This document shows, piece by piece, positions 1 to 33,686 of a stretch of 33,686 bases of DNA. Position numbers and translations under genes: made by a program. The notes beneath the pieces are model-generated. The model had not been told where the DNA came from, ran no database searches, and saw only the letters and a program-made list of their open reading frames with translations. Numbering within the stretch: the stretch's first letter is position 1; every line of letters begins with the position of its first letter. The stretch is from an uncultured Nitrososphaerota archaeon (GTDB lineage Archaea; Thermoproteota; EX4484-205; JAAOZO01): positions 1-33,686 of the forward strand of contig CAYOYV010000017.1 in the NCBI GenBank assembly GCA_964408285.1. Direction: 5' to 3'.

Positions 1-62
1 CCGGTCAATTGGACTGAAACTTTCTAGGGCTAACAATGAGCCGGGCGCGATTTCGACAATTG

Positions 63-713
63 CTATGAGGCTATTTCGATTTTTGCTACTAAGGAATCGT
101 CTTCCTCAATAAGATCGGCCAATTTGACGTCCTTGACCTCCGGGACCGCAAAGCTGATTATCTTTCCCATTTTGGCTAAGTCCTCATGACAATTCTCAAT
201 CATCTCATCAGTACGATAGTTCTGTCCTATTACCCAAAGAATACGCATATTCTCATTACGCTGGATCATATACTTGATGCCTAACTCGTATTCGATAACT
301 ACATCCTTCTTAGGACTTGTGTTTGATTTCAAACGATCTGAAACCAACTTCTGAGCAAGACCGTCGATTTTCTTACTGTTTTTCGCGAGTTTCTCCCTAA
401 GTTTTTCGAGTTGATATGTCTCCCATGGTTCGTCGTGGGGGCCCTTTTCTCCTTTTTCGTAAAGCAGAAGGCCGATCCACTTAACACTGCCAATAGATAT
501 GGCAATAAGGTCATCGATGGTTTCTCTCGTTCGATTTGGGTGATCGAAACAGGCATATAGATGGTAGTGATATCCTCTTTCTAGATAGAAGCTCAGTAGT
601 TCCACACATGCCCTTACCGTCTTTTGTGTCCAAGATTTCCTTGACACAATCTCGCCCCTTTTTGAGGCCTCTTCTAAGAAACCATCACCTTTCCATAGAT
701 CCACTTTCGTCAT
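63..713 (-). CDS. Hypothetical protein, third gene of cassette A
   Basis: 216-aa ORF overlapping the end of the LAGLIDADG gene; no motif recognised. Confidence 0.7.
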   Translation of the reverse strand: MTKVDLWKGDGFLEEASKRGEIVSRKSWTQKTVRACVELLSFYLERGYHYHLYACFDHPNRTRETIDDLIAISIGSVKWIGLLLYEKGEKGPHDEPWETYQLEKLREKLAKNSKKIDGLAQKLVSDRLKSNTSPKKDVVIEYELGIKYMIQRNENMRILWVIGQNYRTDEMIENCHEDLAKMGKIISFAVPEVKDVKLADLIEEDDSLVAKIEIAS

Positions 714-1614
714 CTAGCCTCTTCTCCTTAACAATCTCCAGCGCTCTCTTTATAGCTTCCACATGTTGCTTCTTAAAGCTCCCTATTCCTCTGATGTACC
801 TGATCTTATCCCGCCGGGTCTCCACTGCTAATCGGAAAGTTCCATCTTTGCTGTCGTAAAGGCAAGAGCATATGTCAAAATTCTCTTTCAAGAGCGTTGC
901 AATCTCCTCTAACCCCTTTCTGTTTATTGAGTAAAAACGTACTTCAAGAGGAAGGGTTCTAAAATGATCGGATCTAGGATAAAGTCCTATGTTGCCATCG
1001 GCACTCATGAAGCATTTCAGGAATATCATAGCTGACTCCTTGTCGAGGTATTCGAATGGGACGTTCCAGTCCCCTGTCGCCTTCGGAGTATATTCATTCA
1101 AGTCTCTGACGATATCCTTACTTGCTTTAACTAGCTCGAAGAAATGCCGTCTCTCTTTATGAGGGTATTTGCCCATAGATACTCTATATGTTTCGTTCAT
1201 GAACTCTTGGAACTTCTCTAGAAGTTCGTCAGAACTGCTGCCATATCTGACTTGGTACTTGTGTCTCTTTGTGTTGTACATTAAGCTTCCATCCGAGCTG
1301 ATGAAGGCTATCATTCCAGCTTTTGCTGGCGAGAGGATCTCTCTAACTGCTGTGGCGGAAACCTCCAAGAGCATTCCTTTTTCTAGCTTGAATAAGGCCC
1401 GGTCCTCTAAGATGGTTTTTGCCTCCTTATACGTACCTATGATCTCGTTACCTTTTCTCAATATGTATCCGTTGTCCCCAATCTCAATATCATAGTCTCC
1501 TATGCGCACGTGCTCAACGGATATCGACTCCGAGCATAACAACTCGTGCGATTGAACTTCCTCGCCTAAGCCAAACCTGCTTTCGACTTGAGCTAGCCTC
1601 TTTCCTGATCCCAT
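685..1614 (-). CDS. Free-standing double-motif LAGLIDADG (DOD) homing-endonuclease-like protein
   Basis: Motifs AGMIAFISSDGSL and FLKCFMSADGNI, followed by typical segments VRYGSSSDELLEKF and VRFYSINRKGLEEIATLL; no intein splice motifs seen. Confidence 0.85.
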   Translation of the reverse strand: MGSGKRLAQVESRFGLGEEVQSHELLCSESISVEHVRIGDYDIEIGDNGYILRKGNEIIGTYKEAKTILEDRALFKLEKGMLLEVSATAVREILSPAKAGMIAFISSDGSLMYNTKRHKYQVRYGSSSDELLEKFQEFMNETYRVSMGKYPHKERRHFFELVKASKDIVRDLNEYTPKATGDWNVPFEYLDKESAMIFLKCFMSADGNIGLYPRSDHFRTLPLEVRFYSINRKGLEEIATLLKENFDICSCLYDSKDGTFRLAVETRRDKIRYIRGIGSFKKQHVEAIKRALEIVKEKRLDDESGSMER

Positions 1615-2735
1615 CTATCTAACCTCTGAATTGTCTGCAGCAGGTTGTGAAGAGCGAGGGATTTCCTATCTTCCTTAAGTTCATAAGCGCTTCTACCCTT
1701 GCAAGCATCACAATCGCATTCTTCGAACCTCACATCCGTGTCTGTAAGAAAGAATGAATTGACGCCCCTAAAGTATAGCCCCTTCCTTGCACTGAGGAAC
1801 CAAGATAGCCCAGAGTAGACGAACCTTTCTTTCGATTTCATCAGAGGATACGAAAGACCATAGAGCAATATTCGTATGTCACTCTCGCTGCTGTGGAGTG
1901 CCCTCATAATAGTCATCACCACATTGTCGATGAGGTCAAGTCTGGCGAGTTCGCGGCAGGGTAGGGCAAATAGTCGACAACCCAGTTGGAATTGCTTTTC
2001 AGCTGACCACCCTATTTGATTCTCCAGGGCTCCTTTGATCATACCTATTACTGGAATGTCAAGTTCAGAAAAAGAAGTGGCAAATTCAACACTTCTCATT
2101 GTTTGTTGCCAAGATAGGCATAAGGGATCGTCTAGGTAAGTGTAGACATCAGGAGTCATGGTCATGTCAGGTCGGACGTTTTTGATTATCTCAAGGTAAT
2201 CCCTGGGAGCCAGCTTCTCAAGGAGTTCATCCTCCATTACTGTCGATAGTAGAATATCGCCCTCAAAACCCAGAAAGCTGTGAAGTCCTTCAGAGGATAC
2301 CGTTTGCAGGAGAGTTCTGTTCTTGACAAGCTCGGCTAATCTAACCGCGACCCATCGAAGAGGAATATCTTGCCAGAACCACGACTTTTTATCAATCAGA
2401 GAAATTACTGGAACGAAGGTAGGGAGATTGGTCGTAGACTTCACCCTAAGACGAGGCATGTCCTGGATCTTGACGCTGGGATGAATCCTACCCAACGAAC
2501 TGCAGTATTCACGTATTGTACAGAATTCCTTGGGGTGTGTGATTCCAACGTAAGTTGTTCCGCGCTTGCACTTGGCTACCAAACAATCGCGAGTAATGCA
2601 ACCCGGACAATACCCACGGAATAACTCGCAATCAAGACACTTCTTACCGCATTTTCCATGGGTTTTCAATAATAGTGGGATGTAAAGCTGAGGCATATAA
2701 GGCATGAGCACACGCGCGCGAAGCGAAGTTACCAA
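1593..2735 (-). CDS. Divergent tRNA-guanine transglycosylase (TGT/DpdA)-like protein with N-terminal 9-Cys domain
   Basis: C-terminal TGT zinc motif CDCDAC...LALHNL; barrel segments TPDVYTYLDDP, PVIGMIKG, ILLYGL, YSGLSW. Confidence 0.75.
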   Translation of the reverse strand: MVTSLRARVLMPYMPQLYIPLLLKTHGKCGKKCLDCELFRGYCPGCITRDCLVAKCKRGTTYVGITHPKEFCTIREYCSSLGRIHPSVKIQDMPRLRVKSTTNLPTFVPVISLIDKKSWFWQDIPLRWVAVRLAELVKNRTLLQTVSSEGLHSFLGFEGDILLSTVMEDELLEKLAPRDYLEIIKNVRPDMTMTPDVYTYLDDPLCLSWQQTMRSVEFATSFSELDIPVIGMIKGALENQIGWSAEKQFQLGCRLFALPCRELARLDLIDNVVMTIMRALHSSESDIRILLYGLSYPLMKSKERFVYSGLSWFLSARKGLYFRGVNSFFLTDTDVRFEECDCDACKGRSAYELKEDRKSLALHNLLQTIQRLDRWDQERG

Positions 2736-2824
2736 ACGGCATGCGAGTGCAAATTATCAACTGAGATAATAGACGATGTTCAACCACTCTTCGCAAAAAC
2801 GCTGCTAAGACGAAGCCTATTAAT

Positions 2825-2838
2825 GAAAAGCTTAAAAT
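2825..2838 (+). promoter_or_regulatory. BRE/TATA promoter of tRNA-Ser
   Basis: GAAAAG-CTTAAAAT, with the TATA element starting 33 nt before the tRNA 5' end; similar spacing at Thr (4688), Trp (~9434), Ile (12640), Ala-CGC (14799) and Ala-TGC (~29806). Confidence 0.65.
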
Positions 2839-2863
2839 CGACTGAACCATTCTTTCAACGAGT

Positions 2864-2963
2864 GCGAGGGTCTCCTAGCCTGGTAGAGCCGAGCGCCAAT
2901 GGAGCAAGCCTGCTAAGCTTGTGACCCTTACGGGTCTCCCGGGTTCGAATCCCGGCCCTCGCG
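2864..2963 (+). tRNA. tRNA-Ser(GCT) with 14-nt D-loop intron (2887-2900)
   Basis: Acceptor GCGAGGG/CCCTCGC, anticodon arm CAAGC-CTGCTAA-GCTTG, long variable arm GACCC/GGGTC, GTTCGAATC; BHB helix TGGT/GCCA with AGA and ATG bulges. Confidence 0.93.
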
Positions 2964-3046
2964 TCCTCGAGAGGGACGACCCAATACAACTCTCTAATGT
3001 TGACGTTCTTTCTCCTTCAGTTTCAAGCTAATCTTCCGGAAGAATT

Positions 3047-4540
3047 CTAACCGACCTTCTTCCATCTAACACCATCTACTGTGTCCTCCAAGATTATTCC
3101 AAATTCATCCCTCAGGCGTTTCCTTATTGAGTCAGCAGTCTGATAATCCTTTCTTTTCCTCGCCTCTTCCCTCTCTTCTATCAATGCACTGACGTTTGGT
3201 GGAATTCGACCTTCTCTAACCGCGCGTTTCAAATCCAGGCCGAGGACCCGATCGAACGCCAGCATGGTGGCAACTAGCGTCCTAGCATCTTTCTTACTCA
3301 TATCTTTGGCATCGATGAGACGATTGACTTGTTTCATGAAATCGAACAATGAAGCCAATGCCTTTGGCGTATTCAGATCATCATTCAATGCGTTAGTGAA
3401 TTCTGCTTTTTCTTTTTCAACCAGAGCCTCGAACTTTCGGTTTGATCTGTTGCCGTGAAAATCATTCAGTCTACGGATGAAGTCATAGAAAGAGTTCAGA
3501 GCATGTTGGGCCGCATCCAAAGCCGGAAATGTGAAATTGAGCTGACTTCTATAGTGGGCCTGCAAGTAGAAGAACCGTAGGGCCAGCGGGTCATACCCCC
3601 TTGTGACGATATCGTTAAGGGTGAAGTAGTTACCGAGGGACTTCGCCATTCTCTTTCCCTCTGATATCAAATGGGCACAATGTATCCAGTACTTTACGAA
3701 TTTCTTACCAGTTGCTGCCTCAGATTGCGCTATTTCATTTGTGTGATGTATCGGTATATGATCCACGCCACCACAATGTATATCGAAGCTTTCTCCGAGG
3801 TATTTCATCGACATAGCCGAACATTCAATATGCCAACCGGGGAAGCCAACTCCCCAAGGCGAGTTCCACTCCATGTCTCTCCTCTGGTCTCTGGGGGAGA
3901 ACTTCCATAATGCGAAATCGTATGGGTTTCTCTTCTGTGGATTGACTTCTATCCGGGCCCCCGGCATTAATCCCCCTAGTCTGAGTCTGGCTAGCTTGCC
4001 GTAATCCTTCAGCTTCGAGGTATCAAAATAAACTCCATCGTCTATTACGTAGGTAAATCCTCTCTTCTCCAGTCTCTGAATCAGCCTAATCATATCCTTG
4101 ATGTGCTTCGTTGCTTTCGGAGTGAAACGTGGCGATTTTATGTTCATCCTCTTAGAGTCCTCGAAGAACTCTCTGGTGTAGAATTCTGCTATCTCCCACG
4201 CGGTTCTCCTATCTCGCTTGGCCCCTACCTCCATCTTATCCTCTCCGGTATCTGCGTCTGATGTCAGATGCCCAACGTCCGTTATGTTCATTACATGTTT
4301 GACCCTGAATCCATTCAATTCAAGAACTCTCCTCAGTACGTCTTCGGAGACATAGGTCCTCAGATTCCCTATGTGAGCATAATCATAGACCGTAAGACCA
4401 CAAGCGTAGAGTCTTATCCGTTTGTCTTTCAGAGGCCTTACCGCTTCCTTTTTCCTACTCATGGTATTGAAGATCCTAAGCGGACTTATCTTGCGTTTCA
4501 TAATGGCAGCCCTAGTTCGCATAGTTGGCCTTTCACTCAT
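3047..4540 (-). CDS. cysS: Cysteinyl-tRNA synthetase
   Basis: CGLTVYDYAHIGN, DFALWK, PGWHIECSAM, DIHCGGVD, RMAKSLGN; the true start may be a later Met. Confidence 0.97.
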   Translation of the reverse strand: MSERPTMRTRAAIMKRKISPLRIFNTMSRKKEAVRPLKDKRIRLYACGLTVYDYAHIGNLRTYVSEDVLRRVLELNGFRVKHVMNITDVGHLTSDADTGEDKMEVGAKRDRRTAWEIAEFYTREFFEDSKRMNIKSPRFTPKATKHIKDMIRLIQRLEKRGFTYVIDDGVYFDTSKLKDYGKLARLRLGGLMPGARIEVNPQKRNPYDFALWKFSPRDQRRDMEWNSPWGVGFPGWHIECSAMSMKYLGESFDIHCGGVDHIPIHHTNEIAQSEAATGKKFVKYWIHCAHLISEGKRMAKSLGNYFTLNDIVTRGYDPLALRFFYLQAHYRSQLNFTFPALDAAQHALNSFYDFIRRLNDFHGNRSNRKFEALVEKEKAEFTNALNDDLNTPKALASLFDFMKQVNRLIDAKDMSKKDARTLVATMLAFDRVLGLDLKRAVREGRIPPNVSALIEEREEARKRKDYQTADSIRKRLRDEFGIILEDTVDGVRWKKVG

Positions 4541-4720
4541 TGACTTACGGGTCCGGGAGCGGCCGTTATATCACTTTCTAATGGATTGAACTTGACTCAG
4601 GCATGAGATAGCGCGTCTGCTTTTCTTAAGGGCTCCAGTCGCGCGAGCCTGAAACCACGGGCTGGGTGATAGTACGAGTCCATATGATTTAAAAATTGGG
4701 CAACTACAGTCAAGAAGCGA

Positions 4721-4824
4721 GCCCTGGTAGCTCAGTCGGTAGATCATTGGGCCGAAAGCAACGGCCTTGTACGCTCGCCACATAAGAGAGCCGTCGGTCG
4801 GGAGATCGAGACTCCCCCAGGGCT
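4721..4824 (+). tRNA. tRNA-Thr(TGT) with two introns (4743-4756 D-loop; 4772-4788 at 37/38)
   Basis: Acceptor GCCCTGG/CCAGGGC, anticodon stem ACGGC/GCCGT; BHB helices CGGT/GCCG and CTTG/TAAG; T-loop reads ATCGAGA. Confidence 0.92.
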
Positions 4825-4941
4825 CCTTTAGCAAATGAGCTCTACTATCGATACTCACAACGGAGCCTCTTTCGAAAGTCTTGGACCCAGCCTTGCTCTG
4901 CAAGATGCATTTATTTTTCCAGTGCGCTTCTTAACGCTAGG

Positions 4942-5871
4942 ATGGAACTACCGGAAAACACTTCTTGGCCAAGGAGGCTTTTCATCAGACAATATTTCAA
5001 GAACCACGCTGAAACATTGGACTTCTACCTATTTCTACTCAAGCTCGGCCGCCTTTGGCGCCCAATTGATTGGGTAGTCAAGGAGGGTCTTGGCAGATAT
5101 ATGTCGGAGAACCTTCATTCTACTGTAGTCCTGCCCCTTGAAGAAATGATGGAAGTGATCGATGTTGTCAAGCAAGTCTCGGTCTCACGGTGCATTTGTA
5201 GGGTTCACTACCATAATTGCAGTCAAGATACATGGACATGCCTCTTCGTGAATTCAGGCGCCGAGGAGCATGCTAAGGTTGAAAACAGGTATAACAAGAT
5301 ATTGACTAAGGAAGAGGCAAAAGACATCCTGAAGAGGGCCTATGACAAGGGCCTCGTGGTTAGTCTCGACTGGTGCGTCTATCCCTATACCTATGGGGCC
5401 TGTTGTTGCTGCAGGGATTGTTGTGTCCCAATGAGAATGCGACTGGACTATGGTCTGGGCGTTGCGATGACCAGGACCCACCAACCAGTTATGGTTGGCC
5501 AGTGCACCAATTGCCGTTTGTGTGTATCAAGGTGTATCTCTCAGGCAATAACTCTAGCTGAAGAACCAGAATTTGACCAGAAAAAATGCATCGGATGCGG
5601 GCAGTGCTCATACATATGCCCTGAGGGAGCAATACAAATGCAAAGGATTGCACCGATCTTCCAAAAGTCGGAGCTTTCGACACTGAGGCTGGGTTTCAAC
5701 TTCGCTTTTTTCACTGCTTTGGTCCTTCCGGGACTGCTGGTCTACATACTGGTGAACAGGATCATATTAAGCAAATATCCAAGGGATGAATTCACAGAAC
5801 ATGGGACAGACGCTCACAGTTCCTTATCTGTACATGAATATCCCCTATCCATCCAACAGACTGATCAATGA
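4942..5871 (+). CDS. 4Fe-4S dicluster (ferredoxin) domain protein with C-terminal hydrophobic helix
   Basis: CTNCRLCVSRC and CIGCGQCSYICP motifs, plus CICR and CCCCRDCC clusters. Confidence 0.85.
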   Translation: MELPENTSWPRRLFIRQYFKNHAETLDFYLFLLKLGRLWRPIDWVVKEGLGRYMSENLHSTVVLPLEEMMEVIDVVKQVSVSRCICRVHYHNCSQDTWTCLFVNSGAEEHAKVENRYNKILTKEEAKDILKRAYDKGLVVSLDWCVYPYTYGACCCCRDCCVPMRMRLDYGLGVAMTRTHQPVMVGQCTNCRLCVSRCISQAITLAEEPEFDQKKCIGCGQCSYICPEGAIQMQRIAPIFQKSELSTLRLGFNFAFFTALVLPGLLVYILVNRIILSKYPRDEFTEHGTDAHSSLSVHEYPLSIQQTDQ

Positions 5872-5958
5872 TGGCTCCTTCATACTCAATGAAAGATCCA
5901 TGATGACCAAGGATCAAAATCAGCAAGGGGGGATTGTTTCTACGCAAACAAGCACTCT

Positions 5959-7014
5959 TCAGATCTTCTTATTCAGAAGAGTCTCGACTTCTTTCTGCAA
6001 CCTTAGAAGCCGTTTGGCTGCAAGATGATTTGGCCCGAATTTCTTTCTATATTGTTTTACTATCTGTGAAAACTGAACCTGCCGGCTTCCATTGACTAAC
6101 TTATCGGCATAGCTCACAACTTTCTCCTCAATGGTCCTCGGGCTGAGATCTCTCTCGACTCCTAGGATTTTCTTCGCCTCGGTCTTTCCGATTCCTCCCC
6201 CAACGTGCCTTTCTGCGATCAAGGCCAGTTCCTCGGGATAACCCTTCTCCCTAAGCAAGGTGGCTCCTATGAAACCATGCTCGACCCCATGTGTCTTTGT
6301 TCTTCCTATATCATGGAAAATCGCTCCGGCCAAGAGCAGCTCCTCATTGACGTGTATCTTCTTCGTCTTCAACTTCTCCATCAATGACTTGGTTGTCTCG
6401 ACTACTTTTTCAGAATGCCTGATGAGTTCACCTGAGGCACCTAGCTCAGAAAGAATTCTCCTTCCCTCTTCGACCGTGGGGTATGGCTGCATCTTCGTTG
6501 GCTCTACTCTTTCCTTGACGTCCCCTTCCAATAAGGATAACCTTTTCTCAAATCTTCCAATTAGCTCACCGACCTCAACTTGTTGGAGCGGCTTTACACA
6601 TATTGGGCATTTATAGAAAGACTCCATGGCCTCCTCGAAGGTGAGTTTCTTGTGTGCTGGGTCCCCACACTCGAAGAAGACATGAGAGCGAAGGTAGTCA
6701 AGCTTGGTCTTTATTTTCTCGGATACAACTCTCTTCATATTGGTTATGTATCCTTCTAATTGATCCACGGCTGGCGTCCAGAGATAGTATGTCTTCTGTG
6801 CTTCTGGTTCCCTTTTCTCCTCATAGCGCACTAGGCCCAGATTCAGCAATTTATACAAGGTTCGCCTTACGCTGGGAATTCTGAGATTCGCGTGATTTGC
6901 AATCTGTTCGTCTGTTGCGGATTTCAGCGTCATAAGGGCGGCTACTACGCCTGTTGCATCATCGCCGCCGACAACGCCTGCAATCTTGATGTAATAATCC
7001 TCCGGAGCCTGCAT
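5959..7014 (-). CDS. tfe: Transcription factor E (TFE/TFIIE-alpha) fused to HDIG-type HD-domain protein
   Basis: TDEQIA..VRRTLYKL..YYLW winged helix and FEEAMESFYKCPIC ribbon, then HSEKV, FHDIGR..HGVEHG, ERHVGGG and YADKL. Confidence 0.85.
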   Translation of the reverse strand: MQAPEDYYIKIAGVVGGDDATGVVAALMTLKSATDEQIANHANLRIPSVRRTLYKLLNLGLVRYEEKREPEAQKTYYLWTPAVDQLEGYITNMKRVVSEKIKTKLDYLRSHVFFECGDPAHKKLTFEEAMESFYKCPICVKPLQQVEVGELIGRFEKRLSLLEGDVKERVEPTKMQPYPTVEEGRRILSELGASGELIRHSEKVVETTKSLMEKLKTKKIHVNEELLLAGAIFHDIGRTKTHGVEHGFIGATLLREKGYPEELALIAERHVGGGIGKTEAKKILGVERDLSPRTIEEKVVSYADKLVNGSRQVQFSQIVKQYRKKFGPNHLAAKRLLRLQKEVETLLNKKI

Positions 7015-7046
7015 ATACTATAATGGTGCTTGGTAGAAGATAAGCT

Positions 7047-7622
7047 TCACTTCGGACTGCCTTCTCCGTCATCAGTCCTGCTTAGTAGCACCTTGCCTCT
7101 GGTGGATGGAGATATGACAAATCTGGGATTCTCGAATCTCAGTTCTAGCTCTTTGCCTTCATATAACCTGTCGAGAAATAGGCTCAGGGCCGATATTTCA
7201 GAATGGGGTTGCCCCGTTATGGCCAGATTGAGATCTGCCAATTGATAAGCCTCCCATGGCACTTTCTTCCCTCCCACGACTAAGAGGATCTTCGAACTGA
7301 CCCTCCTCACCTCGTCCATGTATTTCTCAAATGGGAGTCCATACATCGTAAGGTGAACAATCAGACATCCCTCGCCCTTCAGTCCCTTGACCAGGGTTTC
7401 CCAATCTTTTACCAACTCTGCCCTGAAGTGTCCTCCCCATTTGTCGACGACTTCCCTAATGCTCATTAGCAGACTCTCGTCCGGATCCCCTTGGATGAAG
7501 ATTCCTTGAGCTCCCAATGCCCTCGCTGCCAAAGCCAAGTGCGTTGTGACCCGTTTGTCTCGGAATGCCCTATGCCCCAACCTTAAGACAAGAACCTCCG
7601 GCCCGCTCAGAGTATTCTCCAT
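7047..7622 (-). CDS. trm56: tRNA (cytidine-56-2'-O)-methyltransferase
   Basis: VLRLGHRAFRDKRVTTH, VHLTMYG, QPHSEISAL (archaeal SPOUT family). Confidence 0.95.
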   Translation of the reverse strand: MENTLSGPEVLVLRLGHRAFRDKRVTTHLALAARALGAQGIFIQGDPDESLLMSIREVVDKWGGHFRAELVKDWETLVKGLKGEGCLIVHLTMYGLPFEKYMDEVRRVSSKILLVVGGKKVPWEAYQLADLNLAITGQPHSEISALSLFLDRLYEGKELELRFENPRFVISPSTRGKVLLSRTDDGEGSPK

Positions 7623-7636
7623 GTTCCATTACCTCC

Positions 7637-8086
7637 TCATGCTTGAAAGCCCTCCTCTTCAGTGACTTCCTCAACTAATCTTATCTTCATCACATTTTCT
7701 AGCTTGCGCAAATCCGCGATGCTGGGCGCGATTCTTTCTCCTTCAATCTTTCTTAGAAGGGATTCCTTGATTCCGACAAGCCTAGCAACCTCCTTGATGG
7801 CCATCCCCGATCTCTCTCTCTTCTCACGCACTCTTGTCCCATAGTTGTTGACTGGCTTCAAGGACAGTTCGGAAGGCGACTTTATGGGTTTCTGCCTAGG
7901 AGGCGCGTAGGTTGGTTTTCTAAGCTGTTTCTCATGTCTAAGAGCAGTCTGCCTATTCGTAGGGGAGACCGGAATAACTAGCTTCTTTGTCGCTGCGCAT
8001 TCCCTACAAGCATAGAGAATGGCCCCTCCGATTCTGACAATGAGAGGCCTACTAGGTATTTCTTTGCCGCAAATCTCACAGTTCAC
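7637..8086 (-). CDS. mbf1: Archaeal multiprotein bridging factor 1 (Zn-ribbon + HTH)
   Basis: CEICG...CREC ribbon and C-terminal XRE HTH; start reassigned to GTG at 8086 because the longer ORF overlaps the PUA gene. Confidence 0.88.
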   Translation of the reverse strand: MNCEICGKEIPSRPLIVRIGGAILYACRECAATKKLVIPVSPTNRQTALRHEKQLRKPTYAPPRQKPIKSPSELSLKPVNNYGTRVREKRERSGMAIKEVARLVGIKESLLRKIEGERIAPSIADLRKLENVMKIRLVEEVTEEEGFQA

Positions 8087-8140
8087 GTCCCCTCTTTCTC
8101 TCAAACAAGTTTTTATCTCTAATATCCAAGCACCCATCAA

Positions 8141-8626
8141 TTGCCATCCCTGCCTATTGAGGTGGAGTGTCAACTGCTGTATTGCCTTGCCGATTTCCAG
8201 TTCGGGAGAGGGGCTGGCAAAGCACTCTTTCCTAGGAACATAGATTTCACATACTCCAAGTATCTCAATAGACCGAAGACAGTATTCGACAGTATGGGGG
8301 TGATAGTAACCTTGAGCACAAAGACAGGGCTCCTCGTCCTTTCTCTGGAGGGCGCGAAGCGCCTTCACAGGAAGGTCAAACCGCCGAGATTGCGCGTGGT
8401 CGTTCAGAGCAATGTCGGCGAATTCATTAGGGCGGGAAAGTCGGTTTTCTGCAAACACGTTAGGAACATGGACAAGTCCCTAAGACCGGGGGACGAAGTA
8501 CTAATAGTGGATAGGTCAGATCATCTCCTTGGATATGGGCGGCTGGTTCTTCCTCCAGACCTCGCCTTAGGACTTAGAAGGGGAGTAGCCGCAAAGGTCA
8601 GAGGCGGCCTACCCCTTAAGGAGTAG
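8141..8626 (+). CDS. PUA-domain RNA-binding protein resembling the C-terminal part of archaeosine TGT
   Basis: ADFQFGRGAG..LF, GKSVFCKHV, LRPGDEVLIVD, GVAAKVR. Confidence 0.85.
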   Translation: MPSLPIEVECQLLYCLADFQFGRGAGKALFPRNIDFTYSKYLNRPKTVFDSMGVIVTLSTKTGLLVLSLEGAKRLHRKVKPPRLRVVVQSNVGEFIRAGKSVFCKHVRNMDKSLRPGDEVLIVDRSDHLLGYGRLVLPPDLALGLRRGVAAKVRGGLPLKE

Positions 8627-8959
8627 AATCGCCTGTGCAAGATCGCCCTTCACGGTAACCAAAGCCTTCTTCGCTTCATCCGGGCTTTTTCCTGTCTGCT
8701 GTGCTACGAGAAGTATGTCCTCCTCTGTTGGCACAAATTCCTCTTCCTCTCTGAACTCTTCAACTGTCTCTTCTGCGGCTATCTGATACATTACTTGCCC
8801 CTGTTGCTTTATCATCGTCACCGATGGATTCTTGAGGATTAACACCTTGTCTGAGGTAACTATCCTGACCTCTTGAACACCTTGAATTTCCTCTAAGTTG
8901 ATGCCCATCCTCTTGAATAGTCTTTCCTGTTCCCTTCTCGAGATCCGGCGGCCAGACAC
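8609..8959 (-). CDS. nac: Nascent polypeptide-associated complex protein
   Basis: KRMGINLEEI..V.EVRI NAC domain and UBA-like EDILLVAQQTG...GDLAQAI. Confidence 0.93.
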   Translation of the reverse strand: MSGRRISRREQERLFKRMGINLEEIQGVQEVRIVTSDKVLILKNPSVTMIKQQGQVMYQIAAEETVEEFREEEEFVPTEEDILLVAQQTGKSPDEAKKALVTVKGDLAQAILLLKG

Positions 8960-8977
8960 CTAGAGAGCACCCAGCTA

Positions 8978-9223
8978 CTATGGGAATCCTTCAATAGGGA
9001 TAAGAGTTAGGGTATTTCGAACACCATCAATCTTCCTTATTCTTTCTGAGACCGTTTCCTTGAGCTTTTCAGGGCTGTCAGCCTTCACCTTGACGACTAT
9101 ATCATAGACCCCATAGACTACCCAGGCTTCCAATATGTCGGGTATCTTTTTCAGGTCATTTATTATTCTGGATTCGGCGCCTATCTCCACGTTTACCAAT
9201 ACGTATGCATGTGTGAACGCCAC
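8978..9223 (-). CDS. Stand-alone Lrp/AsnC ligand-binding (RAM) domain protein
   Basis: AYVLVNVEIG, VYGVYDIVVKV, IRKIDGVRNTLT. Confidence 0.9.
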   Translation of the reverse strand: MAFTHAYVLVNVEIGAESRIINDLKKIPDILEAWVVYGVYDIVVKVKADSPEKLKETVSERIRKIDGVRNTLTLIPIEGFP

Positions 9224-9310
9224 ATTACTTCACCATAATAGGGCCTTAAGCGTGAGGTTATAAGAATTGCTCGAGGGCCGAGTGCAAAATTCGGTTTTAC
9301 TCGATCGGAA

Positions 9311-9366
9311 GAAGTGATCACTGGAGTTCGGGCATGACGCTGACATCACCGATTTCCACTGAATTC
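9311..9366 (+). ncRNA. Candidate C/D box guide sRNA
   Basis: C-like GTGATCA (9314), 13-nt spacer, D' ATGA, C'-like GCTGACA, 13-nt spacer, D CTGA (9359-9362), short GAA/TTC terminal stem; intergenic. Confidence 0.45.
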
Positions 9367-9466
9367 AACCCGCGCACGATCCTGTGAATGTAGTTCGAGG
9401 AACAATACAGGTAAACGAGAGACGACAGAAAAAAATATAATGCCAAAAGAAGCGCAAATCAAGCGT

Positions 9467-9647
9467 GGGGGTATGGTCTAACCAGGCAAGACGATAGTAG
9501 AAGACCCGTCAAGGGCTCCAGCCAGAGAAATGGTTTTTCCGACCTTGCAAAAGGGATGAGGTGAGGTTGGAGCTGGGTGAGACCCATTTAAGGGAGTTCA
9601 AGCATAGGGTCCGAAAGGCCCCTGCGGAAAAGATCTCCCTACCCCCA
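9467..9647 (+). tRNA. tRNA-Trp(CCA) with three introns (9496-9512 at 28/29; 9522-9581 at 37/38; 9602-9632 in T-loop)
   Basis: Acceptor GGGGGTA/TACCCCC, D-stem GTCT/AGAC, spliced anticodon stem ATGGG/CCCAT, T-stem GGGAG/CTCCC, spliced T-loop TTCAAAT. Confidence 0.88.
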
Positions 9648-9723
9648 CATACACCAAAGGATTTATGGTATGCCAGTAAGTTGTATGACATAAATCCTGC
9701 CCTTCTGCTGCATTATTCGAAAG

Positions 9724-10182
9724 ATGTCCCCTTCATTTGAGAGTCAATCCGTAATCCCCCTAGTATTGCTGAGTGACCAAAGAACCTGGATTCACCGGTA
9801 CATTAGGCCGAATTCCTTGTTGGTCCCGTTCTATGATGTTTGGGGAGATAGCAATACTCGGGCCATCGCGAGTCGTCATAGGGACATTCACGATCTCTTG
9901 GGTTTCAGGGGTCCAATAGGCCTTTCGAGCATAGGTCCTGACGATTATGTCGTGAGCGAGGCCTACTTCTCGGATTTCGTCAGATTTTCAACGGAGAGCA
10001 ATTTCGATTACGTAGTGGCTTGGGATATGCCAACGTACGCCGACTGGCCTTCGGATATCTCCTTCAAAAACACGATGTGGAAGATTTATCAAGAGTATAA
10101 GGAAAAGAAGCTAACCAAAGAGGACATAAAGGAAATCAAAGGGAGATCAAGATCGCTCCAATCTAACGTCATACTTCTCTAA
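9724..10182 (+). pseudogene. Internally deleted cassette remnant: TGT-like fragment fused to LAGLIDADG-like C-terminus
   Basis: DIHDLLGFRGPIGLSSIGPDD..FDYVVAWDMPTYAD matches 31618-33447 (DIHSYLNFEGNILLSSIMPDE..FDGAIAWDSPAYAD); KIYQEYKEKKLTKEDIKEIK matches the tail of 30269-31621 (RLYEVYTKYRGRKLTDEEIQDIR). Confidence 0.8.
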
Positions 10183-10494
10183 GAATTCTTCCAGATCCTG
10201 AGGAGACTTGGCGAACAGAGCAGGCTTCCAATTGCCATCTTTCCCGGCTACCACCCACTTCATGACTCTTTCGGCATGGTACATCAAGAATGCCAACTCG
10301 CGAGTATCCCTAATCATGATCCCGCGATCCTTGAGAAACTTTAGCATTTCTTCTTCGTTGATGTAGTCTTTCCTGTAATGCAGGAATAAGTCTTCAAAGA
10401 GTTGTCTGACATCTTTATCAGAGGGCCCTTTGATGTCTCTTGCTTTCACCAATGCCAGAGTCTTTAATGAGGACTGAAATATAAGCACTCCCAA
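10147..10494 (-). CDS. Small protein, probable distant homolog of the cassette-B third gene
   Basis: LFEDLFLHYRKDYINEEEMLKFLKDRGI aligns with LVSEAFNHYGRHKLFENEFIKYFRGKGM. Confidence 0.6.
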   Translation of the reverse strand: MGVLIFQSSLKTLALVKARDIKGPSDKDVRQLFEDLFLHYRKDYINEEEMLKFLKDRGIMIRDTRELAFLMYHAERVMKWVVAGKDGNWKPALFAKSPQDLEEFLEKYDVRLERS

Positions 10495-10563
10495 TTCTAA
10501 TAATGTCCTCGAAAACGCCTACTGCGAATCTCCCTACCCTCACAATCACGTCAGGGATACGAC

Positions 10564-11244
10564 CTAGCTTCGCTTGACCCAAGTACCGATTTTCTTTCCT
10601 GAGATCACTTCTGCTATATCTTGGAAGCGAGGCCCGACGAACACCAGTTGCACGCTAGCCCTGCGGAGTATCTCAAATGCGACCAAATCCAAGGGCCTGT
10701 ACTCCCCTGCCTCAGACTTTCCAGTTGCGACAATCAGGTCGAATAGTTTGTCAAACGTGATTTCCTTAAGTAACTTCGCCCTTGGATTCTTATTGGGGTC
10801 TGAATCATATATCCCGTCGACTTCCATGCTTTTGACGAAGAGGTTCGCTTTGACTGTTTCTGCTGCAATTGCGGCGACGGCGTCTGTTGAATGTCCAGGG
10901 GTGAATCCTCCCGTGCAGACAACATCGTAATTGTCAAACGCCTCCTTCAATTGATCAACATCCTCTGCTGGTTTCGGATAGGCGATTTCACCCAGGGTGC
11001 CTATCAACAGTCTTGCATTCAACCTCGTCATCCCTATCCCTAGCATGTCTGCGAACACATTATCGCAACCCAGTTTCTTGGCCGTCTGTATGTATTGTCT
11101 TGCTTGGGGGCCTCCTCCGACCACGGCCACTACCTTATTGTGTTTCGAGACAAGGCTCTTAACCAATCTGCCGGCAGATTCGTAGTTCCCGGGTACTAGT
11201 GGATACTGGACCAAAGAGTGTCCGAACTTGATGACCACCTTCAA
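10564..11244 (-). CDS. pyrH: UMP kinase
   Basis: VVIKFGHS, VVGGG, PGHSTDAVAA, VDGIYDSDP. Confidence 0.95.
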   Translation of the reverse strand: MKVVIKFGHSLVQYPLVPGNYESAGRLVKSLVSKHNKVVAVVGGGPQARQYIQTAKKLGCDNVFADMLGIGMTRLNARLLIGTLGEIAYPKPAEDVDQLKEAFDNYDVVCTGGFTPGHSTDAVAAIAAETVKANLFVKSMEVDGIYDSDPNKNPRAKLLKEITFDKLFDLIVATGKSEAGEYRPLDLVAFEILRRASVQLVFVGPRFQDIAEVISGKKIGTWVKRS

Positions 11245-11398
11245 CGTTGCTTACACCAAGATACTACGGTATTTAAAAAATGATTCCGTGCGCGCGCAGT
11301 AGGACCTGTAGAGACGGAGGCCGCTGAGAAGCATAGCCAAGACACTGTGTCCACAGGTGAGTTAAAAGATAAATGGAGGCCAGATTATTTCACACAAA

Positions 11399-12634
11399 AT
11401 GGAGGTTCTTGACGAGCGAAAGCTCGCTAGATTACTTAGATTGCTTAGAAACAAGAGGGGAAGAGGAACAGAGCTAATCAGCCTTTACATACCTGCAGGA
11501 AGACAGATTAGTGAAGTCGCGGAGAATCTCAGGGAGGAGCATGGAAAAGCTTCAAACATCAAATCGAGAACCACAAGGAAAAACGTTCAAGAGGCGATCA
11601 CAAAAACCATGCAAAGGCTCAAGCTATACGATAAAGCTCCGGAGAACGGGCTTGTGATATTTTGTGGTGCCATCCCCACCGGACCCCCGGGGGCCGAGAT
11701 CATAGAGTTCTATGAGCTAATCCCCCCTAAACCGGTTAACTTATCGTACTATAGTTGCGATGACAAGTTCTATCTGGATCCCCTGCTAGAACTGACCAGA
11801 CCAAAGGAAGTCCTAGGAGTTATTCTGGTAGACAACTCGGAGGCAACTGTGGCAAAAGTCGAGGGAAAGGAGGTTACGATACTGGGGAACTATACATCTG
11901 GAATTCCTGGCAAATCCAGCAAAGGTGGACAGTCGGCTAGAAGGTTCCAAAGATTGAGGGAAATGTATCTTGGCGAATTCTACCGTAGGATTGCCAACCA
12001 CGCCAATGAAGCCCTTCTGGCAATACCTAGGATGAACAAGGTCATAATTGGTGGACCGGGAAACACAAAGAATGAATTCATAGAAGGAGACTATCTGAAT
12101 TATCAAATAAAGGAGAAAATATCTGCAGTCGTTGACACATCTTACACGGAAGAACAAGGAGTGAAAGAAGCGCTCGAGAAAGCCGCGAGCAAACTAGAGA
12201 GGATAGAACTTGTTGAGGAAAGGAGGGCAGTTCAACGCTTCCTTTCCGAGATTGCCAAGGATTCCGGTTTGGCTGTCTACGGCGAAGACGATGTAAGATC
12301 GGCATTGAACGCACACAAGGCAGCGCGCCTCTTGCTGTCGGAAGGACTCAACACAGTCACGTTGAACGTCCATTGTACGAATTGCGGGTATGAAGCCAAA
12401 AGGAAGACAGCGGGAGAACAGCTCGACCTATTCGTGACCAACCTCAAATCGGAACGTTGCCCGAAGTGCGATTCTCAGTCTCTGATGGTAGGCGAAGTGA
12501 GTGGCGCCTTTGACGACTTTCTTGCCCTAGCGGAAAAATCCGGTGCCGAGATTGACATAATATCAACGAAAACCGAGGAGGGACAAATGCTCTTGAAAGG
12601 CTTCGGTGGAGTCGGAGCACTACTCAAGGTCTAA
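11399..12634 (+). CDS. prf1: Peptide chain release factor aRF1
   Basis: TELISLYIP, NIKS, YSCDDKF, GGQS, GFGGVGALL; CTNC..CPKC ribbon insert. Confidence 0.97.
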   Translation: MEVLDERKLARLLRLLRNKRGRGTELISLYIPAGRQISEVAENLREEHGKASNIKSRTTRKNVQEAITKTMQRLKLYDKAPENGLVIFCGAIPTGPPGAEIIEFYELIPPKPVNLSYYSCDDKFYLDPLLELTRPKEVLGVILVDNSEATVAKVEGKEVTILGNYTSGIPGKSSKGGQSARRFQRLREMYLGEFYRRIANHANEALLAIPRMNKVIIGGPGNTKNEFIEGDYLNYQIKEKISAVVDTSYTEEQGVKEALEKAASKLERIELVEERRAVQRFLSEIAKDSGLAVYGEDDVRSALNAHKAARLLLSEGLNTVTLNVHCTNCGYEAKRKTAGEQLDLFVTNLKSERCPKCDSQSLMVGEVSGAFDDFLALAEKSGAEIDIISTKTEEGQMLLKGFGGVGALLKV

Positions 12635-12670
12635 CAAAGATTAAAATCTTCATAGAGGTTCTAATCCCCG

Positions 12671-12817
12671 GGGCCGGTGGCCTAGCAACTCACAAAGATG
12701 AGCTAGTGTGGTTAAGGCGTCTGCTTCAAAGGACGATGCTGATAACCAAAGGCCGAGACCAGAAGATCGGCGGTTCGAAAGCCGTCGAAGGCATCGGAAA
12801 TCCGCCCCGGCCCACCA
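12671..12817 (+). tRNA. tRNA-Ile(GAT) with four introns (12688-12708, 12724-12737, ~12745-12757, 12780-12800); CCA encoded
   Basis: Acceptor GGGCCGG/CCGGCCC; after splicing: D-arm GCCTAGCATGGTTAAGGC, anticodon arm TCTGG-CTGATAA-CCAGA, T-arm GGCGG-TTCGAAT-CCGCC. Confidence 0.87.
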
Positions 12818-12948
12818 TCCCTATAATGAAATCGAACTGACAAATTGCATCTCAAACCTTTATTTCAGGTCTTTCGTGATCTCTTCTTAGTTCTTCAGAT
12901 GTTGGCGACTTTGTTTGTTTCGGAGTTTTTTTGAATCCGCGAGCTTGT

Positions 12949-13200
12949 CTAATCTTCTTCCCTGCCCACCAATTCAAACACAGTTTTGTGACCTATTATT
13001 TTCAATGGATTACCAGGTTCCCAGATTGGCTTTACTCCGATCGTTATAATATTCATTGCATCTGCCTCAATCCAGAGTTCATCTGTCTTCTCCTTGTTCA
13101 TTCCCTTGTTTTGGAAGTACTTCATAAATTCCTCTTTGAACAACTTGTTTCTGCCAAGATGTTGAAACGGCTCTTTTACTAGGGCTTCTATTTTTTCCTT
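12949..13200 (-). CDS. Small cassette-B protein (paralog of 30021-30272); start codon uncertain
   Basis: NIITIGVKPIWEPGNPLKIIGHKTVF vs NIITIGVKPLWEPGHPLNIIGQKTVF. Confidence 0.7.
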   Translation of the reverse strand, partial: KEKIEALVKEPFQHLGRNKLFKEEFMKYFQNKGMNKEKTDELWIEADAMNIITIGVKPIWEPGNPLKIIGHKTVFELVGREED

Positions 13201-14408
13201 TCTATCTTTCTTCTTATTTCGTCCACGTCTTTTCCCCACTCTATGTCTGGAAACAGTTCCTGCGTTTTTCGGCTTATCCAATCTATGCTTATGTCTGCAG
13301 GGTTTTCCTCTTTAATCTTTCTCAGCTCCTGAATTTCCTCGTCGGTGAGCTGCCTTCCTCTGTATTTCACGTAAGCTTGATATAGCCTTTCAAATCTCTC
13401 GGCCTTCCACGTGCCAGGCAGCAACCCATATTCATCGTGAATGATATCTATCAGGTGCGGCCTACTAGTTCGAACCTCCCAAAACGTTGTCACCCTACCG
13501 TATCTACTAACGTGAACCTTTGTGGGGGTTTCCCTAGGCCATTTTGCGTCCATGTGAGAATTACTCAATAGGGCTAATTCCTGATCAAGCAATCGGGGAG
13601 AAAGCCCTTTGACCGCCCTTAGAATCTCAGGATCTGTTATGCGTCGAATTGGTATCTTGCTTCCGTGTTCTTCCTCAATCCGTCTAAGCTCGTCTACCTG
13701 CATACTCGCGAGCCCGTCCGTTATGTCGACAGAGCGGCCCCATGCTATCCCAAGTCCTGCTCTTCTCTGCTTATTGACCGTCAGATAGAACCCCCCTTCT
13801 TCGTTGAGGGTAGCTTGAACATGATAACAGGTCATCCCTGAATCCCTTGCCATCTGAGGATCAAGCGAGGGATTGCTGACGGTCTTCTTACCACGCGGGA
13901 GACCCGAGGCTTCTAAGGCCCTTCCGAGAACAGAATTGGCAAAGATTTCCAAGGTGCGATGACCTAAGATGACTTCCTTAAGACTCGGTCCCCAGATTCC
14001 TTAACAGTGTCTGCGAAATGCTTAAGCATGACAGGATCTTGGTTGCTGTGGCTCAGCAAGCGTTTCTGCGTGATCGTTCCTTCGTTGAGGGCATGGGTCT
14101 TCATCTTAAGAAAACCTCTGCATTTCATGTCTATCGGGTAAGGATGTGGTTGTAAGATCACACCTCGTCTTTCGATTTCGTCTGGGCTGATCTTGAACCG
14201 GTCGCAAAACCGCTTAAGAGCGCCCACATTCATAGTTGTTTTTGTACGATCAACCAAATTCCGGTAGAGAGTTCGATCAGACTTATTCGATACTTTCTCT
14301 CTTAAGAAGCTTTTGATGTCGTAGTACCCGCACTCTCTCATCCCGCGTTCTATGATTCCCTGTACGTAGCTAGAATCAACCGTAACATGAGCCAATTTGG
14401 GCTCATCT
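13188..14408 (-). pseudogene. Frameshifted, N-truncated HTH-LAGLIDADG-like gene
   Basis: ORFs 13964-14530 and 13188-13952 together align to 30269-31621 (SNQDPV, GRALEASGLP, SNPSLDP, IDIIHDEYG.LPGTWKAERFERLY). Confidence 0.88.
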
Positions 14409-14583
14409 TGTCCAAATGGCAAATGTCGCATTCTTCTATGGCCTTCACTACTGGTGGCTTGAGTTCGCACCCCAAGAGTGGACAACGGTAGCCATGAGAT
14501 TCTATTCCATAGGATTCGAGACCGCCACAAATCTCAGCTATGAGGCAGACTCTGCAATCTCTATCGCATCCTGAAACTCTCAA
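14409..14583 (-). pseudogene. Remnant 8-Cys N-terminal domain of the cassette-B TGT-like gene
   Basis: GCDRDCRVC..ICGG...GYRCPLLGCEL...ECDIC matches the N-terminus of 31618-33447. Confidence 0.88.
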
Positions 14584-14827
14584 GGCAAGTCGCTAGAGAT
14601 GGTTGTAAGTCTTACGTCTTATTGCGCCTTAATGGCGATTGTACAGCCTTTCCTGAGTGGTCTAAACGTGTGGAGGATCTTTCTGAATAACGAATCGATA
14701 CATCTCGCGGGCTTCACCAATCACACTATCAATCAACGCTGACCGCACATCCATGAGCTATACGCTTGCTTGATGCCCACGGACGGGTTGCGGAAACCAT
14801 TAAAAAAGGCCAGAAGGCCCATAGTTT

Positions 14828-14916
14828 GGGCCGGTAGTCTAGCTTGGTACGGACGCTGGCTTCGCATTTCTGCCAGAAAAAGCCAGAGGTCGCGGGTTCG
14901 AGTCCCGCCCGGTCCA
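14828..14916 (+). tRNA. tRNA-Ala(CGC) with ~14-nt intron at 37/38 (14867-14880)
   Basis: Acceptor GGGCCGG/CCGGTCC with G3:U70, anticodon stem CTGGC/GCCAG, GGTTCGAGTCC. Confidence 0.92.
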
Positions 14917-14989
14917 CCTTCATCACCGCGGGCTTACGCATGGCATGAAGCACATCCGGAAAATGATTAAAAACGAACCCAACACGTGA

Positions 14990-15460
14990 ATGCAGATGAA
15001 GACGGCAAATCGGCAAAGTAACCTTGATGACAAGGACGAGATGATCCTAAATTCGCTTCGAGAAGATGCTAGCAAACCTCTGACGAAACTGTCTTCGAAG
15101 CTGGGGATTCCAAGGGCTACCTTGCAGGATAGAGTAAAGCGGCTGGTAAAGGAAGGGGTGATAAAGAGATTCACTATTGTCCCAGATTTCTCGAAGTTGG
15201 GCAAACCAGTAGCGGCCTTCATAATGGTTTCATTCACTCCCACTCCAAACGTTTCCCAGAGGGAATTGGCAAAGGAGATATCACTATTGCCGGAGGCAGA
15301 AGAGGTACATTTGATCTCAGGGCAGTGGGACATAGTCGTGAAGGTAAGAGTTTCCAGAGTTGAAGACATAGGCGAACTCGTTATAGACAGAATAAGGGTG
15401 ATGAAGGGCGTGGAGAAGACGGAAACCTGCGTAAGCTTTGGGACGATCAAGGAGGACTGA
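14990..15460 (+). CDS. Lrp/AsnC family transcriptional regulator
   Basis: LDDKDEMILNSLREDA HTH, GVIKRFT..PD..KLG, ISGQWDIVVKV. Confidence 0.95.
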   Translation: MQMKTANRQSNLDDKDEMILNSLREDASKPLTKLSSKLGIPRATLQDRVKRLVKEGVIKRFTIVPDFSKLGKPVAAFIMVSFTPTPNVSQRELAKEISLLPEAEEVHLISGQWDIVVKVRVSRVEDIGELVIDRIRVMKGVEKTETCVSFGTIKED

Positions 15461-15612
15461 AACAAAAGAGAAGAAAGCACAGCGAAATAAGGCGCAAATC
15501 GAATAAGAGTCCGGTCAAGTACCATTTCTAGCCTCTGGGGCCTTTCTTCTTCAATAATCAAGGGTCTAGAACAACATAGAGATATATTTCGTTAAATGGA
15601 GCTCTGGCGCGA

Positions 15613-16728
15613 ATGGCTATCATAAGGGCTCTGGCCTTCCATGCGCCGAAGCACAAAGGCGTCCTCACGGAGAAATATCTAGACGATCTGATTGGATTCA
15701 GTTGCTCGTTTCGCAAACTCGGAGACTCGTTCAAGACGAAGATATGGACAAGACGAATAGTGCTGCCGAGAACGGAAGACGCTGAGGATTTCGACCTATA
15801 TGATCTATCACTAAAGGCAGACGAGATCACAAGGCGATTTCCTGCCGACTTCCTTGCTCTGCCGCTGGGAAACGTCGATGTGGCAAAAATAGGCCCGCAA
15901 TTAACCAGTGCATTAAGCCACACCTCAACAACCTTTTTCTCGATTAATGCTGGGGCCCTCGGTGATGCGCTTTCGAACTCAAAGCCAATGCCACTAATCA
16001 GGCTTCTTAAGCAGATAACAGAAAGTGCTGGGCCGGAAGCTTGCTCGAGGTTTGCCATAGCATTTGGGGATCAACCAGAGACCCCATATTTTCCGGACGC
16101 CGCTTCCGAGAGAAAGGGCTTCTCCATAAGCGCACGCTACGTTCCGGAAGTGAACGAGGGCTTGGCCTCGTCCGGCTTCGAGGGCGCCAAGAAGTCAATA
16201 GAAACCATACTACTTGCTCTACAAAGGGAAGCAAGAACAGCATCGGCCTCTTCCGGCCTCAGATACCTAGGACTGGACCCTTCAATCTCTCCTTGGATGG
16301 ATGAGAGCATCGCACGCGTCATATGCAGACTAATGGGTGATGAATTCGGGAATGTGGGAACATATCACGCCGTACACAGACTCAATTCAGCGCTCATGAA
16401 GGCTTCAAATTCAATTAGAACCATCGGGTTCAGGGAGATCATGTTACCTCTGGCTGAGGACGATGAACTGAAGAGGTTGGCATCGACCGGGAAGATCGAC
16501 ATCAAGCTCTTGGTTTCTCTCATATCAGTCTGTGTGGCTGGGCTGGACATGGTAGTGCTTCCGCTTTCCACTCCTGACAGGAAGTTGGTTGAACTGCTAC
16601 TCGATGTTTTTTCCATAGCACAAAGAAGAAACAAAGCTCTCGGGATTAGGCTGATACTCGCCGATGCTAAGCCGGGGGAGTGGATGAAGCTAGGCAGATT
16701 CGGAAGCGTACCGGTGATGTCGATTTAG
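15613..16728 (+). CDS. DUF711-like family protein
   Basis: ETPYFP, GLDPSISPW, IMLPLAEDDEL, SVCVAGLDMV. Confidence 0.75.
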   Translation: MAIIRALAFHAPKHKGVLTEKYLDDLIGFSCSFRKLGDSFKTKIWTRRIVLPRTEDAEDFDLYDLSLKADEITRRFPADFLALPLGNVDVAKIGPQLTSALSHTSTTFFSINAGALGDALSNSKPMPLIRLLKQITESAGPEACSRFAIAFGDQPETPYFPDAASERKGFSISARYVPEVNEGLASSGFEGAKKSIETILLALQREARTASASSGLRYLGLDPSISPWMDESIARVICRLMGDEFGNVGTYHAVHRLNSALMKASNSIRTIGFREIMLPLAEDDELKRLASTGKIDIKLLVSLISVCVAGLDMVVLPLSTPDRKLVELLLDVFSIAQRRNKALGIRLILADAKPGEWMKLGRFGSVPVMSI

Positions 16729-16739
16729 CCAACTCCAAC

Positions 16740-17111
16740 AATCACGAATCGAACAGCTTTCTGAGCTATGAGTATTGCGCTCAACATCTAAGTCGACGAC
16801 ATCGAGTCGGTCCGTTTCCTCGACGCGCGTTGGAACAAAACCTGAGAACGGGACCATGGACATGAACTCCTTTCTTATTGAGGGCATGTTAACGCCTCAT
16901 CGTATGTGATTACCACCTTTGGACAGTAAGACCTGACCATGCAAACTGAACGAGGATAGGTGATTCCGCTATAGCATGCACCTTTCAAGCATAGTGAGAC
17001 TACACAATTCCGGGTAGTACAACCGAAGCACGAATTCTCAAAATAAGGACAACTGCGGCATCTTATTCCGCACTCTCCGTTCTCCTTCAACGACTTAGTG
17101 ATTTCTACCAT
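16740..17111 (-). pseudogene. Remnant of cassette subtype A downstream of tRNA-Leu
   Basis: 16875-17111 aligns ungapped with the N-terminus of 1593-2735 (26/56 identities by hand, all 9 Cys). The frameshifted continuation MPSIR..FVP resembles MPRLR..FVP. Left boundary is approximate. Confidence 0.75.
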
Positions 17112-17295
17112 TGGTGAGATTATGCCTGAATCTGGTATGACTTGTGTTAATATTCCTGATGAATGTCAAGTTCACAGTTGATGCATACCAATAAGGGCGT
17201 GCTGTCACTCACTCGGTCATATTGTACAACAACTATCGTTTCTCTTATGCGGTCTATCCCTGTTGAGTTATCTCCGTGTTATATGTTGGTAAAAG

Positions 17296-17424
17296 TGCGG
17301 GAGCTGGGAATTTCAGGGGCTGTCCCCTTTGAACCCAGGAACCCCTTCGGGACAGGAGCCTCAGTCCTGCGCCTTAGACCTGGCTTGGCGATTCGGATAG
17401 GCATACTAAGTGCCTAACTCCCGC
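17296..17424 (-). tRNA. tRNA-Leu(GAG) with introns at 7/8 (17392-17417) and 59/60 (17310-17327)
   Basis: Acceptor GCGGGAG/CTCCCGC, anticodon arm CAGGA-CTGAGGC-TCCTG, long variable arm; BHB helices CGGG/TCCG and TTCA/TGAA. Confidence 0.9.
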
Positions 17425-17589
17425 ATCTCCCGCCGGATTATCCGGAGGTGCTACCGCTTTTTAACCTATTTCCATTCGTTGTCCCTGCTCCCTATCAACT
17501 CTCTCTGGTAGAACTTCAGATAATCGGGAGAATATTTCCTTCCAGAACTGGCAATACGCTTTATTAGCCATTTACCTTGCCGTAGAATA

Positions 17590-18798
17590 ATGAAGATAAT
17601 AGAGATCCTGGATTCTGTTCCTCTAGGGGCTCAACCACTTGAGATAGTCGAGAGGAAAGGCCTAGGACATCCAGATACCATAATGGATAGCTTGGTCGAT
17701 GCGTTATCGATAGAGCTAAACAAACAGTCTTTGAGGAAGTGGAAGGAGATCGCACATTACAACGTCGACAAAGGGCTGTTGGCAGCCGGTTCTTCTAGAC
17801 CTGCTTTCAGAGGGGGGCGCATCGAGAGACCAATGCGCATATTCTTTGGAGATAGAGCAACGACATGTATTGATGGCGACTGTATCGATCTGGATTCGAC
17901 ACTGGAGGAAACGACGAAGAGGTGGATGAAGGAAAACCTGAGATTTGTAGATCCAGAAAAGAACATAATCATAAAGAACGAAATCGGAAGAAGTTCGAGC
18001 AACCTCTCTGATATATTTCGAAGGGGGGGCGGTTTCTTGGGAGCGAATGACACATCGGCCTGTGTTGGGTTTGCTCCGTTGACGAAGACGGAGATGTTAG
18101 TATTGGATTTGGAACGATTCCTGAACTCTTCTTCATTCAAGAAAAGCTATCCAGAAACAGGTGAGGACATCAAGGTCATGGCCAGAAGGGTGGCAGAATC
18201 CTTCGATCTGACCCTTTCTATAGCCTTTGTTGATAGGTTCATAGAAAGTGAGATCGAGTACCTGAGGAAGAAGGAGGAAGTAAAGAACGCGGTGCAGGAC
18301 TTCCTAGTGAATAGGGGAAACTTGAAGGAGTTCACGGTCACAATAAACAATCTTGACGCTCCCGGAAGGGGAATAGATGGCTTGTATCTAACGGTGATTG
18401 GAACTTCGGCCGAATCTGGTGACAGTGGTCAGGTTGGACGTGGCAACAGGGTCAATGGGGTATTCTCGCTCAATAGGCCATCAAGCAGTGAGGCGCCGTC
18501 GGGAAAGAACCCGGTGAGTCATGTTGGCAAGATATATAACGCAATGGCCTTCAGAATAGCAGACTTGCTAGTTCGTGAAGCACAAGGCATTGAAGAGGTA
18601 TACTTCTGGCTTCTGAGTAAGATAGGAAAACCAGTAAATGAGCCGGCTCTTGCTGCCACGTATGTGGTTCCAAAAAAGCCATATAACGAACATGAGGTCA
18701 ACCTTGAGGTCTCCAGAGTTCTAGAGGGGGCTCTAACCGAGAGGGCGTTCAGGAATTTGATTCAGGAATTGATAAGCGGCAAGGTTAGACTGTGTTAG
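17590..18798 (+). CDS. mat: Archaeal S-adenosylmethionine synthetase
   Basis: VERKGLGHPD, ANDTS, GEDIKVM, GTSAESGDSGQVGRGNR, GKNPVSHVGKIYN. Confidence 0.97.
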   Translation: MKIIEILDSVPLGAQPLEIVERKGLGHPDTIMDSLVDALSIELNKQSLRKWKEIAHYNVDKGLLAAGSSRPAFRGGRIERPMRIFFGDRATTCIDGDCIDLDSTLEETTKRWMKENLRFVDPEKNIIIKNEIGRSSSNLSDIFRRGGGFLGANDTSACVGFAPLTKTEMLVLDLERFLNSSSFKKSYPETGEDIKVMARRVAESFDLTLSIAFVDRFIESEIEYLRKKEEVKNAVQDFLVNRGNLKEFTVTINNLDAPGRGIDGLYLTVIGTSAESGDSGQVGRGNRVNGVFSLNRPSSSEAPSGKNPVSHVGKIYNAMAFRIADLLVREAQGIEEVYFWLLSKIGKPVNEPALAATYVVPKKPYNEHEVNLEVSRVLEGALTERAFRNLIQELISGKVRLC

Positions 18799-18964
18799 CC
18801 GAAGTATCTCTAATTGCTGCGCTATATAAGATGGGCCGCCCAATATGTGTCTTGTTCGTGCATGACTTTTCTGTTGCATAGAAGGAGGATCTAGTGGGGT
18901 GGCTACTCCAATTCATGCTTGATTCGTGTGACAGAAGAAGCGGCGTGTTATAGATATCCTAAGG

Positions 18965-21061
18965 CTAATCAATTCCCAAAAGCCCTAGCAGGTTGTATTT
19001 CGCAATTAGCACTGCAACAAGTGACGCAATCAAAGACATGACAGTAATCATGGTGTTAAGGGAGGGCCCCGCCGTGTCTTTAAAGGGGTCCCCAACCGTG
19101 TCACCAACAACAGCCGCTTTATGAGCATCTGATCCCTTTCCCCCATGTTGTCCAGATTCAATGAGTTTCTTGGCGTTGTCCCATAACCCGCCAGCGTTGG
19201 CCATAAGCAAAGCCAAAAGCAAGCTGGAGAATATAGCCCCTGCAAGGAAACCCCCAAGGGCCTTTATTCCACCGACGAACCCGATGATCAAAGTCGAGAA
19301 GATTACCATGATGCTTGCCGGCATAAGTTCACGCAACGCTCCTACTGTTGCAATGTCAACACACGTTGCATAGTCAGGTCTGACGCCTGGTTTTCCCTCC
19401 CTTAGACCTGGGATTTCTCTGAATTGTCTTCTGATCTCAGCAACCATTCTTTCAGCGTTTCTGCCTACTCCAAGTATAACCGTTGCCGAGAAAACTGCGG
19501 GAATCGCCACGCCTATCAATGCACCCAGCAGGACTATCGGATCCATGATGTCGAATCTGACGGAGTAACCAACCCTCGAAGTTATCTCCTGAAATGCGGC
19601 CAGCAATGCAATTACAGTTAATCCTGCCGCTCCTATCGCAAATCCTTTGGTTATGGCTTTCGCCGTATTCCCTGCAGAATCAAGCTCATCTGTTACCGCG
19701 ATCACATCTTCGCTGAGTCTGGATTGCTCGGCAATTCCTTTCGCGTTGTCCACGATCGGGCCGTACGCATCATTCGAAACTGTTAATCCGACAATCGAAA
19801 GCATACCGAGAGCTGCAAGGGATATTCCATAGACGGCATAGTCTGGGCCCAGTGGTTGGCATATTTCGTATGCGACGGCTGCTGCTATGGCTATTCCGAT
19901 CAATGGCAGGGCAACGCTGCGTAGACCATATGAGAACCCGGTCAGGACGTTCAGTGCAGGTCCAGTTTCCGATGCCTTTGCAGTTCTCAAGACGGGGGCC
20001 TTGTCCTCTGAGGTGAAGTAATCGCTCGTAACTCCGATTATTATTCCAGCAGCAAGACCCACAGCTGTTGCTCCCCACAGTGCCCATTCGTATTTGAGAT
20101 ACCACGTTGCTAAGGCGGTTAGAATTCCAAAGACTATACATGTGACGTACGTACCTCCGTTCAATGCCGCTCCCGGATCGCCCTTAGGTCGAAGCCCTAC
20201 CGTCAATGCACCTATGATAGATGCTAGAATGCCCAAGCCAGCGAACACAAGCGGTATCTGCACGTAGGTATTAGCGACACCAAGGGTCACACCGAGAATC
20301 ATGACTGCCACCACACTTGCTACATATGAGTCAAACAAATCTGCCCCCATACCAGCTACATCGCCCACATTGTCTCCTACGTTGTCAGCTATGACTGCTG
20401 GGTTTCTTGGGTCATCTTCAGGAATCTCCAGTTCTACCTTGCCAACGAGATCTGCGCTGATGTCAGCGGTTTTTGTGTAGATGCCTCCACCAGCCTTCGC
20501 AAAAAGCGAGAGCGAGCTTGCTCCGAAGCTGTATGCTAGAACAGCCGGGACTGCTTGCGTAGCCGACATTCCAGCGATCCAGTAGACCACACTTATTCCA
20601 AATAGTCCTAGGCCTACCACAGATAGGCCCATTACTGCACCACCACGAAAGCCGATCGGGAAAGCCTTGTTTATTCCTCCCTGGGCGGCCCTCGCAACTC
20701 TCGCGTTTGCTTCTGTTGCAACGCTCAGACCCAGATAACCAGCCAAGGCCGAACAAAACGAACCAAGAATATAGGCCATTGGGAGCTGAATATTCAGCAT
20801 GACATCATGCGGTTCCCACAGCGGTTGCGGCAGGAATATTGCCATAATAATGGCCACCACAATTACGAACATTCCGAGCACTGTGTATTCTCTTCTTATG
20901 AAGGCAGCGGCTCCTTCTTTTATGGCACCTGAGATCTCCTTCATCCTCTCTGTTCCGCTGTCTTGTTCATTCACATAACGATAGAAGTAGAGTCCGACCA
21001 AAATAGAAATCAATGCGGACAATGGCGCAATAACCCAGAATCCGATTTCGATCATTGACAT
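18965..21061 (-). CDS. hppA: Membrane pyrophosphatase, likely K+-independent H+-translocating type
   Basis: GGIYTKTADISADLVGKVE, EDDPRNPAVIADNVGDNVGD, GDTVGDPFKD; Lys in GNTAKA is the K+-independence signature. Confidence 0.95.
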   Translation of the reverse strand: MSMIEIGFWVIAPLSALISILVGLYFYRYVNEQDSGTERMKEISGAIKEGAAAFIRREYTVLGMFVIVVAIIMAIFLPQPLWEPHDVMLNIQLPMAYILGSFCSALAGYLGLSVATEANARVARAAQGGINKAFPIGFRGGAVMGLSVVGLGLFGISVVYWIAGMSATQAVPAVLAYSFGASSLSLFAKAGGGIYTKTADISADLVGKVELEIPEDDPRNPAVIADNVGDNVGDVAGMGADLFDSYVASVVAVMILGVTLGVANTYVQIPLVFAGLGILASIIGALTVGLRPKGDPGAALNGGTYVTCIVFGILTALATWYLKYEWALWGATAVGLAAGIIIGVTSDYFTSEDKAPVLRTAKASETGPALNVLTGFSYGLRSVALPLIGIAIAAAVAYEICQPLGPDYAVYGISLAALGMLSIVGLTVSNDAYGPIVDNAKGIAEQSRLSEDVIAVTDELDSAGNTAKAITKGFAIGAAGLTVIALLAAFQEITSRVGYSVRFDIMDPIVLLGALIGVAIPAVFSATVILGVGRNAERMVAEIRRQFREIPGLREGKPGVRPDYATCVDIATVGALRELMPASIMVIFSTLIIGFVGGIKALGGFLAGAIFSSLLLALLMANAGGLWDNAKKLIESGQHGGKGSDAHKAAVVGDTVGDPFKDTAGPSLNTMITVMSLIASLVAVLIAKYNLLGLLGID

Positions 21062-21565
21062 TCCTTTCCTCTTTAGACGTTTGTTTAACGAGCGCGGTCA
21101 GTGCATCCCGAAATCTTATAAAGGTATTCACAGATTTCGGCTTGCCTAGGAGAAAGATGGTGCCTGTTGATTTGTGACAGGACTTTGAGGGGGGTGTCTT
21201 TGTGCTTCTGACATGCGAACGACATATCTGTTGCAAAGACATCTTGCACCTGAGGTCTATCGAAGCTCCATCGCACGCTATCGACACAAAATCACACTCA
21301 ATTCGCGCGCATGCTTCTCGTCTCTCCAGAAAATGCCTTTGTGCGGTTCTGATAGTCATAGATAAGGAGGACGATGTTGGGATTCTGCCAAAACTAGAGG
21401 GTTCGCTTGTTACAGAGTATCACTTTTATCTCATAGAAAGCGGAAGGCTAGGTCATGAAGTATGGTTTCATTCTTCCCGCCGGAGACGCCCGTACTGCAG
21501 CTAGGAGCACGCGCACGCGATAAGATATGTTTTAATGCCTTGGATTAACCTAGACTCGTCCTGAC

Positions 21566-22876
21566 TTGGAGGCCATCTCGTCCGCCTTCGCGGAAGCAAT
21601 TAGGAGATTCACCAGAAAACCATACATAACTGACCCCGACATAGAAGAACTCATCAGGGACATTCAGCGTTCGCTACTTAAAACCGATGTGCCTGTAGAG
21701 CTGGTGCTCAAACTATCAGAGGCAATGAGGGAGGCAGCCAAGAAAGAAGTGCCGGGCGCGTCAAGGAAGGATCTAGTGGTCAACTCGGTATACTCAGAAT
21801 TGACGAACCTAGTTGGCGGGGAACCGGCGAAAGTGGAGATAAAGCAAACGCCAAGTGTCTGGCTATTCGTGGGGATTCAAGGGTTTGGGAAAACCACAAC
21901 GCTCGCCAAGGTCGCCCTTTTCTACAGAAGGGCAGGAAAAAAAGTGGCAGTTATTTGCGCAGACACATTCCGTCCTGGTGCGTTCGATCAACTTAGAACC
22001 CTGTTAGAACCCATGGACGTACTCGTCCTTGGAGGCAAAATCGGGGAGAGCAGTCTTGATGTGATTAAGAACTCTCTGGAGAAATATAGATCGGCTTCGC
22101 CTCCTCCTGATCTGATCTTAGTCGACACAGCTGGCAGACACAAGGACGAGACCTCCTTGATGGAGGAATTATCTGCTATAACAGAGGTTACAAAACCAGA
22201 CGCTTCATTCCTTGTAATCGATGCGGCAATAGGCCAAAGGGCCAAGGCTCAAGCAGAGGCATTCGCCAAGGTGGTTCCAATAGCGTATGTAATCATAACA
22301 AAAATGGATGGTACCGCAAAAGGTGGAGGCGCTCTTGCCACGGTAGTGTCAACTGGAGCCAATATCCCCTTCATAGGAACTGGAGAAGACATCGAGGAAC
22401 TGGAGCCATTTGTGCCCATGGACTATGTTTCGAAGTTGATTGGCGTGGCAGATCTCAGGGCCATAATAGAAAGAGTCTCAAGGTCAATGAAGGGCATGAC
22501 TATTGAAAAGGCCAAAGCATTCGCTCTTGGCCGTTATTCATTAGAGGACTTCGTGGATCAAATGGATCAACTGAAAGGTAGTGATCTTTCATCAATGATA
22601 TCTAGGCTAATACCTGTTGGAGCTAAGGTGCCGAAGGACATCAAAGGGTTGACCGAGGGGAAAGTGAGGGCTTGGAAGGCCATTATCAATTCAATGAACC
22701 AAGAGGAGAAGCAATCCCCGAACGTGATGAATCCAGAAAGGATAAGGAGGGTAGCAAGGGGGTCAGGAAGGAGCGAAAGAGAGGTAAGGGAGCTCCTCGA
22801 TCAATACAAGAACTCAAGGAAGTTGGTCAAGAAATTCAGAGGGCTGAGGGGGATACCGGGTGTCGCTCGATTCTAA
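21566..22876 (+). CDS. srp54: Signal recognition particle protein Srp54
   Basis: GIQGFGKTT, DTFRPGA, DTAGRH, TKMDGTAKGGG, RIRRVARGSG. Confidence 0.96.
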   Translation: MEAISSAFAEAIRRFTRKPYITDPDIEELIRDIQRSLLKTDVPVELVLKLSEAMREAAKKEVPGASRKDLVVNSVYSELTNLVGGEPAKVEIKQTPSVWLFVGIQGFGKTTTLAKVALFYRRAGKKVAVICADTFRPGAFDQLRTLLEPMDVLVLGGKIGESSLDVIKNSLEKYRSASPPPDLILVDTAGRHKDETSLMEELSAITEVTKPDASFLVIDAAIGQRAKAQAEAFAKVVPIAYVIITKMDGTAKGGGALATVVSTGANIPFIGTGEDIEELEPFVPMDYVSKLIGVADLRAIIERVSRSMKGMTIEKAKAFALGRYSLEDFVDQMDQLKGSDLSSMISRLIPVGAKVPKDIKGLTEGKVRAWKAIINSMNQEEKQSPNVMNPERIRRVARGSGRSEREVRELLDQYKNSRKLVKKFRGLRGIPGVARF

Positions 22877-24164
22877 GAGAGTCCATCCTGTCCTATCGAA
22901 GGCCTATCAGGTGATATCAAATCATCCACTGTGTAACCACTGCTTGGGAAGACAGTTCCGCCTCCTCAATGAGGAACAGGCCAACGAGACACGGGGCAGC
23001 TCGATCAAAGATGTCCTCTTCTTGGAATTCAGGGACTCCTTAAGGAACAGAAGGGCTTGGGCCTTGAGGGGACTCAGAACTCTCGCTCGTTCGGGGTATG
23101 GTCCCGCCTCGACAGAATTCCTGAAGGCCACGGGAAGGGAATTGGAGCCAAAACGCTGTTATATTTGTGATGATGCTTTGTTCAACACCATCGAGAACAC
23201 GGTCTCATCAATAATTCTTTTGGCAAGGGAGTATGACTTCAACTCGTTCCAAGTAGGCTCGTCGTTACCAAGGAAGATGATCAGACTGGATGACGAGATC
23301 AAAATGGAATACAAGCTGTCTCATGGTGAGAGCATAAAGACCGAATTCAATCGCATTATCAACAACGCAGTGTCAAAACTGACGGGGAAAACACACTCCT
23401 TCCATGACCCTGATTTGATGATAATGGCAGAGCCAGTCTCAGGTAGAGTGGTGATAGGGCCGGCTCCGGTTTACATTTACGGAAGGTACAGAAAATTGCA
23501 GGGCGGCATTTCGCAGACCAGGAAACGGGGAGCCGATGCTGCAGAATCCATAGAGGGAATGCTGGCCTCCATTCTGATCAAAATCTTCTGCGCCAAGGAC
23601 ATAAAATTCCATGGAGCCGGAAGGGAAGATGTCGATGCAAAAATGTTAGGGTCTGGCCGGCCGTTCATTGTCGAAATCTTGGAGCCCAAACTGAGGAACA
23701 CGGATCTGATGAAATTCACGGCGCAATTCAATGAGAAGTACAGCGGAATGGTGGAGATATTCGACCTCGAGCCTTCGTCCAAGGCGAAGGTGGTTGAGTT
23801 GAAACTTAAGGGGGAAAGGACGAGCAAATTATATAGAATCACGGTTAAGGTTCCAAGGATCCCTTCGAGGGAGGAGCTGGAGGAGACGGAGAGAAAGACA
23901 AAAGGTCTGGTCATAAGTCAAAGAACTCCAAAAAGGGTATCATGGAGACGTGCCGACAAGGTTAGAAAGAGGATGATAGCCTGGATCAAAATCGTACCTC
24001 TTCCGCCCGAAAGACTCGATGTGACTATTGAGGCGCAGGCCGGCACTTACATCAAGGAATTTGTTACTGGCGACGATGGCAGAACTAGTCCCTCTCTTAG
24101 AGAATTGTTAAATATGCCGGCAGAATGGGAGTCGCTCGAAGTATTGAATATATTGGGTGATTGA
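22860..24164 (+). CDS. pus10: tRNA pseudouridine(54/55) synthase
   Basis: LCNHCLGRQF, GRYRKL, FHGAGREDVD, QRTP.RV..RR, AGTYIKEFVTGD.GRT.PS. Confidence 0.96.
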   Translation: MSLDSKRVHPVLSKAYQVISNHPLCNHCLGRQFRLLNEEQANETRGSSIKDVLFLEFRDSLRNRRAWALRGLRTLARSGYGPASTEFLKATGRELEPKRCYICDDALFNTIENTVSSIILLAREYDFNSFQVGSSLPRKMIRLDDEIKMEYKLSHGESIKTEFNRIINNAVSKLTGKTHSFHDPDLMIMAEPVSGRVVIGPAPVYIYGRYRKLQGGISQTRKRGADAAESIEGMLASILIKIFCAKDIKFHGAGREDVDAKMLGSGRPFIVEILEPKLRNTDLMKFTAQFNEKYSGMVEIFDLEPSSKAKVVELKLKGERTSKLYRITVKVPRIPSREELEETERKTKGLVISQRTPKRVSWRRADKVRKRMIAWIKIVPLPPERLDVTIEAQAGTYIKEFVTGDDGRTSPSLRELLNMPAEWESLEVLNILGD

Positions 24165-24456
24165 TTTGCCTCAAACGAGTGGCAGGCGGATAAAAACCAG
24201 GAGCCTGCTTTCAAAAAGGTCCAGAGAGAAGGGACATCACACACTGTCCTACCTGTTGAAGCAATATAATCCTGGGGATAAAGTGGTGATAAAAATAGAC
24301 TCCTCAGTTCACTCGGGGATGCCATTCAGGAGATTCTATGGAAGCCATGGGGAGGTCCTTTCCAGAAGAGGCAGGGCCTATCTCATTAGGGTGAAAGATG
24401 GAGGAAAAGAAAAGGTAGTCATCGCTGGGCCTGAACACATCAGGCAGGTGAAATAA
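24157..24456 (+). CDS. rpl21e: 50S ribosomal protein L21e
   Basis: GDKVVIKIDSSVHSGMPFRRFYG, DGGKEK, PEHI. Confidence 0.96.
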   Translation: MIDLPQTSGRRIKTRSLLSKRSREKGHHTLSYLLKQYNPGDKVVIKIDSSVHSGMPFRRFYGSHGEVLSRRGRAYLIRVKDGGKEKVVIAGPEHIRQVK

Positions 24457-24459
24457 ACG

Positions 24460-24795
24460 ATGCCACGCAGAAAAATCTCAGAGGAATATATAACCCCCGC
24501 TGAGGCAAGGGAAGTGTTGAAATCGATAGGTGAGGCGGACATGCCTTTCAGAAAATCTCTTGACGAATATTTGAACGACATAGCTAGATTGGATGCCGAG
24601 ACCGTCAAGAAACTTGTGAAGGAACTGATGCAAAATGCCAACGTGACTAAGAAGGACGCAATAATGTTGGCCACGCTCCAACCGACAAATGCCACGGAGA
24701 TAAAGGCTTTGATGTCCGGGGGAGGGCGCCCATTCATAACCAACGAGCAGGCCGATGCAGTGGCGAAGATATTCAGTAACTACAAGAAGAAGTAG
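24460..24795 (+). CDS. rpo4: RNA polymerase subunit Rpo4 (F)
   Basis: KISEEYITPAEAREVL, conserved position after rpl21e. Confidence 0.88.
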   Translation: MPRRKISEEYITPAEAREVLKSIGEADMPFRKSLDEYLNDIARLDAETVKKLVKELMQNANVTKKDAIMLATLQPTNATEIKALMSGGGRPFITNEQADAVAKIFSNYKKK

Positions 24796-24884
24796 ATTAG
24801 CGCAGGGAAAACTTTGATCGAACGCGGGCCTCTTGATTTGAGGCGTCGTGTCAGGAAGGCATTGTTGGATTCTAATTCGAGGCA

Positions 24885-26210
24885 ATGAATAAGTACAAGA
24901 CCTTGAGAGACTGTGTGGACGATATGATCGGGAAGACCAGAGTCTCGGAGCTTCACGAAATTGAAGAGGGAAGAGAAGTAATCGTCGAAGGCTGGGTTTA
25001 CACAGTTGCGTCTCTCGGCACAATCACCTTCATCAGGCTGCGCGATTCTTCAGGAATAGCTCAGGTAATCGTGAAGCCCGGTTCCCCAACAAAATGCGAT
25101 CCAAGCGTTCTTAAGAACTTGGGGAGGGAGTCTTCTATAATAGTCACCGGAACCATAAGGAAAGACAAGAGAGCTCCTGGAGGATTCGAAATCTTAGCTT
25201 CAGAGCTAAAAGTAATAGGTGAGTCCCCGAAGGATTTCCCGATAAGGAAGGGAATCTCGGCAAGAGTGCTTGGCGACTATAGGCATCTTTACCTAAGAAG
25301 CAAAAGACTGACGCAGATCCTAAGGGCTAGATCCGAGTTATTGAAGGTCTTCAGACAGTGGTTCAACGAGAAGGGCTACGAAGAAGTCTCATGCCCGAGC
25401 ATCATAACCGCAGCCGTAGAAGGCGGTGCGACTCTTTTCGAGCTGAAGTACTTCGACAAGAAAGCGTACCTCACCCAAAGCTCTCAGTTCTACCTTGAGG
25501 CAGCAATATTCTCTCTCGAAAAGGTTTTTACGCTTCAACCCTCTTTCAGGGCAGAGCCATCAAAAACACCAAGGCATCTCACAGAATATTGGCATCTTGA
25601 AATGGAAGCTGCTTGGATGAACCTAGCGGATCTGATGAAGTTTGAGGAAGAAATGCTTGTTGAGGTCAGTGGGATGCTGAAAGAGAGCATGGGGAAGAGA
25701 TCTCCATCGATTACTCAACCTCTCAAGGCCTTCGAATCTCCATTCGAAAGAATCAGATATGAAGAAGCGCTTCAACTGCTGGACAAAAAAGGGATAAGAA
25801 CGGAATGGGGAAAGGACCTTGGCGCTGACGAGGAAAAGGCCCTTTGCTCAATGTTCGATAAGCCTATTTTTCTGTCCCACTATCCAATAGAAACTCGCGC
25901 CTTCTACCACAAGCCTGACCCTTCTGATCCGCGTGTGGTTCTGTCTCACGATGTCCTCGTGGGAGGGGTCGGGGAGGTGATAGGTGGCGGGGAGAGGATC
26001 TCTGACTACAACGAACTAGTCGCGAGAATTCAGAGGTATGGCTATGACCCGAAGGACTATTCTTGGTACACTGATCTCAGAAAATATGGCAGCGTCCCAC
26101 ATGCCGGATTCGGTCTAGGAATTGAGAGACTACTGGCCCATGTCATGGGCCTGCCCAACATAAGACTGGCCATTCCATTTCCAAGGACCCGGGCCAGAAT
26201 ATTTCCTTGA
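24885..26210 (+). CDS. asnS: Asparaginyl-tRNA synthetase
   Basis: YLTQSSQFYLE, FRAEPSKTPRHLTEYW, GEVIGGGER, WYTDLRKYGSVPHAGFGLGIER. Confidence 0.93.
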   Translation: MNKYKTLRDCVDDMIGKTRVSELHEIEEGREVIVEGWVYTVASLGTITFIRLRDSSGIAQVIVKPGSPTKCDPSVLKNLGRESSIIVTGTIRKDKRAPGGFEILASELKVIGESPKDFPIRKGISARVLGDYRHLYLRSKRLTQILRARSELLKVFRQWFNEKGYEEVSCPSIITAAVEGGATLFELKYFDKKAYLTQSSQFYLEAAIFSLEKVFTLQPSFRAEPSKTPRHLTEYWHLEMEAAWMNLADLMKFEEEMLVEVSGMLKESMGKRSPSITQPLKAFESPFERIRYEEALQLLDKKGIRTEWGKDLGADEEKALCSMFDKPIFLSHYPIETRAFYHKPDPSDPRVVLSHDVLVGGVGEVIGGGERISDYNELVARIQRYGYDPKDYSWYTDLRKYGSVPHAGFGLGIERLLAHVMGLPNIRLAIPFPRTRARIFP

Positions 26211-26223
26211 GGCACGACCCAAG

Positions 26224-26580
26224 ATGGCTTGGGAGAGAGTTCATCTGAGACGGGCCGTCGAGGATCTCCTTTCTGAATACGGAATTAGTCTGAAGGACCT
26301 CTTAAACGCGATGGACGAAGAAAAGGAGTCCGTCAGGGAGTCGCTGCAAAGAATAGCCTTCCTCTCGGAGGAGCAACTCATCCTCATAGAGAGAAAACTG
26401 AAGACGACCGAAATAAATTACCTGGTTTTTGTGATTCAGGCATTCTACGTGATAAACCAGACTGGCCTTTACAAGAACCTAGTTTTGATTCCAGAGAAAG
26501 ATTATGTTATGGAAGGAAGAAAGGCTAGCTTCGATGGCGTAGTCGCGGTTTCAAAAGCCCTTGGGCTTGGCATTGAATAG
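26224..26580 (+). CDS. Hypothetical protein
   Basis: 118-aa ATG ORF 13 nt downstream of asnS on the same strand. Confidence 0.7.
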   Translation: MAWERVHLRRAVEDLLSEYGISLKDLLNAMDEEKESVRESLQRIAFLSEEQLILIERKLKTTEINYLVFVIQAFYVINQTGLYKNLVLIPEKDYVMEGRKASFDGVVAVSKALGLGIE

Positions 26581-26705
26581 AATTGGCAAAGGCATATCAG
26601 AGGTCAGATTCCATCACGGCATTTTGTCCGGACTCTGATTATCGATCCACCAGTTTAGCTTAGGAATACGTTGGTGTTTTCAATCCTGAGAAACGGGTTC
26701 GAGAG

Positions 26706-26779
26706 GGCCACCGCCGGGATTTGAACCCAGACGCCAGGCTCCACAGGCCTGCGGACTACCAAATTATCCAACAGTGGCC
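26706..26779 (-). tRNA. tRNA-His(GTG), intronless, genomically encoded G-1
   Basis: G-GCCACTG/CGGTGGC-C, anticodon arm CAGGC-CTGTGGA-GCCTG, GGTTCAAATCC. Confidence 0.93.
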
Positions 26780-27303
26780 TCGCGTTGGAACCAAGGACGG
26801 GAGTAATATCTCTTACTCATTTGGCCGCTTCAACATGCAACAAGATCTCCAGAGAATCAATCTGCATCCTCACTAATTCACGTTCACTTGCAATTCATGC
26901 ACAATACAGGTATCTCTGTGTTGACAGGGAGTCTGAAATGCTACCTCGTTCTTTTCCTCTTCGGTTTTACTAGCATATTTCTTTCATTCGTGACCTTCAG
27001 CATTCCTTCTGGCGCGAATACATCCTCCACGGGCGTGCGCGCGCACACTGAAGCGGTTGCTGCGAGATCAAGGATTGTGCCCGAGTCAGGTGGCTTCTTG
27101 AGAGTGATGGTATGATTGTCCCGAGGTCGTTTGAACACGTTCTAGAATCAATCGCGCGCACTGTCGACCTCAAGTTTCATTAGGTAACCGTAACGCAACA
27201 GGGAATAACCCGCCCGTCTTGTCGACGAACCCAGGGGATTACCTTCTTGTGGGGCAACAAATGCTTTTAGGCTCGCAGCCCATTGATTCCTTGATGAAGA
27301 GGC

Positions 27304-27993
27304 TTGATGGAGTTTCTCAGAATGGCATTCAGGGATGCCTACTCCATCCTCATCGATCCCTTCCGTTTCTTCAAGTCGATGAGCGAAGACAAGGAGACGA
27401 GACCGCGCAGCATCCGATATATCGCGACTTGGTTCATTTTGTTCTGCGTTATATCTGCCATGCTTCTGCCTCTATGGAAACCATTGACAGACTGGACGAT
27501 TGCAACTTCTGTCGTGAAGATACCAGATCTGCATTTCGCCAACGAAGTGTATCTAAGCATGGCGCTCTATCTATATCCTCTGGTCTACTCATATTTGGGT
27601 GATCACTTCTGGACTTGGTTAGCTTGCATTCCGCTTCTCATGATAGACTCTCTGGCGACTCTTCTCCTTGGTGCGGGTATCTTCCATCTGTTTTTCAAAT
27701 ATGTTCTACGTGGAAATGGGCGCTACAAAGATGCCGTTGCAGTGGTGGCCTTCGGAGACCTTCCCTCCCTGCTGTTTGGCTTTCTCCCCTACTCTGCAGC
27801 CGTAGGTCTTGCTTGGACATCGCTCCTGCAAATGCCCGTGGGATTTCATTATATGTACGGGGTTCCGTGGAAACGTGCGTTCATACCTTACGTGCTGTGG
27901 ACGACGTTCATTTTCGTCTCTTGGAGAACTAGGGGAACAGTCAGCTCGGCTGGCTTGCTGCCCATGATACCTAGGGGGCCGTATTTGCCATAG
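27304..27993 (+). CDS. Yip1-family membrane protein
   Basis: ILIDPFRFFKSM start, GAGIFHLF....GNGRY motif, several hydrophobic helices. Confidence 0.75.
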   Translation: MMEFLRMAFRDAYSILIDPFRFFKSMSEDKETRPRSIRYIATWFILFCVISAMLLPLWKPLTDWTIATSVVKIPDLHFANEVYLSMALYLYPLVYSYLGDHFWTWLACIPLLMIDSLATLLLGAGIFHLFFKYVLRGNGRYKDAVAVVAFGDLPSLLFGFLPYSAAVGLAWTSLLQMPVGFHYMYGVPWKRAFIPYVLWTTFIFVSWRTRGTVSSAGLLPMIPRGPYLP

Positions 27994-28210
27994 CCAAAGC
28001 TTTGTGGCCCTCGTGCCGTTGTAGGCTTGGCATGCCAATTTGCTCGGCGCTTGAGGAGGAAGCAACGACGGTCCAACGTGATCCAATCCGCAGGGCACTC
28101 GCGTGATTAGAGGGCGTTCCAGAGGGATGCCCGCCTGGCGTCTCGCCTTAATAATGGTCAGGACCGTCCGTAATATCCTTTTCTACCCTGTTTTGCCTAA
28201 CATCACAGCA

Positions 28211-29764
28211 ATGGTCGTGCTCTGCATTGGCTTCGAGGTACATCAACCAAGGAGGCTAAACAAGAGCTTTAGGGTTCAGGCTCCCGATCCAAGGGACATC
28301 GCCGAGGCTGAGGGTTCATATTTCGACCTGAGACTTGACAAAGAGATATTCGAGAGAGTCTATGAGAAATGCTACAAACCAACAACCAACATGCTTGCGG
28401 AAGCGATTGAAAGAACGAAGGACTCCGAGAGGCCCTTCAAGATCTGCTACAGCTTCTCAGGCCTTTTCCTCGAGCAATTGCTCCTCAATCACCCAGAGCT
28501 CATAGAAACAATACGATCGATGGCAAAGACAGGAAACGTCGAGCTTCTGTGTCAGACCTACTATCATTCTTTGGCAAGCATATACTACGACGACATGTCG
28601 GAATTCAGAGACCAGGTAAAAGAACACAAGAAAGCAATAAGACGGACATTCGGGTTCGAGCCACGAATCTTTGAGAACACGGAATTCATATACAATAACT
28701 TAATTGCGAAGGAAATTCAGGCTCTCGGATTCTCTGGCATAATTACAGAAGGGTCAGATAGATTGCTCCATGGCTCCTCTCCTCACTTCGTATATCGGCC
28801 GATAGTGGCTAAGAGCCTAAGGGTTTTGACGAGAGACTACAGATTGTCTGACGACATCGGGTTCAGGTTCTCATCGCTCTCTCTCACTGCTGAGAAATTT
28901 ATCGACTGGGTCGCCTCTGTGGCAGAGCCGCTCGTCCTCATTTTCGTTGACTATGAGACATTCGGGGAACATGTCTGGCCTGAAGCCGGCATTCGTGACT
29001 TTCTGAAGCAACTGCCACATGAGATAGAAAGATGCCGCAACGTGGTCCCGGAGACTGCCTCCGAGATAGTGGGCACAATTCCACCCGCGGGAGATGTAGA
29101 TGTGTATGAGCACGGCAAGACCATATCTTGGGCAGACGAAAGGAGGGACCTGAGTGCTTGGCTTGGGAACGAGATGCAAAGATCCACATTTGGCTCGGTG
29201 ATTTCACTCTCGAGACCAGCGAGAACAATCGGAGGGGAATTCCTCAGAATCTGGCGCTTATTGCAGACAAGCGACAACTATCACTATATGTACACAGGGA
29301 CCGGGGGTCCGGCGGATGTGCACTCCTACTTCTCTGGACCCGTGGGTTCTCCTTTGGATGTGTATGTAGCATTCAGCAATATCCTGGTCAGTTTTCAGGG
29401 AATGATATCGAACGAAATGATAAAGCCCAAGACTCTGGAAAGGAAACTCCTCAAGGGCTGGTCTGAGGAAAAGGCGTTTTCGTTCTTCTTAGATGTGGGC
29501 AAGCCTCTGAATCTCAAAGCCTCGGGATATCTGGAGTTCCATAACGTCGCAAAACGTGTATCGGAAGATAGCATCGCGTTTCACCTCTACAATGGCGACT
29601 TTGAGAAATGGTTCTACGACGTTTTCGGGGATGAATTGCTTTCCCGACAAATTCATGAACTGCGGACAAAGAAGATAGGGGGAATAAGGCTGAAGAAAGC
29701 GATCGTAACCCTAGTTGCAAAAAGGATTGATGAGATAAGAAATACACTAGGTCGTGCTTCTTGA
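28211..29764 (+). CDS. Glycoside hydrolase family 57 (alpha-amylase-like) with C-terminal DUF5752-like domain
   Basis: FEVHQP, QTYYHSL, FENTEFIY, FVDYETFGEH, LQTSDNYHYM; tail SIAFHLYNGDFEKW. Start reassigned to ATG 28211. Confidence 0.92.
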   Translation: MVVLCIGFEVHQPRRLNKSFRVQAPDPRDIAEAEGSYFDLRLDKEIFERVYEKCYKPTTNMLAEAIERTKDSERPFKICYSFSGLFLEQLLLNHPELIETIRSMAKTGNVELLCQTYYHSLASIYYDDMSEFRDQVKEHKKAIRRTFGFEPRIFENTEFIYNNLIAKEIQALGFSGIITEGSDRLLHGSSPHFVYRPIVAKSLRVLTRDYRLSDDIGFRFSSLSLTAEKFIDWVASVAEPLVLIFVDYETFGEHVWPEAGIRDFLKQLPHEIERCRNVVPETASEIVGTIPPAGDVDVYEHGKTISWADERRDLSAWLGNEMQRSTFGSVISLSRPARTIGGEFLRIWRLLQTSDNYHYMYTGTGGPADVHSYFSGPVGSPLDVYVAFSNILVSFQGMISNEMIKPKTLERKLLKGWSEEKAFSFFLDVGKPLNLKASGYLEFHNVAKRVSEDSIAFHLYNGDFEKWFYDVFGDELLSRQIHELRTKKIGGIRLKKAIVTLVAKRIDEIRNTLGRAS

Positions 29765-29839
29765 TACACAGAGGGACAATGAAGCGTATCAGATTCGAGA
29801 AAAGGCTTTATCTCAGGTGGAGGGCATCGGTTGCGCGGT

Positions 29840-29929
29840 GGGCCGGTGGTTTAAAGGTAGAATACCCGACTTGCACTCGGGAGGCCTAGGGGTTCGAGAT
29901 GGTTGGTCCCGAAAATCCCCTCCGGTCCA
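29840..29929 (+). tRNA. tRNA-Ala(TGC) with T-loop intron at 59/60 (29899-29915)
   Basis: Acceptor GGGCCGG/CCGGTCC with G3:U70, anticodon arm CCCGA-CTTGCAC-TCGGG, BHB helix TTCG/CGAA. Confidence 0.9.
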
Positions 29930-30020
29930 CTTCGTTTCTTGCTTTAATCCATCCGAATCCCAGTTAGCTCTTAGGCGGATTCTTGGGCTCAACGATTTAC
30001 CTAAAATTGGGCGACTTTGC

Positions 30021-30272
30021 CTAGTCCTCTCCTTTTCCCACTAGACTGAACACGGTCTTCTGACCAATAATGTTCAATGGATGGCCGGGTTCCCATAGGG
30101 GTTTCACCCCGATCGTTATGATATTCAAACTCTGCGCTTTGGCCCAGAGTTTATCTATTTCGTCATCTCTCATTCCCTTACCTCGGAAGTACTTGATAAA
30201 CTCGTTTTCAAACAACTTATGTCTTCCATAGTGGTTAAACGCCTCTGACACGAGTGCTTTGATTCTCATCAT
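30021..30272 (-). CDS. Small cassette-B protein (~83 aa), possibly winged-helix
   Basis: ATGA overlap with the upstream stop; conserved with the 12949 copy. The fold is a guess. Confidence 0.75.
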   Translation of the reverse strand: MMRIKALVSEAFNHYGRHKLFENEFIKYFRGKGMRDDEIDKLWAKAQSLNIITIGVKPLWEPGHPLNIIGQKTVFSLVGKGED

Positions 30273-31621
30273 TTCCTCTGCAGCATTCGCTTTATTCTTT
30301 CTATATCCTCTGCCCACTCTGTCCCTGGGAAGAGCTTCTGCGTTTTCTCGCTTACCCAAGCCGCACTTATATCAGGCGGGTTTTCTTCTTTAATCTTTCT
30401 GATGTCCTGAATCTCCTCGTCCGTGAGCTTCCTGCCTCTATATTTCGTGTAGACCTCATATAGCCGCTCGAACCTTTCAGCCTTCCAAGTGCCCGGGAGC
30501 ATTCCATATTCATCATGAATTATGTCAATCAGGTCAGACCTCAGGGTATGGATCTCCCAAAACGATGTCACTCTGTGACCCGTGCTGACATGAACTCTCG
30601 TTGGATGTTCTTCAGGCCATTCCTTCTCCGGGTGAGAAGTTTCCAACAGAGCCAATTCTTGGTGTAATGGTCGTGGGGGTTTCTCCTTTATTATCCTCAG
30701 AATTTCAGGGTCCTCTATACTTCGGATGGGTATCTTCCTTCCGTGTTCTTTCTCCGTCTTCCGAAGTTGTTCAATCTGTTCGCTCGAGAGTTCGTCAGTT
30801 ATGTCCACCGCTCGGCCCCACGCTATCTCGAACCTCGCTCTTCTCTTATGAACACCTAGGGAATGCCACCCTTCCTCGGTGAGGGCAGCTTGGATGTGAT
30901 AGCGCTTTGACTTTGGATCTTTTTCCACCATCGGATCAAGGGAAGGATTACTAATGGTCTTCCTACCACCCGGGAGACCTGAAGCCTCCAGAGCCCTCCC
31001 GAGAGCACTATTAGCTTCAATTTCCATTGCACCCGGCCTCAAACGGGGTTTTGTGATGATGATTCCTCCTGCTTCCCTGACCGCATCCGCAAAATACTTG
31101 AGCAGGACAGGATCTTGGTTGCTGTATTTTAGCCTGTTTTTTGAAGAGTTCGTTCCTTCGTCGAGGATGTGGGTCCTCATCTTGACGAAACCTCTAGATC
31201 TCATGTTAATTGGGTAGAAATGCGGTTCTGAGATAACTCCTCGTCGTTCGATCTCATTCAAACTAATGTTAAGTTGCTCACAAAACCTTCCAAGAACGCC
31301 TACAGTTACGGCTTTTTCCTTCTTATCGATCCATCTCTTGTAAAGAACCCGATCTCCCCTCTTCAATCCCTTCTCTCTAAAGAAATCACTGATGCTCGTA
31401 GCTCCTGATCTCTTCATCTCGCGTTCTATGCTTTGTCTGACGTAACTAGAATGGATGGTGATGCGTGTCATTTTCGGCTCGTCATACCAGTGATAGTATC
31501 CGCTCGATTCTACCTCCTTCTTCTCACGTCTAATTGCTTCGAAAAATTCCGCCCTAGATTGCCTAGATCCATAACGACTGAGTTTCCATCTGAGCGCGAG
31601 CCGGAATTGCCCCAACCTCAC
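30269..31621 (-). CDS. HTH + divergent double-motif LAGLIDADG-like endonuclease
   Basis: HTH-like VTVGVLGRFCEQLNISLNEIE; motif-like KMRTHILDEGT..LKYSNQDPVLLKYF and YHIQAALTEEGWHSL. Confidence 0.65.
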   Translation of the reverse strand: MRLGQFRLALRWKLSRYGSRQSRAEFFEAIRREKKEVESSGYYHWYDEPKMTRITIHSSYVRQSIEREMKRSGATSISDFFREKGLKRGDRVLYKRWIDKKEKAVTVGVLGRFCEQLNISLNEIERRGVISEPHFYPINMRSRGFVKMRTHILDEGTNSSKNRLKYSNQDPVLLKYFADAVREAGGIIITKPRLRPGAMEIEANSALGRALEASGLPGGRKTISNPSLDPMVEKDPKSKRYHIQAALTEEGWHSLGVHKRRARFEIAWGRAVDITDELSSEQIEQLRKTEKEHGRKIPIRSIEDPEILRIIKEKPPRPLHQELALLETSHPEKEWPEEHPTRVHVSTGHRVTSFWEIHTLRSDLIDIIHDEYGMLPGTWKAERFERLYEVYTKYRGRKLTDEEIQDIRKIKEENPPDISAAWVSEKTQKLFPGTEWAEDIERIKRMLQRK

Positions 31622-33447
31622 TCTCTCCGCTTTATCTCTATCCTACCATCCCCCGTGAGCACAATTGAGGTACCAATATCCTCCTTCTTCACTTGTATCC
31701 ATTCCTGAGGGCCTCCTAGAGTCCAGCAACCTGTCGAAGCCACGCACTTGTCTTTGTCTATGAACGCCCTAAGCAGATGTCCCATTATTAGCCAACTCGC
31801 GTTGGCTTCTCTCCTAGCATCCTCCATCTTGTCCATCTCCACATCAGTGATTTTGGTAGGATCCCTGACTATCCTATGACCATGTTCCGCAATCACTACC
31901 TCTCCGTTGGCCAGCTTTATGACAAGACTTTCTTTCGCGGACCTGTAGAACCTATAGATATCGAGGATTGTTTGCTGTAAGGCTTCGTCGTTCCGCTTGT
32001 TCCAAAGTATTGGCTTGGGTTTGCCTCCCATCGTTAAGGTATCTAGGGCTGACAGAAGCTGCTCTTGATTGCCATCGCTGCATCCTTTGACGACCAAGAC
32101 TGAAGCTCCTATTTCCCTCAGCACCTTGAGCAAGATACCGGCTTCGGCCAAATCCGGAGTGCCGCTCTCGAGATCAAACGTATTTCCTAAGAACACAACA
32201 TAAGGTGGTTTCTCGTCTCTTAAGAATGCCATTAGGTCGTCCAGTAGGGCTCTGCCAGTCCATAGGTAAATATCAGAAACGAAAAGGGCTCTTTCACTCC
32301 TATCTAAGATCAGATCATAGGTCTGTACATCAGGAGATAGAGTGCCTGAAGACAGATTGGCGAGATAACTAAGATTGTGTTTGGTCTTCGCCCCAAGACT
32401 TGCCATTAATCCCTTAGGCCCAGTGCTGGTGCAAATATGGCATCTACATTCAACAAACTTAGAAGTGGCATCAATATTGCCCCTGTTAGAGTAGAGAATA
32501 CCTGCTTCGGCATCTAAGTGCCAACTGAAACCGGCTACGGATAGTTTCGGGGGCTCAAAGAAGGTCTGCCTGACGAATGCGAGCGAGGAAGGCTTCATAA
32601 CGCCGATTAACAGAACAGAATCCGCTAACTTCCGCATATGCCTGAAATATGTATAGAGGATCTGCCTCGCAGCACCATCCATCTTGATCCTAGGCATGTA
32701 CTCTGAGGCATGAAGAGCCATGGACTTTATCCCGCTCTTGGCAAGTATTCTTGTGCTGAATTCGATCTGCCTCTCTGCGTTTCCTTTGACCAGACCTATT
32801 ACGGGTATCTCGTCCTCGATCAATTCATGGGTGAGTAGGAGTCCTTTCATCAGATTGATCCAAGCGTCATACAACGGGATATCAGCATACGCAGGGGAAT
32901 CCCACGCTATGGCCCCGTCAAAGCCACCCTGTTTTATCATCTTCATGAAATAATGGAAGACACTTGGTTCCGTGAGGAATTCATCTGGCATTATTGAAGA
33001 AAGAAGTATATTGCCCTCAAAATTGAGGTACGAGTGAATATCTCCGGCCTGAGAAACACTTCTCAATAAACCTGCATCGAATAGCTCTTCGAATCCGATT
33101 ATGACAGCTCCAATGTCGAGAGAATCCCAGCAAAAACTCGATGGATTCCTTAGGGATATCATAGGAACAACCTTCGGTAATTCGATCGGCCGAGCTCTCA
33201 ATTCCTCGATATCTACCACTTGAGAAACGAGATCAGAAACCTCTTGAGGACTCAGGTCCCATGTAATCCTGCCTAAACGGCAAAGGCTACATTCATGCAT
33301 CTTAATCATGGCCGGGGTTTCGAGTTCGCATCCAAGGAAGGGGCACCGGTAGCCACGTGACTCCAGCTCGTAGGCTTCACGACCACCGCAAATACCGATG
33401 ATCGCGCATGTCCCACAATCTCTATCGCATCCGGCAAGTCTCAACAT
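31618..33447 (-). CDS. Cys-rich + TGT-like barrel + degenerate calcineurin-like metallophosphoesterase fusion
   Basis: 8-Cys N-terminus; PVIGLVKG, VAGFSW, CRCHIC...KHNL; then FVSDIY, FLGNTFD, KGCSD, EHGH, MGHLL. Confidence 0.78.
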   Translation of the reverse strand: MLRLAGCDRDCGTCAIIGICGGREAYELESRGYRCPFLGCELETPAMIKMHECSLCRLGRITWDLSPQEVSDLVSQVVDIEELRARPIELPKVVPMISLRNPSSFCWDSLDIGAVIIGFEELFDAGLLRSVSQAGDIHSYLNFEGNILLSSIMPDEFLTEPSVFHYFMKMIKQGGFDGAIAWDSPAYADIPLYDAWINLMKGLLLTHELIEDEIPVIGLVKGNAERQIEFSTRILAKSGIKSMALHASEYMPRIKMDGAARQILYTYFRHMRKLADSVLLIGVMKPSSLAFVRQTFFEPPKLSVAGFSWHLDAEAGILYSNRGNIDATSKFVECRCHICTSTGPKGLMASLGAKTKHNLSYLANLSSGTLSPDVQTYDLILDRSERALFVSDIYLWTGRALLDDLMAFLRDEKPPYVVFLGNTFDLESGTPDLAEAGILLKVLREIGASVLVVKGCSDGNQEQLLSALDTLTMGGKPKPILWNKRNDEALQQTILDIYRFYRSAKESLVIKLANGEVVIAEHGHRIVRDPTKITDVEMDKMEDARREANASWLIMGHLLRAFIDKDKCVASTGCWTLGGPQEWIQVKKEDIGTSIVLTGDGRIEIKRRE

Positions 33448-33686
33448 GGATTTTGCAGGCTTTATGATTCTTATGCTTTATTTGTGATCCCGAATTGTAG
33501 ACATTGTTTCCAGACCCATAGTCCCCCTTCTCGTTCTCAGTGTGACGCGTGTGATCGGGATTCCAAATTTAAGAAAACACAAGCCACAATCATCCAATAC
33601 TGCTGAACCAGCATCTTTTTCGAATCCAATCTCGCTTTCCGCCATTTCCTCGGAAGCAACGCTTATAAGCGGCAACCACCGGGCAT

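What the first reader, a model, noticed from the sequence alone, without database searches (positions are those of the whole stretch)
63..33447. Multi-copy, tRNA-linked cassette family: Cys-rich TGT-like protein + LAGLIDADG-like nuclease + small protein
Seen: five copies in 34 kb (63-2735, 9724-10182, 12949-14583, 16740-17111, 30021-33447). Each lies within about 250 nt of a tRNA gene, and together they touch 6 of the 8 tRNAs. They fall into two subtypes with different Cys domains and different nucleases but the same gene order and overlapping reading frames. I saw no integrase, transposase or duplicated tRNA end. Known: TGT-fold proteins exchange guanine for 7-deazaguanines in tRNA (TGT/ArcTGT) or DNA (DpdA), and LAGLIDADG enzymes drive homing. 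I know of no described system pairing them at tRNA loci. Inference: a selfish homing element targeting tRNA genes, or a modification-sensing or modification-writing defence module that repeatedly inserts and decays.
Basis: partly seen in the sequence, partly recalled or inferred. Interest (0 to 1): 0.92.

Follow-up and report, generated by a model that had tools for sequence, protein, structure and literature searches.

The report
tRNA-targeting mobile cassettes in Brockarchaeota
The window holds two intact and three decayed copies of a small mobile gene cassette, with no known recombinase, that inserts beside transfer-RNA genes of one archaeal lineage and appears not to have been described.

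Summary
The window is a whole contig of a Brockarchaeota-type archaeal MAG. It carries two intact cassettes (63-2735, 30021-33447), three decayed ones and eight tRNA genes, mostly with introns. Six tRNAs lie 74-245 nt from a cassette.

Gene 1 has a TGT fold (Foldseek against ArcTGT, E 2e-15). It keeps the zinc motif but lacks the nucleophile Asp, and it has an N-terminal CxxxCxxC domain. Gene 2 is a double-motif LAGLIDADG endonuclease in both subtypes. Gene 3 varies; in one subtype it matches no solved fold.

- **tRNA link:** 8 of 10 loci in this genome lie within 352 nt of a tRNA, against 4% of long ORFs. In relatives it is 33 of 51 loci within 250 nt; chance gives about one.
- **Flanking repeats:** Window cassette B has a 22-nt one.
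- **Mobility:** a 2.9-kb unit is 93% identical between two families while its flanks are unrelated. Occupied and empty sites exist.

No integrase, transposase or terminal inverted repeats were found.

Best reading (0.55): a homing-endonuclease element that uses tRNA sequence as portable homology arms. The TGT-fold protein's role is unknown.

The parts
1593..2735 (-). A1: TGT-fold protein (380 aa) with an N-terminal Cys-rich CxxxCxxC domain; core gene of intact cassette A
   Evidence: AF2 model and Foldseek: ArcTGT 1iq8 E 2.2e-15, TMq 0.63. Profile against PDB: 1iq8 E 2.3e-5. PADLOC 'TGT' E 6e-8. Pfam TGT and DUF4417 hits fall below the cut-off.
685..1614 (-). A2: double-motif LAGLIDADG endonuclease (309 aa); its start overlaps the end of A1
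   Evidence: Pfam LAGLIDADG_3, 37.7 bits against a cut-off of 22.5. The D-G of both motifs is conserved in 16 homologues.
63..713 (-). A3: third gene (216 aa), member of the g3 family; function unknown
   Evidence: It aligns over its full length with 17 homologues. The AF2 model of the family representative L022:2667-3341 has pLDDT 93.7. No PDB match at E<=0.001.
2864..2962 (+). tRNA (probably Ser, read by eye), 129 nt upstream of A1 and divergent from it
   Evidence: My finder scores it 8.0. The Rfam tRNA-Sec model gives 29 bits, E 0.066. Sequence read.
9467..9650 (+). tRNA with several introns, directly upstream of cassette B
   Evidence: Finder score 10. An orthologue with similar introns is present in L003.
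9633..9654 (+). Left copy of the direct repeat that bounds cassette B (3' end of the tRNA)
   Evidence: 19 of 22 identical to 10528-10549. blastn-short gives 17 nt at 94%, E 0.002.
9724..10182 (+). B1: fragment of a TGT-fold gene (152 aa); remnant of a C4-type cassette
   Evidence: 50% identical to the TGT gene on contig C4 and 30% to E1.
10147..10494 (-). B3: small gene (115 aa), homologue of the gene that ends the C4 cassette
   Evidence: 49% identical to C4:38632-38925.
10528..10549 (+). Right copy of the direct repeat that bounds cassette B
12671..12818 (+). tRNA with several introns; its 3' end lies 131 nt from the end of cassette C
   Evidence: Finder score 7. A clear orthologue is present in L003.
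12949..13281 (-). C3: homologue of E3 (110 aa)
   Evidence: 54% identical to E3.
13188..14530 (-). Split homologue of E2, in two ORFs (13188-13952 and 13964-14530): a broken LAGLIDADG-like gene
   Evidence: 65% and 51% identical to E2.
14350..14583 (-). Remnant of the E1-type gene: the Cys-rich N-terminus only
   Evidence: tblastn with E1 residues 2-62, 54% identity.
14828..14916 (+). tRNA with one intron, 245 nt from cassette C
   Evidence: Rfam 52.8 bits; ARAGORN.
16875..17111 (-). D1: remnant of an A1-type gene (78 aa, Cys-rich domain only)
   Evidence: 46% identical to A1 residues 23-78.
17297..17424 (-). tRNA (Leu GAG, read by eye) with introns; its 3' end lies 186 nt upstream of D1, same strand
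   Evidence: Finder score 7. Sequence read.
29840..29928 (+). tRNA (Ala UGC, read by eye) with an intron in the T loop; its 3' end lies about 90 nt from the end of cassette E
   Evidence: Rfam 31.3 bits. Finder score 9.5.
30021..30359 (-). E3: small third gene (112 aa); function unknown
   Evidence: ORF. Paralogue at 12949-13281. No Pfam, PADLOC or PHROG match.
30269..31621 (-). E2: LAGLIDADG-like protein (450 aa) with an N-terminal extension
   Evidence: hhalign against the A2 family: probability 78.5%, E 1.7e-5, with both motifs aligned. The homologue in L034 has HTH_26 and LAGLIDADG_3 at 21.6 bits, cut-off 22.5. 21 of 30 Atlas feature hits are LAGLIDADG_3 clusters.
31618..33447 (-). E1: TGT-fold protein fused to a C-terminal calcineurin-like phosphoesterase domain (609 aa), with its own Cys-rich N-terminus
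   Evidence: 30% identical to A1. E1 itself has no Pfam hit. Among 10 homologues from loci, Metallophos_2 is above its cut-off in 3 and at E<0.01 in 8. 17 of 31 database homologues carry a precomputed PF12850 annotation.

Best explanation
These are copies of a compact mobile element of about 2.8-3.5 kb, without integrase or transposase, found so far only in Brockarchaeota-type archaea. It inserts at the 3' side of tRNA genes.

The element has three genes:
- a TGT-fold protein with a Cys-rich CxxxCxxC N-terminus;
- a double-motif LAGLIDADG endonuclease;
- a small third protein.

Proposed mechanism:
1. The LAGLIDADG enzyme cuts a cassette-free tRNA locus.
2. The break is repaired from an occupied copy.
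3. Because tRNA sequence is conserved between species, the full tRNA on one side and the duplicated tRNA 3' segment on the other serve as portable homology arms.
4. The cassette and the tRNA are therefore copied together into a new genome without destroying the tRNA.

Once no empty sites are left, copies decay. That gives the fragments at 9724-10182, 12949-14583 and 16875-17111.

The TGT-fold protein is the constant partner. Its likely role is to bind tRNA-gene DNA or tRNA, for targeting or for protecting the resident site.

Shown: the element is discrete, mobile, linked to tRNAs and flanked by tRNA-derived repeats, and the folds of genes 1 and 2 are as stated. Inferred: that LAGLIDADG cleavage drives the insertion, and any role of genes 1 and 3.
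For: **tRNA linkage**
- In this genome 8 of 10 loci lie within 352 nt of a tRNA, against 4.2% of long ORFs.
- In relatives 33 of 51 loci have a tRNA within 250 nt. The distal flanks of the same loci hold 7 tRNAs in 207.5 kb.

**Flanking repeats**
- 11 of those 33 loci have a direct repeat of the tRNA 3' end (21-81 nt, 92-100% identical) at the far cassette boundary.
- The four loci re-examined have repeat spacings of 2776-2866 nt.
- The only inverted matches, in 2 loci, are not at cassette ends. No terminal inverted repeats were found.
- Window cassette B has a 22-nt repeat of this kind.

**Occupied and empty sites**
- In G007 the tRNA and its conserved flank are 3474 nt apart, with a 2860-bp element between 42-nt perfect repeats. 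In G009 they are 508 nt apart with no cassette.
- In G002 the two tRNAs after aRF1 are 38 nt apart, against 2015 nt in the window with cassette C between them. The tRNA-to-UMP-kinase gap is 53 nt, against 918 nt with cassette B.

**Horizontal transfer**
- L011 (family f1) is 92.6% identical to L014 (family f4) over exactly 2914 bp, running from the tRNA to a degenerate tRNA fragment. Its flanks are f1-like (53-73% aa identity to G000).
- The adjacent tRNA is 99-100% identical across the two families.

**Copy number and decay**
- 0-20 matches per genome, many with stops or truncated.

**Nuclease**
- A2 is LAGLIDADG_3 above the Pfam cut-off, and the D-G of both motifs is conserved.
- E2 is related to it.

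**No recombinase**
- Pfam, PADLOC and PHROGs find no integrase or transposase in the cassette genes.
Against: - No cleavage or target site is shown.
- The tRNA next to the cassette stays intact, so a target inside the tRNA would persist in occupied alleles. Some immunity mechanism is then needed, and I cannot identify one.
- Direct repeats that include a tRNA 3' end are the classic mark of integrase-type site-specific integration, not of homing.
- 22 of the 33 tRNA-adjacent loci in relatives, and window cassettes A, C, D and E, show no repeat. Cassette A runs into the contig end.
- E-type loci in relatives showed no adjacent tRNA: 0 of 7 by my finder and by Rfam at E<=1.
- One clade (L020 and L027) shares a flanking protein gene across two families at similar identity, which looks like vertical descent.
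- Some cassettes carry an unidentified second gene in place of a recognisable LAGLIDADG (C8, C38, L036, L038-L040).
- All genomes are MAGs. My tRNA finder is home-made, with 1 false hit against 31 at score 8 or more on reversed sequence.
Confidence: 0.55

Rival explanations
1. It is a site-specific integrative element with an att site in the tRNA 3' end. It moves through a circular form by a recombinase that is either new (the TGT-fold protein, the third protein, or a complex of the three) or supplied in trans by the host or another element. On this reading the LAGLIDADG gene is a passenger or only a helper.
For: Direct repeats of 21-92 nt cover the tRNA 3' end and a few bases of trailer at both cassette ends. 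This is the classic attL/attR picture. The intact tRNA is restored, as in integrase-borne elements. The element size is constant, 2776-2866 bp.
Against: No tyrosine or serine recombinase, transposase or Cas1 domain was found in any cassette gene. At least ten different tRNAs are used, and cassette clades track the tRNA, so one helper acting in trans would need many specificities. The TGT fold catalyses base exchange at C1', not phosphoryl transfer (established knowledge of the family). No viral contig carries the family. In L029 the repeat runs 34 nt into the end of the third gene, which a simple crossover within the tRNA does not predict.
Confidence: 0.2
2. It is a defence or restriction-modification-like module. 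The TGT-fold protein writes or reads a base modification on DNA, as DpdA does, and the linked nuclease cuts DNA that lacks or carries the mark. On this reading tRNA neighbourhoods are only the usual hotspots where such islands land.
For: A1 scores best against the PADLOC 'TGT' model, E 6e-8. The constant TGT-fold gene is paired with varied second genes: two LAGLIDADG families and others unidentified. E-type proteins carry a phosphoesterase domain. Patchy copy number and decay also fit defence genes. An intact target in occupied alleles would call for protection of the modification kind.
Against: The position of the ArcTGT nucleophile Asp is not acidic and varies. No ParB-like DpdB partner and no preQ0 synthesis genes lie in the cassette. 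Apart from the TGT hit there are no meaningful PADLOC matches (one marginal hit, E 0.006, for the small gene B3). Precise tRNA-derived flanking repeats and co-transfer of the tRNA point to self-mobility and not to cargo of a larger island. The cassette stands alone, without other island genes.
Confidence: 0.12
3. They are ordinary host genes: expanded, vertically inherited paralogues that process or modify the neighbouring intron-rich tRNAs, kept next to their substrates.
For: The TGT fold is a tRNA-binding fold. Each cassette clade goes with one tRNA. The genome is rich in tRNAs with several introns. The L020/L027 clade looks vertically inherited.
Against: Presence/absence varies at syntenic sites. 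Copies are near-identical between families within unrelated flanks. There are 0-20 matches per genome with many pseudogenes, and 2 of the 17 genomes searched in genus g6 have none. Five of the 10 loci in this genome are reduced to gene fragments: B, C, D and the one on C14, plus a truncated TGT gene on C8.
Confidence: 0.05

Closest known systems
Free-standing homing endonuclease genes, for example phage T4 SegB in the tRNA gene cluster (recalled; SegB also appears in the abstract listed for PMC13096335)
   Same: An endonuclease gene lies between conserved genes and not inside an intron or intein. It is next to tRNA genes. Neighbouring markers are carried along, here the tRNA. Presence/absence is patchy and copies decay.
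   Different: This element has three genes and a constant TGT-fold partner. It is chromosomal and archaeal, not viral. It is bounded by duplicated tRNA 3' ends, which I do not recall being described for free-standing homing endonuclease genes. The nuclease is LAGLIDADG and not GIY-YIG.
Archaeal and bacterial integrative elements that target tRNA genes with tyrosine integrases, for example SSV-type or pNOB8-type (recalled; review PMC8371274 seen only in the listing)
   Same: Insertion is at a tRNA gene, the tRNA is restored, and a partial tRNA direct repeat is left at the far end.
   Different: No integrase of any known family is present. The element is only about 2.8 kb with three genes, none of them viral or plasmid replication genes.
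DpdA and the Dpd 7-deazaguanine DNA modification system, and the phage DpdA families (papers seen as listings and abstracts only; DUF4417-ParB fusions read as passages in bioRxiv 10.1101/2025.10.10.680097)
   Same: A TGT-superfamily protein is recruited outside tRNA modification into a mobile or conflict context. The best HMM match is the PADLOC 'TGT' model, with a weak DUF4417 hit.
   Different: There is no ParB-like partner and there are no preQ0 genes. The nucleophile Asp is not conserved. The protein has an added Cys-rich N-terminus and, in the E type, a phosphoesterase fusion. It is linked to a homing-type nuclease.
LAGLIDADG endonucleases in archaeal rRNA introns and inteins, for example I-DmoI (recalled)
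   Same: The same double-motif LAGLIDADG_3 type of enzyme, in archaea, aimed at highly conserved genes.
   Different: The gene is not inside an intron or intein, and the target gene is left uninterrupted.

Membership tests
TGT superfamily (ArcTGT/TGT, PF01702) | TIM-barrel TGT fold | tested here: met
   The AF2 model (core pLDDT mostly 74-97 per 10-residue block) matches ArcTGT 1iq8 at E 2.2e-15, TMq 0.63, followed by bacterial TGTs.
TGT superfamily (ArcTGT/TGT, PF01702) | C-terminal zinc site CxCxxC...H | tested here: met
   C340, C342, C345 and H363 are conserved in at least 90% of 20 sequences and align to the ArcTGT zinc motif.
TGT superfamily (ArcTGT/TGT, PF01702) | First catalytic Asp (ArcTGT D95; residue number recalled) | tested here: met
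   The invariant D196 aligns with the Asp of the ArcTGT 'FLDIPT' stretch.
TGT superfamily (ArcTGT/TGT, PF01702) | Nucleophile Asp that forms the covalent intermediate (ArcTGT D249; residue number recalled) | tested here: not met
   In the HMM alignment the Asp of 'LFDSAS' falls on L314 of the 'SWF-L/I' stretch. The next position varies (S, G, D, N, E, R) across homologues. The alignment is at 17-19% identity, so a shift of one residue cannot be excluded.
TGT superfamily (ArcTGT/TGT, PF01702) | Pfam gathering score | tested here: not met
   16.4 bits against 26.3 for A1, and no hit for E1. Some homologues carry a precomputed PF01702 annotation.
DpdA-type DNA transglycosylase system | ParB-like ATPase partner (DpdB) and preQ0 pathway genes in the locus | tested here: not met
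   No such domains appear in any cassette gene. The genome has one canonical ArcTGT elsewhere.
DpdA-type DNA transglycosylase system | 7-deazaguanine inserted into DNA | not testable with these tools
   Needs mass spectrometry of DNA.
LAGLIDADG homing endonuclease | LAGLIDADG domain above the curated score | tested here: met
   A2: PF14528 at 37.7 bits against 22.5. E2 is supported only indirectly: hhalign probability 78.5% and a homologue at 21.6 bits against 22.5.
LAGLIDADG homing endonuclease | Two motifs, each ending in an acidic residue followed by Gly | tested here: met
   D108-G109 and D206-G207 are conserved in 16 A2-type proteins. E2-type proteins have D/E-G at both aligned motifs.
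LAGLIDADG homing endonuclease | Cuts the cassette-free allele and is copied into it | not testable with these tools
   Only the outcome is seen: occupied and empty sites, and co-transfer of the tRNA.
Integrase-type tRNA-integrating element | Direct repeat of part of the tRNA at both ends | tested here: met
   11 of 33 tRNA-adjacent loci in relatives and window cassette B. Not found for window cassettes A, C, D and E.
Integrase-type tRNA-integrating element | Tyrosine or serine recombinase gene in the element | tested here: not met
   No such Pfam, PADLOC or PHROG match in any cassette gene.
Transposon with terminal inverted repeats | Terminal inverted repeats and a short target duplication | tested here: not met
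   The four best-bounded elements have no inverted repeats at their ends.

The most novel reading that the evidence does not exclude
The TGT-fold protein is a new kind of immunity or targeting factor for a homing element. It recognises the tRNA gene, as DNA or as a nascent tRNA-DNA structure, and either marks or shields a base. The element's own endonuclease then spares occupied loci and cuts naive ones. This would be a restriction-modification logic built on a tRNA-modifying fold. A corollary is that the unusual load of introns in this lineage's tRNA genes is a host counter-measure that breaks the element's target sites.
Probability: 0.15. Interest if true: 0.95.

Novelty: new variant of a known kind. 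Interest (0 to 1): 0.8.

Why it matters
This would add a new type of archaeal mobile element. It has no known recombinase, its constant core gene has a TGT fold, and it uses tRNA genes both as target and as portable homology. That may explain how it crosses between families whose other genes are only 30-55% identical.

It gives a concrete, testable agent for an old idea, recalled from Randau and Soll 2008 and not read here: that introns and splits in archaeal tRNA genes protect them from invading elements.

The nucleases may also be a source of new long-site specificities aimed at tRNA genes.

The third protein gives a confident model with no solved relative.

Tried and rejected
- **Complex prediction, A1 family with A2 family:** no answer (score 0.00, below the mark). 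This is evidence neither for nor against binding.
- **The look-up of sequencing runs:** no RNA holder listed, so nothing can be said on expression.
- **Read laying of four DNA runs on 1-20000:** only short, low-depth Logan contigs. Contigs bridge parts of cassettes A, B and D in other samples. A single contig of depth 3 in X2 joins 1147 to 2819, which would be a 1.7-kb deletion inside cassette A. I treat this as a weak hint only.
- **Atlas search with the Cys-rich N-terminus:** no usable hit.
- **AF2 on the Cys-rich N-terminus:** the model gives no confident structure for A1 residues 1-91.
- **g3 profile against PDB sequences and the g3 model against PDB folds:** nothing significant.
- **hhalign of E-type third genes against g3:** probability 0.4%, not related.
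- **Pfam on the C8 second gene and on seven long E-type second genes:** no family.
- **A3 against E3 and B3 against E3:** no similarity.
- **Repeat searches around window cassettes A, C, D and E and around the C4, C18 and C8 loci:** no tRNA-derived repeat.
- **Viral-contig scan:** none.
- **Literature searches and a term search in PMC4158269:** no description of a TGT-like plus LAGLIDADG element at tRNA genes. Supplements were not seen, and subscription journals are not covered.
- **ARAGORN's 'tRNA-Gln with a 1514-nt intron' on C26:** rejected as spurious, since it spans a coding gene.
- **Idea that the cassettes sit inside tRNA introns:** rejected. All lie outside the tRNAs.
- **Idea that the tRNAs in the window are cargo of the cassettes:** rejected for the window, because G002 has the orthologous tRNAs at the same syntenic sites without cassettes.

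Full report
**What the window is.** The window is the whole of contig C17 of a 1.82-Mb archaeal MAG. It carries ORFs that I read by eye, without a family search, as housekeeping genes: CysRS, aRF1, UMP kinase, SRP54, H+-pyrophosphatase and AsnRS/AspRS. Named homologues of the cassette proteins come from 'Candidatus Brockarchaeota' and 'Thermoproteota archaeon' MAGs.

**The tRNAs.** ARAGORN sees only 2 tRNAs in the window and Rfam 3 at gathering score, because most tRNAs here carry one to three introns. I combined relaxed Rfam scores, reading of the intergenic DNA and an intron-tolerant finder I wrote. At score 8 or more the finder gives 31 hits in the genome against 1 in reversed sequence; at 7 or more it gives 45 against 8. 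That is 8 of about 50 tRNAs in 1.85% of the genome.

**The five copies.**
- Cassette A (63-2735) and cassette E (30021-33447) are intact three-gene operons with overlapping frames.
- Their first genes are paralogues: 30% identity, E 2e-29.
- Cassette C (12949-14583) keeps only the N-terminal 60 residues of an E1-type gene, an E2 homologue split in two, and an E3 homologue.
- Cassette B (9724-10494) keeps 150 residues of a TGT-fold gene and a small gene. Both are about 50% identical to an intact cassette on contig C4.
- Cassette D (16875-17111) is the Cys-rich N-terminus alone.
- The genome has five more loci, on C18, C8, C4, C26+C38 and C14. C26+C38 is one gene cut by a contig break with a 55-nt overlap.

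**The proteins: gene 1.**
- A profile of 20 homologues finds only ArcTGT in the PDB (E 2.3e-5).
- An AlphaFold model matches ArcTGT (E 2.2e-15, TMq 0.63) and then bacterial TGTs.
- The zinc motif is conserved, and so is the Asp that aligns with the first catalytic Asp of ArcTGT. The position of the nucleophile Asp is hydrophobic, and the next position varies. I therefore do not file it as a working transglycosylase.
- Its best HMM match is the PADLOC 'TGT' model (E 6e-8).
- All paralogues seen begin with a Cys-rich domain that holds a CxxxCxxC motif. The model is not confident there.
- E-type proteins add a calcineurin-like phosphoesterase domain.

**The proteins: genes 2 and 3.**
- Gene 2 of the A type is a LAGLIDADG_3 protein with both D-G motifs conserved.
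- Gene 2 of the E type is related to it: hhalign E 1.7e-5 with both motifs aligned, a homologue just under the Pfam cut-off, and Atlas feature hits.
- Other loci carry unidentified second genes.
- Gene 3 of the A type gives a very confident model (pLDDT 93.7) with no PDB relative.
- E-type third genes are unrelated to it.

**tRNA linkage.**
- In this genome 8 of 10 loci lie within 352 nt of a tRNA, against 35 of 828 long ORFs.
- A scan of one genome per species found 51 loci. All were in Brockarchaeota-type MAGs, apart from one 2.9-kb contig labelled Fervidobacterium.
- 33 of the 51 have a tRNA within 250 nt of the cassette. The distal flanks hold 1 tRNA per 29.6 kb, so about one locus would be expected by chance.
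- Two arrangements dominate, and both put the cassette at the 3' side of the tRNA. In one the tRNA is followed by the TGT gene on the same strand. In the other the third gene ends 8-45 nt from the 3' end of a convergent tRNA.
- A third arrangement, the Gly group, has the tRNA just after the LAGLIDADG gene.
- Seven E-type loci in relatives showed no adjacent tRNA. One of them lies 320 nt from the SRP RNA gene.

**Mobility: distribution.** The family was found in 23 of 41 related genomes. All but one weak match lie in the same order. There are 0-20 matches per genome and many broken copies.

**Mobility: syntenic comparison.** In G002 (same family; aRF1 66% identical) the two tRNAs after aRF1 are 38 nt apart. 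In the window they are 2015 nt apart with cassette C between them. The tRNA-to-UMP-kinase gap is 53 nt in G002, against 918 nt in the window with cassette B.

**Mobility: transfer between families.**
- In a tree of the short TGT proteins, the copy from G003 (family f1) nests within family f4 copies.
- At the DNA level it is 92.6% identical to the G021 copy over exactly 2914 bp. The stretch runs from the tRNA to a degenerate tRNA fragment.
- Its flanks are unrelated to those of G021, and both encode proteins 53-73% identical to G000.
- The adjacent tRNA is 99-100% identical in two f1 and three f4 genomes.

**Mobility: flanking repeats.**
- 11 of the 33 tRNA-adjacent loci carry direct repeats of the tRNA 3' end plus a few trailer bases at the far cassette boundary. 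They are 21-81 nt long and 92-100% identical, and several are perfect.
- The four loci re-examined have repeat spacings of 2776-2866 nt.
- There are no terminal inverted repeats.

**Mobility: an empty site.** G009 has the empty site of the G007 element. The tRNA lies 508 nt from the conserved flank, against 3474 nt in G007 with a 2860-bp element between 42-nt perfect repeats.

**Mobility: cassette B.** In the window, cassette B has a 22-nt repeat of this kind.

**Mechanism.** The data show a discrete element that lands beside tRNA genes, restores or preserves the tRNA, and can cross between families. The only recognisable DNA-cutting enzyme is the LAGLIDADG protein, and no recombinase is present. 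I therefore favour break-induced copying, that is homing. The tRNA and the duplicated tRNA 3' segment would act as homology arms that work in any host with that tRNA.

This accounts for three things:
- the sharp limits of the transferred unit;
- the co-converted tRNA;
- the link between cassette clade and tRNA identity.

It does not explain how occupied loci escape re-cutting. That gap makes a protective or targeting role for the TGT-fold protein attractive, but such a role is only inferred.

The flanking repeats equally fit site-specific integration by an unknown recombinase, which is the main rival. A defence module and a host tRNA factor are less likely, for the reasons given under the rivals.

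**Limits.**
- All genomes are MAGs.
- tRNA calls rest partly on my own finder.
- The closest relatives are 66-70% identical in aRF1, so empty-site comparisons for the window itself are at the level of gene order.
- Supplements of papers were not available.
- The papers named were seen as search listings, abstracts or passages only, as stated in each field.

Noticed in passing
whole genome G000; window tRNAs at 9467-9650, 12671-12818, 17297-17424: Most tRNA genes of this genome carry introns, several at non-canonical places such as the D loop and the T loop. ARAGORN finds 21 tRNAs and Rfam 20, out of roughly 50. The window tRNA at 12671 has one more intron than its orthologue in G002.
   Followed up: partly
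window 9467-9650 against L003:7119-7290: This tRNA is inverted relative to its flanking genes (NAC and UMP kinase) when compared with G002. That suggests a local rearrangement tied to cassette B.
   Followed up: no
L038:9157-9472 and L009:4890-5314: One E-type cassette in a relative lies about 320 nt from the SRP RNA gene. One A-type cassette lies on a short contig that ends in the 3' part of the 16S rRNA gene. Other conserved RNA genes may also be targets.
   Followed up: no
window 1147-2819: One low-depth contig of run X2 joins 1147 to 2819 with 16 other letters between them. This would be a 1.7-kb deletion that removes most of A1 and half of A2 in another sample. It rests on a single contig of depth 3.
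   Followed up: no
window 1-62 and 33448-33686; C26 and C38 ends: Both intact cassettes sit at the two ends of the contig, and another cassette gene is cut by a contig break with a 55-nt overlap. Assembly breaks at these elements may reflect strain-level variation.
   Followed up: partly
L047 (2950-bp contig labelled Fervidobacterium sp.): A complete A-type cassette with an adjacent tRNA (found by my finder) sits on a short contig binned to a bacterium. This is probably a binning error and not a transfer to bacteria.
   Followed up: no
A2-type and E2-type proteins, first ~15 residues (window 1570-1614 and 31580-31621, minus strand): A2-type proteins and the E2 homologues in relatives start with a similar short motif, MG followed about 8-10 residues later by ER-R/x-F/Y. 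The window's own E2 shows it only weakly. It could be a docking peptide for the TGT-fold partner.
   Followed up: no
L014:3341-3405 and 6163-6227: In the Gly-tRNA group a 65-nt copy of the 3' end of the LAGLIDADG gene lies beyond the third gene (92% identical). This hints at an earlier tandem or rearranged cassette.
   Followed up: no

What the first reader, a model, noticed from the sequence alone, without database searches (positions are those of the whole stretch)
9467..33447. T-loop introns co-occur perfectly with a downstream cassette
Seen: the four tRNAs with T-loop (58/59 or 59/60) introns (Trp, Ile, Leu, Ala-TGC) each have a cassette or remnant directly 3'. The four without (Ser, Thr, Ala-CGC, His) have ordinary genes downstream. 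A random split like this has probability 1/70, but it was noticed post hoc on a tiny sample. Known: free-standing phage homing endonucleases can co-spread with an adjacent intron that destroys their target (collaborative homing), and tRNA introns have been proposed to block integration. Inference: the nuclease may cut the quasi-palindromic T-arm DNA of intron-less alleles while the intron gives immunity. That would be a mechanism for archaeal tRNA intron spread.
Basis: inference. Interest (0 to 1): 0.8.

Follow-up and report, generated by a model that had tools for sequence, protein, structure and literature searches.

The report
tRNA T-loop introns beside nuclease cassettes
In this sediment archaeon, copies of a three-gene selfish cassette that encodes a homing-type nuclease sit just after tRNA genes, and each of those tRNA genes carries an intron in its T-loop; the link holds in this lineage but not in more distant relatives, and it suggests a testable route by which odd tRNA introns arise.

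Summary
The 4-versus-4 pattern in the window is real. The cassette has three genes. One is a tRNA-guanine-transglycosylase (TGT)-fold protein, with or without a metallophosphoesterase domain. One is a two-motif LAGLIDADG endonuclease. One is a small protein of unknown family. The cassette comes in a long and a short form, is multi-copy and often decayed.

In the whole genome I found 13 tRNA genes with a T-loop intron and 24 without. A cassette or remnant lies directly 3' of 6 of the 13 and 0 of the 24.

In sister genera, cassette-free orthologues of Ala-UGC, Leu-GAG, iMet and Lys-CUU also lack the intron, so intron and cassette look co-gained in these four. Closely related metagenome cassettes also sit by T-loop-intron tRNAs (5 of 5).

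The link is not obligatory:
- In other families of the order, 22 of 26 cassette-flanked tRNAs have an intact T-loop.
- T-loop introns without a cassette are common; tRNA-Trp has one in four relatives.

In relatives, 10 of 26 cassettes are bracketed by the full tRNA and an orphan copy of its 3' part. In one case the repeat is exactly intron plus 3' exon.

Best reading: this is an integrase-less, tRNA-targeting element whose insertion boundary lies in the T-arm. The idea that the intron gives immunity is plausible but untested.

The parts
63..2735 (-). Intact short-type cassette: A-short 1593-2735 (TGT-like), B' 685-1614 (LAGLIDADG), C'' 63-713. Its A start is 111 nt from the 5' end of tRNA-Ser; its C'' end is at the contig start.
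   Evidence: jackhmmer/hmmsearch; Pfam LAGLIDADG_3 at 37.7 bits against a cut-off of 22.5 for 685-1614; weak TGT/DUF4417 hits for 1593-2735
2864..2963 (+). tRNA-Ser(GCU), no T-loop intron; CysRS lies downstream.
4721..4824 (+). tRNA-Thr(UGU), introns elsewhere, intact T-loop.
9467..9647 (+). tRNA-Trp with several introns, including a 31-nt T-loop intron at about 9603-9633.
   Evidence: The script found no full splice solution; the BHB register 58/59 was judged by eye.
9694..10544 (.). Cassette remnant 3' of tRNA-Trp: gene A fragment 9694-10179 (+), C-like ORF 10150-10518 (-), and an orphan copy of the tRNA-Trp 3' end at 10528-10544.
   Evidence: (D5). Local alignment score 29 against a maximum of 26 in 200 shuffles.
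12671..12814 (+). tRNA-Ile(GAU) with a 21-nt T-loop intron at about 12780-12800, plus D-loop and anticodon-arm introns.
12939..14592 (-). Decayed long-type cassette: C 12952-13281, B in two pieces (13191-14000 and 13967-14533), and only the first ~60 codons of A (14353-14592).
   Evidence: (D1-D4)
14828..14916 (+). tRNA-Ala(CGC), canonical intron only.
16878..17165 (-). Weak remnant of the N-terminal Cys-rich part of gene A, 131 nt 3' of tRNA-Leu.
   Evidence: E 4e-4 to 7e-4
17296..17424 (-). tRNA-Leu(GAG) on the minus strand, with an 18-nt T-loop intron at about 17310-17327.
26706..26778 (-). tRNA-His, no intron.
29840..29929 (+). tRNA-Ala(UGC) with a 17-nt intron at 59/60 (about 29899-29915), BHB H4 h3.
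30021..30359 (-). Gene C, 112 aa, no known family.
30269..31621 (-). Gene B, 450 aa, two-motif LAGLIDADG endonuclease fold with extra helical domains.
   Evidence: AF2 pLDDT 87.6; Foldseek; invariant E153-G154 and E247/E248-G249
31618..33447 (-). Gene A, 609 aa: Cys-rich N-terminus, TGT-fold TIM barrel with a CxCxxC..H zinc site, and a C-terminal metallophosphoesterase.

Best explanation
The 'cassettes' are intact and decayed copies of a mobile three-gene module that settles at the 3' part of tRNA genes in this order of Bathyarchaeia. The order name comes from one source label. The genes are A (TGT-fold protein, with or without a metallophosphoesterase), B (a LAGLIDADG endonuclease) and C (a small protein). 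No integrase is present.

Inferred mechanism: the endonuclease breaks a tRNA gene, and the element enters by recombination through a tRNA 3' segment that it carries. This leaves a complete tRNA on one side and an orphan 3' fragment on the other.

T-loop (59/60) BHB introns are a general trait of this family of archaea. Cassette-flanked tRNAs carry them here because the element's boundary lies in the T-arm. In this lineage, intron plus 3' exon is part of the segment that is exchanged or kept. So intron and cassette arrive, or are retained, together. The cassette then decays while the intron stays. The intron may in addition mask the nuclease's site.

Shown: protein folds, copy numbers, adjacency, direct repeats, co-gain in four tRNAs. 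Inferred: cleavage, entry by recombination, delivery of the intron, immunity.
For: - Folds. A matches ArcTGT 1iq8 at E 1.6e-6 and all top Foldseek hits are TGT, with the zinc motif aligned. B has a LAGLIDADG fold. B' passes Pfam LAGLIDADG_3.
- Copy number. About 10 A-family loci in this genome, several of them fragments. Up to 16 matches per genome in relatives, many with stops or in pieces.
- This genome. A cassette lies 3' of 6 of 13 T-loop-intron tRNAs and 0 of 24 others.
- Orthologues without a cassette in sister genera lack the T-loop intron: Ala-UGC in 3 genomes, Leu-GAG in 3, iMet in 1 and Lys-CUU in 4. No cassette hits lie in those loci; the only HMM hit is a C'' gene beside the 5' end of G005's tRNA-Leu.
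- Recency. Of 5 introns seen only in this genome, 4 have a cassette. Of 7 shared with relatives, 1 has. p is about 0.045 by my arithmetic.
- Gly-GCC in G002 and G004 has both intron and cassette.
- Metagenome long-type cassettes of the close clade: 5 of 5 nearby tRNAs (3 distinct) have T-loop introns.
- Direct repeats. 10 of 26 cassette-flanked tRNAs in relatives have a same-strand orphan copy of their last 20 nt at the far end of the cassette. Among 19 other tRNAs only 1 does, and that one brackets a long-type cassette.
- Repeats start in the anticodon arm, variable arm or T-stem. In L016 the 46-nt repeat is the last As of the T-loop plus the whole intron plus the 3' exon.
- In the window, tRNA-Trp has such an orphan.
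Against: - 22 of 26 cassette-flanked tRNAs in relatives have no T-loop intron.
- In a distant metagenome clade, none of the 12 tRNAs detected in cassette loci has one.
- Many T-loop introns have no cassette within 1.5 kb: Trp in 4 relatives, Arg-CCU in 3, Lys-UUU, Ser-CGA, Leu-CAA and others.
- Pro-GGG gained a T-loop intron in this genome without any cassette.
- Five of the six cassette loci in this genome show no orphan repeat.
- The two homologous window cassettes share no sequence between the tRNA end and gene C, and their introns are unrelated.
- Long-type cassettes in 8 loci of relatives have no tRNA within about 3.5 kb by Rfam at E<=1, and one long copy here (C26/C38) has none on the side held.
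- No recombinase was identified.
- No empty-site allele was seen in four other metagenomes.
- My tRNA census found 37 genes where about 46 are expected. Related genomes are not independent samples.
Confidence: 0.5

Rival explanations
1. The LAGLIDADG enzyme cuts the quasi-palindromic T-arm DNA of intron-less alleles. The 59/60 intron splits that site and makes the cassette-bearing allele immune. Intron and free-standing nuclease gene then spread together (collaborative homing).
For: A nuclease is present and looks competent. Every 3' cassette in this genome (6 of 6) sits by a T-loop-intron tRNA. Four look like co-gains. The repeat boundary in L016 lies at the 5' edge of the intron.
Against: Cassettes sit beside intact T-loops in 22 of 26 cases in relatives; those alleles would be self-cut unless those enzymes have other targets. 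The Trp intron is family-wide while its cassette is seen only here. Direct repeats of up to about 55 nt of tRNA are not what double-crossover homing leaves. The introns are unrelated in sequence.
Confidence: 0.2
2. There is no causal link. T-loop introns are simply very common in this family (about a third of tRNA genes), cassettes land at tRNA 3' ends for their own reasons, and the perfect overlap is a small-sample coincidence inflated by post hoc choice.
For: Outside the discovery window the test is weak: 2 of 9 against 0 of 20, p about 0.09. Introns without cassettes and cassettes without introns are both common. Orthologous loci inflate the counts.
Against: In all, 6 of 6 here, the Gly-GCC locus in two sister genomes and 3 distinct metagenome tRNAs go the same way. 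Four lineage-specific introns coincide with cassettes. The L016 repeat contains the intron.
Confidence: 0.2
3. The module is not selfish. It is a host operon that works on tRNA and is therefore kept beside tRNA genes, above all those with awkward T-loop introns. The TGT-like protein would act as a modifying enzyme, the LAGLIDADG protein as a maturase-like RNA binder, and the phosphoesterase on cyclic-phosphate ends.
For: The A fold is that of a tRNA enzyme. An A-B'-tRNA arrangement with a divergent C'' recurs at the same tRNA in 5 genomes of two families (L028, L029, L034, L036, L040). Many copies are intact.
Against: There are many fragments and stop-ridden copies. Orphan tRNA repeats bracket the module. 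The tRNA partners and the orientation vary. It is absent from most of the phylum: 0 of the 15 same-phylum genomes outside the order that were searched.
Confidence: 0.1

Closest known systems
Collaborative homing of a free-standing endonuclease gene with a neighbouring intron in T-even phages (mobE/I-TevIII at nrdB; recalled, no paper read here)
   Same: A nuclease gene outside the intron, next to an intron-bearing conserved gene. The proposed role of the intron is to break the nuclease's site.
   Different: Here the intron is an archaeal BHB intron in a tRNA T-loop. The nuclease is LAGLIDADG and comes with a TGT-like gene. tRNA 3' fragments are duplicated. Most relatives carry the cassette without the intron.
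Model of tRNA intron gain through an integrating element whose attachment site already contains an intron (Sugahara et al. 2012, PMC3293823; abstract and discussion read)
   Same: A mobile element beside a tRNA gene, direct repeats of tRNA sequence, and an intron gained together with the element.
   Different: That case has a putative recombinase, a 5' tRNA fragment and an intron at 24/25 in one locus. Here there is no recombinase but a LAGLIDADG nuclease, 3' fragments, a recurrent 59/60 position and several loci.
SSV-type and pNOB8-type integration into archaeal tRNA genes (as described in the discussion of PMC3293823)
   Same: The target is the 3' part of a tRNA gene, with a reconstituted tRNA plus a direct repeat at the far border.
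   Different: No integrase family hit in any cassette ORF. The cargo is only three genes.
LAGLIDADG endonucleases inside archaeal rRNA BHB introns (I-DmoI, I-Tsp061I)
   Same: Best structural matches of gene B. Same host domain of life and the same kind of intron.
   Different: Those genes lie inside the intron they mobilise. Here the gene lies outside a 15-31 nt intron, and B carries extra N- and C-terminal domains.
DpdA-type TGT relatives that insert 7-deazaguanines into DNA (recalled)
   Same: A TGT-fold protein encoded on a mobile or defence-like module.
   Different: No Dpd partner genes were seen. Conservation of the catalytic Asp is unresolved. The fusion to a metallophosphoesterase and the pairing with LAGLIDADG are not described in the papers I could search.

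Membership tests
LAGLIDADG homing endonucleases | Two alpha-beta-beta-alpha-beta-beta-alpha half-domains (LAGLIDADG fold) | tested here: met
   Foldseek top hits are 2dch (E 2.9e-5), 7qsu, 7qss, 1um2 and I-DmoI entries, on an AF2 model with pLDDT 87.6.
LAGLIDADG homing endonucleases | Sequence-profile match | tested here: met
   Short-form B' (window 685-1614 and L041) passes Pfam LAGLIDADG_3 at 37.7 and 60.6 bits against a cut-off of 22.5. Long-form B has no Pfam LAGLIDADG hit.
LAGLIDADG homing endonucleases | Acidic metal-binding residue at the end of each motif helix | tested here: inconclusive
   E153-G154 and E247/E248-G249 are invariant or nearly so in 21 sequences. I assigned them to the motifs by eye.
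LAGLIDADG homing endonucleases | Site-specific DNA cleavage | not testable with these tools
   Needs an enzyme assay.
tRNA-guanine transglycosylase superfamily | TIM-barrel TGT fold with a CxCxxC..H zinc site | tested here: met
   1iq8 by profile at E 1.6e-6, with the zinc motif and HN aligned. Foldseek ranks 1-45 are all TGT.
tRNA-guanine transglycosylase superfamily | The two catalytic aspartates (Asp95 and Asp249 of the Pyrococcus enzyme; numbers recalled) | tested here: inconclusive
   In the HMM alignment both fall on Ser. Invariant Asp155 and Asp312 lie 5 and 9 residues away.
tRNA-guanine transglycosylase superfamily | Pfam TGT above the gathering score | tested here: not met
   No hit for the 609-aa protein. 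16.4 bits against a cut-off of 26.3 for the short form.
Calcineurin-like metallophosphoesterases | Profile match of the C-terminal domain | tested here: inconclusive
   PF12850 is precomputed for many homologues. LpxH chains match at E 0.002-0.02. My own Pfam scan of the window protein gave nothing.
Archaeal BHB introns | Two 3-nt bulges around a 4-bp helix at the splice sites | tested here: met
   For 11 of 12 T-loop introns given to the script, the top-ranked splice solution or the next one has H 3-4 of 4 plus flanking pairs at the 59/60 geometry and gives an ARAGORN-recognised tRNA. Trp and Lys-CUU were judged by eye.
Archaeal BHB introns | Removal from the RNA | not testable with these tools
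   No RNA run is listed.
tRNA-integrating archaeal elements (SSV/pNOB8 type) | Direct repeat of the tRNA 3' part at the far border | tested here: met
   10 of 26 cassette-flanked tRNAs in relatives. In this genome only Trp, 1 of 6.
tRNA-integrating archaeal elements (SSV/pNOB8 type) | Tyrosine integrase gene | tested here: not met
   No integrase family among the cassette ORFs.
Collaborative homing | Nuclease-bearing alleles always carry the protecting intron | tested here: not met
   22 of 26 cassette-flanked tRNAs in relatives lack it, though 6 of 6 in this genome have it.
Collaborative homing | The nuclease's target spans the intron insertion site | not testable with these tools
   Needs cleavage mapping.

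The most novel reading that the evidence does not exclude
Non-canonical T-loop introns of archaeal tRNA genes are delivered or selected by a previously undescribed, integrase-less mobile element. A LAGLIDADG nuclease paired with a TGT-like protein opens the tRNA gene in the T-arm. The element brings its own 'intron plus 3' exon'. The cassette later rots away and leaves the intron as its footprint. This would be a concrete, assayable route of tRNA intron gain.
Probability: 0.3. Interest if true: 0.85.

Novelty: new variant of a known kind. Interest (0 to 1): 0.65.

Why it matters
How archaeal tRNA genes acquire introns at non-canonical positions is unresolved. A 2026 preprint on Asgard tRNA introns (abstract read) ends with 'how they arrive remains open'.

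This lineage offers several things together:
- A homing-type nuclease cassette recurs at tRNA 3' ends.
- The cassette is bracketed by tRNA 3' repeats that begin in the T-arm.
- In one lineage it coincides with newly gained 59/60 introns.

That gives defined proteins and defined intron-plus and intron-minus DNA substrates for a bench test. Separately, a TGT-fold protein fused to a phosphoesterase and coupled to a LAGLIDADG enzyme is an undescribed gene partnership in the papers I could search.

Tried and rejected
- Standard tRNA finders were inadequate. ARAGORN with introns found about 21 genes genome-wide, several of them wrong. Rfam tRNA gave 28 matches at E<=10. I therefore used my own scan, which requires a contiguous G-N-T-C-N-A T-loop start. 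It misses other cases: Lys-CUU and Thr-CGU were found by eye.
- I first read the module as an integrase-driven element. I rejected that for lack of any integrase hit.
- A search for 3'-end repeats in this genome found only the Trp one. Two 3-mismatch hits also turned up upstream of control tRNAs. Smith-Waterman tests at the other five cassette loci were at the null level.
- A tRNA-3'-like stretch on the minus strand at window 37-62, just after C'', matches no tRNA in the assembly. It is left open.
- The Ile orthologue search gave no match in five relatives.
- Rfam at E<=1 found no tRNA in 8 long-type loci of relatives. Its sensitivity for multi-intron tRNAs is poor.
- Pfam and NCBIfam gave nothing for A, B or C of the long form.
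- The ESM Atlas gave no usable hit for C''.
- No RNA holder was listed.
- Contigs of four other sediment metagenomes bridge the tRNA-Ala/cassette junction and show no joint that skips the intron or the cassette. This is presence only.
- No orphan repeats were found in the metagenome long-type loci.
- Complex prediction, the search of protein representatives and search_dna_similar were not used.
- Supplements of papers were not consulted.

Full report
**The locus**

The window is a whole 33.7-kb contig (C17) of a 1.82-Mb, 46-contig assembly. One homologue of the largest cassette protein carries the source label Candidatus Bathyarchaeia.

Standard tools see few of its tRNA genes. ARAGORN found 2. 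Rfam found 3 at its gathering score and 5 at E<=10. The sequence shows why: most genes carry one to three short insertions.

I wrote two scripts:
- A scan for T-stem, T-loop start, optional insertion, T-stem and a 7-bp acceptor match.
- A script that removes candidate bulge-helix-bulge (BHB) introns and asks ARAGORN to recognise the spliced product.

Trp, Ile-GAU, Leu-GAG and Ala-UGC carry insertions of 31, 21, 18 and 17 nt after the sixth T-loop base. For Ile, Leu and Ala-UGC the splice sites fit BHB geometry, with 4 of 4 central pairs and 3 outer pairs. Trp was judged by eye. Leu lies on the minus strand, so its 3' flank is the 570-nt gap at 16729-17295.

Ser, Thr, Ala-CGC and His have uninterrupted T-loops. 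Downstream of these lie CysRS, a ferredoxin-type gene, two orphan ORFs, and a 118-aa ORF of no family followed by an Asp/Asn-type tRNA synthetase.

**What the cassette is**

The intact copy at 30021-33447 (minus strand) has three genes.

- Gene A, 609 aa. It has a Cys-rich N-terminus. Its middle is a TIM barrel that matches archaeosine tRNA-guanine transglycosylase by profile (E 1.6e-6, zinc motif aligned) and by fold (AF2 pLDDT 88.8; Foldseek ranks 1-45 all TGT). Its C-terminus is a metallophosphoesterase. The two catalytic aspartates do not line up in the profile alignment, though invariant aspartates lie close by. Activity is therefore open.
- Gene B, 450 aa. It has no Pfam hit. It folds with pLDDT 87.6, and its best matches are the archaeal intron endonuclease I-Tsp061I, intein endonucleases, PI-SceI and I-DmoI. 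E-G pairs are invariant at both presumed motifs.
- Gene C, 112 aa. No family.

A and B each have only about 30 relatives in the large protein collection, often on the same contigs.

The other three window loci:
- The Ile-side copy is 72-74% identical in DNA. It keeps only the first ~60 codons of A and a broken B.
- The Trp-side remnant is a fragment of A fused to a scrap of B, plus a C-like ORF.
- The Leu-side remnant is a weak trace of the A N-terminus (E 7e-4).

A second, shorter form exists: A-short (~370 aa), B' (~310 aa, Pfam LAGLIDADG_3 above cut-off) and C'' (~219 aa). One intact copy opens the window (63-2735) next to the 5' end of tRNA-Ser.

**Genome-wide test**

I found 13 tRNA genes with a T-loop intron and 24 without. 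One of the 24, Thr-CGU, has an insertion at 53/54 instead. Contig-end tRNAs could be assessed through 55-nt contig overlaps.

A cassette or remnant lies within 200 nt of the 3' end of 6 of the 13: Trp, Ile, Leu-GAG, Ala-UGC, iMet and Lys-CUU. It lies there for 0 of the 24.
- Overall p is about 7e-4 by my arithmetic, discovery set included.
- Outside the window it is 2 of 9 against 0 of 20, p about 0.09.

About nine expected tRNA genes were not found, so the table is incomplete.

**Relatives of other families contradict a strict rule**

The A family occurs in 21 of 41 genomes searched (G000 included), all of them in the same order. There are up to 16 matches per genome, many in pieces or with stops.

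In 60 fetched loci, 26 tRNAs have a cassette within 450 nt of their 3' end. Only 4 of them have a T-loop intron. One of the 22 without is separated from the cassette by another tRNA.

Cassettes occur in two orientations. In the co-directional one the order is tRNA, then A. In the convergent one the stop codon of C'' lies only 8-13 nt from the tRNA end.

**The closest relatives support co-gain**

In the five genomes of the same family:
- Cassette-free orthologues lack the T-loop intron: Ala-UGC in 3 genomes, Leu-GAG in 3, iMet in 1 and Lys-CUU in 4. Those loci hold no cassette; the only HMM hit is a C'' gene beside the 5' end of G005's tRNA-Leu.
- tRNA-Trp has the intron in 4 genomes without a cassette.
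- T-loop introns without cassettes also occur in Arg-CCU, Lys-UUU, Ser-CGA, Leu-CAA, Leu-UAA and others.
- Pro-GGG gained one only in this genome, with no cassette.
- Gly-GCC has both intron and a convergent cassette in two sister genomes, while this genome keeps only the intron.

Of 5 introns special to this genome, 4 have a cassette. Of 7 shared ones, 1 has. p is about 0.045 by my arithmetic.

Among 56 metagenome loci found with gene B, the clade closest to the window's cassette has 5 nearby tRNAs, all with T-loop introns. They are Ala-GGC twice, Leu-UAA twice and Lys-UUU. A distant clade has none among its 12 tRNAs.

**Footprints of insertion**

In relatives, 10 of 26 cassette-flanked tRNAs have a same-strand orphan copy of their last 20 nt at the far end of the cassette. 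Among 19 other tRNAs only 1 does, and that one brackets a long-type cassette.

The repeats run from the anticodon arm, the variable arm or the T-stem to the 3' end, sometimes with a piece of C'' attached. This points to repeated insertions.

In L016, a Ser-CGA gene with a 24-nt T-loop intron, the 46-nt repeat is the last T-loop As, the whole intron and the 3' exon.

In the window only tRNA-Trp has such an orphan, at 10528-10544.

This topology is what integration through an element-borne tRNA 3' segment leaves. It is the topology described for archaeal integrases in PMC3293823 (discussion read). Here, however, no integrase is present.

**Reading**

The firm part:
- There is a multi-copy, decaying, LAGLIDADG-bearing module that targets the 3' part of tRNA genes.
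- In this lineage it coincides with T-loop introns.

The inferred part:
- The nuclease opens the tRNA gene.
- The element enters through its own tRNA 3' segment.
- In this lineage that segment includes the intron.
- The intron may also mask the site.

It cannot be general, given the many cassette-flanked tRNAs with intact T-loops. Coincidence remains possible because the independent counts are small and related genomes are not independent samples.

**What could not be done**

- No RNA data were available.
- DNA contigs from four other sediments show the same junction and no empty site.
- Paper searches found no description of a LAGLIDADG/TGT pairing or of such cassettes. These searches cover only the held library.

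Noticed in passing
window 63-2735 (-): A third, intact short-type cassette (A-short, B', C'') lies at the contig start, divergent from tRNA-Ser. Just past its C'' stop (window 37-62, minus strand) is a stretch that looks like a tRNA T-stem/acceptor 3' end, but it matches no tRNA in the assembly.
   Followed up: partly
G000 C14:110-211 (+): tRNA-Thr(CGU) appears to carry a 17-nt insertion between T-stem and T-loop (53/54) instead of 59/60. It follows tRNA-Leu(CAA) across a contig join.
   Followed up: no
G000 C4:36647-36782 (+): tRNA-Lys(CUU) seems to have two separate insertions inside its T-loop (after 55 and after 59). It is followed by a partial cassette.
   Followed up: partly
window 22860-24164 (+): A Pus10 gene lies in the same contig as four T-loop-intron tRNAs (Pfam Pus10_C and Pus10 THUMP). 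From memory, Pus10 is the archaeal T-loop pseudouridine 54/55 synthase. This is probably unrelated.
   Followed up: no
G000 C26:1-753 joined to C38:2-1168: A full-length long-form gene A spans a 55-nt contig overlap. It has no tRNA on the side held, is followed by ORFs unlike B and C, and is preceded by a ~600-nt non-coding stretch with repeated GTTCCGG-like words.
   Followed up: partly
L028, L029, L034, L036, L040: A rearranged form recurs at the same 75-nt tRNA in five genomes of two families: A, then B', then the tRNA on one strand, with C'' divergent upstream of A. This looks vertically kept and not recently mobile.
   Followed up: no
L155, L158, L161, L166, L175, L177, L182: A distant metagenome clade has the order C then B, often directly 3' of a tRNA with an intact T-loop and with no gene A detected.
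   Followed up: no
L007 1004-1333; L021 12523-12843: C-terminal fragments of C'' lie between an intact cassette and the convergent tRNA, as if a newer cassette had displaced an older one.
   Followed up: partly
window 29840-29929: The D-stem of this genome's tRNA-Ala(UGC) is unusually weak (G-U and A-U pairs) compared with orthologues in three relatives. No second Ala-UGC gene was found.
   Followed up: no
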